Of a stretch of DNA of 58,551 nt, positions 1 to 58,551 are shown piece after piece (position 1 is the first letter of the stretch; each line of letters starts with the position of its first letter). The notes beneath the pieces are model-generated. The model ran no database searches, was not told the origin of the DNA, and saw only the letters and a list, made by a program, of their open reading frames with translations. The translations under genes and the position numbers were made by a program. The DNA is from Candidatus Magasanikiibacteriota bacterium (GTDB taxonomy: Bacteria > Patescibacteriota > Patescibacteriia > Magasanikbacterales > UBA922): assembly GCA_016207245.1 (NCBI GenBank), contig JACQQA010000008.1, positions 1-58,551 on the forward strand, in the 5' to 3' direction.

Positions 1-147
1 GAACCCTGTGTTTTGTGAAAAAACAAAAAGCGCAATGGGGTGGCCAGAGGGAGTTTCCGCCCAAGGCGGATGGGCCTTGGGCCCAGAACCCTGTGTTTTG
101 TGAAAAAACAAAAAGCGCAATGGGGTGGCCAGAGGGAGTTGAACCCT
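1..147. repeat. Tandem duplication of tRNA-His 3' end plus downstream flank; one copy interrupted by a 30-nt palindromic insert
   Basis: gaaccctgtgttttgtgaaaaaacaaaaagcgcaatggggtggccagagggagtt occurs at 1-55 and 86-140; insert tccgcccaaggcggatgggccttgggccca at 56-85. Confidence 0.85.
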
Positions 148-195
148 CGATAGCGGATCCACAATCCGCAGTTTTACCGTTAAACTATGGCCACC
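121..195 (-). tRNA. tRNA-His (GUG)
   Basis: Cloverleaf on minus strand, G-1, acceptor GTGGCCA/TGGCCAC, anticodon GTG, encoded CCA. Confidence 0.95.
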
Positions 196-217
196 ACGCT
201 GCGCTTTTTGTATTTTT

Positions 218-964
218 CTATTTCCCTAACCTCTCAAACGCTCTCAACACTTCCAACGGCACCGCGAAGATAACAGTGTTTGATTGATCCGAACTCAAAT
301 CATTAATGGTGCTTAATGTCCGCAGGTGGAGCGCGCCCGGCGATTGCGCGAGTATGCCAGCGGCTTTGGCGATGTTTTCCGCGGCAATTACTTCTCCGCT
401 CGCCTTAATAATCACCGATCTTTTTTCCCGCTCGGCCTCGGCTTGCTGGGCGATTACTCTCTGCATATTTTCCGGCAAGACAATGTCTTTTAATTCAACC
501 GCTTCAACTTTAATTCCCCATTGACCGGTGGCGTGTTCAATAATTTCTTTTATTCTTTGCGCCGCGGCATCGCGGTTGGCCAGCAATTCATCCAGTTCCA
601 GTTCACCGACAACATTGCGCATTGTCGTTTGCGCGAGCTGTGATACGGCATTCCAAAAATTTTCTACTTCCAGCACCGCTTTGGACGCGTCAACGACTTT
701 GTAATAAATCACCGCGTTGATTTTTGCCGAGATATTATCTTTGGTGATCGCCTCCTGCAAAGGCACATCCACCGCTTTGGTGCGCATGTCAATTTTAACC
801 ATGCTTTGAACAATCGGAATTACCAAGCGCCAGCCCGGCTCGGCAATATTAATATATTTTCCCAGCATGAATTTTACGCCTCGCTGATACTGGTTTACTT
901 GGCGGACGCTGATGATGACGAGAATGCCAATCGCGATCGCGATGGGAGTTAATATATCGGACAT
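218..964 (-). CDS. SPFH/band 7 (stomatin-like) protein
   Basis: N-terminal TM helix; QEAITKDN, AQTTMRNVVG, QAEAEREKR motifs. Confidence 0.93.
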   Translation of the reverse strand: MSDILTPIAIAIGILVIISVRQVNQYQRGVKFMLGKYINIAEPGWRLVIPIVQSMVKIDMRTKAVDVPLQEAITKDNISAKINAVIYYKVVDASKAVLEVENFWNAVSQLAQTTMRNVVGELELDELLANRDAAAQRIKEIIEHATGQWGIKVEAVELKDIVLPENMQRVIAQQAEAEREKRSVIIKASGEVIAAENIAKAAGILAQSPGALHLRTLSTINDLSSDQSNTVIFAVPLEVLRAFERLGK

Positions 965-1006
965 AAAATTAATATCATTAATTAAAAATTATAAATTTTT
1001 ACCTTG

Positions 1007-1078
1007 TCTCCCCGGCAGGAATCGAACCTGCATTACCTGCTTAGAAGGCGGGTGTTCTATCCATTGAACTACGGAGAG
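1007..1078 (-). tRNA. tRNA-Arg (UCU)
   Basis: Cloverleaf, GGTTCGATTCC T-arm, anticodon loop CTTCTAA. Confidence 0.92.
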
Positions 1079-1119
1079 TGAAAATCGTGCTGATATATTA
1101 GCGAAAAAAATATAAGCTG

Positions 1120-2109
1120 TCAATCCCCGCCGCGCTGTTTGCCGTGAAATTTTTTGTAAATATTCTTCAACTCTTTGTCAGTGATGTGCGTGTAAATTTG
1201 CGTGGTGGTGATTGACGAATGTCCCAGCATTGTTTGCACGCTTCGGATATCCGCGCCATTTTGCAATAAATCAGTCGCGTAAGAATGCCGCAAAGTATGC
1301 GGCGTTACCGGCTTGGTAATTCCCGCGGCCCGCGCGTATTTTTGCACCAATCTCTGCACTGACCTCGGCGTCAGGGGCAGAGTGCCGTCTGTTCTTTTAT
1401 CATGCGACACAAACAAATATTGATTCATATCCTGCCTCGTTTCCAGATATTTTTTCAGCCAATATCTCGCTTGCTCCGACAAAAAAACCACGCGCGATTT
1501 TCTGCCTTTGCCCATGATCGTAAACTCTTCTTTTTCCAAATTGACTTTATCTTTTTTCAGTCCCGCCAATTCAGACACGCGCAGACCGGTGGAAAACAAC
1601 AGCTCCAAAATCGCCTTATCGCGATATTTAATTAATTCGCCGTCTTTGTTCGTTTGTTTTCTGTTATCTGTATTTCCCTCGGCCTGAGCTCGGGACGAAG
1701 GCTGCATTCTGCTCGCCAACGGCGCTTCCAGCAATCTATTCAAATCACTCCCTTCCAAAAAACTCACTTCGCGGTCAGGCATTTTCATCAATTCAATTTT
1801 TTCCGCCGCCAGAGTCTTCACGTCTCGTTTGGCCAGATATTTTAGGAAAGAACGGAGAGCGATTAGATGATAATTCTGGGTGTTTTTTCTTAACGGGTCG
1901 CCGTGCGCATCAATGAGACGATTCAGCCACAGACGATACTGGCGCACATTTTCCGCCTCCAAACTTTCCGGTTTTTTTGCTTCGCCGAACCAGCCAATGA
2001 ATCTTTTTAAATAAAAATCATAATTTCTCACCGTCTGCTGACTGCGGTTTTTTTCTATTTCAAGATATTCTAGGAAGTCAATTAGGTATTTAGACAGTGT
2101 TTTAGACAT
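1120..2109 (-). CDS. xerD: XerC/XerD-family tyrosine recombinase (contains in-frame repeat insertion)
   Basis: TGLRVSEL, GKG, HTLRHSYAT, LGHSSITTTQIY catalytic motifs; XerC vs XerD not resolvable. Confidence 0.88.
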   Translation of the reverse strand: MSKTLSKYLIDFLEYLEIEKNRSQQTVRNYDFYLKRFIGWFGEAKKPESLEAENVRQYRLWLNRLIDAHGDPLRKNTQNYHLIALRSFLKYLAKRDVKTLAAEKIELMKMPDREVSFLEGSDLNRLLEAPLASRMQPSSRAQAEGNTDNRKQTNKDGELIKYRDKAILELLFSTGLRVSELAGLKKDKVNLEKEEFTIMGKGRKSRVVFLSEQARYWLKKYLETRQDMNQYLFVSHDKRTDGTLPLTPRSVQRLVQKYARAAGITKPVTPHTLRHSYATDLLQNGADIRSVQTMLGHSSITTTQIYTHITDKELKNIYKKFHGKQRGGD

Positions 2110-2118
2110 ACATGCTAT

Positions 2119-2214
2119 TCAGAAGATAGAATGCAGATAACAGAATACATCTGCGTTTGATTTTACCACCAACACCAGTTTGTTGCCTTCTGTTACCTGT
2201 ATTTTGCATTCTGA
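2119..2214. repeat. Heptamer inverted-arm cassette (MITE-like), copy 1
   Basis: cagaata/cagataa arms facing ctgttac/ctgtatt arms; core atctgcgtttgattttacc..caacacc shared with 40902-41020. Confidence 0.8.
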
Positions 2215-2229
2215 TATTGTACGACACTA

Positions 2230-2258
2230 TTGACAAACGGTCAAATTTGTGCTATACT
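2230..2258 (+). promoter_or_regulatory. Sigma70-like promoter
   Basis: TTGACA-17 bp-TATACT with extended TG. Confidence 0.65.
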
Positions 2259-2342
2259 ATTAATATTGATTACAGCAAAATAGTGTAGTTAATCAAAAAC
2301 TCCGCCCGGGGCGGATCCGCCTCGGGCGGAAAAAATAAAAAT

Positions 2343-2474
2343 ATGCAAAACAAAAATACGGGGGCGGAGACCCGACCAAACTCCGCGATTTCTTTGGTTT
2401 ATTATTACTTGTTAGCAGGCATCGCGCTGTTGGTGTCTGTTTTTTTATTCCTGCCTCGGGTGGCCGCGGGGTGA
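2343..2474 (+). CDS. Putative 43-aa single-pass membrane protein
   Basis: Manual translation MQNKNTGAETRPNSAISLVYYYLLAGIALLVSVFLFLPRVAAG, downstream of a consensus promoter. Confidence 0.5.
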   Translation: MQNKNTGAETRPNSAISLVYYYLLAGIALLVSVFLFLPRVAAG

Positions 2475-2573
2475 GCTTCAAATAGACATGTGGACAAGCG
2501 GGTTGCTCCGCTTTTCTTTTTAATCTATACTATAAATAGCCCGGTTGGGCGGATAATTTTTTAAGCAGATTTT

Positions 2574-3632
2574 ATGAAGTATTGGTTAATTTTTTCAATA
2601 ATGTTAGCGGTTTTGTGGTTTGCGCCGGTTCAAGCGCAAAGCGCGGAGCCGGCGGCGGACAGCGTTGACACTGTCGCGGGTTTGGAAGTTTCGGCAGAAC
2701 CGCCAGCGGTTGACGCAAGCGTGACAGCCAGCATAGTCGCTGAAGAACCTGAATTAGAAGGAATGGTGGTGGAACAGCCGAAAGAGGTGCCGTCAGTGTT
2801 CGGTTTGTGGTGGAAAGGCGTAAAAGAAAAAGTTTCAATCGGTTTAACTTTCAATCCAATTAAAAAAGCGGAAAAACAATTGCAATTCGCGGAAGAGCGC
2901 ATGAAGTTGGCGGAACTGATGGCGCAGAAATCTAAAGATCAAAAAGTGCAAGCGCGCATTCATCGCGCGATCGGCCAGGCGCAGGAAATGATGGAAAAAG
3001 TTGAGGCGCGTCGCGAACGTCTGTTACAGCAGAAAGACGAACAAGCCGCGCGTTTATTGCGCAATATCGCGACGCACCAAATCAGGCGCGAAGCGGTGAT
3101 GGATAAGATAGAAGAAAAACTTCCTGAGGGAGCAATAGAAAAATTTGATGAATTAAGAGATAAAGGAATGATGCAGGAGCGCCGTTTATTAAACGCGATT
3201 AATAACGAAAACGCGCCGGCCGAAGTGCGTGAACATTTGCAAGCGGTAAAAGACCGGATTGAAGCGCATGCTGAAGAAATTAAACTATTCCGCGAACGCC
3301 GCGCTGAACTAATGGATGAATTTAAAGCCGGCGATGAAGCGGTTAAAGAGCAAACAAAAGAAGAGATGAAAGAATTGCGCCAAGATCGCGTGGAAATGTT
3401 GAAAGACCGGCGCGAGGAGCGGGTTGAAAAAAATCAAAATGGCGAAGCGATTAAGCCGCCGCTGGAGAACAAGCCCGGCGCGATTATTAAATTAAAAGCG
3501 CTGAAACAAGAATTAAAAAATGAGTTTAAAGAAGAAAAGAACAAAGTTAAAAAAGAAATTGACGAACCGGATGATGATGTAAATGATGACGTGACAGATA
3601 ATAAAAATAACACTGTAAGTAGTCAGCTATAA
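2574..3632 (+). CDS. Secreted coiled-coil protein, DUF5667-like
   Basis: Signal peptide; LTFNPIKKAEKQLQFAEERM motif; E/K-rich helices. Confidence 0.75.
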   Translation: MKYWLIFSIMLAVLWFAPVQAQSAEPAADSVDTVAGLEVSAEPPAVDASVTASIVAEEPELEGMVVEQPKEVPSVFGLWWKGVKEKVSIGLTFNPIKKAEKQLQFAEERMKLAELMAQKSKDQKVQARIHRAIGQAQEMMEKVEARRERLLQQKDEQAARLLRNIATHQIRREAVMDKIEEKLPEGAIEKFDELRDKGMMQERRLLNAINNENAPAEVREHLQAVKDRIEAHAEEIKLFRERRAELMDEFKAGDEAVKEQTKEEMKELRQDRVEMLKDRREERVEKNQNGEAIKPPLENKPGAIIKLKALKQELKNEFKEEKNKVKKEIDEPDDDVNDDVTDNKNNTVSSQL

Positions 3633-3644
3633 ATTTTAATAAGT

Positions 3645-4043
3645 ATGAGAGAAAGCGGAAAAGAAAATCCAACATTGAGTGAAAGAAAAACTGCCAGTGT
3701 CATAGAAGTGGACGGCATTAAGCGGTGTTCCGCGGTTATAAGCGGCCGCGCGTGCAATGCCGCGGTTAAACCGCCCGGCAAGTTCTGTGAAAAATGCGGG
3801 GCGAAGTTAGTGTATAGCGACGGCAGAAGAGAAACACAATTTCTCGCGTCAGCCGCTGGTCGGGTTGAAATGAAACCCCCCGCAAGCACTGGTTCAGAAG
3901 TTGATCCCGATCCTGCCGTCAGATTGGACGCTGATGCGGTGAAAGCGGCGTTGAAAAAACCGCCTAAAGTTTGGGAAGATGAAGACGAAACAATGGCGTT
4001 CGACGTTGATGAAGATGGGAAAATTCACCGGAAGGGCAAGTAA
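3645..4043 (+). CDS. Hypothetical protein with zinc-ribbon-like cysteines
   Basis: C..C..FCEKCG; followed by terminator. Confidence 0.6.
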   Translation: MRESGKENPTLSERKTASVIEVDGIKRCSAVISGRACNAAVKPPGKFCEKCGAKLVYSDGRRETQFLASAAGRVEMKPPASTGSEVDPDPAVRLDADAVKAALKKPPKVWEDEDETMAFDVDEDGKIHRKGK

Positions 4044-4065
4044 ATACCACAACCGATTAATGTTT

Positions 4066-4095
4066 GCCACCGATTTTCAGTCGGTGGTTTTTTTA
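4066..4095 (+). terminator. Intrinsic terminator
   Basis: gccaccga-tttcag-tcggtggt followed by T tract. Confidence 0.75.
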
Positions 4096-4151
4096 TTGTT
4101 TTTTGTTGGCAAGTTTGTTATATTAGATTGGTTAAATATAAATAGAAGAAT

Positions 4152-4817
4152 ATGAACACGATCGTTTTTGACATTGAAACCGTAGCGCAGGATTTTAATC
4201 AGTTAGATAAAGCGAGGCAGGATTATTTATTGAAAGGCGCGGAAACCGAGGAGGAGAAAGAGAAGGCTGTGGATCAAATGGCTTTGTGGGCGCTGACCAA
4301 TCAGATTGTGGCAATCGGCATGCTGTCGGTTGAAACGCAAAAAGGCGCGGTATATTTTAATGGCGAATCGGGAAAAGAATTTGAGGAAAATAATATTAAA
4401 TATTGGGCGGGAAGCGAGAAGGAAATTTTAGAAAAGTTTTGGCAGGCGATTTCGCGCGCCGACAGATTCGTTACTTTCAACGGCCGCGGATTTGATTGTC
4501 CGGTGCTGATGCTCCGTTCAGCGATGCAAAAAGTTAAGCCGACAAAAAATTTAATGCCCTATCGCTACAGCGTTGAGGCGCATATTGATCTGCTGGAGCA
4601 GCTTACTTTTTATAATTCCGTTCGTAAATTTAATTTGGATTTTTTTTGCAAATCATTCGGCATTGAATCGCCGAAAGCGCAAGGTATTACCGGCCACGAT
4701 GTCGGGACCCTGTTCGCGGCCGGCGAGCGGGAGAAGATCGCTCGCTATTGCGCCGGTGATTTGGCGGCCACGCGCGAGTTATACTTGAGGTGGAAGGAAT
4801 ATATGCAGATGGGGTAG
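4152..4817 (+). CDS. PolB-like DEDDy 3'-5' exonuclease
   Basis: VFDIET, TFNGRGFD, YCAGD Exo I-III motifs. Confidence 0.88.
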   Translation: MNTIVFDIETVAQDFNQLDKARQDYLLKGAETEEEKEKAVDQMALWALTNQIVAIGMLSVETQKGAVYFNGESGKEFEENNIKYWAGSEKEILEKFWQAISRADRFVTFNGRGFDCPVLMLRSAMQKVKPTKNLMPYRYSVEAHIDLLEQLTFYNSVRKFNLDFFCKSFGIESPKAQGITGHDVGTLFAAGEREKIARYCAGDLAATRELYLRWKEYMQMG

Positions 4818-4839
4818 TTTATTGGTATAATATCAGTTG

Positions 4840-4903
4840 CCAGAATACAGATAACAGAATGCAGTGTGTGGGTGTATCGTGTTATCTGCATTCTGTATTC
4901 TGA
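4840..4903. repeat. Heptamer inverted-arm cassette
   Basis: cagaatacagataacagaatgca ... gttatctgcattctgtattctg. Confidence 0.8.
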
Positions 4904-4914
4904 ATCTTAATCGT

Positions 4915-5616
4915 ATGCATCACCCGCAGGTTAAACACACCATAGACATTTTTGAACGCATGTATCAGAACTTGCCGCCTTTGGTTCCGGAGTTGGTGGC
5001 GAGAGAAATGAAGCACGCGCTGGAACACTTGCGCGATGATGTGGAAGTCGGGATTGACGAAGTGGAAAACATCGCGGTTTCTTTGGGCAAGAAAATTTGG
5101 CCTTATTGGAAGGCTTTTGAAGAGCTTTGCAGTATGAGCCAAGGCCGGTTGGGCGAAAAATTTTTGTTGGGGCGTTTGCCCGCGCAATTAAAACAAAAAT
5201 ACGCGGAATTTAAGGAACACGGCGCGGATTATCATGATTTGCGTTCAGGTGGCGGGGCAAGTTATTTTTCTTTGGAAGAAAGACAGGAAATAACCAGAAT
5301 TTTAATAATGGTTGATCAAGAGGTAAAAGAGCATGTGAAACAGGCGGTATTAAGCGTTGACGAGAAAAAATATCAAGATTTGATAATTGATTTTCAGAAT
5401 ATTTTGGATGATATGGAAAAACGGCTAGACAGTTTGCGTTTGATGGCCGAAGACGAAGAAGAGCATCCGGAATTAGCCGAAGAAATTCGCGATAAAATTA
5501 AAACTTTTGAATTAGGCTTGTGTTTGCTCGGACCGAACACCAGACATCACGAACTTTTGAATGTGGATGATCATTTTGTGGAGAGAAGAGGGGCGAGGAG
5601 AGGGTTGCGAGTGTAG
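4915..5616 (+). CDS. Hypothetical helical protein
   Basis: Long ORF; start moved to ATG 4915 beyond the repeat. Confidence 0.7.
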   Translation: MHHPQVKHTIDIFERMYQNLPPLVPELVAREMKHALEHLRDDVEVGIDEVENIAVSLGKKIWPYWKAFEELCSMSQGRLGEKFLLGRLPAQLKQKYAEFKEHGADYHDLRSGGGASYFSLEERQEITRILIMVDQEVKEHVKQAVLSVDEKKYQDLIIDFQNILDDMEKRLDSLRLMAEDEEEHPELAEEIRDKIKTFELGLCLLGPNTRHHELLNVDDHFVERRGARRGLRV

Positions 5617-5714
5617 TAGACAAAACACATAACACAGTTAACAAAACACAATGAACTCATTTGTTAATTCTATGTGTTATGTTAATTGTGTTTTGATTTT
5701 TGTCGTTAATTATT

Positions 5715-6239
5715 ATGTCTAAAAAAATTCTGTTCGTCATCGCCAGCGAGGGGTTTCAGCCGATTGAGTACGGCGACGCGAAAAAAGTCTTGGAAGCGGC
5801 AGGTTTAATTGTGGTGACGGCAAGCGACCATGTTGGCGCGGCAGTGGCAAGAGATGGTTCGACAGCCGCGGTTGATTTGTTGGTGAAAGATGTTATCCCA
5901 GAGGATTACGACGGTTTATTTTTCATCGGCGGGCCGGGGGCGCTGGAGCATTTGGATAATGAAGATAGTTATAAATTGTTGCGCGAGTGGCAGAAGACCG
6001 GAAAACCGTATGGCGCGATTTGCATCTCACCGCGGATTTTGGCGAAAGCCGGAGTTTTACGAAATAAAAAAGCCACCGGCTGGGATGGCGATGGCGAGTT
6101 GGCGGATATTTTTGTTGATAACGGCGTTGAATATGTCCGCCAGCCGGTTGTTGTTGACGGCAATGTGGTGACTGGGAATGGACCAAGCGCGGCGAGAGAT
6201 TGGGGAGAGAAGATTGGCGGGATATTAAATATTGGATAG
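5715..6239 (+). CDS. DJ-1/PfpI family protein
   Basis: EGFQPIE, IGGPGA, GAICISP, VVTGNGP. Confidence 0.92.
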   Translation: MSKKILFVIASEGFQPIEYGDAKKVLEAAGLIVVTASDHVGAAVARDGSTAAVDLLVKDVIPEDYDGLFFIGGPGALEHLDNEDSYKLLREWQKTGKPYGAICISPRILAKAGVLRNKKATGWDGDGELADIFVDNGVEYVRQPVVVDGNVVTGNGPSAARDWGEKIGGILNIG

Positions 6240-6271
6240 TAGATATTCCGGAATCTCTTATTACTCATCAT

Positions 6272-7294
6272 TCATAATATTTCTGTTTTAACTTTAACAA
6301 ACTTCTTCACCATTTTCTCAATCCCGCTTCTATTCAACAGCCCGGTCTGCGCGCCGATTTGCTGGATGACGCCGGAAGAATTAGCTGTGCCCCATCGCAT
6401 TGCTTCAGCCAATGATTTGCCATTTATTACAGCTGATAAAAATCCGCTGGCGTAAGCGTCCCCGGCGCCGGTTTTGGAAATGATTTTTACATCATAAGCC
6501 GGCAGATGATAACGCTCGGTTGAATTAGCGGCATAAGAGCCGTTTTCGCCGTCAGTGATGACTGCGGTTTTTACGCCCAGTTTTAGGAGAGATGACAAAA
6601 GTGCCGCGACTGGATTGCTGGATTGCTTCGTCAGCGCCTCATCGGCGCTTCCTCGCAATGGCAGATCATCGCCAACTATTTTTTCCGCTTCTTCTTTGTT
6701 TACAAAAAGCAATTCAATCATCGGTAAAATGGGCTTGAATCCGGTCAAATCTTTTTTTATGTGGTATGAGCCCGGGTTGCAGGCAAAACGGCAATCAGGG
6801 TGTTTTTTTAAATAAACCAAAATTTGTTTTTGCAAAATTCGGAAATCATCGCCGACAGACGTGTAATACAGCCAGTCAGCCGCGGGTATGGCGGGCAGAG
6901 AATATTTGCGTTTGGCGTGGTAAGAAAGTATCGTGCGTTCCCCCAAATAGCTAAGAATAATTGAATAGCGGGTTTCGTTTTTTGGATTTAATCTGACAAA
7001 TTTTGTGTCAATGCCGATTTTATTAAACTCCTGTTTAATTATCGCGCCGTTGATATCATCGCCGAGTTCGGTAACGATCGCTGTTTTTAAACCCAGCGCG
7101 CGGCAACCGGCCGCGATGTTCGCCGCATTGCCACCGAGGGACTGAACAGTTTGGCTGATAGGAATTTTATCCGCGTAATTCAAACAAATCTGGCAGTGTT
7201 CTTTTTTCAGATCGCACTGCACCTGCGCGTCGTCAATCATCAGAATCGTATCCATGGTGCTGTCTCCAACGACAATGAGGTCAAATTTATTCAT
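6272..7294 (-). CDS. PfkB-family carbohydrate kinase (in-frame palindrome insertion)
   Basis: GGNAANIA, NKEEA, TGAGDAYASGF. Confidence 0.92.
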   Translation of the reverse strand: MNKFDLIVVGDSTMDTILMIDDAQVQCDLKKEHCQICLNYADKIPISQTVQSLGGNAANIAAGCRALGLKTAIVTELGDDINGAIIKQEFNKIGIDTKFVRLNPKNETRYSIILSYLGERTILSYHAKRKYSLPAIPAADWLYYTSVGDDFRILQKQILVYLKKHPDCRFACNPGSYHIKKDLTGFKPILPMIELLFVNKEEAEKIVGDDLPLRGSADEALTKQSSNPVAALLSSLLKLGVKTAVITDGENGSYAANSTERYHLPAYDVKIISKTGAGDAYASGFLSAVINGKSLAEAMRWGTANSSGVIQQIGAQTGLLNRSGIEKMVKKFVKVKTEIL

Positions 7295-7295
7295 A

Positions 7296-7625
7296 TCAGC
7301 GGCGTTTGTTAATTGCTTTGTGCAGACTGCATTTGCACTCAACATCATGGCAGACGCACCGGTGAATGCCAAGTAGGATTTCTATGAATTCAACCAGCGC
7401 GGCGAGAAAAAAACCTGCCATGGCGATGGTAAAAATCAGATTGCCGATAAACAGCGCATAGACCAAAAGACAACCGGCGCCGATTAAGAACACCGCGTCT
7501 TGGCGGCGTTCGGTTTCCAAAAAAACGCCATAAATCAACAAAATCGCGCCTAAACCGGCTACGACATAAATTATGGTTTGCAGCATTGTTGCCGGAAGTT
7601 GAGGGAGGATGAATTCTAGGAACAT
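7296..7625 (-). CDS. Small membrane protein
   Basis: Three hydrophobic segments, Cys/His-rich tail. Confidence 0.7.
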   Translation of the reverse strand: MFLEFILPQLPATMLQTIIYVVAGLGAILLIYGVFLETERRQDAVFLIGAGCLLVYALFIGNLIFTIAMAGFFLAALVEFIEILLGIHRCVCHDVECKCSLHKAINKRR

Positions 7626-7670
7626 AGTTTATTGTATGATTACATTGGGTGATTTAATTATATCACAAGA

Positions 7671-9332
7671 CTATCTTTTTTCACCAGCCTTCTTTTGAAG
7701 AATAAATAATACGCCATTCGGGTTAGACGGCTCTATTTTTCTCATATCAACTACAGTATAACCAGCAAGCGGGCCGAAGCTTACCGCGTAATTTCGCGTG
7801 TTATTGGTAAAAATTTGATAAATCCACCATGGGGCGGTTTTCGGCCCGTTTTTTATTCCGGAATTTGCCGCCGGCCAATAACTATTCCAGCCATCCCACT
7901 CATATCCGCCGTCAATTTGTTCGGCCGATACGCCCTGTTTCAAAACCGAGTTCGCTAATTCCCAGCGCGCCTGATTCCACTTTAAATAATAATCAGTTTG
8001 AGTAATGTTATACGCGCCAATCGGGATTAAAATTAAAATTGCGACAAGATAATTAAATTTTAGATGTTTTAAATTTTGCGTTAGAGCGATTATCAACACC
8101 AAAAGCAGGGGCAAGAAGTAGCGGTCAAAACTTTTAAAAACTAATATCGGAATTAAGTAAAGCCAGCCGAACAGATAAATAAATCCAACCCTTCGTCCAC
8201 GCTCAGGGCGGGCATCCGCCGGTTCTTGATTGTTATGTCTTTTGCTTAAAATAAAAATCAACAAAGCAAGACTGGCGGCCGCGATTAAAGTAATTATCCC
8301 CCATACCCAGCTCGGCGCCAGCAGCTTTAAGTTGCCGGCAATTACGCTCTTCATCGGGCCAAGGCCGTAGAGCGAAATCATATTGTCCACGTAAGGAAAT
8401 TGCAAGTGATAAACTTGCCGTATCAACACGGCCGCGCTGACAAAAGACGCAAGCGAGAGCCAGAGCATTTTGTTTTTTAAATGCCGCAGATGCGCGAGTA
8501 ACCAACCGCTCGTTAATGGCAAAACGAATAGACCTAAATAAATCGGCGTATACCATAGCCACCATTTGATGTGTCCTAACAGCCGCGGAATAGTTTCTAT
8601 GGTATGAGCGCCGACGCTTTGCGGCAATAAATTATAAATAGTCAGATAAGAATAAATCGTGCCGCCGATTGCCAGAGGCAGGCCGAATCCAAGCAATAAA
8701 TTTTTGAAATGAATTTGTTTTATTTCTTTTAACGCGTATAATCCGGCGGCAATTAAAATTAAGATATTAGTTTGGCGAGTGTAGAAACCGATTATAGAAA
8801 AAAGAGAACCAACAAAAAACCACCGCCATTTTTTGTCCAGCACCTTCCAAGGGAAAGTGCTGGATTTGTTTTCAAAAGCCGAGTAATAAAAATAAATTGA
8901 CAGTATTAAAAACAGCAGAGCGGGGATGTCGGTCATGAAAGTGAAGGAGAGATTGAAAAAAATCGGATTGAGCCACAAAGTCAGCGCGCCGACAAAAGCG
9001 AGAGCGGGGCGATGAGTCAGTTTGACTAGAAACAGAAACAAGAGCAAGATTGAGATTAGCGCGATAGCCAGAGTTGAAATCCGCAAAAGGGTGAAAGAAA
9101 AACCAAAGATTTTTACCAAAGCAGCGCCATATAATATGGGGACATAGAAAGTCGGCCCGGCGTAGGGCATAAGACGAAACGAACCGGCTTCCACCCAATG
9201 TTTAATTGTGTCCGTGTGCACCCAGTCGTCATTCAGGGCAAACTCGCCTTTGGGGGAGATAAATAAAAACTGGGCTAAAAACAGCCCTATGAGTAAGCAG
9301 AAGAGGAGTTTGTTTTGGATAGGTTTGGACAT
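7671..9332 (-). CDS. GT-C (ArnT/PMT-like, family 39) glycosyltransferase
   Basis: LNDDW in first loop, FMTDIP, many TM helices, FDRY. Confidence 0.8.
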   Translation of the reverse strand: MSKPIQNKLLFCLLIGLFLAQFLFISPKGEFALNDDWVHTDTIKHWVEAGSFRLMPYAGPTFYVPILYGAALVKIFGFSFTLLRISTLAIALISILLLFLFLVKLTHRPALAFVGALTLWLNPIFFNLSFTFMTDIPALLFLILSIYFYYSAFENKSSTFPWKVLDKKWRWFFVGSLFSIIGFYTRQTNILILIAAGLYALKEIKQIHFKNLLLGFGLPLAIGGTIYSYLTIYNLLPQSVGAHTIETIPRLLGHIKWWLWYTPIYLGLFVLPLTSGWLLAHLRHLKNKMLWLSLASFVSAAVLIRQVYHLQFPYVDNMISLYGLGPMKSVIAGNLKLLAPSWVWGIITLIAAASLALLIFILSKRHNNQEPADARPERGRRVGFIYLFGWLYLIPILVFKSFDRYFLPLLLVLIIALTQNLKHLKFNYLVAILILIPIGAYNITQTDYYLKWNQARWELANSVLKQGVSAEQIDGGYEWDGWNSYWPAANSGIKNGPKTAPWWIYQIFTNNTRNYAVSFGPLAGYTVVDMRKIEPSNPNGVLFILQKKAGEKR

Positions 9333-9490
9333 GGCGGGTATTATACCCCCCCTGTGGATAAATGTTAAGTTTGCATGACACAATTTTGCCGCAGTTAAAT
9401 TGCGGCGTTAGTTTAAGCCAAAATGCCAGTGTCGTAAAATTATTTGGGCAGGCTTCCGCGATTGTGCTATAATAGTCTTTGTCAATTAAA

Positions 9491-9538
9491 CCACAAGATG
9501 TAGTGGTTTAAATTTATCTTAACCACAATATATATGGG
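9491..9538 (+). promoter_or_regulatory. Tandem NrdR boxes
   Basis: ccacaagatgtagtgg (9491) and ccacaatatatatggg (9523), 32 bp apart, in front of RNR. Confidence 0.8.
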
Positions 9539-12500
9539 TCCAACTGATTCCCGCGTTATTCAGAACGTCCATTTGGGGCAGGAAAATACCGTTGATTTTA
9601 AATATGACATTGAAAACGGCTTGCACTTCAAGCGCGTGTTCAGCCAGGACGGCCAAGACCCGTTTGATTCAGTTGAATATGAACGGCGTTCGTCAGTCAT
9701 CCGCGAGCCGGACGGCACCGTGGTATTTGAAATGAAAGATATTGAAATTCCCAAAGACTGGTCGCAAGTGGCAACCGACATTTTGGCGCAAAAATATTTT
9801 CGTAAAACCGGCGTGCCGCAATATTATAAAGACGGAACGTCAAAACTTAATTCCGACGGAAAACCAATCCTCGGTCCGGAGACTAGCGCCAAGCAAATCA
9901 TTCATCGTTTGGCCGGAACCTGGCGCTATTGGGCGGAAAAATACGGCTACTTTGCTTCGCCGCAGGATGCGCAGATTTTTTACGATGAGTTGGCGGTTAT
10001 GTTGTTAAAACAAATGGCCGCGCCAAACTCGCCGCAATGGTTTAATACCGGATTGTTTTGGGCATATGGCATCAATGGTCCGGCTCAGGGACATTATTTT
10101 GTTGATCCGGATACCGGCGTGATGACGCGCGCAGTTGATTCTCATACGCATGCGCAAGCACATGCTTGTTTTATCCAATCAATCAAAGATGATCTGGTCA
10201 ATGAAGGCGGGATTATGGATTTGTGGGTGCGCGAGGCTCGTTTATTTAAGTATGGTTCTGGCACGGGCACAAATTTTTCTTCTTTGCGCGGCAAGAACGA
10301 AGCATTATCCGGCGGCGGCAAGTCCAGCGGATTGATGAGCTGGCTCAAAATCGGCGATCGCGCGGCCGGAGCCATAAAATCCGGCGGAACCACCCGGCGA
10401 GCGGCAAAAATGGTGGTCCTGGACGCGGACCATCCGGATATTGAAGAGTTTACCAATTGGAAAGTAAATGAAGAAAAAAAGGTGGCGATTTTAATCGCCG
10501 CGGGGTATCCTTCCGACTACGAGGGCGAAGCGTACCAAACTGTGTCCGGACAAAACTCCAACAATTCCGTGCGGATTCCGCATCGGTTCATGGAAGCGGT
10601 TAAAAATGACGGTTCGTGGAATTTAACTTGGCGGACTGACGGCAGTGTGGCCAAGACGATTAAAGCCCGCTCATTATGGGATCAAATTTCCAATGCCGCG
10701 TGGTCATGCGCCGATCCCGGCGTTCAATATGATGGCACGATTAACGAGTGGCATACTTGCCCGCAGTCAGGCCGGATTAACGCTTCCAATCCATGCAGTG
10801 AATACATGTTTATTGATGACACCGCGTGCAATTTGGCGTCAATTAATTTGCTTAGATTTTATGATATTGAAAAACGATATTTTAAAGTCGCTGAATTTAA
10901 GCACGCGGCGCGTATTTTGACTTTGGTTTTGGAAACCAGTGTTTTAATGGCCCAATTTCCGAGCAAGGAAATCGCTCAAGGCAGTTATGATTTTCGCACT
11001 TTGGGTTTAGGCTACGCTAATTTGGGTTCAGTATTGATGATGGCTGGCGTGCCTTATGAATCAGAAGATGCCCACGCTTTCGCCGCCTGTGTCACTTCCA
11101 TCATGACCGCGAAGGCCTACAAGACCAGCGCGGAAATGGCCAAAATTTTGGGGCCGTTTCCAAAATTTGAATACAATCGCGATGAGATGCTACGGGTGAT
11201 AAGAAATCATCGCCGCGCGGCTTTCAACGCGGAAAAAGATGAATATGAAAAATTAACCATCACGCCAAAAGGCATTGACCCGCAATACGCGCCGGCATAT
11301 TTATTGGCCGCGGCCAGAGAAAGCTGGAATGACGCGCTGATGATGGGCGAGCGCTATGGCTATCGCAATGCCCAGACCACTTGTTTGGCGCCGACCGGCA
11401 CTATCGGCTTGCTGATGGACTGTTCCACGACCGGAGTTGAGCCGGATTTTGCTTTGGTGAAATTCAAGAAATTGGCCGGTGGCGGCTATTTCCGCATTGC
11501 CAACGAGGCGATACCGCTGGCTTTGAAAAATTTGGGATACGTGGAAAAAGAAGTTGAAGATATTTTGAATTATGTTAAAGGCACGGCCAAAATTGATGAC
11601 GCTCCGCGGATAAATAAAAAAACGTTGCAAACAAAGGGGTTCAATGAGCAAGATATTGATAGTGTAAACAAAGCTTTGGCTGGCGCGTTTGACATTAAAT
11701 TTGTTTTTAATGTTTGGACATTGGGAGAAGATTGCATGAAGCGGGCGGGATTTTTGGCGGCGCAATATAATGATCCGAATTTTAACATGTTGCGCGCGTT
11801 GGGCTTTGCTGACGAAGAAATTGAGGCGGCCAATGAATTTGTTTGCGGCACGATGACGATTGAGGGCGCGCCGCATTTAAAATTGGAACACTATATGGTG
11901 TTTGATACTGCCAATCGCAACGGCAAAAAAGGCAGGCGGTTTATTCCATATATGGGCCACATCAAAATGATGGCCGCGACCCAGCCATTTTTGTCCGGCG
12001 CGATTTCCAAAACTATTAACATGTCAAATGAGGCGACGGTTGACGACGTAAAATACGCTTACGACCAGTCGTGGCAAATGGGTTTGAAAGCAGTCGCGCT
12101 TTATCGCGATGGGTGTAAATTAAGCCAGCCATTGTCCACAACCTCAAAAAATAATGACAAACGGGTTGATTTAGTTAAAGAAGAATTGGTTAAAGAAAAG
12201 ATTGTCATTCCGCAGGCGTTGATTAAAGAAGAAGAAATTAAAGAAATAGTAAAGATGGTTCCGTCCGATGATTTGGATGAAGCTTTACAGCAGGCAAGCG
12301 AGATTTTGAGCCAGCATGTCAGTTTGTCAGGCGTTCAAACCCCGACAGTGTCATATCACCGCGACGGCCAAGTGGCGGAACGGCGGGTATATTTGCATGG
12401 CGAAAAGAGGCGGTTGCCGGCCAAGCGGAGCGGCATTACTATCTCCGCCACGATCGGCGGTAAATCACAGATTTGGTTGAGAACCGGCGAGTATCCGGAC

Positions 12501-13064
12501 GGAAAATTGGCCGAGATTTTTATTGATATGTATAAAGAGGGTTCGGCTTTCAGCAGTATGTTGAATATGTTCGCGATCAATGTTTCCATGGGCTTGCAAT
12601 ACGGCGTGCCGCTGGAAAAATACGTGGAGAATTTTACTTTTACCCGTTTTGAACCGTCGGGAATGACCGACCACCCGAATATTAAAATGTGCACTTCGGT
12701 AATTGATTTTGTGTTTAGAGTTTTGGGAATGGAATATTTGGGCCGGATGGATTTTGTTCAAGTGCCGACTCAGGGAATACAAAAAAATAAGTTTGAAAAT
12801 TTAGCCAAGCTCGCGCGCGCGGGTGTTCTGCAAGAAACAATCGATTTTGATCGTCCGCAGACAGAGGTTGGCGGTATTAATAATACAACCGAAGAAGTTC
12901 AAGCCACTCTGCCTAACATCGGCGCGCCAAAAGACAGCATGAGCCAATCGCTCGGCAAGATGATGGGCGACGCGCCGGCCTGTCCGACTTGCGGGCATAT
13001 TACAGTCAGGAACGGCAGCTGCTATAAGTGTTTGAATTGCGGGGACTCGCTCGGGTGTTCATAG
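9534..13064 (+). CDS. nrdJ: Class II adenosylcobalamin-dependent ribonucleotide reductase
   Basis: PNSPQWFN, HACFI, SNPCSEY, APTGTI, ISKTIN; C-terminal TSCPD-like domain and CxxC..CxxC. Confidence 0.96.
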   Translation: MGPTDSRVIQNVHLGQENTVDFKYDIENGLHFKRVFSQDGQDPFDSVEYERRSSVIREPDGTVVFEMKDIEIPKDWSQVATDILAQKYFRKTGVPQYYKDGTSKLNSDGKPILGPETSAKQIIHRLAGTWRYWAEKYGYFASPQDAQIFYDELAVMLLKQMAAPNSPQWFNTGLFWAYGINGPAQGHYFVDPDTGVMTRAVDSHTHAQAHACFIQSIKDDLVNEGGIMDLWVREARLFKYGSGTGTNFSSLRGKNEALSGGGKSSGLMSWLKIGDRAAGAIKSGGTTRRAAKMVVLDADHPDIEEFTNWKVNEEKKVAILIAAGYPSDYEGEAYQTVSGQNSNNSVRIPHRFMEAVKNDGSWNLTWRTDGSVAKTIKARSLWDQISNAAWSCADPGVQYDGTINEWHTCPQSGRINASNPCSEYMFIDDTACNLASINLLRFYDIEKRYFKVAEFKHAARILTLVLETSVLMAQFPSKEIAQGSYDFRTLGLGYANLGSVLMMAGVPYESEDAHAFAACVTSIMTAKAYKTSAEMAKILGPFPKFEYNRDEMLRVIRNHRRAAFNAEKDEYEKLTITPKGIDPQYAPAYLLAAARESWNDALMMGERYGYRNAQTTCLAPTGTIGLLMDCSTTGVEPDFALVKFKKLAGGGYFRIANEAIPLALKNLGYVEKEVEDILNYVKGTAKIDDAPRINKKTLQTKGFNEQDIDSVNKALAGAFDIKFVFNVWTLGEDCMKRAGFLAAQYNDPNFNMLRALGFADEEIEAANEFVCGTMTIEGAPHLKLEHYMVFDTANRNGKKGRRFIPYMGHIKMMAATQPFLSGAISKTINMSNEATVDDVKYAYDQSWQMGLKAVALYRDGCKLSQPLSTTSKNNDKRVDLVKEELVKEKIVIPQALIKEEEIKEIVKMVPSDDLDEALQQASEILSQHVSLSGVQTPTVSYHRDGQVAERRVYLHGEKRRLPAKRSGITISATIGGKSQIWLRTGEYPDGKLAEIFIDMYKEGSAFSSMLNMFAINVSMGLQYGVPLEKYVENFTFTRFEPSGMTDHPNIKMCTSVIDFVFRVLGMEYLGRMDFVQVPTQGIQKNKFENLAKLARAGVLQETIDFDRPQTEVGGINNTTEEVQATLPNIGAPKDSMSQSLGKMMGDAPACPTCGHITVRNGSCYKCLNCGDSLGCS

Positions 13065-13077
13065 GCGATTCTGCGTT

Positions 13078-13674
13078 ATGCCAAAAATCTACACCAAAAC
13101 CGGCGACAAGGGGGAGACATCGCTGTTGGGCGGGAAAAGGGTGAAAAAGTGTTGCTTGGAAATGGAAGCGATTGGCGAGGTTGATGAGCTGAACTCTTTG
13201 CTCGGGATGTTGATTGAAGAAATAATTGAAGATTTTCCCCGCGGAGCGAAACAATTGTTTGATGTTCAGCGACAACTTTTTGTTGTTGGTGCTCGTTTGG
13301 CAGGCGTGCAGATGTCAAAATCCAGTCGCACACCCTTCGGCTTGGTTCGACTCCGCTCACCACTGGTCGCTCAGGGCAAGCTTACAAGCTTGGAAAAATG
13401 GATTGACGCGATGGAAAAAGATTTGCCTCAGCTGAAAAATTTTATTATCCCCGGCGGATGCGAGGAAGCGGCCCTGTGTTTTTACATTCGCGCCGTCTGC
13501 CGCCGCGCGGAAAGACGAGTGATTGGGCTGGCAGAAAGTTATTCGGTTGATCCGGTGATAAAGCAATATCTTAATCGTTTGAGCGACTTGTTGTTTGTGT
13601 TGGGGAGATGGTTTAACAAAAAAACTACTCCTTTATCTCCGGAAACGTGTATCTTAACACCGCGCGATAAATAG
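13078..13674 (+). CDS. pduO: PduO-type ATP:cob(I)alamin adenosyltransferase (in-frame palindrome insertion)
   Basis: KIYTKTGDKGET, GEVDELNS, RAVCRRAER, YLNRLSD. Confidence 0.93.
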   Translation: MPKIYTKTGDKGETSLLGGKRVKKCCLEMEAIGEVDELNSLLGMLIEEIIEDFPRGAKQLFDVQRQLFVVGARLAGVQMSKSSRTPFGLVRLRSPLVAQGKLTSLEKWIDAMEKDLPQLKNFIIPGGCEEAALCFYIRAVCRRAERRVIGLAESYSVDPVIKQYLNRLSDLLFVLGRWFNKKTTPLSPETCILTPRDK

Positions 13675-14083
13675 TCCCGCGCGAGACCATGCCGACGACT
13701 TTTCCATTCTCCACCACCGGCACGCGGTGGATGCCGGAAGCGATCATCAGTCCGCCGACTTTTAGCACGTGAGTGTTTGGCGTGGTGGTAACAACGCGGC
13801 GAGACATAATTTGATCGATTGTTTTTTCTTTGGCGTCTTGAGCTGTCTCTTCCAGCTCTTTTTCATTTAGAAACGGCGTTGGATTCTGATAAAAACTCTG
13901 ATAACTCGGATAAAGAGCGCGGAACAAATCTTTTTCAGACAACACCCCGGCGAGATTGCCGGCTGAATCCAAAACTGGCGCGCCGCTGATTTTGTTTTGC
14001 AAAAATAACTCCGCGGCCTCCAAAAAGTTCATGTCGTTTTTTAGACAGACGACATCGGTGTACATTACGTCTTTGACTAGCAT
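13625..14083 (-). CDS. CBS-domain pair protein
   Basis: VKDVM, ISGAPV, IHRVPVV. Confidence 0.9.
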   Translation of the reverse strand: MLVKDVMYTDVVCLKNDMNFLEAAELFLQNKISGAPVLDSAGNLAGVLSEKDLFRALYPSYQSFYQNPTPFLNEKELEETAQDAKEKTIDQIMSRRVVTTTPNTHVLKVGGLMIASGIHRVPVVENGKVVGMVSRGTIYRAVLRYTFPEIKE

Positions 14084-14249
14084 AGGATTGGATATTAAAT
14101 ATTAGATATTTTGATATTGAGATTATGCTTGTATTATAACACTGCTTGGTTTGGTGGCAAGAGGGCGTGTCAGACAGCGCCTCTTGATTTTTTAAAAGAC
14201 GATGATATAATTGTTTTACAAAGATGATATATTTGTTTTACAAAATCGA

Positions 14250-14335
14250 GCCCGAGTGGTGAAATGGTATACACGCGACACTTAAAATGTCGTGGCCGCA
14301 AGGCCATGTGGGTTCGAGTCCCACCTTGGGCACCA
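14250..14335 (+). tRNA. tRNA-Leu (UAA)
   Basis: Cloverleaf with long variable arm, anticodon TAA, CCA. Confidence 0.95.
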
Positions 14336-14349
14336 ATTTTTCTTAAAAT

Positions 14350-14781
14350 ATGGACACTGAAGACAAAAATAAAAAATATAACGAGCTGATGGCTCGCTTG
14401 GGAGGGGAATCCGCGAAAAGAACGGCGGAGCAAGAACCATGGAGAGATGCCAAGCCAAACAGTTTGGTTGGTTGGTATTTGGGGCCTTGCGTGAGATATA
14501 TTTTAGAGGGAAAAGTTACGGAAGCACAGGTGCGGAAGATTTTTATCTCCCAATTCCGCTCCGAGGATGATGAAGTAGAACTGGCGCAATTAATTGATGA
14601 ATGCCGAAGGAAATATTGGTTGCAAGACCCGGCGGAAGGAGAGGCGATAGCGAGAAGACTTTGGGGCGCAAAAAAGATAGTAAAATCTGATGAAGAGCCG
14701 GGGAGCGGTTTTATCAAGGATTGGGTGAACATGGGGGACAATGTCTCGGCTAAAATTGTCAAAGAAACCATAATAAACTGA
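14350..14781 (+). CDS. Hypothetical protein
   Basis: ATG ORF directly after tRNA-Leu; no recognised motif. Confidence 0.65.
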   Translation: MDTEDKNKKYNELMARLGGESAKRTAEQEPWRDAKPNSLVGWYLGPCVRYILEGKVTEAQVRKIFISQFRSEDDEVELAQLIDECRRKYWLQDPAEGEAIARRLWGAKKIVKSDEEPGSGFIKDWVNMGDNVSAKIVKETIIN

Positions 14782-14846
14782 AAATGATTTTGCAAATTTT
14801 TTACAATAATGTTAAAATATTAAAAAGATTTTTTAATTAAGGGGGT

Positions 14847-17800
14847 ATGACAATTAAAATGTTTACCCGCCATGCTTTCCGACTAAATCGGAATGCGGGC
14901 GGGCATGTCAAATTATTTCTCACGATTTTTTCAGTGGGAATTTTTTTATTTTTAACTCCGGTCAAAGCCGCCGGCAGTGTAATTATAAATGAAATTTGTC
15001 CGACCGGCTGCGCGATGAGCGGTTATCAGTGGATTGAAATATATAATAACAGCGCTTCGGCGGCGGATTTAACCGGTTGGAAGTTTTGGGAAGGCGAAAC
15101 AAATCACGGTTTGGAATTGTCCGCTTCATCCACCCAACAAGATTATTTAATCGGCGCGGGCGAATACGCGGTAATAACGCAAAACGACGGGAATTTTTTT
15201 ATTGAACATCCGGCTGTCGCAGTTACCGTGTTTGACAGCTCATGGGGCACGTTAAATAAGGGCGGTGAAATGATTGGGTTGAAAGATGTTAGCGGAAATT
15301 TAGTTGAAGAGTTTAGTTACGCGGCGGTGGTTGATAATTCGTTAGAAAAAAAGAACCCATCGGTTGCCGCGAGCGAGGTCGGTAATTGGGCTGAGCATCC
15401 GAACTCGGATACGGCCGGTGTTCAAAATTATTGGTATCAGATCTTGCCGCAGATAGACGACGTCACAGATACCGCAGATAGCGACAGCCCGTCTGGTACA
15501 GATGCTGTTGCCGTCACCACAACCTACAGCGTGATTGGGAATTTCTCCAGCCTTGTTATAAACGAAGTAGTAAGCGATCCGGCATCCGGCGGAAAAGAAT
15601 GGATTGAATTATATAATTTTTCCACCTCAACGATTGATTTGGCCGGCTGGAAACTGTTTGACAATGTCGGCCAGATCGCGGCGCCGACTAACACCATTGC
15701 GGCGAGCGGATTTTTTGTGATTGAATTATCCAGCAGTAAATTAAATAACGATGGCGATATAATTATTTTAAAAAATACCGCGGATCAAATTGTTGATCAA
15801 GTCGCTTATGGCGTTTATGATGATGGAAACATCGCGGATAACGCGCCGGCAGTTTCTGATCCGCATTCAATTGTCCGTTCCGCTTCGAGCGGAGATACTG
15901 GCAATGACGCGAGCGATTGGTTTGAAACCACGACTTTGACAAAAAACGCTGTTAATCAAATCACTGCGCCGGTTCAGCCGGTTCAATCAGGCAGTTCGGC
16001 GGATTCGGCAAGCTCACCGCAGACAAGCTTAGGGCAGGGCGGAGGCGGGTCATCTGCTCCGCAGAATCAATCGGTTTCTTATCAGGCCGGCTTAGTGGTG
16101 ATAAACGAAATCGTATCAGACCCGACGGATGATTTTGATGAATTTATTGAGCTTTTTAATAATTCTAACGCGGTAATTGATTTGCGCCAATGGTGGCTGG
16201 AAGACGGCAGTGAGGCGCGGACGAATTTAGACGGCCAAATTTTACCGCATGGATTTTTTGTCGTTAATAATCCGGCGGGGAATTTAAATAATTCCGGCGA
16301 TATTATTTTTTTGTTTGACCCGAGCGGGAAAACCATTGACCAGCTTACTTATGGCGGTTGGAATGACGGCAGTTTAAACGACAACGCGCCGGCGGCCGAA
16401 GACCCGCTGTCTTTGGTAAGAAAAATTGACGGCCGCGACACGGATAATAATTATTATGACTTCGCGCTTACCGGACAAATTACCAGAGGCAGTGGAAATA
16501 AAATCGTCAGCCTAAATCCACAAGGAGAAAAAATTTCGGAGACGACAATAATTTCCTCGCCGATTATTCTCAACGAAGTTTTTCCCAATCCCAAAGGTTC
16601 GGATACAGCCGAGGAATTTATTGAATTGCGTAATTTAGGAGACAACCAAATTAATTTGAGCGGCTGGCAATTGGGCGATTCCAGTGAGAAAAAATACAAA
16701 ATTAATCAGGGGACCATCCCAGCCAAGGGCTATATCGCGTTCAAACGGGAATTAACCGGCATCGCTTTGAATAATTCCGGACAAGAAGAAATAAAATTAT
16801 ATAATCAAACCGGCGCGTTGGTTGATAAAATAAAATATGAAGGCGTCGCGGCGGAAGATCAGAGTTACGCGCGGCGCGAGGACGGTGTTTGGAAATGGAC
16901 GATTAAAACCACGATCGGCAAAGAAAATATTATTGAAGGCAAAAGCGCGGCGCCGGCGATTGTTTTGGAATTTAGTTCCGAAGCCTCATTAAACGAGGAA
17001 ATAATTTTTGACGCGTCCGATACCACTGATCCTGATGGAGACGCGATTAAATTCAGTTGGGATTTTGGCGACAGCCCTTCGACTCTCCTTCAACAAGCTC
17101 AGGATCGCTCAGGGCAAGCGGGCGATACGATTAAACACATATATAACAAAATTGGCGAGTATTCGGTGAGATTAACAGTCACTGACTCAGCTGGCAACAC
17201 GGCGGAGAAAATAGTGAAGGTGTCTGTGTTGGGAGATTATGTTGGTGGTTGGTTGGATTTGGCCGGGCAGATTTTAATATCTGAAATTTTACCTAACCCG
17301 GTTGGTTCGGATTCGGCCGAGTTTATTGAATTATATAATCCAGCCGACACGGCAGTTGATTTATCAGATTATAAAATAGACGATGAGGATGGCGGTTCGC
17401 GGCCTTATGTTTTTCCGGAAGGAACAATTATTGAGCCGAGGAGTTTTTTGCTGTTAGAGAGGAATAAGACTGGTTTAGCTTTAAATAATTCAAACGACGC
17501 GGTTAGGATTTTAGATCAAGATAATAATATTGTTGTTGAGATTGAATATGATAACGCGGCGGAAGGGGCGAGTTACATATATGATGTTGAAAGCGGAGAT
17601 TGGGTCTGGACAACGGAGATTACGCCCGGGACTGACAATATAATAAACATGCGAAACTCCGAAAGCACTGCGAAAATGCGAACAGCGGAAGACGCGAGTG
17701 TGGCGATTGGCGCGATGAAGAAAGAGAAAAAAGTGATTGATGTCGCGTTGGATAAAATTAGGGACAATGATGTTGGCGACCGAGTTAAATTTACCGGAAT

Positions 17801-18503
17801 CATTGCGGTTCGGCCCGGAGTTTTGAGTTCGCAGTATTTTTACGCGATTAGCGATGACGGCGCGCCCGGCATACAGGTTTATATGAACAAAAAAGATTTT
17901 CCGCTGTTGGCGGTTGGCGATTTAGTTGAAGTCTCAGGTGAAATATCAGCAGCGTATGGCGAGACGCGGATAAAAACCAGCGTCCGCGATGATATTAAAT
18001 TATTAAAACAAGATAACCCGCCACTGCCGCGGGAAGTAGAGATTGCCGGTATCAGTGAAGAGTTTGAAGGCGGGCTAATTAAAGTTAAAGGCGAAATTAC
18101 CGAGTTAAAATCATCGTATATGTATGTCGATGACGGCACTGAAGAATTGAAAGTCTATTTTAAAAAAGGCGCCGGGATTGATAAGAGTGTGTTGCGGGTC
18201 GGCGATACGGTTGAAGCAGTCGGTTTGCTTGGTTCAACTCGCGCCGGCTATCAATTATTACCACGCGAACAAAATGATATAGATGTAGTCAGCGTGTTGA
18301 CGGAAGATAAAGGAGAGATGTTGTCGGCAGGAACCGGCGGTCCGGACAATATGGCGGAAACATATTTAACTGTCACCGCCGGCGGACTGACTTCAATTTT
18401 AATTGGCTTGTTTGCCAGAGCGAGAGGCGCGATGGCGTTTGGGTTGTTGAAGAGAGTTGGAAAAATTGCCTTGACTGTCATTAAGCGCGTGCCGAGGGTT
18501 TAG
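14847..18503 (+). CDS. Surface protein with five lamin-tail domains, PKD domain, OB folds and C-terminal anchor
   Basis: Repeated INE..P....EWIELYN motif; FDASDTTDPDGD..WDFGD PKD; OB-like VGDLVEVSG. Confidence 0.87.
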   Translation: MTIKMFTRHAFRLNRNAGGHVKLFLTIFSVGIFLFLTPVKAAGSVIINEICPTGCAMSGYQWIEIYNNSASAADLTGWKFWEGETNHGLELSASSTQQDYLIGAGEYAVITQNDGNFFIEHPAVAVTVFDSSWGTLNKGGEMIGLKDVSGNLVEEFSYAAVVDNSLEKKNPSVAASEVGNWAEHPNSDTAGVQNYWYQILPQIDDVTDTADSDSPSGTDAVAVTTTYSVIGNFSSLVINEVVSDPASGGKEWIELYNFSTSTIDLAGWKLFDNVGQIAAPTNTIAASGFFVIELSSSKLNNDGDIIILKNTADQIVDQVAYGVYDDGNIADNAPAVSDPHSIVRSASSGDTGNDASDWFETTTLTKNAVNQITAPVQPVQSGSSADSASSPQTSLGQGGGGSSAPQNQSVSYQAGLVVINEIVSDPTDDFDEFIELFNNSNAVIDLRQWWLEDGSEARTNLDGQILPHGFFVVNNPAGNLNNSGDIIFLFDPSGKTIDQLTYGGWNDGSLNDNAPAAEDPLSLVRKIDGRDTDNNYYDFALTGQITRGSGNKIVSLNPQGEKISETTIISSPIILNEVFPNPKGSDTAEEFIELRNLGDNQINLSGWQLGDSSEKKYKINQGTIPAKGYIAFKRELTGIALNNSGQEEIKLYNQTGALVDKIKYEGVAAEDQSYARREDGVWKWTIKTTIGKENIIEGKSAAPAIVLEFSSEASLNEEIIFDASDTTDPDGDAIKFSWDFGDSPSTLLQQAQDRSGQAGDTIKHIYNKIGEYSVRLTVTDSAGNTAEKIVKVSVLGDYVGGWLDLAGQILISEILPNPVGSDSAEFIELYNPADTAVDLSDYKIDDEDGGSRPYVFPEGTIIEPRSFLLLERNKTGLALNNSNDAVRILDQDNNIVVEIEYDNAAEGASYIYDVESGDWVWTTEITPGTDNIINMRNSESTAKMRTAEDASVAIGAMKKEKKVIDVALDKIRDNDVGDRVKFTGIIAVRPGVLSSQYFYAISDDGAPGIQVYMNKKDFPLLAVGDLVEVSGEISAAYGETRIKTSVRDDIKLLKQDNPPLPREVEIAGISEEFEGGLIKVKGEITELKSSYMYVDDGTEELKVYFKKGAGIDKSVLRVGDTVEAVGLLGSTRAGYQLLPREQNDIDVVSVLTEDKGEMLSAGTGGPDNMAETYLTVTAGGLTSILIGLFARARGAMAFGLLKRVGKIALTVIKRVPRV

Positions 18504-18633
18504 AAAAAATGTTGGAAATGGTATAATGTAAATGAGTTTGTAAGTGGGTAAGTAAATAAGTGTGTAAGTGAGGAATTGTTATATTGAAAATTAATAATGT
18601 ATTCTGTTATCTGCATTCTGCATCTTGCAAAGT

Positions 18634-20328
18634 ATGGCTGAAAACATTTTTTTCCAAATCAGCATTATTTTTGGCATTACCGTAAGCATCGCTTTGGTGA
18701 TGCGGCTTTTGCGCCAGCCGTTGATTGTGGCTTACATTATCGCCGGGTTGGCGGCCGGGCCGTTGTTTTTGAATTTGGTAAACGACAGCGCCGCGTTTTT
18801 TTCCACTTTCGCGCAATTTGGGATAGTGCTTTTGTTGTTTGTGGTTGGATTAAATTTGAATTTTGATTTTATCAAACGGATGGGCAGAGCGGTGGCGCTT
18901 GCGACATTGTGGCAGTTTGTTTTAACGGTAATTTTGGGATTTGTTCTAATGTATTTGCTGAATTTCAGCGCGGTTTCTTCCGTTTTTCTCTCGGTCGCGC
19001 TTTCTTTTTCCAGCACGATTATTGTCACAAAATTACTAGGCGAGAAAAAAGACCTGGAAGCGGTTTATGGCCGATTTATCGTCGGCGTGCTGTTGGTTCA
19101 AGACATTATCGCGGTTATTGCCTTGATATTTTTAAACACCTGGCATGCCGGCAACGAGCCATGGTACAGGATTTTGGCAGTTACCGGCGGCAAAGGCGTT
19201 TTACTGGTCGGTCTAGTGTTTTTGTTGGCTCGTTACGCGTTACCAAAACTAATGGACAGAGTGGCGAAGAGCGGCGAGTTATTATTTGTTTTCACTGTGG
19301 CGTGGTGTTTTGGCGTGGCCAGTTTAGTTTACTGGGCGGGATTTAATATTGAAATCGGCGCGATTATCGCCGGTATCTCTTTGGGCGCTTCGCCGTACCA
19401 GCCGGAAATCAGCAGCCGCATGCGTCCGTTGCGGGATTTTTTTATTGTTTTGTTTTTTATCGTCTTGGGCAGCGAGCTGCAGGTGGGAGAAGTGAGAGAG
19501 GCGATTGGGCCGGCCATGGCCTTGTCCCTGTTTGTGATTTTGGTTGATCCGATTGTTTTATTTTGGGCAATGCGTTCGCTTAAATACACGCGCCGCAGTT
19601 CATTATTGGCCGGCATCACTTCCGCGCAAGTCAGCGAGTTTGGTTTTATTTTGGTTTTTACCGGCATACAGCTCGGCTATTTGCAAGGATCGGAGCTGGC
19701 GGTTTTAACACTGACGGCTTTAATCACAATTATTGTTTCGTCTTATCTCATCACTTACAATGAACAGATTTATTTAAAATTTTTACCCCTATTTAATAAA
19801 TTTGGACGGGATTCGGCTTACAAAGAAGATGATAACAAAAAAATTTATGATGTCTGGGTGTTTGGCTATCATCGTTTGGGCTGGCAAGTGTGCGAAGCGC
19901 TGGCCGCGAAAAAAGCCAAGTTCGCGGTGATTGATTATAACCCAACGGCGATTGCCAAATTAAAACGGCGCGGCATCCCGGCATTTTTCGGCGATGCGGC
20001 CGATGTGGAATTTTTGTCCGAATTATCTTTGGAAAAATCCAAACTGATTATCTCCACGATTCCCGAAGCCGATGACCAGAAAGCGATGATTAACCATGTC
20101 AGAAAATTGAGCGGCAAACCGATTATTATCGCCAATTTATTCCATAATTTTCATCTGGAAGATTTATACGAAGCCGGCGCGAACTACGTGATGATGCCGC
20201 ATCTTTTGGGCGGGCAATGGATGTCGGAAGTCCTGCGCCATCACGCCTGGACGCCAAACACTTTTAAAGAATTGCGTCAGAAACAACATGAAGAGCTGAA
20301 GTTAAGATACACGGCAGAAGTTCATTAA
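18634..20328 (+). CDS. Kef-type cation:proton antiporter with TrkA-N domain
   Basis: SFSSTII, QDIIAV, QVSEF, GYHRLG, FGDA. Confidence 0.92.
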   Translation: MAENIFFQISIIFGITVSIALVMRLLRQPLIVAYIIAGLAAGPLFLNLVNDSAAFFSTFAQFGIVLLLFVVGLNLNFDFIKRMGRAVALATLWQFVLTVILGFVLMYLLNFSAVSSVFLSVALSFSSTIIVTKLLGEKKDLEAVYGRFIVGVLLVQDIIAVIALIFLNTWHAGNEPWYRILAVTGGKGVLLVGLVFLLARYALPKLMDRVAKSGELLFVFTVAWCFGVASLVYWAGFNIEIGAIIAGISLGASPYQPEISSRMRPLRDFFIVLFFIVLGSELQVGEVREAIGPAMALSLFVILVDPIVLFWAMRSLKYTRRSSLLAGITSAQVSEFGFILVFTGIQLGYLQGSELAVLTLTALITIIVSSYLITYNEQIYLKFLPLFNKFGRDSAYKEDDNKKIYDVWVFGYHRLGWQVCEALAAKKAKFAVIDYNPTAIAKLKRRGIPAFFGDAADVEFLSELSLEKSKLIISTIPEADDQKAMINHVRKLSGKPIIIANLFHNFHLEDLYEAGANYVMMPHLLGGQWMSEVLRHHAWTPNTFKELRQKQHEELKLRYTAEVH

Positions 20329-20374
20329 AGAGTTGACAATTTGGCGTTGGCGGCATAAAATGGCGATTGATTGC

Positions 20375-20449
20375 GCGGGTATAATATAACGGCTATTATG
20401 TGAGTTTTCCAAACTCAATACGCGGGTTCGACTCCCGCTACCCGCTCCA
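20375..20449 (+). tRNA. tRNA-Gly (UCC)
   Basis: GCGGGTA/TACCCGC acceptor, anticodon TCC, CCA. Confidence 0.92.
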
Positions 20450-20450
20450 A

Positions 20451-21500
20451 ATGAACATTTTAGCGGAACTTCTAACTAACGAGCCAAAATACCGCCTCAA
20501 GCAAATTCAAAAGGCGTGGTTTGATTTGTCGGTAAATAATTATGAAGAGATTACCACACTGCCGGTTGAATTGCGGGAGAAATTAAAAAATCTGCCGTGG
20601 CTGGCGGTAAAAATGCACAAGATTTTAAAAAGCAAAATAGACAGCACGGAGAAAGCTTTGCTGGAATTAAGTGATGGAGAATTAATTGAAACTGTTTTGA
20701 TGAGTAGAGAGAGTCTAAAAGAAAATAAGGGATCGTCAGAGTGGCCGGTTGAGGAAAGACACACGATTTGTGTTTCTTCTCAAGTTGGTTGTGCCATGAA
20801 TTGTGTTTTTTGCGCCACGGGCAAGGTCGGATTCAAGAGAAATTTAACAACCGAGGAAATCGTGGATCAGTTTCGTTTTTGGCAGAGGCGGTTGAATGGA
20901 CGCATTTCCAACATCGTCGTTATGGGCCAAGGCGAGCCATTGTTGAATTATGACAACTTAAAAAATGCTTTGAATATTATCTTAAACAATACCGAAATCG
21001 GCCCGACAAAAATCACAGTTTCCACTTGCGGAATACCGGAGCAAATGGACAAATTATTGACGGATAAAGATTTTCCTCAAGTATGCTGGGCAATATCCTT
21101 GCATAGCGCGATTGAGCAAACCAGAAAAAAAATAATGCCGGTGCATCGTAAAGATTTTCTAAAATTTTTAGTTGATTGGTCGCAAAGGTATCACAAGTTA
21201 ATCCCCAGCCGGACACACTTCATTGGGCTGGAATATTTAATGCTGGCCGGAGTGAATGATAATGAAAAACACTTAAAAGCATTGGAAAAATTGGCAAACA
21301 AAATCCCGCGGGTTAAAATAAATTTGATTCCTTATAATGATACCAACAGCCAGGGGTTAAGCAAAACTTCTCAAGAAATGATTGAATACTGGCACGACTA
21401 TTTAATGAAGGCCGGTTTTGTCTGCACCATCCGCCATTCCCAAGGCCAAGACATTGCCGCGGCCTGCGGGCAGTTATGCAATAACTTTAATTATGATTAA
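20451..21500 (+). CDS. rlmN: 23S rRNA/tRNA m2A radical-SAM methyltransferase
   Basis: CVSSQVGCAMNCVFC, MGQGEP, DIAAACGQL. Confidence 0.94.
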   Translation: MNILAELLTNEPKYRLKQIQKAWFDLSVNNYEEITTLPVELREKLKNLPWLAVKMHKILKSKIDSTEKALLELSDGELIETVLMSRESLKENKGSSEWPVEERHTICVSSQVGCAMNCVFCATGKVGFKRNLTTEEIVDQFRFWQRRLNGRISNIVVMGQGEPLLNYDNLKNALNIILNNTEIGPTKITVSTCGIPEQMDKLLTDKDFPQVCWAISLHSAIEQTRKKIMPVHRKDFLKFLVDWSQRYHKLIPSRTHFIGLEYLMLAGVNDNEKHLKALEKLANKIPRVKINLIPYNDTNSQGLSKTSQEMIEYWHDYLMKAGFVCTIRHSQGQDIAAACGQLCNNFNYD

Positions 21501-22278
21501 GGCCACTAATCTCACAAAAAAATTTGGCGATTTTTTAGCAGTGGACGATGTCTCGTTTCAGGTTAAAAATGGGGAGATTTTCGCTTTTCTCGGTCCGAAT
21601 GGCGCCGGCAAGTCAACCACCATAAAAATGCTGACTACTTTGTTGAACCCAACCAGCGGCACGGTCGCTTTAAACGGCCATGATCCGGTTAATCATCCTG
21701 ACGAAACGCGGCGCTCGTTTGGCATCGTTTTTCAAGATCCGAGTTTGGACGATGATCTGACTGCTTGGGAAAATATGGAGATTCATGGAATACTCTATGA
21801 CGTGCCGAACGGTTTGAGAAAACGACGGAGCGAGGAATTACTCAAATTTGTTGAGTTGTGGGACCGCAAAGACAGCTTGGTGAAAGAATTTTCCGGCGGC
21901 ATGAAACGCCGTCTTGAAATCGCCCGAGGGCTTTTGCATCACCCGAAGATTATTTTCCTTGATGAACCAACAATCGGCCTTGATCCGCAGACCAGAAATC
22001 ATCTCTGGGCATATTTAAGAGAGCTGAACAAAAATGAAGGCACCACGATTTTTTTCACGACACATTACATGGAAGAGGCTGACCGCATCGCTCAACGCAT
22101 CGCGATTATTGACCATGGCAAAATTATCGCCGTTGGAACTTCCGAAGAATTAAGAAAACAAACCGATACGTCTTCGCTCGAAGACGCGTTTCTCGCTCTC
22201 ACCGGAAAAGTTATTCGCGATGAGGAGGCTAATGCCACGGATCGCCTAAGAACCATGCGGCGCGCGTGGAAAAAATAA
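21493..22278 (+). CDS. ABC exporter ATP-binding subunit (DrrA-like)
   Basis: GPNGAGKST, FSGGM, LDEPT. Confidence 0.93.
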   Translation: MIKATNLTKKFGDFLAVDDVSFQVKNGEIFAFLGPNGAGKSTTIKMLTTLLNPTSGTVALNGHDPVNHPDETRRSFGIVFQDPSLDDDLTAWENMEIHGILYDVPNGLRKRRSEELLKFVELWDRKDSLVKEFSGGMKRRLEIARGLLHHPKIIFLDEPTIGLDPQTRNHLWAYLRELNKNEGTTIFFTTHYMEEADRIAQRIAIIDHGKIIAVGTSEELRKQTDTSSLEDAFLALTGKVIRDEEANATDRLRTMRRAWKK

Positions 22279-22288
22279 TGGCGTTTTT

Positions 22289-23035
22289 ATGAAAAAAATT
22301 TATATACTTTGGCTAAGACAAATTAAAAAATACCTGCGTTCCAAGTCGCGCATGATAGGATCGCTTGCCCAGCCGTTGCTTTTTTTGCTCGCCCTTGGCT
22401 ATGGTTTGGGTTCCGTGTTCCAACAAGCCGGACAGGGGAATTATCTAAATTTTCTTTCGCCGGGCATCATCGGCATGAGTATTTTATTTACAGCTATTTT
22501 TTCCGGCATTGAATTGATTTGGGATCGTCAATTTGGTTTTTTAAAAGAGACACTGGTGTCGCCAATGTCTCGATTTAATATCATGATCGGAAGAACGCTT
22601 GGCGGCGCCACGGTCGCCACGGCGCAAGGCGTTGTCGTGATGCTCATCGCGCTGATTTTTGGCTTCCATCCGGCAAACTGGCTGATGGTTATTCCCGCGG
22701 TCGGGATTATGTTTTTGATGGCGCTTCTTTTCACTTCGCTCGGCACGATGATCGCTTCGTTGCTTGACGATATGCAAGGATTTCAGCTGATTATGAATTT
22801 TTTGATTATGCCGCTGTTTTTTCTCTCCGGCGCGCTTTTTCCGCTTCAAGGATTGCCAAAAGCGCTGGCGATTATAGCCAGAATTGATCCGCTTTCTTAT
22901 GGCATTGACGCGTTACGCGCCCTGCTTCTGAATGCCGGCCACTACGGCTTGGGGATGGACATTTTTATTCTCTCGTCCGTTACACTGATATTTTTGTGGC
23001 TGGGGAGTTATTTTTTTAAAAAGATACAAGTTTAA
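22289..23035 (+). CDS. ABC-2 permease (DrrB-like)
   Basis: WDRQFGFLKE, FLSGALFP, six TM helices. Confidence 0.92.
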   Translation: MKKIYILWLRQIKKYLRSKSRMIGSLAQPLLFLLALGYGLGSVFQQAGQGNYLNFLSPGIIGMSILFTAIFSGIELIWDRQFGFLKETLVSPMSRFNIMIGRTLGGATVATAQGVVVMLIALIFGFHPANWLMVIPAVGIMFLMALLFTSLGTMIASLLDDMQGFQLIMNFLIMPLFFLSGALFPLQGLPKALAIIARIDPLSYGIDALRALLLNAGHYGLGMDIFILSSVTLIFLWLGSYFFKKIQV

Positions 23036-23181
23036 TCAATTTTTTTAATGTCAATAAAACCAACTCTCTCGGGTTGGTTTTCCTGTAGATAAATACTGCG
23101 TCGGCTGTCAATGTGTTTTTTGTAATAACCGTGTTTGACTAAAACTCAAGTATTTGCTATAATTTTTGCACAAATTAAGGC

Positions 23182-23257
23182 GGGCCCGTAGCTTAGCTGG
23201 TATAGCGCCGCGTTTGCATCGCGGAGGTCAGCGGTTCGATCCCGCTCGGGTCCACCA
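23182..23257 (+). tRNA. tRNA-Ala (UGC)
   Basis: Cloverleaf, G3:U70, anticodon TGC, CCA. Confidence 0.95.
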
Positions 23258-23293
23258 GTTTACGGCGAATCCGTCGACTAGCGGAGAAGTCGA

Positions 23294-23365
<72 letters not shown>

Positions 23366-23441
23366 CTAGTAATTTAAGATTTCTGATTTAAGATTTGTGA
23401 TCGGCAACCATCCGCGGCCATTTTAAGTTTTAAATTACAAA

Positions 23442-23800
23442 ATGAATAGTGAAGAATTAAAAAAACGGACAAAAGATTTTGCTTTACGAATTTTAAAATT
23501 GGTAAATGCTCTACCAAAAACATAATTGGTTTGCCAATCGGAAACCAAATAATTCGTTCGGGAACATCTACCGCCGCCAACTATCGAGCCGCACTAAGAG
23601 CAAGGTCGACGTCGGAGTTTATTGCCAAACTGCGAATCGTAATTGAAGAAGCTGATGAGACAGTATTTTGGTTGGAAATTATTATTGAGGGCAACCTAAT
23701 GAAAAAGGAGCTTGTCGTGCCTTTGCTTCAAGAGGCCAACGAAATAGTAGCAATCATGGTTTCCACCTGTAAAACAACAACAAAAAATCTTACATCTTAA
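23442..23800 (+). pseudogene. Four-helix-bundle (TIGR02436/IVS-protein-like) gene with frameshift
   Basis: MNSEELKKRTKDFALRILKLVNALPK in one frame, NQIIRSGTSTAANYRAA..EEADETVFWLE in another; shift at ccaaaaac near 23515-23521. Confidence 0.85.
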
Positions 23801-23814
23801 ATCATAAATTATAT

Positions 23815-23887
23815 CGGGGCGTAGCTCAGTTGGTAGAGCGCCTGGTTTGGGACCAGGAGGCCGCAGGTTCAAGTCCTGTCACCCCGA
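23815..23887 (+). tRNA. tRNA-Pro (UGG), integration target
   Basis: Cloverleaf, anticodon TGG; ends in CAA rather than CCA because of the island. Confidence 0.94.
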
Positions 23888-24802
23888 CAATGTGAAACAA
23901 TCGGATTTTTCAAGAGAATAGAAATTATGGTCGGCCAAACGTACGGCGGCGTTTTCGGCGTAACCACCAACAATTTTAAAACCCCCCACCCACAACCACG
24001 ACACTTTTCTTCCCCCGAGACGGCGGTTCGTTCCGTGCTCTGCCACAAATGATTTTATTTCATTAAAATCATTCGACACCGCCAATTTTTTGGCTTGGTG
24101 AGCGGCTTTCCAGAATGTTCGCATAGGTTTGATCCATGAAATGCCTTTCCGTCCAAAATCCGATTTCTTCCGGTTGAAGTCGGTTTTTTGTTTAATGAGT
24201 TCTTCTTTTTTAACAAGATAGATTTCTTTTTCAATGGTTCCGTCTAAATAAGAGTCAACCAACTTATTTAATTTCTGATCATTTTCTTGGGTTTTGATTT
24301 CAAGATTTTGGACGAAAGAGGCATTGTTGTTTTTTAATTCTTTTTCCCACTGTTCAATTTGGGCAAGCCCTTGGCTATGCCAGTCATCGGAGATGGCGAC
24401 CGTTTGAAGATTGGTTTTTATTTGTTCGGCAAGTTCCTTTTCTTGCACATACTTTTGTGAGCACGGCCCAAGGCGTTTAGTACATCGGTAGTAGCGGTAA
24501 GTCCCACCATGACCATGTATATCCTGAAGGGAGTGTTTATCTAAATCTTGGAATGCTCGAACAACTTTTTTCCTACTTCCTGCTAGCGTGCGCTGATACC
24601 ATCCAGCTCTTTTATTATTATGGTAAGGATCAAATTCGTCACGCATGTTCTGTATAGTTTTTGGTTTTACGCTTAATATTTTACCGATACTCCTCGCGGC
24701 TTCATTAAAAGATGAATAGCCGAGATCGGCCACGGCTTCTCTATCAAAACGAGAGAGATAATAAGCGCTTATTAGCGCGAGTTTATTATTATCAGACATC
24801 AT
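23879..24802 (-). pseudogene. Chimeric ORF: N-terminus of restriction-nuclease-like protein fused to C-terminal zinc-ribbon/coiled-coil of a large serine recombinase
   Basis: YRYYRCTKRLGPCSQKY..E, LVDSYLDGTIEKEIY are recombinase-like; no catalytic resolvase domain. Confidence 0.7.
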
Positions 24803-24813
24803 AAAAAGGCGAC

Positions 24814-25617
24814 TTATTGTTCCATTATTTCCTCTGCAATTTTTTTAATTAATCCCTGTAGGCTTTGCCTATCAAGCGCTATTATTTTTTTTACACCGTA
24901 CACGAGATTGAGCTCTTTCGCCAATCTACGTATATTTTCGCGATTATCTGTAAATTTTTTGTTTTTATCCAAATAATCTAAAATAGAAATCAAAATCTTT
25001 GATGAGCGTCCCATGCCTCGCTCTAAAAGCGTTTGATAAATATCCTGAGTATACAGCAGCGTTTTAGTAAAATAATAAGGATCATCTTTTTTCATGCCAC
25101 CAAAAAATTCCGGGTCTTTTTCCCATGGCGCATATGTAAGATGCGCTGCCCACCAAAGACGAGCTAGGGAATGACGGCGAAGACCCTTTAAGTCCCCGCC
25201 CGTGCCAAACCAATGTTCAAGTACCTGATTTATCGCGGCTCTTAACTTTGTTGGGTCGTCCTTTAAATCATCATGGTTTTCTTTAATTCCCCATCGAGCA
25301 AGAGTATACTTTCTAAAAAGAACATGGCTTAAATAAACCCAAAAACGCGGATCAGACGCCTGCATTTCATCTATTTTAAAATATTCATGCAAGGCTATAG
25401 CGTTTTCCAAATCAGCAGAGGCTGGATCGCCTTTAGGAATCTTAAGTGTGGGAAGTTTTTCCTGTATCGCAATATTAGTAACGAGCAAATCTTTTTGCTT
25501 AACTTGGAATTGTTCTTCATAGTAACTTTTGAATGATTTGCTTGAACGTAAATCCGCCCGGAGCTGATCAACTGCGACGCTTCTAAAAATCTTCAAGTTG
25601 TTCTGTTTATTTTTCAT
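24814..25617 (-). CDS. DUF6339-like protein
   Basis: DLENAIALHE, ASDPRFWVYLSH, RHSLARLWW motifs (recalled family resemblance). Confidence 0.65.
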   Translation of the reverse strand: MKNKQNNLKIFRSVAVDQLRADLRSSKSFKSYYEEQFQVKQKDLLVTNIAIQEKLPTLKIPKGDPASADLENAIALHEYFKIDEMQASDPRFWVYLSHVLFRKYTLARWGIKENHDDLKDDPTKLRAAINQVLEHWFGTGGDLKGLRRHSLARLWWAAHLTYAPWEKDPEFFGGMKKDDPYYFTKTLLYTQDIYQTLLERGMGRSSKILISILDYLDKNKKFTDNRENIRRLAKELNLVYGVKKIIALDRQSLQGLIKKIAEEIMEQ

Positions 25618-26456
25618 ACTTCTTCGGTGTTATTAAAATTGAGAAGCGACAAAATACTTTCAAAATTCCTAGCCATTGGTGATTCTAGAATAATTTGTGC
25701 GGCTTCAAGGGGCGGTTTATGCGCCAACCCCTTGCTCTCTAAGATAGATTCAAGCCTGCCGAACCAATTCCGATCTGCATGATCGCTGTCTCTCCCATTA
25801 ACCTGATAAATAGCATCAGCAAGAACAGGTAGTACGATTGACGCATGAATTACTCCCTGAACTGCTTTTTCGCGCACGGTGTCGCAATAATTTTTATAAT
25901 CAGCTTTAGAAAGCTCGATGGTAATTTTATCCGAAGAGTAGTCTATCTCCATGGGACCGGTATGCCTTATCCCCTCTACTACAGCCACAAACGAAGATAG
26001 CGGTGGTCGCATTGGATCAAATTCTTTTTCTGCTATAAATGAGCAGTAGCCACCCATCGCCAGAACATCGCCATTTTCAATATCGAATTTTAACCCCTTG
26101 TAATCTGGATGGCAATCGCTTGGTTGATAATTAGCAATTTCTTCATTTGAACAAATATAGAATCCTACCGTAACTCGTTCTCTAAGAAGTTTAGATGGAA
26201 TTATAAATTTATCTGCTGTTTTTTGTGTAGAAAAGGCGTTGCGATAGAAAGTGCTTGCACATTCCGCCTCAACAATAAAAGAGGCCTTGCCCTTTTTAAT
26301 AAGCTCCTCTATGGCTTTGCTTTTTAAATCAAAAACACAAATAAGGGCGACATCCTGCTTAGATAATTCATACCGAAAATCTACGCTAAAAACTCCGCCT
26401 AGATCGTCTCCGTTCCCAAGCACAGGGTGGGGGTAAGATTTTAAATTAATTTTCAT
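25614..26456 (-). CDS. Conserved hypothetical protein (YPHPVL N-terminus)
   Basis: Overlaps both neighbouring genes; no catalytic motif recognised. Confidence 0.75.
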   Translation of the reverse strand: MKINLKSYPHPVLGNGDDLGGVFSVDFRYELSKQDVALICVFDLKSKAIEELIKKGKASFIVEAECASTFYRNAFSTQKTADKFIIPSKLLRERVTVGFYICSNEEIANYQPSDCHPDYKGLKFDIENGDVLAMGGYCSFIAEKEFDPMRPPLSSFVAVVEGIRHTGPMEIDYSSDKITIELSKADYKNYCDTVREKAVQGVIHASIVLPVLADAIYQVNGRDSDHADRNWFGRLESILESKGLAHKPPLEAAQIILESPMARNFESILSLLNFNNTEEV

Positions 26457-28320
26457 AGCTTTCAATTCCTAGGGCGTACTTCTTTTTTGAGCCAAGCTTA
26501 ACAGCAAGGCGGAGAGTTTCGCCACGTTTAATTTTAAGTCCGCCAATCAATGGCCCTTCAGACTGGTATATTTCTTTAGAATCAAGATTTCTGGCTGATA
26601 ATATTTCAGCTGGATAAGCGCTATCATCTCCTATTGTGATAATTTTAATTCCACCTTCGCAATCCTCGCGGCCAGCAATAGCAAAATGATACTCTAAATC
26701 GTCTTTTATTTTTTGAACAAAACTTCTAAAGTTTATGTTAGATGTTTTAATCCTAGACCCAGCCGTCTCTCCTTCTTCAGTACCGATTGGCTTACTATTC
26801 ATACCCCCACCGTTGCCAAAACCTCCTGGCGTTGTACCAGCTATAATCTTAGCTGATTGCTTATTTGTTACAATTCCTTTCCTAACTACCTTTTCTGTCT
26901 CAAGCGCCTCTGGTTCTTTGGTGGCACCAATCTGTCTCCAGGTTTCTTGTTCGCCAGAAAGATCGGTTTCCTCAACAGATTCAGTTTCTTGCCTATCGAC
27001 AGAATCCTTCTCGTCACTATCAGGCAAATACCTGTCTAATCCTGGGATATCCTGAGGTGGAATTGAGAACATAGCACTCATAGATTTTAAAGACTGCCTT
27101 ATAAACCCTTCTAATTCTCTAATTACAGTTGCACCATTTTCAGCGCGTTTTTCATCCCACTTATCATGTTCCGGAGGTTCCAAAGATCTAAGCAGACGGT
27201 TGCCTTTATCATCTTCACAGATAAAAACTCCGGCGTATTGCTCGCGAAGTACATGATTAGACTTATCAGTAACAAACATTTTTGGCTTTCTGGCCATCAT
27301 TATTCTACGAGGATAACCATCCTGCTTGCGCACATATAAAATGCATTTTCCTAAAAATTTTAATTCCTGTTCGAATGTTTGAGTAGAATTAACCACTGAG
27401 GCATAATAAGCTTTAGTTTCTTCTGGAGCATAGGTTTCTAAATCTTCCCGCAGGCTTTCTTTGTTAATAACTTTTGTGTCGCCATTCTTGAGCAGAACTT
27501 CAAGATCTCCGTGATGTATTGTTAGCCAAAAATTCTGGAGGACAGACTTGATTAGTTTTTCTTTCCAATCAGCGGTGGCATTATATCCCATTATAAAAAT
27601 ATCCGTGCCTCTCTCGCTTCTCCTAAAGAACGCTGGAATATTGCGTTGATTGCGTACTGCTTTATAGCCATCAATCCCATAAAATCCAGTTCTTTGCTTT
27701 ATATCGTTATCGCGGTCGATATGGCTTACGAGACGCGCCTTACCTTGAAAAACCGGCTCACCTTTTTCATTGATTGAAGAATAGAATACTGTATGAAGTG
27801 AGGACGCTGCAATCGGCGCTCCTTTTCCAATACCAAAAGAACCGCCACCAACACCCTTCATCGAGCTCATACCAGCCGCCCTAACAAGACGATACCAATT
27901 ACCCTCTATATCTTCATCAGAACCGGTAAGACCTCTGGTGTTAAAATCGCTTATTTTTAAAACGGTTAAATCTCGTGATTTTAAAAGATTTATAGCGTTA
28001 TTAAAAAATGGAACGGCTTTTTCATCATTCGGAGCAAACTTCAAACAGCGCTTCATTTTATCTGAAAGCATATCGTTTCCTGGAAGATCAGACGCTCGGA
28101 TTTTTAGCTCCTCAAATATGACTACTGCCGGTTTTGTATCATCCAACCGCGCGTCGACAGCATTCTGTATAGTTTCACGCGCGATATAACGTTCGTGGTC
28201 GCCTTCAAAATATTGAAGCTGCTCATCCGAAAAGCCGTGCGCTTCGCCATGATCCGTGCTTGGAAAAAACCACGTTAAGGCCGGCTTGGCATTTTTTGAT
28301 TTACGCGTTTTTTTTGCCAT
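26446..28320 (-). CDS. GHKL (HATPase_c/MORC-like) ATPase-domain protein
   Basis: RETIQNAVDA (N-box), ISDFNTRGL (G1), GSFGIGKG (G2), GTDIFI (G3). Confidence 0.78.
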   Translation of the reverse strand: MAKKTRKSKNAKPALTWFFPSTDHGEAHGFSDEQLQYFEGDHERYIARETIQNAVDARLDDTKPAVVIFEELKIRASDLPGNDMLSDKMKRCLKFAPNDEKAVPFFNNAINLLKSRDLTVLKISDFNTRGLTGSDEDIEGNWYRLVRAAGMSSMKGVGGGSFGIGKGAPIAASSLHTVFYSSINEKGEPVFQGKARLVSHIDRDNDIKQRTGFYGIDGYKAVRNQRNIPAFFRRSERGTDIFIMGYNATADWKEKLIKSVLQNFWLTIHHGDLEVLLKNGDTKVINKESLREDLETYAPEETKAYYASVVNSTQTFEQELKFLGKCILYVRKQDGYPRRIMMARKPKMFVTDKSNHVLREQYAGVFICEDDKGNRLLRSLEPPEHDKWDEKRAENGATVIRELEGFIRQSLKSMSAMFSIPPQDIPGLDRYLPDSDEKDSVDRQETESVEETDLSGEQETWRQIGATKEPEALETEKVVRKGIVTNKQSAKIIAGTTPGGFGNGGGMNSKPIGTEEGETAGSRIKTSNINFRSFVQKIKDDLEYHFAIAGREDCEGGIKIITIGDDSAYPAEILSARNLDSKEIYQSEGPLIGGLKIKRGETLRLAVKLGSKKKYALGIESYEN

Positions 28321-28328
28321 AGAAAAAA

Positions 28329-28544
28329 TTAAAGTTTGAATGCTCTATCACGGTTCGGAAAAGTGAATTTAGCTTTAACTTCACGGATTTTCTTTTCAAT
28401 TTCCGCAAAGATTTTATTAACCTCTTCTTCGCTGTAATCATAAGAACTGCGGTTAGAGCAATTACCGAGAATTTTTACTCGTCGTAATACTTCATTTGTA
28501 CGCCTTTCGGCTAGTCGTTTAAAATTGTCTTTCCGTTTTTCCAT
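28329..28544 (-). CDS. Small basic helical protein
   Basis: 71 aa, first gene after a consensus promoter. Confidence 0.75.
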   Translation of the reverse strand: MEKRKDNFKRLAERRTNEVLRRVKILGNCSNRSSYDYSEEEVNKIFAEIEKKIREVKAKFTFPNRDRAFKL

Positions 28545-28569
28545 ATATAAATAGATTATATTTAATGTA

Positions 28570-28598
28570 AATATAGCACACTATTATATAAATGTCAA
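28570..28598 (-). promoter_or_regulatory. Sigma70-like promoter of the effector operon
   Basis: TTGACA-17 bp-TATATT with TG on minus strand. Confidence 0.65.
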
Positions 28599-28622
28599 GT
28601 TCTGTACAAAAAGCTGCATTAT

Positions 28623-29048
28623 TTAAGATATTTTTCGTTTTGTTTTAGCCAAAAATATGGCTATGAGTTGGCACGTTTTATCTTTATCTTCGAGCACTTG
28701 GTGGCCCCAGATGTTCATAATTTTCCACCCACGACGCTTCAATGCGCGACAGTTTCGCTTATCTCTTTTTATATTAGATTCTATCTTTGCTATCCAATAT
28801 TTACGTGGAATCCTATTTCTCCAAATGCGGAATTTGTAGCCATGCCAAAAATCTCCATTTATGAACACGGCTTTCTTTTGAGAAGGCAACGCAATATCTG
28901 GTTTACCTGCCACTTTTGAATAATGTCGTTGGAAGTAGATGTTATGTTTCCGTAAATAAGAGAAGACCGTTCTTTCGATTCCGGTCTCCTTCGATTTAAT
29001 GCGCGACATTATTTCGCTTCTTTTCTTTTTTGAAAATACATCAGCCAT
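28623..29048 (-). CDS. vsr: Very short patch repair endonuclease
   Basis: MADVFSKKKRSEIMSRI, GKPDI, GDFWHG, YWIAKI..N..RD. Confidence 0.95.
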   Translation of the reverse strand: MADVFSKKKRSEIMSRIKSKETGIERTVFSYLRKHNIYFQRHYSKVAGKPDIALPSQKKAVFINGDFWHGYKFRIWRNRIPRKYWIAKIESNIKRDKRNCRALKRRGWKIMNIWGHQVLEDKDKTCQLIAIFLAKTKRKIS

Positions 29049-29052
29049 ATGT

Positions 29053-30018
29053 TTACGCTTCTAAAGCGGCGCGAATATTCTCTGCAACACGCGCAACAAC
29101 AGGAACGCTAACTGAATTACCGATTTGTTTATATAAATGAATATCTGACATTCCTTCAGGGAAGATGAAGGACTCTGGGATACCTTGTAGTCTTGCGCAC
29201 TCTCTTGGAGTCAACTTACGGATACCTTTTAGATCTCTAATGATTGGGACATTATGGCCTCCCATACCCATGCTTGCGGTTAAGGTAGGACAAGTTCCTT
29301 TGCGACTATTTTCCCGAACATAGACACGACGATATTGATAGAAACGATCTCTGAATTTTACTGCTTCTTTGAGTTTTGGATAGATAAATTTATCATCTGG
29401 CGTATAGTAATATTTAGGGTCAACAGTCTTCTCAAGAATATCCGACATTTTTCTGGTCAATTCTAGCGGATCAGGAAACCGAAATTTCATCAGCTTGCGC
29501 GGATCACGGAAAGCCACAATATAAATACGTTCGCGCGCCTGTGGGACATTGCCAAATTGCATGCTATTTAACACCTGCCCTTTAATATAATAACCAGCCT
29601 GGCGAAATTCGTCTTCAATTCTTTTGTAAGTCCGCTCATCATCATGATGTATTAGATGTTTAACATTTTCTAAAAATACTGCTACCGGTTTTCTTTTTTT
29701 TAAAATTTCAATCACCGCAAAGAGTAAATCACCCCTGCCTTTATCTGCAAACCCGCGTTTATATCCAGCAACAGAAAATGGCTGGCATGGAAACCCGCCC
29801 GTTAGAATATCAAATTTTTTTGGTATGCGCTTCATGCCCCTTTCACTAACAACATCAAATAGGCTCGCTACATCAATATCACCAAAATTAGCGCCATAGG
29901 TCAGCGCCGCCTTTTCATCTTTATCGTTGGCATAAATTGTTTCAAATCCGGCATTTTCAAATCCTATTCTGATTCCACCAATACCGGCAAACAAGTCTAT
30001 TGTCTTCAATTGTGCCAT
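29053..30018 (-). CDS. dcm: DNA (cytosine-5)-methyltransferase
   Basis: FAGIGG, GFPCQ, ENV, QARERIY, RECARLQG, YKQIGNSV. Confidence 0.96.
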   Translation of the reverse strand: MAQLKTIDLFAGIGGIRIGFENAGFETIYANDKDEKAALTYGANFGDIDVASLFDVVSERGMKRIPKKFDILTGGFPCQPFSVAGYKRGFADKGRGDLLFAVIEILKKRKPVAVFLENVKHLIHHDDERTYKRIEDEFRQAGYYIKGQVLNSMQFGNVPQARERIYIVAFRDPRKLMKFRFPDPLELTRKMSDILEKTVDPKYYYTPDDKFIYPKLKEAVKFRDRFYQYRRVYVRENSRKGTCPTLTASMGMGGHNVPIIRDLKGIRKLTPRECARLQGIPESFIFPEGMSDIHLYKQIGNSVSVPVVARVAENIRAALEA

Positions 30019-30300
30019 ATGATAGATTTATATCATTATTTTACACCATATCTGGTCTAAATAGAAGTCCTGAGTGGCGCGCCAGCAAAGCTGGCACGAA
30101 ACAACACCCCCTCGGCGAGAATGTGGGCGGGCGGCCACGGGCGGGCAAAAATTCCCTCCCCTTAAACCCCTTCCTTTTTGCCCGCGACAATTTGTGGGGT
30201 TGTAGGGGCAAAGCCCCTACACCATAACCCCCTAATAAATATTTTCAAAAAAGGTTCGTACGTCGTTCAGGATTTTCGACCAATCAAGACATTTCAAACA

Positions 30301-30330
30301 AAAAACTCCGGCGCGTTGCTGGAGTTTTTT
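30301..30330. terminator. Bidirectional terminator between convergent tRNA clusters
   Basis: aaaaactccggc-gcgtt-gctggagttttt. Confidence 0.75.
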
Positions 30331-30372
30331 GCCATACAGTATCGGGCTCGGGTTTGTGTTTTAAAGCCCTAG

Positions 30373-30445
<73 letters not shown>

Positions 30446-30464
30446 ACGGCTTCGTTTCACTAAG

Positions 30465-30538
30465 TTGCGGGGGTGGGATTTGAACCCACGACCTCGGGGT
30501 TATGGGCCCCGCGAGCTGCCGGGCTGCTCTACCCCGCG
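30465..30538 (-). tRNA. Initiator tRNA-fMet (CAU)
   Basis: C1:A72 mismatch, GGG/CCC anticodon stem, anticodon CAT. Confidence 0.92.
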
Positions 30539-30673
30539 GCGCTGTTGATTTTGGTGTCTATAATTATACCCTGATAAAATTCTGCTGTCAAGCGCCAAGA
30601 GCGAAAAAAAAGTTGACAAAACCCCTTTTTTGTGCTATACTATATATATTGATTATATATTTAAACTATTTTT

Positions 30674-32899
30674 ATGCTCTTCCAAACGAAAGGATCGGCG
30701 GCAATCTTAAGAAGTGCCGCGATTTTAGCAGGCGTTATACTTTTGGCGGCTGTTTTTTTAATTATAAAACCGGCTTTGGCGCAATCAGAAGTGGCGGCTG
30801 AAGTACCGGCCGACGCCCCAGCTACGGTTTCATTGTCGAACGAATCGGCTGCCGAAATTTCATCAGAACCGGTATTGATATCAGAACCGACAGAATCGGC
30901 GCCGACAGCAGAAGAACTAGTCGCGGAAGAACAGCCAGTATCCGCGGAAGCGCAAATGGATTCCAAAGTTACTCTCCAGGATTTGGGAGCGAGTAACGCT
31001 AAAATTTTACCAAACAGTTTTTTCTACGGTTTTAAAAGATTCGGCCGGGCGTTTAGCGAGGCTTTCACTTTCAACCCGGTGAAAAAGGCGGAATTAAAAC
31101 TTGAACACGCCAATCAGGAATTGGCCGACGCCACCAAATTGATCGCGCAGCAGCCAACCGATAGCAAAGCGCTGGAAGCGGTCGCCGGATCATTGGAAAA
31201 ATTTCAAAATAAAATCGCTGATTTGAAAAATCTAACGCAGGATTTGCAGAAGGAGCAAGCCGGCGGGGATAAAAATGTTGGGAAATTCATTACCAATGTT
31301 TTGGATCAGCAGATAAAACAGCAAAAAGTTTTTGAACTGATTCAAGGCGGGATGATAAAAAATATGCCGGCGCGGTTCGCCGAAGAAATGTTGGGGAGAA
31401 TTAACGACGCGCGCCAGGCTACAGCGGAAAATACCGCCGGAGTTGTTACTGATGTGGTAAAGGACGCTGATTCTTTGGCGGGGTATTTTGACGCCGCCAT
31501 GCAAAATCAGCCGGGCAGTGAATTTAAAGAGATTAAGAATCTTGAGGCGCTAAAGCGGGTGGAGCAATTTGTTCCGGAATTTGCCAAGGACGCGATCCGC
31601 CAGGCGCAAGACAACGCGTTCAAGCGGTTCGGCGCGCGAATGGAAAAGATGCCTGCCGGCGAGAGAGCGCAGAAATTTGAAGATTATGTCGGAGGAATGA
31701 ATGGCGATGGATTGCGCCAGATGGAAATTTTTGACCAATTGGAAAACGCGCCGGAATTGCCGCCGGAAATTATGGACAAGATGGAGACAGCCAAAGATAT
31801 AACAGCTCGTAAATTTCAAAATCAAGTTGAGCAAACCAGTCAAAAATTTGATGATAACGCGCAGGCCAGGCCGGCGCTCGGGCGTTACTTTTCCAGTGTT
31901 GATTTGGGCGAACCGGACGTGGATAAACTGCGGGTCATGGAAGAAATCCGCAAGCGGGTTAAATTTGATGACGCGAATTTGAATCAAGAAATGGATAATC
32001 AACGTTCTAAAATGATTGATAATTTTCAAGGACAGTTCAACCAGACGGACGGCCAAGGAGTGTCTGAAGAATTTACTCGTTTCAGCGAACAAATGGCGCA
32101 GAGGCCGGATCCGACGACCTTTCAATTGATGAACGCGTTTGAAGATAAAATGAAAGCCGACCCCAAAAAACTTGAAATGCTTGGCAAAATGAGGCAGGAA
32201 GTGAAGGCTCAATTTGTTGAACAGGCGCAAAAAGAGCCGGATAAATTTTTCAGCCGCATCACAACCAACAATCCGGAGGATTTAGCGGTGTTTAATGACT
32301 TGAAAGAAGAATTTAAAAACAATCCGGAACAATTTTTAGTTCAGCCGCCAAAGGATAATTTTCAACCAATGCAGCCAAGCCAACCATTCCAACCAATGCC
32401 GATGAATGAGTTTTTTGATCAGGCAATTCAAAAACAAACCGAAGCCATCACCGGACAACTTGGCGAGATAAAAAAGCCGGAAGAATTTGAGCAATTCAAT
32501 AAAAAGTTTGAAGGGATGGGGCAGGAAATGAAATCGGGGGTGATGAACACACTTAATCAGCAGTCGCAGAATTTTCAGCAGAAATTTAACTCAAAACAAG
32601 AGTTTATTCAGGATTTTAAAATGAAACCGCCGGAGGTTGGCGGGCAGGGCATGTCGGGCGGACAAGCGTCTAACGTGATGAATCCGCCAAAAGAAAATTT
32701 TCAAGGGCAACCGCAACAAAATAGTTTCGCGCCAAAACCAATGATGCAGCCACAACCCATGAATGAACCTAAACCGGAGATTCAGGTTAATCAGATTAAG
32801 GAACCGATGATGGTTCAGCCGGTCAACAATAATATGAATGGCGGATTTGAAAAACCGCAGATTTCTTTGCCGGAGCCGCAACCGATGATGAATAATTAA
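30674..32899 (+). CDS. Membrane-anchored DUF5667-like protein with Q/P/M/N-rich tail
   Basis: N-terminal TM/signal; LPNSFFYGFKR..FTFNPVKKAE motif. Confidence 0.78.
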   Translation: MLFQTKGSAAILRSAAILAGVILLAAVFLIIKPALAQSEVAAEVPADAPATVSLSNESAAEISSEPVLISEPTESAPTAEELVAEEQPVSAEAQMDSKVTLQDLGASNAKILPNSFFYGFKRFGRAFSEAFTFNPVKKAELKLEHANQELADATKLIAQQPTDSKALEAVAGSLEKFQNKIADLKNLTQDLQKEQAGGDKNVGKFITNVLDQQIKQQKVFELIQGGMIKNMPARFAEEMLGRINDARQATAENTAGVVTDVVKDADSLAGYFDAAMQNQPGSEFKEIKNLEALKRVEQFVPEFAKDAIRQAQDNAFKRFGARMEKMPAGERAQKFEDYVGGMNGDGLRQMEIFDQLENAPELPPEIMDKMETAKDITARKFQNQVEQTSQKFDDNAQARPALGRYFSSVDLGEPDVDKLRVMEEIRKRVKFDDANLNQEMDNQRSKMIDNFQGQFNQTDGQGVSEEFTRFSEQMAQRPDPTTFQLMNAFEDKMKADPKKLEMLGKMRQEVKAQFVEQAQKEPDKFFSRITTNNPEDLAVFNDLKEEFKNNPEQFLVQPPKDNFQPMQPSQPFQPMPMNEFFDQAIQKQTEAITGQLGEIKKPEEFEQFNKKFEGMGQEMKSGVMNTLNQQSQNFQQKFNSKQEFIQDFKMKPPEVGGQGMSGGQASNVMNPPKENFQGQPQQNSFAPKPMMQPQPMNEPKPEIQVNQIKEPMMVQPVNNNMNGGFEKPQISLPEPQPMMNN

Positions 32900-32958
32900 C
32901 CCGCCTACGTCCCGCCATGGCGGGACTACGGCGTGGCGAAGCAATTAACAAGCGATTG

Positions 32959-32982
32959 GCAAACCCCCGTGTCGGGGGTTTT
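32959..32982 (+). terminator. Intrinsic terminator
   Basis: aaacccccg-tgt-cgggggttt. Confidence 0.65.
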
Positions 32983-33188
32983 GTCGTGCTTGATATTTAA
33001 CAGCAGGATGGTAATCACAATCATTTTTTATATTCTTTAAGCAAAAATCCATTCGCGTTGTCCCCACATCTTCATCTTAAACATTAAGAAAAAAATGTGG
33101 TGTGCGAATGGATCTTCGTGCTCGCACCATCCACAGCCATTTATGGCGGGTCGCGAGCTTGCATGTTGTCCTCCTTATGTTTACTGTA

Positions 33189-34394
33189 CTATTTTAGAAC
33201 GGCGACTGTACCACCCGGCAGTTCGCCCGGTCTGAGCATGTGTCGGTTTACGAGGGTTGCTCGAACTTTTACAGTTCTCGGTGCTGTCGGGTCGTCACCG
33301 CACCCCTTCTCTCGTCGTGTGTGTGCCCGTCGCCAGTGAATGGGGAGCGTGTACCCTCCCTTTTTGTCTCTGTCCGTCAGCACTAACCGACGTTCCTCGG
33401 CAGTGAGGAAATGTTCGGCCGTGACGGCGCAGACCATAGCACTGTCGGTGATGCATCCGCGCCTGCCATCGTGCGGTTGGACGGGTATGCGCCGGAATGG
33501 GAGCCGGATTTGTGGTGGAAGGGTTTCAAGGTAAGTGCAGAGATTGACTACCAACCTAATGGCGCTGTCGTACAGCCCCCATGGTTCGTCCTCGCCAGTT
33601 CGGGTTGGCAATCCGGCTTCTGTACGCATGTCGAAAGCGTGGTCGGTGACGTTACGCTCCGCAATGGCTTCGTATGGCAAACCCACAGATTCTACACCTT
33701 CACTATTGTGTTTGTGGCAGCAGTCACCCCACCAGCACGCCCAACGACGATAAGCATCGTTTGCCTTTTGCCATTTTTGCTGTCTCACCAGCCGTTCCAT
33801 TGTTTCTCTGGCTTGTCTGTGGCAATGGGCGTATACACCCATGAGTTCGGAAAACAGCATGATAAAGACGGGGCTCGTGTCTTTATCTTGGGTGTTCAGC
33901 GGTATGCGGGATGCAAGTATGCAATCGTAGGAAATTCCGCGGTCGATAAGCGGTTTATCCAATGCGATTGCAAAGGCGGAGAATGGCCAACCGACATCGT
34001 CCCAGCACAGCCCCCGCAGTGATGTGGCGGTAAGAAGCTGTGTGAGTTCTTCGGTAATATGAAACACTCGACGAGAAGAGCGTGTCCACACCGAAAGAAG
34101 ATAAGGGATTCTGGATAGACAGGTTAGCTGCTGAGCTGCTTTTTCGTGTCCGTCCGCGTCAGTGGTTGGGTTGGGAGGGATGAAACGTTCATCAATCCAA
34201 CCAGAGGGCTTTCCGTTGTTGCTCGACGCGAGCAATGACCTGCGGAAGTCTGGCGCGTGGATGAATGGTGAGTCAGGAAGAGGGTCTCGGACCCTAGCGG
34301 CTTTGTACATAGCCTTTCTTGCTGTGACAATGGCACAGCGGTCTTCCCAGCACCGCAGAGCTTCTTCTAGTCGCCACGCCATTTGGCCTTTCAT
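33189..34394 (-). CDS. Hypothetical protein with C-terminal HWRRxH motif (phage-type)
   Basis: AAGGAGG SD before ATG 34394; PIHWRRAHTRR; atypical codon style. Confidence 0.7.
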   Translation of the reverse strand: MKGQMAWRLEEALRCWEDRCAIVTARKAMYKAARVRDPLPDSPFIHAPDFRRSLLASSNNGKPSGWIDERFIPPNPTTDADGHEKAAQQLTCLSRIPYLLSVWTRSSRRVFHITEELTQLLTATSLRGLCWDDVGWPFSAFAIALDKPLIDRGISYDCILASRIPLNTQDKDTSPVFIMLFSELMGVYAHCHRQARETMERLVRQQKWQKANDAYRRWACWWGDCCHKHNSEGVESVGLPYEAIAERNVTDHAFDMRTEAGLPTRTGEDEPWGLYDSAIRLVVNLCTYLETLPPQIRLPFRRIPVQPHDGRRGCITDSAMVCAVTAEHFLTAEERRLVLTDRDKKGGYTLPIHWRRAHTRREKGCGDDPTAPRTVKVRATLVNRHMLRPGELPGGTVAVLK

Positions 34395-34538
34395 GAGATC
34401 CTCCTTATCTTTGTTGGCAGTCGGTTTATAAAATATAAAGAACATCTATTACTGTATCTTACCTTCATTATATACACATTTTTTTGTTTTTGTCAAGACC
34501 TTGACTAAATCTTTATTTTCCGTCAAAATAACCGCGTT

Positions 34539-35624
34539 ATGGAACATGTTGCGCATATCAGTAAAAACAAACAAACATTGGAATTGCGGTTCGCGATTTT
34601 GAAATTGATCCGCGAATGGTTTTGGTCGCAAGGATTTACCGAAGTTGAAACGCCGAATATCGTCAAAGTCCCCGGGCAAGAACCATATCTTTCGCCGATG
34701 CCGGTAAAGTTGCATAATGAGCAAGGCGAGGAATTTTTTGGTTATCTCCATACTTCGCCGGAATATACCATGAAAAAAATGCTGGCGGCCGGTTTTGACA
34801 AGATTTTTTCTTTGGGGAAATGCTACCGCGATTACGAAAGTTTCGGCGGAACGCATAATCCGGAATTTACGATGCTGGAGTGGTATAGGGTGGAGAGTGA
34901 TTATAAAAAAATAATGGAGGATGTGGAGGAGTTGATCGGGTTTATTATACAGAAGTTGATGGAACATAGAACATTGAACATGGAACACCGAACGAAAGAT
35001 CTTTGCTCCATGCTCAATGCTCAATGTTCAATACGGGTTAGTATGAGCGATTTATGGGAGAAATTTGTCGAAGTGGATTTGGATGAGTGTCTGACGAGCG
35101 AGGCCATGTTGAGATTGTGCAGAGAAAAAAAATATGATGCGAAAGACAGCGAGAGCTATGAGGATTTGTTTTATCGGATATTTTTGAATGAGATTGAGCC
35201 GAAATTGAAAGAAGTGGGCGGTATAATTATTTATGATTATCCGGCAAAACTGGCGGCGCTGTCGCGTTTATCCGCGTCAGATCCGCGTTATGCCGAACGG
35301 TTTGAGGTTTATGTGAACGGTATAGAGTTGGCTAACGCTTTTTCCGAACTGACTGACACGGATGAGCAATTAAAACGTTTAAAAGAGGAACAAGAATTGA
35401 GACGAAAGCTCGGCAAAGAGGTTTATAATATAGATGAAGAATTTCTGTTAGCGGTCGGACAAATGCCAAAGTCAGCTGGCATTGCCTTGGGAGTTGATCG
35501 GCTGGTTCAGATCATTGCGGCCCTTCGGCATGGCTCCCCTCGGCCTGAGCTCGGGACGAAGGCAGGGCAAGTTTGCAAAAACATTGACGATGTGATAACA
35601 TTGCCAGCGAGTAAACTATTTTAA
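34539..35624 (+). CDS. epmA: EF-P lysine aminoacylase (two in-frame repeat insertions)
   Basis: YLHTSPEYTMKK, HNPEFTMLEWY, ERFEVY..ELANAFSEL, GIALGVDRL; adjacent to efp. Confidence 0.93.
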   Translation: MEHVAHISKNKQTLELRFAILKLIREWFWSQGFTEVETPNIVKVPGQEPYLSPMPVKLHNEQGEEFFGYLHTSPEYTMKKMLAAGFDKIFSLGKCYRDYESFGGTHNPEFTMLEWYRVESDYKKIMEDVEELIGFIIQKLMEHRTLNMEHRTKDLCSMLNAQCSIRVSMSDLWEKFVEVDLDECLTSEAMLRLCREKKYDAKDSESYEDLFYRIFLNEIEPKLKEVGGIIIYDYPAKLAALSRLSASDPRYAERFEVYVNGIELANAFSELTDTDEQLKRLKEEQELRRKLGKEVYNIDEEFLLAVGQMPKSAGIALGVDRLVQIIAALRHGSPRPELGTKAGQVCKNIDDVITLPASKLF

Positions 35625-35625
35625 T

Positions 35626-36198
35626 ATGGGCGACACGACTGATATCCACAAAGGCGCGGTGATAAAACACAATAATGATTTGTATGTGGTTACTTTCGCG
35701 CAGTTTGTAAATCCGGGCAAGGGTTCGGCTTTTGTTAAAACAAAATTGAAAAGTATTTCTTCCGGCAAAGGCACGGAAATTACCTACAAAAGCGGCGAGT
35801 CGGTTGATACTGTAAGCGTTGAATATGTCAACATGCAATATTTATACAACAACACGCGGACGTATTCTTTCATGAACAAAGATACTTTTGAAACTGTTGA
35901 TGTTGGCGCGGATTTGCTCGGTGATGATGTAAAATTTTTAAAAGAAGGTTTGGAAGTGGTGATGGCCACGCACGAAGACCGCGTGGTTGCCATGCAGCTG
36001 CCGAAAAAAATTAAATATACGGTCAAAGACGCTCCGCCGGCGATTAAAGGCGACAGCGCGTCCGGCAATGTGACGAAAGAGATTGTTATGGATAATGGTT
36101 TGATAGTCTACGCGCCGATTTTTATTAAAGAAGGCGAGGAGATTCTCGTCAACACCGAGACCGGCGAGTATAGCGGGAGAGCGGGGGAAAATAGTTAG
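35626..36198 (+). CDS. efp: Elongation factor P
   Basis: NPGKGSAF, PPAIKGD, PIFIKEGE. Confidence 0.95.
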   Translation: MGDTTDIHKGAVIKHNNDLYVVTFAQFVNPGKGSAFVKTKLKSISSGKGTEITYKSGESVDTVSVEYVNMQYLYNNTRTYSFMNKDTFETVDVGADLLGDDVKFLKEGLEVVMATHEDRVVAMQLPKKIKYTVKDAPPAIKGDSASGNVTKEIVMDNGLIVYAPIFIKEGEEILVNTETGEYSGRAGENS

Positions 36199-36264
36199 TA
36201 AGTTGGTAAGTGAATAAGTGTGTAAGTAAAAATCCGCTGAGAGGCGGATTTTATTTGTAAGTGT

Positions 36265-36552
36265 TTAGACTGCCGACAAAATCAAAAATATCTGAATCGC
36301 CAGAATTATTGCCAGTATCGCTTGGAACGATATTTTTTTCGTTTTATGCCGAAAGAAATGCATGCCAAGCAGGGTTCCGAGCGAACCGCCGATGAGGGCT
36401 GACAACCAAAGAGTTTTTTCGCTGACGCGGCGGCGGTTTAGCTGTGCTTTCATTTTATCAACGCCGATGTAAAAAAAGCTGATTAAATTTATCAGCAGAA
36501 AATATAAAAGCAAGATTTGAGTTGGCAGATTAAGTTCTAAAAACCAGCGCAT
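36265..36552 (-). CDS. DUF1294 family membrane protein
   Basis: DKMKA..RRVSEKTL..GGSLG..FRHKTKK. Confidence 0.85.
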   Translation of the reverse strand: MRWFLELNLPTQILLLYFLLINLISFFYIGVDKMKAQLNRRRVSEKTLWLSALIGGSLGTLLGMHFFRHKTKKISFQAILAIILAIQIFLILSAV

Positions 36553-36625
36553 AGAAATTGTGAGAGACTGGACTGCTTCGTCCCCCGCCATGGCGGGGTC
36601 CTCGCAATGACGGCGCGATTCACCG

Positions 36626-37165
36626 TCAATTTGTATGATGAAATTTGCGGTCTTGTTCGGCAAGCTCAATCAGGGCTTGGCGTACTTCATTTGGGCTGGG
36701 AATATCGCGGAAGATAATTTGGGAATTGTCAGAAGAGGTTTTAACGTATAGATTGCCATATTTAAACATCGTGGCGAAGAAACCGGAGGTCTCCACGGTG
36801 ACGTCTTGAATATTATACAGATCAAGCTCGGAAATTGTGCGAGAGAATAGCCCATGCTGTTCAATGTCAACAATGCGGTCGTTGGTGACGATCCAGAGGT
36901 CAAGATAAAAATCAATAAATTGGCCGTAGAAAAATAAGTAGATGCTTAAATAAAATATACTGGCGAATAACACTAAAACCGGATAAGACAGTTGGCCGGT
37001 TAGAAGCTGTGGAAAGAGATTATTAACTAAAAAATACATCGCGACTGGCACCAATAGCAATATAATAAAAACACCAAGAATCGGCAAAAAAGTCAGCGGA
37101 TGACGGCGCAGGTAATATTCGATTTTTTCGTACGGTTTTTGTTTTATGAGATGCGCTACCTGCAT
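36626..37165 (-). CDS. Bacterial PH-domain membrane protein
   Basis: Two TM helices; WIVTNDRIVDIEQHGLF, IQDV, YGNL. Confidence 0.82.
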   Translation of the reverse strand: MQVAHLIKQKPYEKIEYYLRRHPLTFLPILGVFIILLLVPVAMYFLVNNLFPQLLTGQLSYPVLVLFASIFYLSIYLFFYGQFIDFYLDLWIVTNDRIVDIEQHGLFSRTISELDLYNIQDVTVETSGFFATMFKYGNLYVKTSSDNSQIIFRDIPSPNEVRQALIELAEQDRKFHHTN

Positions 37166-37166
37166 A

Positions 37167-37427
37167 TTAAAACTGAAATATATTTGAAATCCAGTTGCTG
37201 TTGAATAAAACAACCGGAGTTTGCCAGTCTATTTCAATCAGCAATTGTTGGGTAAAATACAGAGTGAGAATAGTCAAGGAAAAAATAAAAAAAGAGATGA
37301 TAAAACTCACCAGTGTAAATGAGGCGGTTTCCAGAACGTGATAAAAGTTTAAAATTGAAAATACAGCAAAAATCGCCAAAAAAATCAGGTAGGCGAAGAG
37401 GAAAAAGTAGAGAGGAACGGTTAGCAT
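37167..37427 (-). CDS. Small membrane protein
   Basis: Two TM helices, coupled to downstream gene. Confidence 0.7.
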   Translation of the reverse strand: MLTVPLYFFLFAYLIFLAIFAVFSILNFYHVLETASFTLVSFIISFFIFSLTILTLYFTQQLLIEIDWQTPVVLFNSNWISNIFQF

Positions 37428-37429
37428 AC

Positions 37430-37536
37430 GAAATGTCTAATGTCTAATTTCTAATTACAAATAAAATTTCCAACGTCAATTTTTATTGGGCATTTGTCAT
37501 TTTATTAGAAATTTGACATTTGGAATTAGAAATTTT
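37430..37536. repeat. Heptamer inverted-arm cassette (tgtctaa/tttctaa type)
   Basis: aatgtctaatgtctaatttctaatt ... attagaaatttgacatttggaattagaaattt. Confidence 0.75.
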
Positions 37537-38587
37537 AAAGCAGTTCTTCTTGCGGTCTATATTTGTTTTCCACATTTAAGTGTTTGTACGCTTCTCTCGT
37601 TGCTTTTCTTCCTCTCGGCGTGCGTTCCAGCATACCGATTTGCATCAAATATGGCTCATAGACCGATTCAATCGTATCCATTTCCTCGGCAATCGCGGCG
37701 GACAGAGTGTTGAGGCCGACTGGACCGCCGGAAAATTTGTGGATAATCGCGTGGAGAATTTTTCGGTCAACTTCATCCAGCCCGTGCTGGTCAACATTAA
37801 GCATATCAAGAGCTGATTGGGCGGCTTGTTTATGTATTCTACCACCAAATCTGACTTCCGCGAAATCACGCACTCGTTTTAACAAGCGATTGGCGACGCG
37901 CGGGGTGCGGCGGGAGCGCGCGGCGATTAGGGAAACCGCCTCGGGTTCAATTTCCGCGGACAAGATTTTAGCATTGCGGTTAACGATTTTTTCAATATCT
38001 TCCGGCTCATAAAAATTCAAATGGAAAACATGGCCGAACCGATCGCGCAACGGGCTGGAGAGCAAACTGATTTTGGTTGTGGCGCCGATCAGCGTAAATT
38101 TATTCAAGGGCATGCGCATCGTGCGCGCGGCCGGGCCTTTGCCGATAATGATATCAACCGCGAAGTCCTCCATTGCCGCGTATAAAACTTCTTCAATGGT
38201 TTTGTTCATGCGATGGATTTCGTCAATAAATAAAACATCACCCTCTTCCAAGTTAGACAAAATTGCCGCCAGGTCGCCCACTCGTTCCAGCGCCGGACCG
38301 GCCGTTACTTTAATGTTGCCGCCCATTTCTCTGGCGATAATATTTGCTAAAGTTGTTTTTCCCAGTCCGGGGTTGCCGTAAAGCAAGATATGTTCAATCG
38401 GTTCATTGCGTTTTTGCGCGGCTTCAATGGAAATATTTAGCGGTTCTTTGATCTGGTTTTGGCCGACAAAATCAACCAGTGTTTGGGGACGGAGGGTAAC
38501 CTCTATTTTTTCTTCGCCGTCTTCTGTCTTGGCGCTAACGATTCTAGGAGCAAGATTTTCGTCTAATTGGTAGATTTCTTCGTCCAT
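37535..38587 (-). CDS. ruvB: Holliday junction helicase RuvB
   Basis: LRPQTL, GNPGLGKTT, FIDEIHR, YEPYL, RTPRGR. Confidence 0.97.
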   Translation of the reverse strand: MDEEIYQLDENLAPRIVSAKTEDGEEKIEVTLRPQTLVDFVGQNQIKEPLNISIEAAQKRNEPIEHILLYGNPGLGKTTLANIIAREMGGNIKVTAGPALERVGDLAAILSNLEEGDVLFIDEIHRMNKTIEEVLYAAMEDFAVDIIIGKGPAARTMRMPLNKFTLIGATTKISLLSSPLRDRFGHVFHLNFYEPEDIEKIVNRNAKILSAEIEPEAVSLIAARSRRTPRVANRLLKRVRDFAEVRFGGRIHKQAAQSALDMLNVDQHGLDEVDRKILHAIIHKFSGGPVGLNTLSAAIAEEMDTIESVYEPYLMQIGMLERTPRGRKATREAYKHLNVENKYRPQEELL

Positions 38588-38734
38588 AATGCTTGTATTG
38601 TACAGCAAGAAAGTGGTGTTGACAAGGTTGATGATTTGTTGTATGATATATTATTCTTCTCATGGTGGGAGGGATACCTGTCCCGGGTATAGGGAAAACT
38701 TTTGGGCGATAAAAAAGCCCAGAGGAGGTTCGTC

Positions 38735-39511
38735 ATGGTTAGTCCATTGGTGAGAGTAAAGGATTATACAATGGGGCAGTTGGCGGCTTTGGTTCACAAG
38801 GTGGAGCGTGCGGGAGCCACTGTGGACGAGGTGCTGGCAGATTCCAAACTGCTGAAGGTGGTCGGTGCCGATGACATTTCGGCTCCATACTTCACCCGCC
38901 TCGTTACCGAAGAGTCGATCGTGTCGGCTCTCAGCCATGCGATGTCGGAGCAGGAGGCGGGAAAGCTGTGCGAGGCCGGACTGAAATGCGCGGTGGATCA
39001 CTTCGACTATCACGGCTCCCCGTTCTGGACGTCTCGCGCCGGCTTCACACTGAGGTCGCACGCGGTCAAGCTGGGATCCTGCTACCAGGATTTTCAGTAC
39101 TTGCATGGCTGGGACTTTGAGGACCGTCCCACCACTGACTCGGTGCTGTTCTGTCCGCCCCGTCTGGTTCCTGACAGTTTGGGCAAGAACGTGGACAAGC
39201 AGATGGTCTTGCTGGCCAAACTGCGGGAGAAGTTCGGTCTGCCGGCTTACTTCTTCAACTCCTTCGGCGAGTCGTCCACGCTGTCTGGCATCATCCTGAC
39301 AAACTACAACCAGACAGGTGAATGCGTCCCGTTGAATGGGCTGTGGGTGCGCACCAACACCCGCCTCCGCGGCGGTGGCGGCCGGCTCGGTCTCGGCGGC
39401 TTCAGCCGCGATGGCTTGGGCTGCGACGACTGGGGCTGGGGCGGTGCCGGCAGCAGCATCGGTTGTCTCGCTCCGGGGGTGGTGGACTTGGGGAAGTCCG
39501 CCAACCTGTAG
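38735..39511 (+). CDS. Putative DGR target (variable) protein
   Basis: AGGAGG SD; C-terminal WVRT..RLGLGGF..GLGCDDWGWGG..SSIG built from A-poor NNC/NNT codons; RT fragment downstream. Confidence 0.68.
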   Translation: MVSPLVRVKDYTMGQLAALVHKVERAGATVDEVLADSKLLKVVGADDISAPYFTRLVTEESIVSALSHAMSEQEAGKLCEAGLKCAVDHFDYHGSPFWTSRAGFTLRSHAVKLGSCYQDFQYLHGWDFEDRPTTDSVLFCPPRLVPDSLGKNVDKQMVLLAKLREKFGLPAYFFNSFGESSTLSGIILTNYNQTGECVPLNGLWVRTNTRLRGGGGRLGLGGFSRDGLGCDDWGWGGAGSSIGCLAPGVVDLGKSANL

Positions 39512-39561
39512 AACGTGTGGTGTATTTGGTACCAAACGGTACCCTGTACACCCGAACCCCT

Positions 39562-39598
39562 GAACCCCCGTGCTTCGCGCCGGGGGTTCTTGTCTTTT
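39562..39598 (+). terminator. Hairpin/terminator after DGR target
   Basis: gaacccccg...cgggggttc followed by T-rich tract. Confidence 0.65.
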
Positions 39599-39602
39599 AT
39601 AT

Positions 39603-39782
39603 AACAACCGCCGTGTTTTGCGGACGAAAACAAAAAAGAGAATGTTTGCAAGAATAGAAATCCATTCGACTAAAGGAAATCTGTGTTCTTATTTAGGATT
39701 AGTGAAGCATGGAAATTGTTTTGAGTTGAAGCAGAGAATTTTGGAAAGTCAAAAATCTGCTGACGCGGGTTTTAGCTGTTGA
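39603..39782 (+). pseudogene. C-terminal fragment of DGR-type reverse transcriptase
   Basis: RRVLRTKTKKRMFARI..SYLGLVKHGN matches my recollection of the RT thumb-region motif; no upstream RT domains. Confidence 0.65.
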
Positions 39783-39885
39783 TGGAAGTCGCCGTCATTA
39801 ATATTTTTTTCGGGCTGGTTTTGAGCGGAGATGGTGCGCTTGTTTTCATTGTCAAATATTCTATAGTGGTCTGTTGTGTGTTTGG

Positions 39886-40890
39886 TTATGAAAGGGATCC
39901 TTCATCCGCTGTGGCGGATTCAGGATGGAGCTCACTGTGACGCTCGCTCCACTTATTAATATACTCAATCGCGCTTAAGGCGGCAGTGACGCCGTGGCCG
40001 GCGGAGATGGCGATTTGTTTGAAAGGGATGTTCGTAACATCGCCGGCGGCGAAGATTCCCGGGCAGTCGGTCTGGCATTTGATGTTCACTTCAATTTCGC
40101 CGAGCGGATTTTTTTTGCCGCAGGCGACAAAATCAGAATTTGGCAGCTGGCCGATATGCACCATTACGCCGTCAACCGCGATTTCTTTGGTTTTATTTTT
40201 CGCGGTATCAAGATATTTTATGCCGGAGACATTTTCTTTTCCCAGAATTTCTTTCGTGTCAGCGCCGTAAATTATTTCAATATTCGGCAATGATTTAACT
40301 TTTTCAATTAAAATATCTTCGCCTTTGGGAAATCCGCCTTTACTTTCTCTATTATTAGGATAGCGGGTAATTAAAAAAAGTTTTTTCGCGATGCCGGACA
40401 TCATCAGCGCCGATTCAAGAGCGGCATTGCCCGCGCCGACGGTTACCGTTGTCTTGCCTCTAAAAAGCGGGCCGTCGCAGGTGGTGCAATAAGTAACGCC
40501 TTTGCCGCGCAATTCTTTTTCTCTCGGGATATTCAGCGTCCGCGGATGAATGCCGCTTGCCACGAGCACGGCTTTGGTTTTATAGATTTTTTCTTTGCCA
40601 TTGGCATCGCGCGCGGTGACGATGTGGTGGTTTTTTTCTGTTTTGATTCCGATTATTTGATAACCGATGTCAGTCGGCACGCTGTAAGATTTGACATGAT
40701 TGTACATATCCTGCGCCAGTTTGAAGCCGTTGGTTTCAATCTGTCCGGGCCAATTATTTATAATTCCGGATTGCGCGACCTCGCCGCCAATGTCTTTGGT
40801 GACGATGATTTGATTCAAATTTCTTCTCGCGCCGTAGATGGCTGCCGAACAGCCGGCCGCCGCCGCGCCAATGATTACGAGGTCGTACAT
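39886..40890 (-). CDS. trxB: Thioredoxin reductase-like FAD oxidoreductase
   Basis: YCTTCDG, VGAGNAA, FAAGDVT; C-terminal extension from a palindromic element. Confidence 0.88.
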   Translation of the reverse strand: MYDLVIIGAAAAGCSAAIYGARRNLNQIIVTKDIGGEVAQSGIINNWPGQIETNGFKLAQDMYNHVKSYSVPTDIGYQIIGIKTEKNHHIVTARDANGKEKIYKTKAVLVASGIHPRTLNIPREKELRGKGVTYCTTCDGPLFRGKTTVTVGAGNAALESALMMSGIAKKLFLITRYPNNRESKGGFPKGEDILIEKVKSLPNIEIIYGADTKEILGKENVSGIKYLDTAKNKTKEIAVDGVMVHIGQLPNSDFVACGKKNPLGEIEVNIKCQTDCPGIFAAGDVTNIPFKQIAISAGHGVTAALSAIEYINKWSERHSELHPESATADEGSLS

Positions 40891-40901
40891 AGTTTTACAT
40901 G

Positions 40902-41020
40902 ATACAGAATACAGATAACAGAATACATCCGCGTTTGATTTTACGCCCCAACACCCGCTCGTTGCATTCTGTTATCTGGTAACTGTATTTGTGCAACGTT
41001 ATCTGGTTTCTGTATTCTGT
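40902..41020. repeat. Heptamer inverted-arm cassette (MITE-like), copy 2
   Basis: Near-identical core to 2119-2214; overlaps rpe 3' end. Confidence 0.8.
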
Positions 41021-41682
41021 CCGATTATTAATTTCATTTGCTTGATGTTATCCACAGGTTTGCCCACCTTAAACGTGGCGCTGCCCGGGCAGATGGCATT
41101 CACGCCGGTTTTAACTATATCCGGCAGATTGGATTCGTTCACCGCGCCGTCAATTTCCGTGAATATTTTAGGATATTTAGTCGTGAATTTTGTGATTTTA
41201 GTTAACACTTCTTTAATCAGCGACTGGCCCTGAAAACCCGGGTGAACGCCCATGAACATTACCGCGTCAAGTTGATTTAAAAACGGCTCAATCGCGCTGA
41301 TGGGGGTGTCGGGATTGAGCACGATGCCGACTTGCCAGTTATTTTTTTTTGCAAAATTAATTATTTTAGAAAGGGATCCCTCGGCTCCCTCCGGTCGCTC
41401 GGGATGACAACCTTGCGACTCGTAATGAAATAGTACCCGTTTAACTTGTTTTACGCCAATCCATTTTTTTAATTCAGCGAGCGGGTCGGCAACCATCAAA
41501 TGCAGTTCAACATTAAGTTTGCGCAGTTTTTTTACCACTGTCGGATTAGCCCAAGTCACGTTTGGCACGAATTTTCCATCGGCGATATCAAGCTGAATTT
41601 GCTTAACCGAATCACCCAGCCCTTTCATTTGCTGTAAAAATTGTTCTTCGGTTTGGACCAGGACGGAGGGGATTATTTCCAT
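40999..41682 (-). CDS. rpe: Ribulose-phosphate 3-epimerase (in-frame palindrome insertion)
   Basis: DIADGKFVPN, ELHLMV, MGVHPGFQGQ, IDGAV. Confidence 0.93.
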   Translation of the reverse strand: MEIIPSVLVQTEEQFLQQMKGLGDSVKQIQLDIADGKFVPNVTWANPTVVKKLRKLNVELHLMVADPLAELKKWIGVKQVKRVLFHYESQGCHPERPEGAEGSLSKIINFAKKNNWQVGIVLNPDTPISAIEPFLNQLDAVMFMGVHPGFQGQSLIKEVLTKITKFTTKYPKIFTEIDGAVNESNLPDIVKTGVNAICPGSATFKVGKPVDNIKQMKLIIGQNTETR

Positions 41683-41722
41683 ATGATTGTTTCAGAATGC
41701 AGAAATCAGATAACAGAATACA

Positions 41723-42187
41723 TTACGAATTTTCAATTTCCAATTTTTTGAGTTTTTTTAAGCGGCGGAGGCGGCGAGTGATTGGTTTGAAATCGGTTTG
41801 CAGGAATTTTTTTACAATGGCGGATGCTTTGGTGGAATTTACAGCGCTGGCGGCTAAACAGAGGATGTTGCCATTATCATGGAGGCGAAGCATTTCCGCG
41901 CCTTCCGCGCTGTAGCCGATTGACGCGCGCGCGCCGGCTATTTTGTTTGCCGTGATACACATGCCGTGTCCGCTGTGGCAGATTAAAATACCGCGATTAC
42001 TTTCATTTTTAACCACAGCGCGGCTTACTTTTATCGCGTAATCAATCGCATCATCACACTCAATACGCTTTTTCGCCCCCAAATCTTTTACTTCTTTTTT
42101 GAGTTTATTTTTTATATAGATTTTCAGTTTTTCTTTTAGCTCAAATCCCATGTAGTCAGAGCCAATGTAGATAGTTGGTTTGGACAT
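41723..42187 (-). CDS. rpiB: RpiB/LacA/LacB sugar-phosphate isomerase
   Basis: GSD..G..LKE, GILIC..G.GM...ANK, NILCL. Confidence 0.85.
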   Translation of the reverse strand: MSKPTIYIGSDYMGFELKEKLKIYIKNKLKKEVKDLGAKKRIECDDAIDYAIKVSRAVVKNESNRGILICHSGHGMCITANKIAGARASIGYSAEGAEMLRLHDNGNILCLAASAVNSTKASAIVKKFLQTDFKPITRRLRRLKKLKKLEIENS

Positions 42188-42247
42188 ATTTTTTAGTATA
42201 AGCAGGGTTATTATAGAAGATTATGGGCGGCTTGGCAAGCCCGGTGT

Positions 42248-42336
42248 TCAGAATGCAGAATGCAGATAACATGACTCATGCGATGCGGAGACTCTGTTGT
42301 TTGAATGTATTCTGTTATCTGTATTTTGCATTCTGA
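42248..42336. repeat. Heptamer inverted-arm cassette
   Basis: cagaatgcagaatgcagataac ... tgtattctgttatctgtattttgcattctg. Confidence 0.8.
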
Positions 42337-42445
42337 CGTGGGGCTGGACAAACACCCAATTTTATGTTACAATTCGACCCAGACTGCCATGTCTCAATCT
42401 GCCAAGTCGGCAGAAAAGAGATTGGTAAAGTGAAAGGAGAAAAGG

Positions 42446-42724
42446 TTGAAAGGAGCCACGATAACTTCCATTGTGGGGGGTAAAAAAAGGCGGCGAGCCG
42501 GTTCTGCGCCGAAAATTGCGCCGAAGGAACCATTCCCCAACAAAGTAAGGCAAGAGCGCGAGGCTCGGCTCCTATGCAAGTCCGAGCTTGCGAAAAAGGC
42601 AGGTATCTCGCCGGCCACTCTTGATCGTCTGGAGCGCGGTTTGTCGTCAAGGCCAAGCACCAGGCGCAATGTGCTGTTCGCCCTTGGCTACACCATCCTC
42701 CAGAAAGAAGTAGTCTTCCCTTGA
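42446..42724 (+). CDS. XRE-family HTH protein
   Basis: NKVRQERE..ELAKKAGISPATLDRLERG. Confidence 0.75.
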   Translation: MKGATITSIVGGKKRRRAGSAPKIAPKEPFPNKVRQEREARLLCKSELAKKAGISPATLDRLERGLSSRPSTRRNVLFALGYTILQKEVVFP

Positions 42725-42958
42725 TAGCGCGCCCAGCGCCTCATCGCTCCTTCGCCCCCGTTACCCTTTCCGTCCTGGAAAGTTGGGGGCCAATCAATTT
42801 GTTTTTATCCGCGGATAAAAACAAATTGATTGGCCTGCTTGACAAACGCTCCAGTCTTTGATATAATATTTTCATACTTGAAATTTCCCCGCCATGGCGG
42901 GGCGGACCACGGAAAGGCGCCTGTCCCGCTCGCCATGGCCTGTAAATTTAAAAATCTT

Positions 42959-43303
42959 ATGTTAGACAAGGACAAAAAGCTTAGAATAATCAAAAAGTTT
43001 CAGACCCATGAGGGCGATACCGGTTCCACCGAAGTTCAGGTGGCGATTTTATCCGAGGAAATTAAGGAATTAACCGACCATCTAAAACAACACAGCAAGG
43101 ACCACTCTTCCCGCCGCGGTTTGCTCCGCAAGGTGGGCGAAAGGCGAAGATTGTTGCGCTATTTGCGCAAAGAGAACGCGAAGTCATACGATGAGTTGAC
43201 CAAAAAATTAAAATTAAAACAAGTAAAAACTTTGGGCCAGCCGACCACAAAAGTGGACGGCAGTTCTGATGAAATTGACGAAGATGTTGAAAGCCATGAA
43301 TAA
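42959..43303 (+). CDS. rpsO: 30S ribosomal protein S15
   Basis: DTGSTEVQVA, KDHSSRRGLL..VG.RRRLL.YL; acidic C-terminal extension. Confidence 0.96.
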   Translation: MLDKDKKLRIIKKFQTHEGDTGSTEVQVAILSEEIKELTDHLKQHSKDHSSRRGLLRKVGERRRLLRYLRKENAKSYDELTKKLKLKQVKTLGQPTTKVDGSSDEIDEDVESHE

Positions 43304-43859
43304 CAAACGCAATCCGTTAAAACACCCCGATCAACGCGTAGGGGTGTTTATTGATGTGCAGAATCTGTATTATTCCGCCAAGAATTTATTCGGCCAAAAA
43401 GTTAATTTCGGCAATATTGTCAGTGAAGCGGTGGCCGGCAGGAAATTAATCCGCGCGATTGCTTACGTAGTTAGAACCGAAACGAAAGAAGAAACGCCTT
43501 TTTTTGAAGCGCTTTACAATTTAGGCATTGAAACCAGAGAAAAAGATTTGCAAGTTTTCAGCACCGGAATGAAAAAAGCGGATTGGGATGTTGGTTTGAC
43601 GGTTGACGCGATCAGATTAGCCCAAAGTTTGGATGCGGTAGTGATAGTTTCCGGCGATGGCGACTATTTGCCGTTGGTTGAATATTTGCAAAAAAGCGCC
43701 GGCAAACAGGTTGAAGTGGTGGCGTTCGGTGACACAACTTCCAGCCGGCTGATTGAAGCCGCGGACGATTTTATTGATTTGGGAAAAGAGAAAGAGAGGT
43801 TTCTGATTACTGATAGGTTTGCGAAACAGACGGGGTTTAATGTCAAAAAGAGAGAGTGA
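43296..43859 (+). CDS. NYN (LabA/DUF88) domain protein
   Basis: FIDVQN, KADWDVG, SGDGDY. Confidence 0.92.
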   Translation: MNNKRNPLKHPDQRVGVFIDVQNLYYSAKNLFGQKVNFGNIVSEAVAGRKLIRAIAYVVRTETKEETPFFEALYNLGIETREKDLQVFSTGMKKADWDVGLTVDAIRLAQSLDAVVIVSGDGDYLPLVEYLQKSAGKQVEVVAFGDTTSSRLIEAADDFIDLGKEKERFLITDRFAKQTGFNVKKRE

Positions 43860-43866
43860 AGAATTA

Positions 43867-43992
43867 ACAAACAGAAGACACAAGACACAAGAAACAAGAA
43901 ACAAATAAAATTAAATATTTAAACTTCAAATTACAATTTTTATATCTTAAATTTTAGTTTGAAATTTATTTGTATCTTGTGTCTTGGTTATT
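43867..43992. repeat. Heptamer inverted-arm cassette (gacacaa/gaaacaa type)
   Basis: aagacacaagacacaagaaacaagaaacaaata ... tatttgtatcttgtgtcttgg. Confidence 0.75.
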
Positions 43993-44007
43993 AATTATTA
44001 ATAAATC

Positions 44008-44080
44008 GATGCTGGTCAAGAGGAATCTAGGTCCATACGTATAAAAATACGTGGCGATCTATCTCTTCTAGATCAGCTTC
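44008..44080 (+). promoter_or_regulatory. Long stem-loop in pnp leader
   Basis: gctggtc/gatcagc, aagag/ctctt, aggtc/gatct, acgtat/atacgt nested pairing. Confidence 0.55.
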
Positions 44081-44094
44081 GGAAAGGATCCTTT

Positions 44095-46326
44095 ATGGAT
44101 ATCAAAAATTGGTCCCTTGATTGGGGGGGACGAAAGCTGACGGTGGAAACCGGTAAATTAGCTTTGCAAGCCCATTCATCTTGCACGGTGCGATACGGCG
44201 ACACCGTGATTTTAGCGACGGTCGTCAAAAGCAAAAATATCAGAGCCGGAATTGATTATTTTCCGTTGATGGTGGATTTTGAGGAAAAACTTTACGCCGC
44301 CGGGAAAATAAAGGGTTCGCGTTTTATCAAACGCGAAGGCCGTCCAAGCGACGAAGCGATTTTGTCCGGCCGCATGGTTGACCGCGCCATTCGTCCGCTG
44401 TTTGATGAGCGCGTGCGCAATGATGTTCAGGTGGTTTTGACCGCGCTGTCGGTTGACGGCGAAAACGACGCGGCGGTTACTTCCTTTTTGGCCGCCAGCA
44501 TCGCGCTGGCGACATCCGCGGTTCCTTGGGCCGGTCCGATCGGCGCGGCGCGAGTCGGCATGACGGAAACCGGCGAGTTTATTTTAAACGCCACGACCGA
44601 GCAGTTGGCAACCGGCGGATTAAACTTAGTGGTGGCCGGCACGCCGGAAAAATTAGTAATGGTTGAAGTCGGAGCCAAAGAAGTGTCGGAGGAAACGATT
44701 TTTAAAGCCATGAAATGGGGTTGCGAGCAATTAAAACCGGTGATTGAATTCATTAAAAAAATTCAAACGGAAATCGGCCAGCCAAAAGAAGCGGTTCCGG
44801 CTTTGGCCGATGACGCGGCCGGCGCTGATGATAAATTTGAAGAAGAAGCGCGTCAGATCGCGCGAGAATACATTGCCAAGAATGTTGAGACAATGATTTT
44901 TGACGCGGTTAAAATTACTCGTCCGGAACGCACGGCGATGCTGGATAAATTTTCCGAAGAGATTGAAAAAATATTGGCGGAAAAAAATTATGAAGAAGAG
45001 GTGCGGAAAGTCGCGTTGAATAATGTTAAATTATATGTTGAAGAACAAATTACCAAACGGATTTTGGCGAAAGACCAGAGACTGGACGGCAGAAAATTAA
45101 CGGAAATCAGAAAACTTTCTTCGGAAATTGATTTATTGCCTCGGGTGCATGGTTCAGCTTTGTTTATGCGCGGAGACACGCAAGTATTGTCCGTCGTTAC
45201 TTTGGGCGCGCCCGGTGATGTCCAAACATTAGACAGCATGGAAGAGGATGGCACCAAGCGCTATATGCACCATTATAATGACGCGCCATTCGCTTACGGC
45301 GAAGCCAAACCGATGCGCGGACCGGGGAGAAGGGCGATTGGACATGGCGCTTTAGCTGAACGCGCTTTGGAACCAGTTTTGCCGTTGGAAGCAGATTTTC
45401 CCTACGCGATCCGCGTGGTTTCCGAAGTAATGGGTTCCAATGGCTCCAGCTCAATGGCATCAACCTGCGGATCATCTCTGTCTCTTATGGCCGCGGGCGT
45501 GCCGATTAAAAAAGCCGTGGCCGGCATTGCCATGGGTTTGGCGTCTGACGCGGCGGAAAATAACGGCGAGATTAAAAAATATAAGATTTTAACCGACCTG
45601 CAAGATGTGGAAGACGGTCCGGGCGGGATGGATTTCAAGATCGCCGGCACGATTGACGGCGTTACCGCGGTGCAGATGGATACAAAGACGCATGGTTTGA
45701 CATGGGAAATTGTTGAGCAGACAATCAAACAAGCGCGCGAAGCCAGACTGCAAGTTTTGGCGAAAATGAATGAAGCAATCGCGGCGCCGAAGCCGGAATT
45801 GTCCCCATACGCTCCGCGGATTGAGACAATCAAGATTGATCCGGAAAAGATCGGCGACCTGATTGGCCCGGGCGGAAAGACAATTAAAAAAATTACCGAG
45901 GGCACCGGTGTTACAATTGATATTGAACAAGACGGACGAGTGATGATTACTTCGGTTGATATGGGCGCGATGGAAAAAGCCAAACAGATGGTGATTGAAT
46001 TAACAAAAGAAGTTGAGGCCGGAGAAACTTATGAAGGCAAGGTCGTGCGTATGGAAGATTTTGGCGCGTTTGTGCAAATTTTGCCTAACAAAGATGGTTT
46101 AGTGCACGTCAGCGAATTGCGCTGGGAGCGAGTTGGCCGGCCGAGCGATGTATTGAAGTTGGGCGACACGGTGAAAGTTTTGGTAAAAGAAATTGATAAT
46201 TTGGGCCGGGTGAATTTATCAATGAAAGCGCTGATGCCCAAGCCGGAAGGTTATCAGCCGCCGGTTTTCGCTGATCGCGGGCCGAGTCCGCATCGCGGCG
46301 GAGGCGGGTTTAGACGGAGGAATTGA
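44095..46326 (+). CDS. pnp: Polyribonucleotide nucleotidyltransferase
   Basis: DYFPL, SNGSSSMAS, GMDFKIAGT, KH (IGPGGK) and S1 domains. Confidence 0.97.
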   Translation: MDIKNWSLDWGGRKLTVETGKLALQAHSSCTVRYGDTVILATVVKSKNIRAGIDYFPLMVDFEEKLYAAGKIKGSRFIKREGRPSDEAILSGRMVDRAIRPLFDERVRNDVQVVLTALSVDGENDAAVTSFLAASIALATSAVPWAGPIGAARVGMTETGEFILNATTEQLATGGLNLVVAGTPEKLVMVEVGAKEVSEETIFKAMKWGCEQLKPVIEFIKKIQTEIGQPKEAVPALADDAAGADDKFEEEARQIAREYIAKNVETMIFDAVKITRPERTAMLDKFSEEIEKILAEKNYEEEVRKVALNNVKLYVEEQITKRILAKDQRLDGRKLTEIRKLSSEIDLLPRVHGSALFMRGDTQVLSVVTLGAPGDVQTLDSMEEDGTKRYMHHYNDAPFAYGEAKPMRGPGRRAIGHGALAERALEPVLPLEADFPYAIRVVSEVMGSNGSSSMASTCGSSLSLMAAGVPIKKAVAGIAMGLASDAAENNGEIKKYKILTDLQDVEDGPGGMDFKIAGTIDGVTAVQMDTKTHGLTWEIVEQTIKQAREARLQVLAKMNEAIAAPKPELSPYAPRIETIKIDPEKIGDLIGPGGKTIKKITEGTGVTIDIEQDGRVMITSVDMGAMEKAKQMVIELTKEVEAGETYEGKVVRMEDFGAFVQILPNKDGLVHVSELRWERVGRPSDVLKLGDTVKVLVKEIDNLGRVNLSMKALMPKPEGYQPPVFADRGPSPHRGGGGFRRRN

Positions 46327-46417
46327 GCGAACAGAAAACAGTTACCAGATAACAGAATGCACGAGACGGGCGAAGAACCCGTTTTTGTGTTATAATAAAC
46401 AAGAAATAATTATCAAT

Positions 46418-47443
46418 ATGCCAACACAAACAAAGTCTGGTAAAAAACATTTGCACAATAATTTAATTTCCATAATAGATTACAACGAGACGCATTTGGA
46501 AGAAAAAGAAACTTATGATTTGGCCGAATGCGTGTATTACAAAAACACGCCGGAAGTGACGTGGATAAATATTGATAATGTGCCACCGTTAAGTTTTTTG
46601 AGCGAATTGGGTTTGGGGTTTGATTTGCATCCGGTTATTATGGAAGATATTGTCAATCCAAACCAGCGGCCAAAGATAGAAATTTTGGATGATTATATTT
46701 ATGTGGTTTTAAAAATGTTAACCCCCGGGAAGAATCCCAGCCAGCCGTTTATTTCCGAACAAGTCAGTATCGTGATGGCGAATAAATTTGTGATTACGCT
46801 TCAGCAGGGAGTGAAAGGCGACGCGTTTGATCGCGCGCGCATGTTAATCAGAAAAGAAAAAACCAGAATCCGCTCTTTGGGTACGGATTATTTAGTGTAT
46901 GAGTTAATTGATGATATCGTGAATAATTATTTTAAAGTTTTGGAAGATTTCGGCGAGAGGTTGGAATTGTTGGAATCGGAGTTGATTAAGGATCCTTCGC
47001 AAAAAACTCTGCGCTCAATTTACAGCCTCAAGCGCGAGATTCTCGCTTTGCGCAAAGCGATTTGGCCTTTGCGCGAAGTGGTGGATATTTTGGAGCGCGG
47101 CGACAGTCCGTTGATTAAAAAAAGCACGCGGATTTATCTGCGCGATATTTACGACCGCGTGGTGCAAGCGATTGATACCATGGAAACTTATCGCGATATG
47201 GCGACCGGCATGCTTGATATTTATTTATCAAGTTTGAGCAATCGGATGAACGGCGTAATAAAAGTTTTAACGATAATCACGACCGTTTTCATGCCCTTGA
47301 GTTTTTTGGCGGGTTTGTATGGAATGAATTTCAAATACATGCCGGGCTTGAGCGCGCCGTGGGGTTTTGACGTCATGGTTATCGTAATGCTGCTTGTCTT
47401 TTGGAGCATGATTATTTTCTTCAAGAAAAAAAAGTGGCTGTGA
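46418..47443 (+). CDS. corA: Magnesium/cobalt transporter
   Basis: QRPK, YGMNF signature, KKKWL end. Confidence 0.95.
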   Translation: MPTQTKSGKKHLHNNLISIIDYNETHLEEKETYDLAECVYYKNTPEVTWINIDNVPPLSFLSELGLGFDLHPVIMEDIVNPNQRPKIEILDDYIYVVLKMLTPGKNPSQPFISEQVSIVMANKFVITLQQGVKGDAFDRARMLIRKEKTRIRSLGTDYLVYELIDDIVNNYFKVLEDFGERLELLESELIKDPSQKTLRSIYSLKREILALRKAIWPLREVVDILERGDSPLIKKSTRIYLRDIYDRVVQAIDTMETYRDMATGMLDIYLSSLSNRMNGVIKVLTIITTVFMPLSFLAGLYGMNFKYMPGLSAPWGFDVMVIVMLLVFWSMIIFFKKKKWL

Positions 47444-47503
47444 GCTTGACTTTCTCTATATTTTGGGGTTAAATAGGTAAAAATTGAAAGATCCGCACAG
47501 CAC

Positions 47504-47585
47504 GCCTTGGTGGCGGAATTGGCATACGCGCATGCCTTAGGAGCATGTCCCGCAAGGGTTGAGAGTTCAAATCTCTCCCAAGGCA
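47504..47585 (+). tRNA. tRNA-Leu (UAG)
   Basis: Cloverleaf with variable arm, anticodon TAG. Confidence 0.95.
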
Positions 47586-47592
47586 CAAAATT

Positions 47593-49191
47593 ATGAATTT
47601 TTTCAGCTCGTGGTCCGGCAGAATGGGGATTTTTGTTTTTTCTGCCGCGACGATTTTAATTATCATTCGCGTCTTGGCGGAATACATTCCGCGCCTTTTT
47701 ATTTTTTTGAAGTCGGTGTTTTGCTCCGTTATCGAAGCGGTTGCGAACAATCAGGATGTAAAAAAATTTATTTCCAAACATTGGATATTCTTCCGATTCA
47801 TCCGCCGCCGGCTGGACAGGGATAGATTTTCCGGCTTGCCGCTCACCCTTCTCAGTTTGCCTTTTTTGTATATTGTTTTTCTTTTTTTGGGAGTTATTGA
47901 AGGCGTAATCAAATCCGATGCGATTATCATGGCAGACGCGCGCGCGGCCAATTTGCTCCTTGCTTTTAGAACCGCCGAACTCGTTCAAATTTTCACGTGG
48001 ATAACTCTGCTCGCGAAGTCTTCAATCATCGCCGGCGCCATCGTTGTTTTTTCCGCGGTTTTATTATTGGTTAAAAAAAGGATATATATTTTACCCTTCT
48101 GGGCGACGGTTGCCGGCACCGGGCTGTCTGTTTTTCTCGGGAAGTTGATAACTCATCGTCCGCGTCCGGATGTCGCGCTGTATCTTGAAGACTCCTTTTC
48201 TTTTCCAAGCGGACACGCCGCGATGGCCGTGGCGTTTTATGGTTTTTTGACGTATGTTTTGTTCCGGCAGATAAAAAAATGGAGATACAAAATAAACGCG
48301 CTGTTTTTCAGCGCCGCTATAATTCTCGCGATTGGTTTCAGCAGGCTTTATCTCGGAGTGCATTTTTTGAGCGATGTCTGGGGCGGCTATCTCCTCGGCG
48401 CTTTGTGGCTGATTATTGGAATCGCCGTTTCTGAATTATTGACTCACAACAAGCCTGTGCCGGGAAGCGCGTTGCCGCGCAAGACCAAGGCCGCTGTCCT
48501 GATTTTGATTTTAGCCTGGATTGTTTTTTACGCGGGTTTTGCCGCTGTTTATCGTCCGCCGTTTGCCAGCCAAAAAGCGCCGGCCGCCGCCACTGTTAAT
48601 AACGCGCTGGATATTTTTAATGACAAAAATATTTCCCGTTTCACCGAGACCATAACCGGAGAAAAGCAGGAGCCGCTGAGTTTCATCATTGTCGCCGATG
48701 ATGATGGCGCGTTTATCGGCGATATGCGGAAGGCGGGGTGGCGGTTGGCCGATCCGCCAAGTCTTGTGTCAGTGGCGAGAATGGCAAAGGCCGCAGTTTT
48801 AAATGGAGAATACTATTCAGCGCCGATGACGCCGTCATTTTGGGACGCGCAGGCGCACGATTTCGGTTTTGAGAAACCCACCGAAAATCAAACCGTGCGC
48901 GCGAGGCACCACGCGAGATTTTGGCGCGCGCGATTTCAAACCGCGAGCGGAAAGCGCATTTACGTCGGGACGGCGAGCCAAGACGTCGGCATAAAATGGC
49001 TGATTACGCACACCATCAAGCCGGATATTGACACGGAACGCGACTTTTTATTTTTCGATCTGGAAAACGCGGGGACCGTGCAAGGCTTCACGAAGGAGAA
49101 ATTCGTTGAGCCGACGCTCGGCAAGAATTTTTTTGGCGATCAATTTTTCACCGACGGGGAAGCGTACGTGGCGGTTTTGGAAAGTGTATAA
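47593..49191 (+). CDS. PAP2 phosphatase with LssY-like C-terminal domain
   Basis: K....RPRP, SFPSGH, SRLYLGVHFLSDV; RHHARFW, H.I.PDIDTERD. Confidence 0.88.
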   Translation: MNFFSSWSGRMGIFVFSAATILIIIRVLAEYIPRLFIFLKSVFCSVIEAVANNQDVKKFISKHWIFFRFIRRRLDRDRFSGLPLTLLSLPFLYIVFLFLGVIEGVIKSDAIIMADARAANLLLAFRTAELVQIFTWITLLAKSSIIAGAIVVFSAVLLLVKKRIYILPFWATVAGTGLSVFLGKLITHRPRPDVALYLEDSFSFPSGHAAMAVAFYGFLTYVLFRQIKKWRYKINALFFSAAIILAIGFSRLYLGVHFLSDVWGGYLLGALWLIIGIAVSELLTHNKPVPGSALPRKTKAAVLILILAWIVFYAGFAAVYRPPFASQKAPAAATVNNALDIFNDKNISRFTETITGEKQEPLSFIIVADDDGAFIGDMRKAGWRLADPPSLVSVARMAKAAVLNGEYYSAPMTPSFWDAQAHDFGFEKPTENQTVRARHHARFWRARFQTASGKRIYVGTASQDVGIKWLITHTIKPDIDTERDFLFFDLENAGTVQGFTKEKFVEPTLGKNFFGDQFFTDGEAYVAVLESV

Positions 49192-49203
49192 TTACAGCAC
49201 TTT

Positions 49204-49776
49204 ATGCAAACTGAATTTGAAGCTACATTTTTAAAAATTGACAAGGACAATATGCGGCGCTCGCTTAAAGAAGCGGGCGCGATTTTGGTTTATCCCGAGA
49301 CATTGTTAAAAAGAGATGTGTTTGATCCGCCATTGCCGATTAAAGGTGGCTGGCTGAGAGTGCGCCACGAGGCAAATGGGGTGACAATGAGTTTAAAAAT
49401 AGTGGATGGCGACAAAATTGAAAATCAAAAAGAGATTGAGTTAAAAATAGACGATTATAAACAAGGGGCGGGGTTTTTGTTGGCTATTGGCGCGAGGCAC
49501 AAATCATATCAAGAAACTAAACGAGAGTTATGGAATTTTATGGATACGCAAGTTACGATTGATACCTGGCCAGGTCTGCAACCATTTGTGGAAATAGAAA
49601 GCGATGATGGGGAAAAAGTAAAACAGGCTGCCGTGGCACTGGGCTTTGATTACGCCCAAGCGTATTTTGGCGCTGTGGATGTGGTTTACGAGGAAGAGCT
49701 TAACATTCCTTTTCAGGTAATCAATCAGATGCCGGTTATTACTTTTGAAGATCCGCCGCAGAGATATTGTAGTTAA
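49204..49776 (+). CDS. CYTH-domain protein
   Basis: EFEATF, WLRVR, ETKRE.W, FVEIE. Confidence 0.85.
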   Translation: MQTEFEATFLKIDKDNMRRSLKEAGAILVYPETLLKRDVFDPPLPIKGGWLRVRHEANGVTMSLKIVDGDKIENQKEIELKIDDYKQGAGFLLAIGARHKSYQETKRELWNFMDTQVTIDTWPGLQPFVEIESDDGEKVKQAAVALGFDYAQAYFGAVDVVYEEELNIPFQVINQMPVITFEDPPQRYCS

Positions 49777-49961
49777 GAAATAAAAAGCGCAACTAAAACA
49801 ACCCTCGCAGGTTGTTTTTTAGTAACAAAATTTTTTAGCGAGTTTTGTCTCTTGACTTTTATCATTAAATTTGTTTAAAATAGATTCGCCTTAAGATTTT
49901 CTTTTGGCACCTAACTGCAAGGAAGATGCAGGCAAGAAGAAAGAAGAAAAAGGAGGATGCC

Positions 49962-50918
49962 TTGAATGTGAACACTTCGCTTCCGTTCAGACTTGACCTT
50001 GTCCTTGACGGGACGAAGGTCAACTGCCCCGCCGCGGAACGGCGCGTCGCAGAGATCGGCACTCGCCGGTCGTTCAAGAAGGAGGCTCAAGTGGCGGCGC
50101 TTTTGCGCGCCGTCCAGTGCATGGACCTGACCACGCTCGCTGGCGATGACACGCCCGGCCGCGTGGACAGGCTGTGCGCCAAGGCTCTCCGGCCGGTCAG
50201 GCAGGAGATCCTCAACGAGCTCGGCTTGTCCGAGCTCAACCTCACTGTGGGAGCTGTCTGCGTCTATCACGCGCAGGTGGCCGAAGCAGTGAATCGGCTC
50301 CGTGGTGCGATTCCGGTGGCCGCGGTCTCTACTTCGTTCCCTGATGGTCAGGGACCGATGGAAACGCGACTCGCGGAGATCAAGGCGTCAATCAGCGCTG
50401 GCGCGACCGAGATCGACATCGTAATTGAGCGCGGTCTGGCTCTCACCGGCAAATGGCAGGCGCTCTACGATCAGATCCGCGCCTACCGCGATGCCTGCGG
50501 CGACAAAGCCCACCTCAAGACCATTCTCGGAACCGGAAATTTGGGCACGCTCACCTGCGTGGCCCAGGCATCGGCAGTGGCCATCATGGCCGGCGCTGAT
50601 TTCATCAAGACGTCCACTGGCAAGGAAGGCACGAACGCCACCCTGCCGGTGAGCCTCACGATGGTGCGGCAGATCCGCCGTTTCCAGACCGAGGTGGATT
50701 CTGGCCGACGCATCGGGTTCAAGCCCGCCGGCGGTATCAAAACCGCCAAAGACGCCATGCTCTGGCTCTCCCTCATGTTGGAGGAACTCGGAGAAGAGTG
50801 GACGCATCCGGAGCTGTTCCGCTTCGGCGCGAGTTCGCTTCTCACGGATCTGGAACTCCAACTCGAGCACTGCGCAACCGGGAAATACGCGGCCGTCAAC
50901 CACCAGCCTCTCGCATAG
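49962..50918 (+). CDS. deoC: Deoxyribose-phosphate aldolase (long type)
   Basis: DLTTLAGDDT, EIDIVI, FIKTSTGK, FKPAGGI, RFGASSLL; start approximate (SD AAGGAGG). Confidence 0.93.
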   Translation: MNVNTSLPFRLDLVLDGTKVNCPAAERRVAEIGTRRSFKKEAQVAALLRAVQCMDLTTLAGDDTPGRVDRLCAKALRPVRQEILNELGLSELNLTVGAVCVYHAQVAEAVNRLRGAIPVAAVSTSFPDGQGPMETRLAEIKASISAGATEIDIVIERGLALTGKWQALYDQIRAYRDACGDKAHLKTILGTGNLGTLTCVAQASAVAIMAGADFIKTSTGKEGTNATLPVSLTMVRQIRRFQTEVDSGRRIGFKPAGGIKTAKDAMLWLSLMLEELGEEWTHPELFRFGASSLLTDLELQLEHCATGKYAAVNHQPLA

Positions 50919-50940
50919 CGAGGTAGAAAGGAAAAAGCTA

Positions 50941-53322
50941 ATGGACGCGGAAAAAATTCGCGGCTACCTCGGAAAGCTGGACTACGATCCGGCTCCCGAG
51001 GATGCCAAGCAGGCCAAGAAATGGCTTAAGGAACATGCCCCTTTCGGTCACTTCATCAACGGCGACTGGTACGTTCCAGCCGACGGCAGTTTCCCCACCA
51101 ACAACCCGGCCACTGGCGAGCAACTCGCCAAGGTGGCGATGGGCTCTCCGGAGCACGTAGACTTGGCTGTGAAAGCCGCAGCCGACGCTTTCCCGAAGTG
51201 GAAAGCGTTCTCAGGTTTCGATCGGGCTCGGTTTCTCTACGCCATCGCCCGCGCCATTGCCAAGCACTCGCGGCTCTTCGCAGTGCTGGAGAGCATGAAC
51301 AACGGCAAGACCATTCGCGAAACTCGCGACGTGGACATTCCGCTGGTGATTCGTCACTTCTACGCGCACGCCGGCTGGGCATCGGTCATGGAGCAGGAGT
51401 TCCTTGGCTGCGCGCCGGGCGGGGTAGTTGCCGCGATCATTCCGTGGAACTTCCCTCTGCTCATGCTCGCGTGGAAAGTCGCGCCTGCGATCGCGGCCGG
51501 TAACACCGTGGTTCTCAAACCAGCGGAGACGACTCCGCTCACAGCTTTGCTGTTCGCGGATATTCTCAACGAGGTCGGTCTTCCTCCGGGTGTCGTCAAC
51601 ATCGTAACCGGTGATGGCACGACCGGAGAGGCGCTCGTAAGACATCCTACCCCGTGGAAGATCGCTTTCACGGGCTCTACCGAAGTCGGCCAGCTCATTC
51701 GCCGGGCCACGGCCGGCTCTGGCAAGCATCTCACCATGGAACTCGGCGGCAAGAGCCCGTTCATCGTCTTTCCTGACGCTGATCTGGACTCAGTCGTAGA
51801 AGGCGTCGTAGATGCCATCTTCTTCAACCAGGGGCACGTCTGCTGTGCCGGTAGCCGCCTCCTTGTCCATGAAAGCATCGTCGAGCGCTTCATCTCCAGG
51901 CTCAAGCGTCGGATGGGGAGACTTCGCATCGGCGATCCGCTGGACAAGTGTACTGATATCGGAGCCATCAATTCCGAGGCTCAATACAAAAAAATTCAGG
52001 ACCTCATCTTGAAGGGCAAGAGCGAGGGCGCGACCTGCTGGCAGCCGGACTGTTCTCCCCCGGACGGCGGTTTCTTCATTCCGCCGACCCTCTTCACTGA
52101 TGTGCAACCGTCAAACACCATCGCGCAAACGGAAATCTTCGGTCCGGTGCTGGCGGCCATGACTTTCCGCACTCCGGATGATGCGGTGGCGCTCGTCAAC
52201 AACACTCCGTATGGACTGGCCGCTTCGGTCTGGACTACGGATACCGGCACCGCGCTGGACATGGCCAAGCGCGTCAAGGCCGGGACAGTCTGGGTTAATT
52301 CTCACAACCTGTTTGACGCGGCCGCGCCATTCGGCGGGTACCGCATGAGCGGGTTTGGACGCGAGGGCGGTCGCGATGGTTTCCGCGACATGCTCTTGGA
52401 AAAAACCCCGCCGTTCCAATCATTTGAAACTGCTTCTGTTCCAGTTCCTCCTGCTACCGTCACGTCTTCCCCGCCTGTAACTATCGATCGGACATACCGA
52501 TTCCTGGTGGGCGGGAAACTCGTCCGTCCCGATGGCGGCGCAAGCTACCACGTATACGGCAAGGACCGAGCCATTCTCGGCACGGTCGGCGCCGCGAATC
52601 GCAAGGATGTGCGCAACGCGGTTCAGGCAGCTCGCGCAGCTGCGGACTCCTGGGCCAATCAGTCCGCTCACCTGCGGGCGCAGATTCTCTTTTTCCTGGC
52701 CGAGAATATGGCAAACGAGCGGGAACGTTTCATCGCTTGTCTCATCAGCGCTGGAATCTCTCGCTTGCACGCAGAGCACGAACTGACAGACTCGATTGAG
52801 CGGCTGTTCTACTGGGCCGGGTACGCGGACAAGTTCGGCGGAGAAATTCAGTCAGTTCCCGGCCGTCTTTTCGTCACCACAACCAACGAGCCGATCGGCG
52901 TTTTGTGTCTGCGGGCTCCGGATGAGCAAGCGCTTCTCGGTTTCGTATCGCTCGTTGCTCCGGCAATCGCTATGGGTAACACTGTAGTGGTTGTTCCGGG
53001 CATTCAGCCCTTGCCCGCGCTGGATTTGCTCCAGGTCATTCAACATTCGGATGTGCCGGCCGGAGCGGTCAACATCCTCACTGCCGAAGACCCTGATGCG
53101 CTCGCGAAGCTACTCGCCGAACACATGGATGTTGACGGCGTTTGGTCGTTCGGCACTACCGAGGGTTCGGTCGAGGTTGAGAAAGCCTCGGCCCACAACA
53201 TGAAGCGCACGTGGGTCAACTACGGTCAGCGCTTTGATTGGTCAGGCTCGTGGGGCAGGAGCAAGCGCTTTCTCTACGAGGCCACGCAGGCCAAAACTAT
53301 CTGGGTTCCGTTCGGAGCCTAG
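50941..53322 (+). CDS. Two-domain (ALDH16-like) aldehyde dehydrogenase
   Basis: PWNFP, FTGSTEVG, MELGGKS, VCCAG, EIFGPV plus a second Rossmann-like domain. Confidence 0.9.
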   Translation: MDAEKIRGYLGKLDYDPAPEDAKQAKKWLKEHAPFGHFINGDWYVPADGSFPTNNPATGEQLAKVAMGSPEHVDLAVKAAADAFPKWKAFSGFDRARFLYAIARAIAKHSRLFAVLESMNNGKTIRETRDVDIPLVIRHFYAHAGWASVMEQEFLGCAPGGVVAAIIPWNFPLLMLAWKVAPAIAAGNTVVLKPAETTPLTALLFADILNEVGLPPGVVNIVTGDGTTGEALVRHPTPWKIAFTGSTEVGQLIRRATAGSGKHLTMELGGKSPFIVFPDADLDSVVEGVVDAIFFNQGHVCCAGSRLLVHESIVERFISRLKRRMGRLRIGDPLDKCTDIGAINSEAQYKKIQDLILKGKSEGATCWQPDCSPPDGGFFIPPTLFTDVQPSNTIAQTEIFGPVLAAMTFRTPDDAVALVNNTPYGLAASVWTTDTGTALDMAKRVKAGTVWVNSHNLFDAAAPFGGYRMSGFGREGGRDGFRDMLLEKTPPFQSFETASVPVPPATVTSSPPVTIDRTYRFLVGGKLVRPDGGASYHVYGKDRAILGTVGAANRKDVRNAVQAARAAADSWANQSAHLRAQILFFLAENMANERERFIACLISAGISRLHAEHELTDSIERLFYWAGYADKFGGEIQSVPGRLFVTTTNEPIGVLCLRAPDEQALLGFVSLVAPAIAMGNTVVVVPGIQPLPALDLLQVIQHSDVPAGAVNILTAEDPDALAKLLAEHMDVDGVWSFGTTEGSVEVEKASAHNMKRTWVNYGQRFDWSGSWGRSKRFLYEATQAKTIWVPFGA

Positions 53323-53443
53323 AGCGATAGCGTTCTTTTTCGTTGAGTGCGGACAACAATATTCATAGGGAGGTAAGGAGGGATTCTGTAGCCGCACCTA
53401 CAGAACCCAACTTGAAAATATAATTAAATTGTGTTTTCAAGAT

Positions 53444-53477
53444 AAAAAACAATCCGCCGAAGAGGCGGATTGTTTTT
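53444..53477. terminator. Bidirectional terminator/palindrome, inverted copy at 54889-54922
   Basis: aaaaaacaatccgccgaagaggcggattgttttt. Confidence 0.7.
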
Positions 53478-53579
53478 TTATTACACACTATTGATTTATA
53501 TTTTGGTTTATGGTAAAACAAAAAAGCTGGGCAAGTTGTCCAGCGAGTCAAAACAGATAACTACGTGAGGAGGATAACC

Positions 53580-54779
53580 ATGGCAACCGCGCTCGTTCTC
53601 GTGCTCGACGCAGTGGGAATCACCACGCTCGAGTATTTGCTCGATCACTACTCGGGGTCAGTTCATTTTCCCAACCTCTCGCGTCTCGGCTTGGGCACTC
53701 TGCTCGACGAGCGTCATCGCAGTCGCTTCGGTCCGTTTGATGGCGGTTCTTATGCCGCATGTCTGGAACAGGCATCCGCTTCGGCTGACAGCGTGGTCGG
53801 GCACCGCGAGATGATGGGCATCGTGGATGCTCGCATCTACGACCTTTTCCCGGACGGTTTTCCTACTAACTACATCGCGGCGCTGGAAGATCGTATCGGC
53901 CGCAAGACAATGTTCAACCAGATGGCCGGCGGAGTGGAGGCGATTGAGCAGAACGCCGCGGAGCACGCGCGAACCGGCCACCCAATCGCGTACGCGAGCA
54001 TGTGCGATCCGTTGCTCCAGCTTGCGATGGATGAAGCCGTCATTCCGGTTTCGGAACAGCGCCGGATCGCGGACATCGCTCTCGTCTTGGCGCTGGAGAT
54101 GGGAATTCCGATTACTCGGGTCATTGATCGGGCTTTCGTCAAGACGCCGGACGGCGAGTATGTTCGCACCGCCAATCGGCACGACGCGGTCCTGCCGCTT
54201 CCGGGAAGCACACTCGTGGATATTCTGACTGAACGGGGTGTTCGGACAGTCGCTGTTGGCAAAACCAGCGATCTCGTGAATACCGTTTACAGCGAGGAGC
54301 TTCATCTCTCGGCCGTTGACCAAGGGGTTGACCTTCGCTTCGTGCACCCAAAGAAGAAGGACACCAATCCATTCACAATGCAGGGCGTCTTGCACGCTCT
54401 CAACGACGCGCGAAACGACACATTCATCTTCGCGAACTGCGTGGATACTGACGCGCTCTACGGTCACACCCGCGATGTGGACGGCGCCATCCACTGCATT
54501 GAGGAGTGTGACCGCGTTCTGCCGATGATTGAAGCCCGGCTTCAGATGGGCGATCTCCTGATCATAACCGCTGACCACGGCATGGAGCATCGAGCTGACT
54601 ATGGCTACCACAACCGCGAGCCTGTTCCGCTCTTGGTCAAGCGCGTCGGCCGCGGCAAGGATCTCGGCGGAATGGAATTCGGCCAAACTCTAGGTCTGAC
54701 GCAAGTCGGCGATCTCGTGGCGCAGATGTTCGGGTGCGCCGGAGAATTTCGCCGGTCTATTATTAAAATTCCCGCCTGA
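53580..54779 (+). CDS. deoB: Phosphopentomutase-like protein
   Basis: LVLDAVG, DSVVGHRE, NRHD, VGKTSD, DALYGHTRD, TADHG. Confidence 0.82.
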   Translation: MATALVLVLDAVGITTLEYLLDHYSGSVHFPNLSRLGLGTLLDERHRSRFGPFDGGSYAACLEQASASADSVVGHREMMGIVDARIYDLFPDGFPTNYIAALEDRIGRKTMFNQMAGGVEAIEQNAAEHARTGHPIAYASMCDPLLQLAMDEAVIPVSEQRRIADIALVLALEMGIPITRVIDRAFVKTPDGEYVRTANRHDAVLPLPGSTLVDILTERGVRTVAVGKTSDLVNTVYSEELHLSAVDQGVDLRFVHPKKKDTNPFTMQGVLHALNDARNDTFIFANCVDTDALYGHTRDVDGAIHCIEECDRVLPMIEARLQMGDLLIITADHGMEHRADYGYHNREPVPLLVKRVGRGKDLGGMEFGQTLGLTQVGDLVAQMFGCAGEFRRSIIKIPA

Positions 54780-54952
54780 ATCGCTCATTCTCGTTCATCC
54801 AGCCTTTGATCGGATGAGCGCGTAAGCCCATCCGGATCCCTTGGTTGATAAATAATTTGTCAATTGAGGGAGATGGGTTTGCAAAATTAAAAACAGTCCG
54901 CCTCTTCGGCGGATTGTTTTTTGCATTCTGTTATCTGCATTCTGCATCCTGT

Positions 54953-56014
54953 CTAGTTATTCTGCAACTCATTCCGATAGTGATGATCATAAATCGCCAT
55001 TACCGCGACAAATAGCGAGGCGATGACCGGACCGATGACAAATCCGGAAATGCCGAAAAAAAATATTCCGCCCAAAGTTGAGAACAACACCAGCAGAGGA
55101 TGCATTTGAATGTCTCGGCCGACAAGTTTAGGTCTGATGAAATTATCAATCGTGCTGATGACAAAAAATCCGAATAGCAATATCACAAGGCCCTGCCAGA
55201 AATTTCCGAGCGCGAGCATAATAATTCCGGCCGGAAACCAGACAATTGACGGACCGATCGCGGGAATGGTAGCGAAAATAATCATGATTACGCTCCAAAT
55301 CAGCGCGCCTTCAATGCCGGTTGCCCAGAAAAGAATTCCGCCGATAATACCCTGCACCCCGCCGACAATAAATGTGCCTTTTAATGTGGCGCGAGCGGTG
55401 GAGCGGAATTTTTCATACAGCATTATTTCGTGTTCGTCGCCAAGCGGAGAGAGGTGCATGATTTGTTTTAATAATTCCGTTCCGTCTTTTAGAAAATAGA
55501 ATAAAGAGTAGAACATTATAAAGAGCATGAAAATAAATCGCAAAGAATTTTCTGTGATGCTCTTGATATTATTAAATAAGAAAACACTGATGGTCTTTGC
55601 CGCGTCAGCCGCGTAACTGCCCCACTCGCTTTGCACACTGCTTAAAACCGGAGCCAGCGGAGTGTTGTTTAGTTTTTGCGTCGCGTCTTGCAGTTGCGAA
55701 CTGAAATTCCAATGCGATACGGTTTGATAAAGTCCGACGGATTCGTTTATCAGCAAAGTTGAGAGCAGAGTTAGTGGCAGAAAAATTATAATCACCACCA
55801 AAACCAAAGTGGACAAAGCGCTCAAGCTTGGCAGTTTCAAATATTTATCCAGCCGTTCATACAGCGGATGAAACAGCATCGCGATTACCGCGGCCCAGAA
55901 AACCGGGTAAAGAAACGGACGGATAACATAAAGCAACGCGATAGCCAGAATGATTATCAAACTGAAAAAAAAGATATTACGCACGCGGTCAAAGCCGAAT
56001 TTTTCTTTTGACAT
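54953..56014 (-). CDS. AI-2E family transporter
   Basis: YFLKDG, IDNFIRPKLVG, GFVIGP. Confidence 0.92.
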   Translation of the reverse strand: MSKEKFGFDRVRNIFFFSLIIILAIALLYVIRPFLYPVFWAAVIAMLFHPLYERLDKYLKLPSLSALSTLVLVVIIIFLPLTLLSTLLINESVGLYQTVSHWNFSSQLQDATQKLNNTPLAPVLSSVQSEWGSYAADAAKTISVFLFNNIKSITENSLRFIFMLFIMFYSLFYFLKDGTELLKQIMHLSPLGDEHEIMLYEKFRSTARATLKGTFIVGGVQGIIGGILFWATGIEGALIWSVIMIIFATIPAIGPSIVWFPAGIIMLALGNFWQGLVILLFGFFVISTIDNFIRPKLVGRDIQMHPLLVLFSTLGGIFFFGISGFVIGPVIASLFVAVMAIYDHHYRNELQNN

Positions 56015-56234
56015 AATGTTTTGGGATTAGAAATTAGTAGCGATAATTATATTATACCAAACCTACGCTCTTGACACCAGTCAGTAATTATATTATCATA
56101 TCGCCACTACGCACCACGCTGGGTGCATGGCAAGTCTTATTTATCTCTCACTTCCCACACTTTTTCCTGTCCCGGATCACTTCGGGGTTGGCGGGGAGGA
56201 GGCATCCCGCCATGGCGGGATAAAGGAAAAAACT

Positions 56235-56960
56235 ATGATTAAATTACCCAGCATTTTAGAAATGCTGCAGTCCGGCGTCCATTTCGGGCATCAAATTTCA
56301 CGGCGTCATCCCAAGATGGATCCGTATATATTCGGCGAGCGCAACGGCGTTCATGTGATTGATTTGGAAAAGACCCGCGTTAAATTAGAGGAAGTTTTGG
56401 CGACAGTTCAAAAAATGGCAACCGAAGGCAAGATTATTTTATTCGCCAGCACCAAACCGCAAGCGCGCGAGATTGTGAAACAAGCGGCGATTGATTGCGG
56501 TATGCCGTATTTGGTGTCGCGCTGGCTGGGCGGATTGATAACGAATTTTAGCGAGCTAAAAAAATTGATCCAGAAATACAACACGATGAAAACGGAGCAG
56601 GCGAGCGGCGAGTGGGAGAAATATACCAAGAAAGAGCAGATAGATTTCGCGAAAAAATTAGAAACCATGCACGAAACATTAGCCGGGCTTTCCAGCTTGA
56701 CTAAACTTCCCGACGCGCTGTTCATCCCGGCTTTACAGCGAGAAAAAACTGCGGTGGCTGAAGCCAACAAAATGAATGTCGCGATTATCGGCGTGGCTGA
56801 CACCAATGCTAATCCGAACAAAGCGACCTTGGTGATTCCCGCCAATGATGACGCGGTTAACTCTATTAAAATGATCGTTGGATTGGTGGCGGAAGCGATA
56901 AAAGCCGGCAAGGTAGAATGGGAAAAGACGAAGGTGATTGGAGCGATAGCCATAAGGTAA
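56235..56960 (+). CDS. rpsB: 30S ribosomal protein S2
   Basis: GVHFGH, RNGVHVIDL, RWLGG, DTN, PANDD. Confidence 0.96.
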   Translation: MIKLPSILEMLQSGVHFGHQISRRHPKMDPYIFGERNGVHVIDLEKTRVKLEEVLATVQKMATEGKIILFASTKPQAREIVKQAAIDCGMPYLVSRWLGGLITNFSELKKLIQKYNTMKTEQASGEWEKYTKKEQIDFAKKLETMHETLAGLSSLTKLPDALFIPALQREKTAVAEANKMNVAIIGVADTNANPNKATLVIPANDDAVNSIKMIVGLVAEAIKAGKVEWEKTKVIGAIAIR

Positions 56961-57014
56961 GTTTACTAAGTTGGCTAAGTAGCTAAATTATCTAAGTTAA
57001 CCAAGTAAATTTTT

Positions 57015-57662
57015 ATGTCATTTACTGCTTCTGACATCGCGGCGCTTCGCACCAAGACCGGCGCGGGGATGATGGATTGCAAAAAAGCGCTGGATGAATC
57101 TAATGGCGACACCGAGAAGGCGGTGCAGATTTTGCGCGAGAAAGGAATTTTGAAAGCGGCAAAGCGCGCTGATAAAATCGCGGCCGAAGGTTTGGTGACC
57201 AGCTATATCCACGGCGCCGGACGAATTGGCGTTTTGGTTGAAGTAAATTGCGAAACGGATTTTGTCGCCAAAACCGACCAATTCAAGCAATTAGTAAACG
57301 ACATTGCCATGCAGATCGCGGCGGCAAATCCGAAGTATTTGGTTCCAGCCGATGTTTCGGCGCCGGACTTAGAAAAAGAAAAAAATGTTTATCGCGAGCA
57401 GTTGAAAAACGAAGGCAAGCCTATGGAAATGATAGAAAAGATTGTTGAAGGCAAAATGTCAAAATATTATGGCGAAGTTTGTTTGCTGAATCAGCTGTTT
57501 ATTAAAGATGAAACCAAGACCATAGAAAAACTTCTTATTGAAAAGACGGCAGAGATTGGCGAGAAAATTACCGTGCGCCGTTTTGTCAGATTTGAACTCG
57601 GCGAAGGGTTGGAAAAAAAATCTTCCGATTTCGCCAAAGAAGTGGCGGAACAAATGGGATAA
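57015..57662 (+). CDS. tsf: Elongation factor Ts (short form)
   Basis: LRTKTGAGMMDCKKAL, EVNCETDFVA, RRFVRF. Confidence 0.97.
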   Translation: MSFTASDIAALRTKTGAGMMDCKKALDESNGDTEKAVQILREKGILKAAKRADKIAAEGLVTSYIHGAGRIGVLVEVNCETDFVAKTDQFKQLVNDIAMQIAAANPKYLVPADVSAPDLEKEKNVYREQLKNEGKPMEMIEKIVEGKMSKYYGEVCLLNQLFIKDETKTIEKLLIEKTAEIGEKITVRRFVRFELGEGLEKKSSDFAKEVAEQMG

Positions 57663-57704
57663 CAACAGTAGAGCCGCATTGCAATGCGGCTCTACTGTTG
57701 TTAT
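57659..57704. repeat. 46-bp perfect palindrome with GTAG..CTAC REP-like core
   Basis: ataacaacagtagagccgcattg|caatgcggctctactgttgttat. Confidence 0.9.
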
Positions 57705-57716
57705 AATATAGGCACT

Positions 57717-58379
57717 ATGCGCCTATATTTTTGTTTGTGTATCGCGACTTCTTTAATACTTTTTCCCTTAAACGCGGGGTCGGCCTCAATGTCTTCGGAA
57801 AACTTTCAGTTGCAGGTTGATACGGTGGATGTTGGCGGTGATTTGGTTAATTCCACCAACTACCAGATTTCCGGCAGTTTTGGCGAAGCGCCGGGCGTTA
57901 ATGACACGCAGAGCACCAGCACAAATTACATTATTGAGGCCGGATTTCAGGCCGCGGCTTCCGGAGCGGCTTTGTCGGCCACGCTTTCAACCAACTCAGT
58001 GGCTTTGAGTTCCTTATCCACCGGCGCTGTCAACAGCGCCAGCCAGATTTTAACTGTTACCACCAATTCGCCGACAGGATATACAACCACGATTACCGAA
58101 GACGGCAATTTGCGTTCCGGCAGTGATGATATCAATGATGTTTCCGACGGCGCCGTCACTTTGGGCAGTGAAGAATATGGAATCAGCACCTCAGGCGCGG
58201 CCGGGCAGTTTAACAGTACCGACACTTCAATCACCGGCGTTGCTAAAACTATCGCCACCACTTCCACTATCGCTATTAGCGAACAAACAACAATTAGTTA
58301 CAAAGCCGCCATTAGCGGCAGCACAGCCGCCGGTTCTTACGGCCACACGGTTACTTTTACCACTACCGCGAATTATTAA
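57717..58379 (+). CDS. Secreted Ser/Thr-rich beta protein (surface, WxL-like end)
   Basis: Signal peptide; MSSENF, ends AGSYGHTVTFTTTANY. Confidence 0.75.
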   Translation: MRLYFCLCIATSLILFPLNAGSASMSSENFQLQVDTVDVGGDLVNSTNYQISGSFGEAPGVNDTQSTSTNYIIEAGFQAAASGAALSATLSTNSVALSSLSTGAVNSASQILTVTTNSPTGYTTTITEDGNLRSGSDDINDVSDGAVTLGSEEYGISTSGAAGQFNSTDTSITGVAKTIATTSTIAISEQTTISYKAAISGSTAAGSYGHTVTFTTTANY

Positions 58380-58421
58380 AATAAGCTGTAAGAATCGACA
58401 GCGTTGTTTATACTTCTTAAA

Positions 58422-58517
58422 GTCATTGCGAGCCTTCGCAGGCGAAGCAATCCACACCGTTATCGCGTTCCCATGCGATTGCTGGATTGCTTCGTCGCGC
58501 GAGCTCCTCGCAATGAC
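58422..58517. repeat. Inverted pair of GTCATTGCGAG..CGAAGCAATC palindromic elements
   Basis: 58422-58453 and inverted 58477-58517; relatives at 6613-6663 and 36570-36611. Confidence 0.8.
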
Positions 58518-58551
58518 TGATTTGCCACATAAAGCTCATAAAAGTATAAAC

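Follow-up and report, generated by a model that had tools for sequence, protein, structure and literature searches.

In-frame inserts at eight genes of the window

The stretch of DNA analysed here (the window; 58,551 nt) belongs to the 687-kb assembly of an ultra-small groundwater bacterium (G000), which was compared with the assemblies of two congeners, G001 and G002, using greedy ORF calls as gene models. Eight of its genes carry short inserts (Table 1), every one of them at the place given in the original prediction and within an open reading frame. Profile searches against Pfam supported the host gene at all eight sites, namely, an integrase/XerD-type recombinase, PfkB, a PMT_2 glycosyltransferase, a Cob_adeno_trans (pduO-type) protein, a protein with LTD and PKD domains, a class II tRNA-synthetase-like (epmA-type) protein, a Pyr_redox_2 protein (trxB) and Ribul_P_3_epim (rpe). 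Seven inserts are internal to the gene, and that of trxB forms a C-terminal extension.

Table 1. Repeat elements located in the window
Element	Position	Strand	Remarks
Insert in xerD-type recombinase gene	1661..1711	-	linker between SAM-like and catalytic domains
Family A insert in pfkB	6613..6663	-	ends ..CATTGCGAGG.. and ..GACGAAGCAATCC.., variable GC hairpin centre
Family B in PMT_2-type glycosyltransferase gene	8189..8209	+	antisense to gene; reads ..RPERGRRV..
Composite family B in pduO-type adenosyltransferase gene	13333..13380	+	PFGLVRLRSPLVAQGK
Family B with second B-like unit nested in centre	17075..17118	+	PKD domain of lamin-tail-domain protein
Insert in epmA-type gene	35521..35571	+	family B-like ends around the 27-nt unit of xerD (35537-35563)
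Family A, intergenic	36568..36611	-	upstream of true ATG of DUF1294 gene; absent from the original prediction
Hairpin element in trxB C-terminal tail	39889..39927	-	..ATCCTGAA-hairpin-TGAAGGATCC..
Family I element in rpe	41370..41410	-	TCATCCCGAGCG..CGAGGGATCCC, reads CHPERPEGAEGSL(S)
Family A head-to-head pair at contig end	58423..58516	.	~105-nt pair

The xerD insert is nested: a 27-nt GC-rich unit (1676-1702) sits in a copy of an AT-rich word repeat (CAGAATGCAGA..CAGATAACAGAA), the two parts of which lie at 1661-1675 and 1703-1711. In the protein, it covers residues ~133-150, and the Pfam domains span residues 10-98 and 159-312. The epmA insert lies just past the end of the Pfam core (residues 9-328), and in the lamin-tail protein the PKD_4 match extends over residues 701-793 for an 85-position model. 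When the PduO-type protein is aligned with its closest solved chain, the alignment is gapped at the insert stretch, with about 10 extra residues overall. For Rpe, the AlphaFold2 model has a mean pLDDT of 90.5, and residues 91-100, located between a strand (80-86) and a helix (99-113), average 55.

Lineage-specific insertion, as originally proposed, is borne out by the two congeners, at 77-90% nucleotide identity: at every site aligned, the element is either present in some of the genomes and missing from others or differs in its centre. The differences in length are multiples of three. The xerD, pduO, rpe and epmA inserts are confined to G000 or are missing from the sole congener aligned. For instance, xerD is 27 nt longer than in G001 and G002, both of which hold other word repeats there, and pduO is longer by 24/30 nt, with a different AT-rich word repeat at the site in G001 and neither in G002. 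The rpe insert (+30/+24 nt relative to G001/G002) is missing from all 13 orthologues aligned, and the epmA insert has no counterpart in G002 (about +51 nt, estimated by eye from a misaligned mafft alignment). The glycosyltransferase and lamin-tail inserts are common to G000 and G001, the former with one substitution in the alignment of these two genomes and the latter as a 28-nt un-nested form in G001, with none in G002 (+12/+33 nt). Two elements are common to G000 and G002 only. One is the trxB tail: G001 stops at ..KWKE*, 21 codons before G000, and G000 and G002 read through the element, the ends of which also occur upstream in a Coxiellaceae locus (L120). The other is the element upstream of the DUF1294 gene, which has different centres in the two genomes and precedes the conserved protein start. 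At the pfkB site, all three genomes carry a family A element with three different centres (+24 nt relative to G002 and -6 nt relative to G001).

Neither a target-site duplication, which together with terminal inverted repeats would mark a MITE, nor a common target was found in the few clean filled/empty pairs, the flanks often being too diverged; three family B copies lie between TTATCT..TATCTC words that are part of another repeat. Contigs of four metagenome runs, which cannot show rare variants, contained no empty-site alleles.

Repeat families and their copies in the genome

A single hairpin family, most members of which have CCYTCG..CTCRGG ends, had been expected. Instead, we distinguish at least four families (A, B, C and I) and independent centre modules. 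Family A is represented by the pfkB insert, family I by that of rpe, and family B (CCCTTCG..GCTCAGGG) by the glycosyltransferase, pduO, lamin-tail and outer epmA inserts; family C has no copy in the window, and the 27-nt unit shared by xerD and the epmA core, as well as the trxB tail, fall outside all four. The expected ends hold for six of the eight sites, pfkB and trxB having other ends. By folding energy, the hairpin nature of the inserts is upheld for trxB (z -2.3 to -4.7) and pfkB (z -2.8 to -3.8, except for the + strand as RNA, -1.6), whereas the six others are on a par with mononucleotide shuffles, whichever strand is folded and whether as DNA or as RNA (z -1.3 to +0.9), and most B-type copies are poor hairpins.

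Families A, C and I share a plan consisting of a TGTC tag, a stem starting with A-T, conserved purine-rich (G/A) positions that stay unpaired, then a centre and, at the end, a CC(AG) tail (CCAG in families A and C). The tag is present in family C and in most genome copies of A and I, the pfkB copy having TGCC. The centre is exchangeable in families A and I, and centres are nested or swapped at orthologous sites. Head-to-head pairs include 58423/58484, C3:15038/15099 and C7:10103/10166 for family A and C12:35401/35442 and C3:7828/7869 for family C; B copies are single. Family B, the commonest type in the window, has no TGTC tag and no A-T stem, only a 4-bp CCCT/AGGG end, which sits uneasily with the origin favoured below.

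Seven of the eight insert sequences recur elsewhere in the genome, the trxB tail yielding 13-nt matches only. The pfkB insert matches C11:15044-15091 (48/48 nt), that of pduO C2:55923-55969 (45/47 nt), that of epmA C2:74678-74715 across the nesting junction (38/38 nt), and the xerD core both the epmA insert (35537-35563) and C2:74682-74708 (27/27 nt); the rpe insert recurs in a TGT gene on C5 (40/42 nt), and the glycosyltransferase (21/23 nt) and lamin-tail (33/38 nt) inserts each match another genome copy. Unrelated genes hold 27-48-nt copies at 95-100% identity, in line with copying or homogenisation in the recent past. Such identity could stem from gene conversion rather than new insertion.

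Enrichment over shuffled sequence was confirmed at both scales. In the window, CTTCG N{3,33} CTCRGG has eight matches, six of them at the claimed sites, versus 0.93 expected, and none of 100 shuffles reaches eight; CCTCG N{3,33} CTCRGG has three versus 0.75 expected, a count reached by three of 100 shuffles. Across the genome, strict motifs recover 105 copies (48 of family A, 30 of B, 19 of C and 8 of I); in 10 shuffled genomes, no family ever exceeds one copy (0-1). The high density claimed for this reduced genome also stands: 38 copies, lying 30 or more codons deep within ORFs that are 150 or more codons long, are distributed over 35 genes in 687 kb, 34 of these genes having Pfam domains. 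Outside the window, 29 of 30 host genes have Pfam hits at E<=1e-8 (all five window hosts are also Pfam-positive) and mostly encode tRNA synthetases and RNA-modification, translation and cell-wall enzymes; besides many tRNA synthetases, the insert-bearing genes include those for a release factor, LepA, FtsK, DNA polymerase III delta and pyruvate kinase. In-frame repeats of 20-50 bases, from several families, are present in no fewer than one in twenty conserved genes of the genome. With at least 35 conserved genes containing repeat-derived peptides in a ~0.7-Mb genome, selfish micro-repeats visibly contribute to differences in protein length among ultra-small bacteria.

The in-gene copies use all three reading frames, and no single peptide is conserved. 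Their orientation is biased, with 33 of 38 in sense, where stop codons by themselves would predict 22.8 (P = 2e-4); in relatives, 19 sense and 5 antisense copies were counted among 24 in-ORF copies, of 42 examined. Among 41 related genomes, family B is found in 10 (30, 23 and 7 copies in the three congeners) and a reversed-pattern control in none, and family A is found in 12 (44, 10 and 75 copies in these congeners). The 19-base core of family B is unchanged across many bacterial phyla; we did not find this core in print. Near-identical copies, together with the differences between congeners, suggest that the families are active.

Candidate enzymes and a possible route of spread

The mobilising enzyme had been placed outside the window, and indeed no candidate is encoded on its contig (C8). 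Elsewhere, the genome carries four small GIY-YIG genes (Pfam GIY-YIG scores of 46-71 bits; weak hits only in NCBIfam), the products of which have UPF0213 proteins as their nearest solved relatives. One gene (C12:26535-26831) lies between inverted family C hairpins and another (C9:77910-78200) between inverted family A elements. Small GIY-YIG genes are present in 29 of the 41 related genomes, and similar arrangements recur there: GIY-YIG hits lie between family A copies in G030 (C4) and G002 (C9), family I copies flank such genes on both sides in G006 and downstream in G036, and trxB-type copies lie on both sides in G022. Judging from this gene order, GIY-YIG genes appear to be better candidates than the RAYT/IS200-type enzyme initially suggested. 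In line with such a link, CYYGAG..CGARRG occurs six times in the 13.6 kb lying no more than 300 nt from GIY-YIG genes, versus twice in the other 52 kb of 23 loci. The tie of family B is weak: B-like motifs lie near four of these 23 loci, and G038, with seven B copies, gave no GIY-YIG match to the query used.

The likeness to Rickettsia palindromic elements noted at the outset holds for the in-frame, lineage-specific inserts in conserved ORFs. RPE-1, which is reportedly about 100-150 bp long, is likewise a selfish palindromic repeat of a reduced genome that enters conserved genes in frame and is tolerated in surface regions; by description, the inserts studied here differ in being 19-51 nt long and in belonging to several families.

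CGTC-tagged REPs are another close match. They include Neisseria dRS3 and Rickettsia RPE-4 and RPE-6 (equated with CGTC-4 and CGTC-1, respectively), and are described as having intragenic copies, often in genes for tRNA synthetases and nucleic-acid enzymes, and no dedicated transposase (Di Nocera, De Gregorio & Rocco, 2013; PMC3733652). This build, which is also that of Ssn-related motifs, seems to be shared by families A, C and I. Family C agrees with it in the TGTC tag, the 8-bp stem with an A-T/T-A start, the 4-nt loop, the CCA(G) tail and the head-to-head pairs, and is the only family with an 8-9-bp stem that opens with two A-T pairs and a 4-5-nt loop. Families A and I agree in the tag, A-T start and tail but differ in having a 5-bp stem followed by conserved unpaired G/A positions and, where the 4-5-nt loop would be, an exchangeable centre of 6-32 nt. 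By contrast, family B has none of the defining features, and an unpaired 5' CGTC/TGTC/CCTC tag is accordingly lacking at five of the eight window sites. Furthermore, the host is CPR-type, a group not named in sections 6 and 15 of PMC3733652.

Ssn nucleases cut single-stranded DNA beside hairpins, and the NTS-ssnA-NTS arrangement has been compared to that of an insertion sequence (Chenal et al., 2025; PMC11893778). Family C equals the NTS consensus except for T instead of C in the tag, and the small GIY-YIG genes between inverted repeats are arranged as in NTS-ssnA-NTS. The published degenerate SRM search sequence has 10 sites in the genome, eight of which are family C, versus 0-6 in 10 shuffles, and matches none of the eight window sites nor any A, B or I copy; by word counts, 'intragenic' and 'Patescibacteria' are absent from PMC11893778. 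Overall, the elements represent a variant form of a selfish hairpin repeat already known, and linked in other organisms to genes for small GIY-YIG nucleases; what is new are the forms missed by the SRM motif, the B core found across phyla, the orientation bias and the swapped or nested centres. These findings would extend the Ssn/SRM system to new forms and offer concrete candidate substrate-enzyme pairs.

We consider it reasonably probable that the inserts are single, gene-less copies of related modular repeat families derived from GIY-YIG cassettes. The autonomous form would be a cassette of ~0.4-0.5 kb, consisting of a hairpin, a GIY-YIG nuclease gene (~90-110 codons) and an inverted hairpin, with head-to-head pairs and single copies as its non-autonomous derivatives. 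The nuclease would recognise the hairpin extruded in single-stranded DNA and cut beside it, and repair or copying at such breaks would spread or exchange copies, often into the centre of an existing repeat. Most landing sites would be genes, because the genome is ~90% coding, and only in-frame insertions in tolerant places, such as linkers, loops and tails, would survive. We infer that the GIY-YIG proteins cut and mobilise the repeats and that family B is part of the same system; to our knowledge, no transposition chemistry has been described for GIY-YIG nucleases.

A more far-reaching and rather doubtful idea is that the family B core, CCCTTCGRCAAGCTCAGGG, is a pan-bacterial, horizontally spreading micro-element recognised by an uncharacterised small GIY-YIG branch. 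From its sequence, the opposite strand might form a stem of 4 bp that ends in tandem G.A pairs, and this structure would serve as the recognition site of the single-strand nuclease. The sense-strand bias would then arise because the B core would enter the non-template strand of transcribed genes. In CPR bacteria, where intergenic space is almost absent, the element would have come to supply essential proteins continually with new loop peptides.

Competing explanations

The strongest alternative to cassette-derived repeats, to which we nevertheless give only a modest chance, does without transposition: patches would be copied by gene conversion or templated break repair, overwriting seeded sites, with existing repeat-bearing or microhomologous sites as sources. 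Such copying would account for the conserved ends and differing centres among congeners at pfkB and upstream of the DUF1294 gene, the 25 different centres among 48 family A copies, the different repeats at the same codon position of xerD and pduO in each congener, and the GGCAA that the empty lamin-tail site has in common with the end of the element. However, the first arrival at repeat-free sites (epmA and rpe) still needs an insertion step, and patch copying overlaps the cassette-derived origin more than it excludes it.

Less likely still, the repeats might be abundant through selection, rather than selfish spread, because their RNA or the peptides that they encode are of use to the cell. 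They might act, for instance, as terminators, as sites of RNA processing or pausing, or as flexible linkers. The orientation bias and its recurrence in relatives are in line with such a function, as are three B copies outside confident genes that have complementary flanks followed by a T run, resembling terminators, and a B insert that genomes of two genera (G022 and G002) share at an identical position in one gene. Against it, all three frames are used with no conserved peptide, the sites differ between congeners, the biases of families A and B have opposite structural polarity, and 31 of the 41 related genomes are without any B copy.

The suggestion that the elements are REPs and owe their mobility to a RAYT/IS200-type HUH tyrosine transposase is largely refuted and now very improbable. 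GTAG-tagged REPs are likewise short hairpins, presumably processed in single-stranded form by the product of the gene that they flank, and the genome does encode one Y1 transposase (C4:30498-30947; 107.6 bits in Pfam and 83.8 bits for NCBIfam transpos_IS200) between inverted GTAG-tagged hairpins. Yet these hairpins are private to that locus (each strand count gives two copies of each), the GTAG tag occurs in none of the amplified families A, B, C and I, and the protein scores 26 bits against the REP_Tyr_transpos model, for which the cut-off is 80.

An assembly or binning artefact, in which repeats of other organisms were joined into genes, can be set aside: Logan contigs do break at the xerD, pfkB and pduO elements, with chimeric joints from 1702, but the frames remain open, separately assembled congeners have elements at the same sites, and individual contigs of run X3 extend across the glycosyltransferase, pduO and lamin-tail sites without any difference. 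The repeats are also a practical nuisance: assemblies break at them, and spurious ORFs and false homologies arise from them; the family A pair at the end of the window also begins or ends several other contigs.

In-frame inserts in the window and their histories

The original prediction placed in-frame repeat inserts in eight genes of the window, namely, xerD, pfkB, a glycosyltransferase gene, pduO, a lamin-tail/PKD gene, epmA, the tail of trxB and rpe. All eight were recovered in place and in open frames, with strong Pfam support for every host gene. The end motif was likewise confirmed to exceed chance: CTTCG N{3,33} CTCRGG occurs 8 times in the window versus 0.93 expected, a count reached in 0/100 shuffles, and six of the eight matches fall at the inserts. 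The variant CCTCG N{3,33} CTCRGG occurs 3 times versus 0.75 expected (3/100 shuffles reach 3). Apart from the trxB tail, each insert is matched over a long stretch at another place in the genome (48/48, 45/47, 38/38, 27/27, 40/42, 21/23 and 33/38 nt). The description of the inserts as hairpins stands for pfkB and trxB, which fold clearly better than shuffles, whereas for the other six a nearest-neighbour folding model, which possibly undervalues G.A pairs, shows no gain in stability over mononucleotide shuffles. In an Rfam search of the whole window at gathering thresholds, the hits were all tRNAs (10), and the repeats matched no family.

Site histories were traced in two syntenic congeners, G001 and G002 (77-90% nucleotide identity to the source genome, G000). 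The view of the inserts as lineage-specific is supported: several sites differ in presence or absence, and the pfkB site is filled in all three genomes with different centres (Table). Length differences, wherever measured, are all multiples of three, and no target-site duplication was found in the few clean filled/empty pairs. Given that each species carries an AT-rich word repeat at the xerD spot, the GC-rich unit there is nested in another repeat. The xerD and pduO orthologues (loci L021-L036; G001 and G002) contain, at the same codon positions, a species-specific word repeat of their own in each congener (for example, ACGAACT.. or ACTTACA.. words); the linkers of these two proteins have taken up repeats of more than one kind. 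A further element, at 36568-36611, lay inside a DUF1294 gene according to the first ORF call and was rejected, because alignment with the congeners puts it between genes.

The insert positions fit tolerant places in the proteins. The xerD insert lies in the inter-domain linker, as judged from Pfam domain limits, and the pduO insert corresponds to a gapped stretch in the alignment of its product with the closest solved chain. In the predicted model of the rpe product (mean pLDDT 90.5), the insert is the sole low-confidence stretch, and the epmA and trxB inserts are at or beyond the end of the conserved core.

Table. Repeat families, insert sites and other features (window coordinates unless a contig is named)
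Feature	Position or pattern	Observation
Family A	TCATTGCGAG..CGAAGCAATCC	48 copies, strict pattern, whole genome
Family B	CCCTTCG..GCTCAGGG	30 copies, strict pattern, whole genome
Family C	GTCATYCCC-hairpin-GGGRAYCC	19 copies, strict pattern, whole genome
Family I	TCATCCCGAGCG..CGAGGGATCCC	8 copies, strict pattern, whole genome
xerD insert		27 extra bases in G000; different AT-rich word repeats at that spot in all three species
pfkB insert		Family A element, same site in all three genomes, three different centres
Glycosyltransferase insert		Common to G000 and G001
pduO insert		G000 only; different word repeat there in G001
Lamin-tail/PKD insert		In G000 and G001, none in G002; second B-like unit nested within G000 copy
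epmA insert		About 51 extra bases versus G002
trxB insert		G001 ends at ..KWKE; G000 and G002 continue through element
rpe insert		+30/+24 bases versus G001/G002; absent from 13/13 orthologues aligned
AT-rich 7-base words (CAGAATG/CAGATAA/CAGAATA)	2118-2213, 4832-4904, 18596-18627, 40896-40992, 41691-41724, 42247-42336, 46309-46362, 54916-54951	Mostly intergenic, often inverted pairs flanking a spacer
Stand-alone CCCGCCATGGCGGG hairpins	56206-56219, 42888-42901	Within 30 codons of the predicted starts of ORFs 56127-56960 and 42830-43303; probably upstream of true gene starts
Perfect 55-nt direct repeat	1-55, 86-140	At contig start, overlapping tRNA region (tRNA 124-194, - strand); an inserted element may have left a duplicated tRNA end here
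G+C-rich region	50000-54000	G+C 0.57-0.61 versus about 0.45; contains 793-codon ORF 50941-53322
34-nt near-identical hairpins	53444-53477, 54889-54922	On either side of gene 53565-54779, the next after ORF 50941-53322
IS200-type transposase gene	contig C4:30400-31050	Single; inverted GTAG-tagged hairpins and also GTCCC..GGGAC hairpins on either side; resembles a complete element in single copy
Family B copies beyond confident genes	contig C3:26961, C3:27871, C3:34745	Complementary flanks, then T run
GIY-YIG gene directly downstream of tRNA gene	contig C5:148344-148800	Same layout in relatives (loci L199-L201), four genomes in all

Within the AT-rich word family, 33 copies of CAGATAACAGAA were counted genome-wide; the xerD frame contains one copy of the word repeat, in which the GC-rich unit sits.

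Modular repeat families and their orientation in genes

The assumption of a single repeat family was not borne out, as strict patterns separate four families in the genome (Table). The expected excess over shuffled sequence is evident genome-wide, with 8-48 copies observed per family versus 0-1 in each of 10 shuffled genomes. The xerD unit, the epmA core and the trxB tail escape the strict patterns, which makes the family counts lower bounds. Family B is found predominantly in ORFs of at least 100 codons (25/30 copies; of the other five, one lies in a shorter ORF, one at an edge and three between genes), and family A is distributed among such ORFs (16 copies), shorter ORFs (9), edges (5) and intergenic regions (18); gene positions beyond the window are greedy ORF calls made for this analysis.

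Families A and I are modular, with conserved ends and an exchangeable centre: there are 25 different centres among the 48 family A copies, and the centre CCCGCCATGGCGGG also has 10 stand-alone occurrences and recurs within family I copies. The epmA element and a 38-nt twin on contig C2 have the junction of inner and outer unit in common; composites are therefore copied as units. The 40-nt lamin-tail composite is found in unrelated flanks on a contig of metagenome run X5, whose match to the window has loose ends at 17074/17114; this run and the likely source samples belong to different groundwater studies.

After removal of copies less than 30 codons from a predicted start or in ORFs shorter than 150 codons, the in-gene set retains 38 copies spread over 35 genes (24 of B, 8 of A, 4 of C and 2 of I). 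Pfam matches at E<=1e-8 were obtained for 29/30 host genes beyond the window and for 5/5 hosts in the window. The copies share one orientation relative to the gene in 33/38 cases (B, 21/24; A, 8/8), compared to 22.8/38 expected from the stop-free frames of each strand (Poisson-binomial P = 2e-4), and all three reading frames are in use. A similar count was made for family B in eight other genomes (42/43 copies fetched), leaving out the 23 copies of G001: 24 copies lie within open frames of 200 codons or more (19 sense, 5 antisense), and the remaining 18/42 lie outside such frames. Because some of the G002 copies have orthologous counterparts in G000, these counts are not all independent; without G002, the in-frame copies are 14 sense versus 4 antisense. 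In the source genome, 23/30 family B copies are on the G-rich strand, and of the 25 within ORFs of 100 codons or more, 22 are sense. Replication or transcription might each account for this orientation; 4/5 conflicting cases follow the gene, too few to decide.

An IS200-type gene, and GIY-YIG genes beside the repeats

Mobilisation by a RAYT/IS200-type enzyme, as originally proposed, is not supported, given that the genome has one IS200-type transposase (Y1) gene, with its GTAG-tagged hairpins at its own ends only. Families A, C and I instead resemble known elements of other kinds. Family C agrees point by point with the definition of CGTC-tagged REPs in Di Nocera et al. (2013; PMC3733652). In families A and I, the tag, the tail and the A-T start of the stem are present, but the loop of these REPs is replaced by conserved unpaired G/A positions with an exchangeable centre. 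Family C also equals the NTS consensus of Chenal et al. (2025; PMC11893778), save T for C in the tag. In that study, the Ssn family of small GIY-YIG proteins was shown to cleave single-stranded DNA next to hairpins of this type, and the NTS-ssnA-NTS layout was noted to be insertion-sequence-like. The published degenerate sequence for Ssn-related motifs (SRM) matched 10 sites in the whole genome; eight of these are family C copies, and the eight insert sites of the window were all missed.

The source genome encodes four small GIY-YIG genes, one between inverted C hairpins, one between inverted A elements and two adjoining tRNA genes, one of which has a B-like motif upstream. Among related genomes, family A copies bracket GIY-YIG matches in G030 and G002, family I copies bracket such a gene in G006 and lie downstream of one in G036, and trxB-type copies bracket one in G022. 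Family B is weakly linked to these genes: within the same 23 GIY-YIG loci, CYYGAG..CGARRG motifs number 6 in the 13.6 kb within 300 nt of the gene versus 2 in the 52 kb further off (about 11-fold denser), the motif being near the gene in 4/23. The tRNA-adjoining GIY-YIG loci of four genomes carry TTCGACTC..-type motifs after the tRNA 3' end, and in 2/4 (G001 and G024) a CCTGAGCG..GTCGAAGG element stands just before the GIY-YIG start codon; 2/4 of these genes have an internal stop.

Spread across genomes and populations

The window is contig C8 of the source assembly, which spans 687,150 bases in 12 contigs and is 84% complete by marker genes; genomes of relatives are 0.7-1.4 Mb. Family B is present in 10/41 genomes of the order (30, 23 and 7 copies in the three congeners) and lacking from the other 31, and family A is present in 12/41 (44, 10 and 75 copies in the congeners), with reversed-pattern controls giving 0 throughout.

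The exact 19-base B core extends far beyond the order, with at least 126 stretches when one genome per species is considered and about 59,000 when extrapolated from 1/64 of the collection, compared to about 9 by chance according to our own arithmetic. The matches listed include Bacteroidota, Cyanobacteria, Proteobacteria, Actinobacteria, Chloroflexota, Acidobacteriota, Planctomycetota, several CPR groups and others; among them, the core often forms inverted pairs or is nested in GTCAT-type elements. In sequences below 50% G+C, only 4/36 of the listed occurrences are inside an open frame, so the position within genes is a feature of this lineage. Literature text searches with the motifs and encoded peptides returned nothing or unrelated papers (seemingly primer matches, among the 20 of 303 listed), and among the titles listed for CPR/Patescibacteria with REP, GIY-YIG or intragenic, there was no paper on in-gene repeats. 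The B core may be shown in figures, logos or bioRxiv supplements, which text searches miss.

The runs listed as containing window DNA are groundwater metagenomes, with no RNA run among them. Contigs of four DNA runs, which cannot reveal rare alleles, contained no joint skipping an element exactly and no empty-site alleles; these contigs break at three elements. Finally, the three family B copies beyond confident genes (Table) have the appearance of intrinsic terminators with the repeat at their core.

Follow-up and report, generated by a model that had tools for sequence, protein, structure and literature searches.

Why would a small groundwater genome carry, on a mobile island, a cytosine methylase, a mismatch endonuclease and a multi-gene block built around a GHKL ATPase, together with a gene that is not a nuclease but only the stump of one? 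The question is raised by a seven-ORF array at positions 23879–30018 of the window, the 58,551-nucleotide stretch of DNA analyzed here, which a preliminary description presented as an unnamed defense system linked to 5-methylcytosine and lying in a tRNA-integrated island. All seven ORFs were verified; they are co-oriented as described there, on the minus strand, except that the start given for the array, 24500, cuts through the 307-aa ORF. The island itself is clearly defined by comparison with a congeneric genome, G402, where tRNA-Pro is contiguous with sequence matching the window from 30277 onward; because of this direct join, 23889–30276 (6.39 kb) is identified as an insert abutting the tRNA-Pro 3' end. 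The same comparison places the left junction after the CGAC at 23885–23888, and CGAC recurs at 30277–30280, with no att repeats longer than 4 nt found at the insert ends. The GC content of the island is 0.38–0.41 versus approximately 0.42–0.48 in the flanks. The features of the region are as follows.

23815–23888, plus strand: tRNA-Pro (TGG), from ARAGORN and Rfam; its 3' end is the insert's left junction
23879–24802, minus strand: 307-aa chimeric ORF, a two-gene remnant that extends 10 nt into tRNA-Pro
23879–24532, minus strand: large serine recombinase tail (ORF residues 91–307), 82% identical to P0122
24518–24802, minus strand: first 95 codons of a NOV_C-family nuclease gene, 62% identical to P0242
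24814–25617, minus strand: C, 267 aa, DUF6339 (PF19866, E = 1.7e-38) and PDC-M33C (E = 1.5e-36)
25614–26465, minus strand (likely start 26456): B, 283 aa, PDC-M33B (E = 4.5e-61)
26446–28320, minus strand: A, 624 aa, GHKL ATPase with transducer domain, PDC-M33A (E = 4.9e-142)
28329–28544, minus strand: 71-aa helical protein, conserved upstream of A or dcm
28570–28598, minus strand: promoter-like TTGACA-17-TATATT in the spacer between vsr and the 71-aa gene, a consensus match only
28623–29048, minus strand: Vsr very-short-patch mismatch endonuclease, 141 aa (PF03852, E = 2.5e-20; TIGR00632, E = 8.4e-29, exceeding the TIGR00632 cut-off)
29053–30018, minus strand: Dcm-type C5 cytosine DNA methyltransferase, 321 aa (PF00145, E = 5.6e-83; TIGR00675, E = 3.1e-85)
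30019–30276, no strand: non-coding right end of the insert, from the G402 empty-site comparison

These profile matches uphold the earlier reading of a dcm-vsr pair and a DUF6339-like protein, and the six ORFs other than the 307-aa ORF are full length relative to their homologues. Gaps of 4 nt (dcm/vsr), 78 nt (vsr/71-aa gene), 8 nt (71-aa gene/A) and 11 nt (C/307-aa ORF) separate the genes, while B and C overlap by 4 nt and A and B by 20 nt, or by 11 nt from the ATG at 26456 that is probably the translation start of B, such that the block of four central genes indeed has overlapping or abutting boundaries. The promoter assigned to this block is present as a sequence, read from 28598 to 28570, with a TG preceding the -10 element and 11 of 12 consensus positions matched, and it scores best among 23 promoter-like sites in the region, where shuffled sequences average 15.1.

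Contrary to the view that the system lacks a name, the A-B-C core is already catalogued as the anti-phage candidate PDC-M33, although the name denotes an untested candidate only. According to the part of the study by Payne et al. available to us (bioRxiv 10.1101/2024.01.29.577857), PDC-M33 is one of 145 such candidates, defined by their embedding in BREX, DISARM or type I restriction-modification (R-M) loci; no experiment on PDC-M33 or DUF6339 was found in print. Residues 16–623 of A align with positions 4–625 of the 627-position PDC-M33A profile, the sole match in a PADLOC scan that returned no TmtA match, and residues 4–275 of B align with positions 1–283 of the 289 in PDC-M33B.

A combines a GHKL ATPase fold with a transducer domain. 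The full set of GHKL motifs attributed to it is conserved across 71 homologues, in 95% or more of them at each of the following positions: E49, N53 and D56 of motif I (ExxxNxxD); D125, N127, T128, G130 and G133 of motif II (DxxxxGxxG); and G160, G163, G165 and K166 of the glycine-rich lid (motif III). Conservation at the same level extends to E381 and H385 of an ExxxH element past the transducer domain. The predicted structure (pLDDT 72) comprises the GHKL and transducer domains, an acidic disordered linker at 418–521 and a C-terminal beta domain at about 522–624. Consistent with the motifs, Foldseek matched the model to Hsp90, TRAP1 and Topo VI-B (E = 1.4e-9 to 5e-7, probability 1.00), with a TM of only ~0.3 as a result of the multidomain nature of A. 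Sequence-level relationships are far more elusive: none of 15 A-family members matched a Pfam HATPase_c family at E ≤ 1, a PDB sequence search with A returned no match, Pfam detected no NOV_C in its C-terminal domain, and HATPase_c_3, HEF_HK, Response_reg and Response_reg_2 were absent by Pfam from A and from B, with HEF_HK and Response_reg_2 also absent from their 15 and 20 homologues, respectively.

The B model (pLDDT 88.3) consists of two beta-sandwich domains and one helical bundle, with no PDB structure matching at E ≤ 0.001 and no nuclease fold, and our searches revealed no fused forms of B, which is weak evidence. In C, the residues D89, R91, W93, R153 and R200 are each conserved in 90% or more of 70 sequences, and a PDB sequence search with C gave no match. 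The 71-aa protein displays a conserved motif across 58 sequences and no family match in the Pfam and PADLOC profiles. Neither profiles nor, for A and B, the folds revealed a nuclease or any other effector in A, B or the 71-aa protein. Complex prediction for A and B yielded an ipSAE of 0.47 versus 0.00 for the best control, with at least 67% of contacts agreeing between runs and a partner pLDDT of at least 79; of the 80 solved complexes used for calibration 58 attained the mark, against 2 of the 110 mismatched pairs, and those attaining it with an ipSAE ≤0.60 comprised only 7 of the 80 solved complexes and both passing mismatches, such that the tool's calibration makes a score at the A-B level oftener wrong than right unless the pair is likely beforehand. 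The modeling thus hints weakly at a multi-subunit complex, and for the A-B pair alone.

Relatives of A (129 confirmed by tblastn among 352 pattern-matched stretches) occur in species-representative genomes from many phyla, in 22 of 72,556 plasmid records and in 2 of 50,697 phage records, one of which adjoins a prophage integrase; PDC-M33 is therefore widespread. We surveyed the neighborhoods of the best 80 of the 129 relatives together with the window's own locus and found A in 81, B in 75, C in 72, the 71-aa gene in 59, dcm in 58 and vsr in 31 of the 81 loci, with the A-B-C order preserved in other loci. When the count is limited to the 49 foreign loci that extend 2.5 kb or more upstream and 3.5 kb or more downstream, referred to here as full-flank loci, A was present in 49, B in 48, C in 48, the 71-aa gene in 36 and Vsr in 20, and A-B-C was intact in 48. 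The 71-aa gene, which lies immediately 5' of A (or dcm), is the fourth conserved member of the cassette. Genes 3' of C are variable, with TOTE, HNH and ABC-ATPase genes among them.

The proposed co-occurrence with DNA methyltransferases likewise holds across phyla, as Dcm or D12 methylases accompany the cassette in 43 of 49 full-flank loci (Dcm in 38, D12 in 6) and were not seen in the other six with the queries used here. The identity of the methylase is flexible. A single cluster occupies the position right after C in 8 loci, and its two scanned members are D12 N6-adenine methylases with DUF7226; in the L. salivarius plasmid pMP1046A, the neighbors of the cassette are a type I S/M pair on one side and a further methyltransferase on the other. 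Across 45 loci, pairwise identities correlate at 0.92 for A-B, 0.89 for A-C and 0.90 for B-C, and at 0.56 for A-Dcm. Since methylases are exchanged much more readily than A, B and C, sequence specificity probably does not reside in the trio itself. A search of the island's own genome, whose host is probably a Patescibacteria bacterium, found this Dcm to be the sole PF00145 gene.

The ORF once listed as nuclease-like proved to be a broken chimera: an N-terminal piece from a NOV_C (Tiamat-type PD-(D/E)xK) protein fused to a large serine recombinase tail, with both catalytic domains missing and no nuclease domain by Pfam or by alignment with P0242. Residues 91–307 correspond to residues 289–505 of the 523-aa P0122, a recombinase with domains PF00239, PF07508 and PF13408; the resolvase and recombinase domains are gone and only a weak Zn_ribbon_recom match is left. 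Residues 2–95 correspond to residues 1–93 of the 268-aa P0242, and this part has 519 relatives, with NOV_C (PF13020) in 3 of the 10 scanned; the C-termini of intact relatives match the PADLOC TmtA models (E = 2.5e-10 to 6e-15). The ancestral order in this lineage was probably C, a stand-alone NOV_C nuclease gene and a large serine recombinase gene, with a single deletion joining the first ~95 codons of the nuclease in frame to the last ~217 of the recombinase; this copy is thus left without its only recognizable nuclease and without its mobility enzyme. In a set of 80 metagenome loci of the NOV_C family, 42 have a Dcm gene in the vicinity and 20 a gene for a HATPase_c_3-type GHKL ATPase. The order of C followed by a NOV_C gene recurs on a diverged metagenome contig, L163 (protein identity 65% for C and 62% for the N-terminal domain), and there too the NOV_C copy lacks its catalytic part, the profile match being confined to positions 1–167 of 270. 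No NOV_C-family gene lies near the cassette in any of the 80 genome loci, and the NOV_C nuclease is therefore not a general cassette component.

Taken together, the region is probably an R-M-like, methylation-gated cassette on a mobile island, and as such a candidate defense system. Dcm would mark the host's own DNA at cytosine C5 and Vsr would mend the T:G mismatches that arise when 5-methylcytosine deaminates, while the 71-aa/A/B/C block, with its own putative promoter and presumed translational coupling, would serve as the ATP-driven arm acting on DNA without the methyl mark. Attack on such DNA or abortive infection, the two outcomes put forward in the preliminary description, may follow. 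The A-B-C trio probably senses methylation status generically or via the methylase. Eukaryotic MORC ATPases undergo ATP-dependent dimerization and clamp or compact DNA, and a bolder and rather doubtful extension pictures the four-gene core as a nuclease-free, methylation-gated, MORC-like DNA clamp that shuts out or silences DNA without the mark and that interchangeable nucleases, for example a stand-alone Tiamat-type NOV_C protein, can additionally arm in trans. If so, and as the NOV_C family also closes the operons of an unrelated Dcm-linked GHKL ATPase family, two unrelated GHKL ATPase families would share one common NOV_C module, in effect a "split Tiamat".

Two alternatives turn on where the nuclease belongs. 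One, itself unlikely, is that Dcm, Vsr and the NOV_C protein formed an ordinary type II R-M system whose methylase served NOV_C here, the 71-aa/A/B/C block being an independent cassette embedded between the methylase and nuclease genes. Such nesting is how PDC candidates were defined, the L. salivarius copy sits among R-M genes, and the neighborhood of the NOV_C family includes Dcm in 42 and Vsr in 13 of the 80 metagenome loci. However, the 38 full-flank loci in which Dcm joins A-B-C all do so without a NOV_C gene, and a GHKL ATPase gene lies between NOV_C and Dcm in 9 of the 32 loci with enough upstream sequence, which points to a common ATPase-nuclease logic more than to nesting by chance. 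It is likewise improbable that no nuclease is involved at all and that A dimerizes on ATP, clamps or compacts unmethylated DNA and so prevents replication or expression, much as in BREX; the GHKL and transducer architecture of A, the swappable methylase, the lack of a nuclease fold or motif in A and B and of a conserved nuclease neighbor would fit, but C could be an unrecognized nuclease and the invariant E381 and H385 of A could be catalytic.

That A is instead a MutL-like partner stimulating Vsr repair of 5-methylcytosine-derived T:G, with no role in defense, seems highly improbable, as Vsr is found with the cassette in no more than 20 of the 49 full-flank loci, adenine methylases that create no T:G problem also serve as partners, and plasmids and a prophage carry the cassette. 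The idea draws on the MutL transducer family PF01119, which was not found in this genome (84% complete), and on a MutL-Vsr functional link discussed in the part of Iyer et al. 2008 (PMC2292703) available to us. A decaying relic, immobilized by loss of nuclease and recombinase and dead save for methylation, would explain the deletion of two catalytic domains and the absence of longer att repeats, yet it is very unlikely given the six full-length ORFs, the identical sequence in contigs of another study's run (X5) and the fact that most family members, if functional, do without a NOV_C gene.

With the A-B-C core already catalogued, what is new here is the counts for its intactness and methylase linkage, the 71-aa member, the folds of A and B and the identity of the chimera. 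PDC-M33 is a widespread candidate without a recognizable nuclease, and a working defense would amount to an R-M-like machine built round a GHKL ATPase, the same kind of ATPase as the eukaryotic MORCs that silence foreign DNA. This copy adds a clean insertion with a relative's empty site and a conserved fourth gene, its remnant links the cassette to the Tiamat-type NOV_C family as a concrete candidate effector, and its setting indicates that such cassettes circulate in very small groundwater genomes.

How does the cassette compare with known systems? BREX pairs a methyltransferase that marks self with an ATPase-containing multi-gene block without a recognized nuclease, a logic shared here; in contrast, our far smaller cassette lacks PglZ, BrxC, BrxL and PglX homologues, no BREX model matched in the PADLOC scan, and most loci have C5-cytosine instead of N6-adenine methylation. 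With a type II R-M system the locus shares the DNA methyltransferase, whereas the cognate restriction endonuclease is absent beyond the 95 NOV_C-family codons. Insertion relative to the G402 empty site is expected of a large serine recombinase element, although no intact recombinase or resolvase catalytic domain is present. In the available text of Iyer, Abhiman and Aravind 2008 (PMC2292703), MORC/paraMORC operons likewise place a GHKL and S5/transducer ATPase, proposed to be the ATP-driven arm of an R-M system, next to genes for cytosine methylases and Vsr, and paraMORC2 is described with an ExxxH at the C-terminal part of S5, to which E381/H385 of A may correspond; compared with that description, the present locus lacks an SFII helicase as well as any nuclease, fused or conserved, and A has no HATPase_c_3 match. 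The HK-like (HATPase_c_3 + HEF_HK)/RR-like (Response_reg_2) pairs, as far as presented in the consulted part of Bellieny-Rabelo et al. 2021 (PMC8011034), share a Dcm-linked GHKL operon with a small partner protein, and operons of this type in metagenome loci end with the NOV_C family whose remnant follows C here; their proteins (PF19191/PF19192) belong to other families, with HEF_HK and Response_reg_2 absent from A and B. Tiamat (TmtA), according to the accessible portion of its report (bioRxiv 10.64898/2026.09.30.754977), joins a GHL ATPase and a C-terminal NOV_C/DUF3883 PD-(D/E)xK nuclease in one protein, and a GHKL-type ATPase is similarly paired with a NOV_C nuclease here, except that the two are separate genes, the nuclease is truncated and A does not match TmtA. 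Finally, while the PDC-M33 profile names cover three genes, leaving the methylase, Vsr and the 71-aa protein without a PDC-M33 model among the matches, A, B and C match the three profiles near end to end as adjacent, co-oriented genes in identical order and orientation.

Seven ORFs, all on the minus strand and in the same orientation, run from 30018 down to 23879. The ORF coordinates and family matches bear out the co-oriented seven-gene block of the preliminary description, although its boundary at 24500 falls inside the last ORF, which ends at 23879. From upstream to downstream, the ORFs are as follows.

Genes of the block
Dcm: 321 aa, minus strand; PF00145 (5.6e-83), TIGR00675 (3.1e-85)
Vsr: 141 aa, minus strand; PF03852 (2.5e-20), TIGR00632 (8.4e-29)
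71-aa protein: minus strand; no family
A: 624 aa, minus strand; GHKL ATPase
B: 283 aa, minus strand
C: 267 aa, minus strand; DUF6339 (1.7e-38)
307-aa ORF: minus strand; starts 11 nt past C

The dcm and vsr genes are separated by 4 nt, and a 78-nt spacer follows vsr before the gene for the 71-aa protein. This small gene lies 8 nt from A, the A-B overlap is 20 nt (11 nt with the ATG as the start of B), and the B-C overlap is 4 nt. The TTGACA-17-TATATT element reported ahead of the small-A-B-C block is indeed present, at 28598-28570 within the 78-nt spacer, and with 11 of 12 matches is the best of the region, as a consensus match only.

Proteins A, B and C match the PADLOC models PDC-M33A, PDC-M33B and PDC-M33C nearly end to end (E = 4.9e-142, 4.5e-61 and 1.5e-36, respectively), and no other PADLOC model matches any of the three. 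By these matches the system corresponds to PDC-M33, an already catalogued candidate with a predicted role in defence. The earlier reading as an uncharacterised 5mC-linked defence system was thus right in kind, but the PADLOC comparison returns a system that already has a name. Payne et al. (bioRxiv 10.1101/2024.01.29.577857) obtained the PDC systems from BREX, DISARM and type I R-M loci by 'guilt-by-embedding', and describe the 145 PDC candidates as untested; our full-text literature search for 'PDC-M33' and 'DUF6339' found no paper. To the catalogue entry we add an exact insertion, a conserved fourth gene, the fold of B, a pattern of methylase exchange and a link to the NOV_C nuclease family.

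The GC content is 0.38-0.41 over 24-30 kb compared with about 0.42-0.48 on both sides, and the proposed integration at a tRNA gene is confirmed by an empty site in the congeneric genome G402. There, tRNA-Ala, tRNA-Phe and tRNA-Pro are followed by tRNA-Gly and tRNA-Met within about 90 nt, and the sequence past tRNA-Pro corresponds to window 30277-30592 at 93.7%. At single-base resolution, the empty site CCCCGAC-CAAT... is identical to the left junction (...CCCCGAC, 23882-23888) joined to the right junction (CGAC-CAATCAAG, 30277 onward), so that 23889-30276 (6,388 nt) is inserted DNA, lying at the tRNA-Pro 3' end. The only sequence common to both junctions is CGAC, and no att direct repeat longer than these 4 nt was found at the island ends. 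In G401, a second genome of the genus, a recombinase tail adjoins tRNA-Pro where the contig ends. Groundwater runs of two studies hold contigs that are identical to the island, and a copy of A plus dcm, 5-10% diverged, occurs in a run of a third; no contig joining tRNA-Pro to 30277 (the empty-site form) was present among the contigs of four groundwater runs, and parts of the region that these contigs leave uncovered are uninformative.

Three further features of the window and of G401 were observed. An 89-aa ORF at 23531-23800 (plus strand), between tRNA-Phe and tRNA-Pro, matches PF05635, the family of 23S rRNA intervening-sequence proteins (2.8e-11), and the window holds no rRNA gene. At 49900-54800, where GC is 0.54-0.63 compared with about 0.44 elsewhere, plus-strand ORFs of 330, 793 and 404 aa and no rRNA are found; this block may be a second foreign segment. 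In G401, the homologue of the window's 741-aa DUF5667 protein (L094, G401:C2:1727-3885) is broken by one TGA and one TAA, reflecting either a pseudogene or an assembly error.

Relatives of A number 464 at E <= 0.001 among 8,000 candidates scored, and tblastn confirmed 129 loci in species-representative genomes. Among the phyla represented are Patescibacteria, Bacteroidota, Pseudomonadota, Bacillota, Deinococcota and Planctomycetota. To describe the neighbourhood, the seven window proteins were compared by jackhmmer with the ORFs of the best 80 of the 129 loci plus the window locus (n = 81), and counts were also made for the 49 foreign loci whose flanks reach at least 2.5 kb upstream and 3.5 kb downstream.

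Occurrence of each gene at the 81 loci and at the 49 full-flank loci
A: 81/81; 49/49
B: 75/81; 48/49
C: 72/81; 48/49
71-aa protein: 59/81; 36/49
Dcm: 58/81; 38/49
D12 methylase: 6/49 (full-flank loci)
Dcm or D12 methylase: 43/49 (full-flank loci)
Vsr: 31/81; 20/49
307-aa ORF: 7/81

Misses among the 81 loci fall mostly at contig ends, and all seven matches to the 307-aa ORF are complete recombinase genes on the opposite strand. Conservation with methylases is seen in the full-flank set, with six loci (L032, L050, L055, L057, L064 and L074) in which no methylase was detected. Pairwise identities across 45 loci, which are interrelated so that the figures are descriptive and not a test, correlate for A-B (0.92), A-C (0.89) and B-C (0.90) but only at 0.56 for A-Dcm; among distant pairs only, the values are 0.30 for A-Dcm and 0.86 for A-B. 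This pattern argues for joint inheritance of A, B and C as a unit and for exchange of the methylase.

The gene directly after C belongs to one cluster in eight loci, and both members scanned are D12 N6-adenine methylases with DUF7226. Apart from this cluster, genes downstream of C are not conserved, and include conflict-system genes such as a TOTE primase-helicase, DUF6119, an ABC ATPase, HNH_2 and a SMODS-like protein. On the L. salivarius plasmid pMP1046A the cassette is flanked by a type I S/M pair and by another methyltransferase and a helicase, on a Deinococcus plasmid it follows dcm-vsr, and in a C. innocuum phage it adjoins an integrase, with a methyltransferase downstream. Four Clostridia-type loci (L055:3074-5818, L057:1764-4508, L058:2094-5159 and L074:1560-4613), with no methylase detected, carry a 914-1021-aa protein just upstream that matches no Pfam or PADLOC family except Sigma70_r4 in L058, a domain also present in the 780-aa upstream protein of L077; for the 914-1021-aa protein, a methylase or specificity subunit not yet recognised as such is one possibility. 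In a Flavobacteriales MAG (L056:8924-11591), A is spread over three overlapping ORFs, of which the third matches the C-terminus of A and all of B; the cause is either frameshifts from long-read assembly or a naturally occurring fusion of A and B.

At least 95% of 71 sequences retain Bergerat-fold motifs I-III of A, and R344, E381 and H385 are nearly invariant. The AlphaFold model (mean pLDDT 72) is ordered at about 41-417 and 522-624, and residues 418-521 (window 27070-26758) form a long linker, strongly acidic and disordered and with a Gly-rich stretch, between the ATPase module and a C-terminal beta domain. Structural matches to Hsp90, TRAP1 and Topo VI-B cover the GHKL and middle/transducer domains (E from 1.4e-9 upward, probability 1.00). 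A itself has no match to Pfam HATPase_c, nor has any of 15 family members, and assignment of A to HATPase_c_3/MORC by sequence was rejected.

In the B model (pLDDT 88.3), a helical bundle comes after two beta-sandwich domains. No PDB entry matches this model at E <= 0.001, and the Ig/FN3-like look-alikes returned by Foldseek are generic beta-sandwiches (E >= 2.8e-3, TM about 0.23) from which no family was assigned. The conserved residues of B (P12, P14, C69, T72, R75, W234 and Q257) form no nuclease motif, and a search for longer, fused forms found none, which is weak evidence. In C, D89, R91, W93, R153 and R200 are conserved. Profiles of A, B and C have no sequence match in the PDB, the look-alikes of B and C in the ESM Atlas either had no name or scored too low to be useful, and PHROGs comparison gave nothing meaningful. 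Judged by its sequence, the 71-aa protein looks largely helical, and its motif F..LA..R...L..L..LGN..NR..Y.Y.E..V.KIF is well kept across 58 sequences. Complex prediction for A-B gave an ipSAE of 0.47 compared with 0.00 for the best of three controls, with at least 67% of contacts agreeing between runs and partner pLDDT of at least 79. Of 80 solved complexes, 58 pass the calibrated mark, as do 2 of 110 mismatched pairs, and scores past it but no higher than 0.60 comprise only 7 of the 80 solved complexes and both passing mismatches; the prediction thus gives weak support to an A-B contact.

The seventh ORF had been described as nuclease-like, and is instead a broken chimera without a nuclease domain. 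Its residues 91-307 share 82% identity with residues 289-505 of a large serine recombinase of 523 aa (PF00239 + PF07508 + PF13408), of which the catalytic N-terminal 288 residues are missing here. Residues 2-95 share 62% identity with the first 93 residues of a 268-aa protein from a family of 519 representatives. Three of 10 family members scanned carry NOV_C (PF13020) past the N-terminal domain, the family alignment holds the GYDF...VEVKG pattern of a PD-(D/E)xK nuclease, and its C-termini match the nuclease end of the PADLOC Tiamat (TmtA) models (E 2.5e-10 to 6e-15). Because the two parts match separate nuclease and recombinase families, the ORF is an in-frame fusion made by deletion, from about codon 95 of a NOV_C gene to about codon 289 of a recombinase gene, near 24520-24530, in which neither catalytic domain survives. 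No relatives of the NOV_C N-terminal fragment were found in 400 other genomes of the phylum or in ORFs of the 81 A loci.

The best-supported model is one in which the methylase would mark self DNA, Vsr would limit the mutational cost of 5-methylcytosine, and the small-A-B-C block, from its own putative promoter, would act on unmarked DNA as a sensor or motor driven by ATP. Swapping of the methylase argues that this block would not itself be sequence-specific, and in the window lineage the effector was possibly a NOV_C nuclease, now lost. A type IV (methylation-dependent) reading was rejected because the cassette carries its own methylase along. A MutL-like helper of Vsr would fit the lack of any PF01119 match in the window's genome (84% complete), but the cassette also pairs with adenine methylases, and Vsr is absent from most loci. 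Methylase-marked self with an ATP-driven block also competes with two nested systems, with a MORC- or BREX-like exclusion that uses no nuclease, and with a dead relic.

To follow the effector lead, 80 metagenome loci of the NOV_C family were retrieved with an alignment query, a single-protein query having given none. Dcm is nearby in 42, Vsr in 13 and PDC-M33 parts in three (L161, L163 and L169). In L163, the sole further instance of this order, C is followed directly by a NOV_C-family gene as in the window (65% nucleotide identity); past profile position 167 of 270 this gene (L163:807-1481) no longer resembles the family, and it has no GYDF/EVK motif, so this nuclease may also be decaying. 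A recurrent four-gene operon (L101-L105, L109-L112, L137 and L148) runs from Dcm through a HATPase_c_3 + HATPase_c protein of ~700 aa and a second protein of ~350-470 aa (weak Response_reg match in two of four scanned) to a ~265-aa NOV_C protein. The GHKL gene of this kind occurs in 20 of the 80 loci, directly upstream in 9 of the 32 with enough sequence. Since NOV_C genes end both PDC-M33-type (C-then-NOV_C) and HATPase_c_3 operons, one stand-alone Tiamat-type nuclease family closes Dcm operons of two unrelated GHKL ATPase families; its absence from all 80 PDC-M33 genome loci counts against a general role.

Known systems offer partial parallels. The flexible linker that is described as tethering the nuclease in Tiamat (bioRxiv 10.64898/2026.09.30.754977) is similar to residues 418-521 of A. 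An ExxxH after the S5 domain marks paraMORC2 in the account of Iyer et al. (PMC2292703), and A, with its near-invariant E381 and H385, is set beside paraMORC2 by this description only. The recurrent NOV_C operon resembles the Dcm-linked 'HK-like/RR-like' paraMORC pairs as presented by Bellieny-Rabelo et al. (PMC8011034), with the addition of a terminal nuclease.
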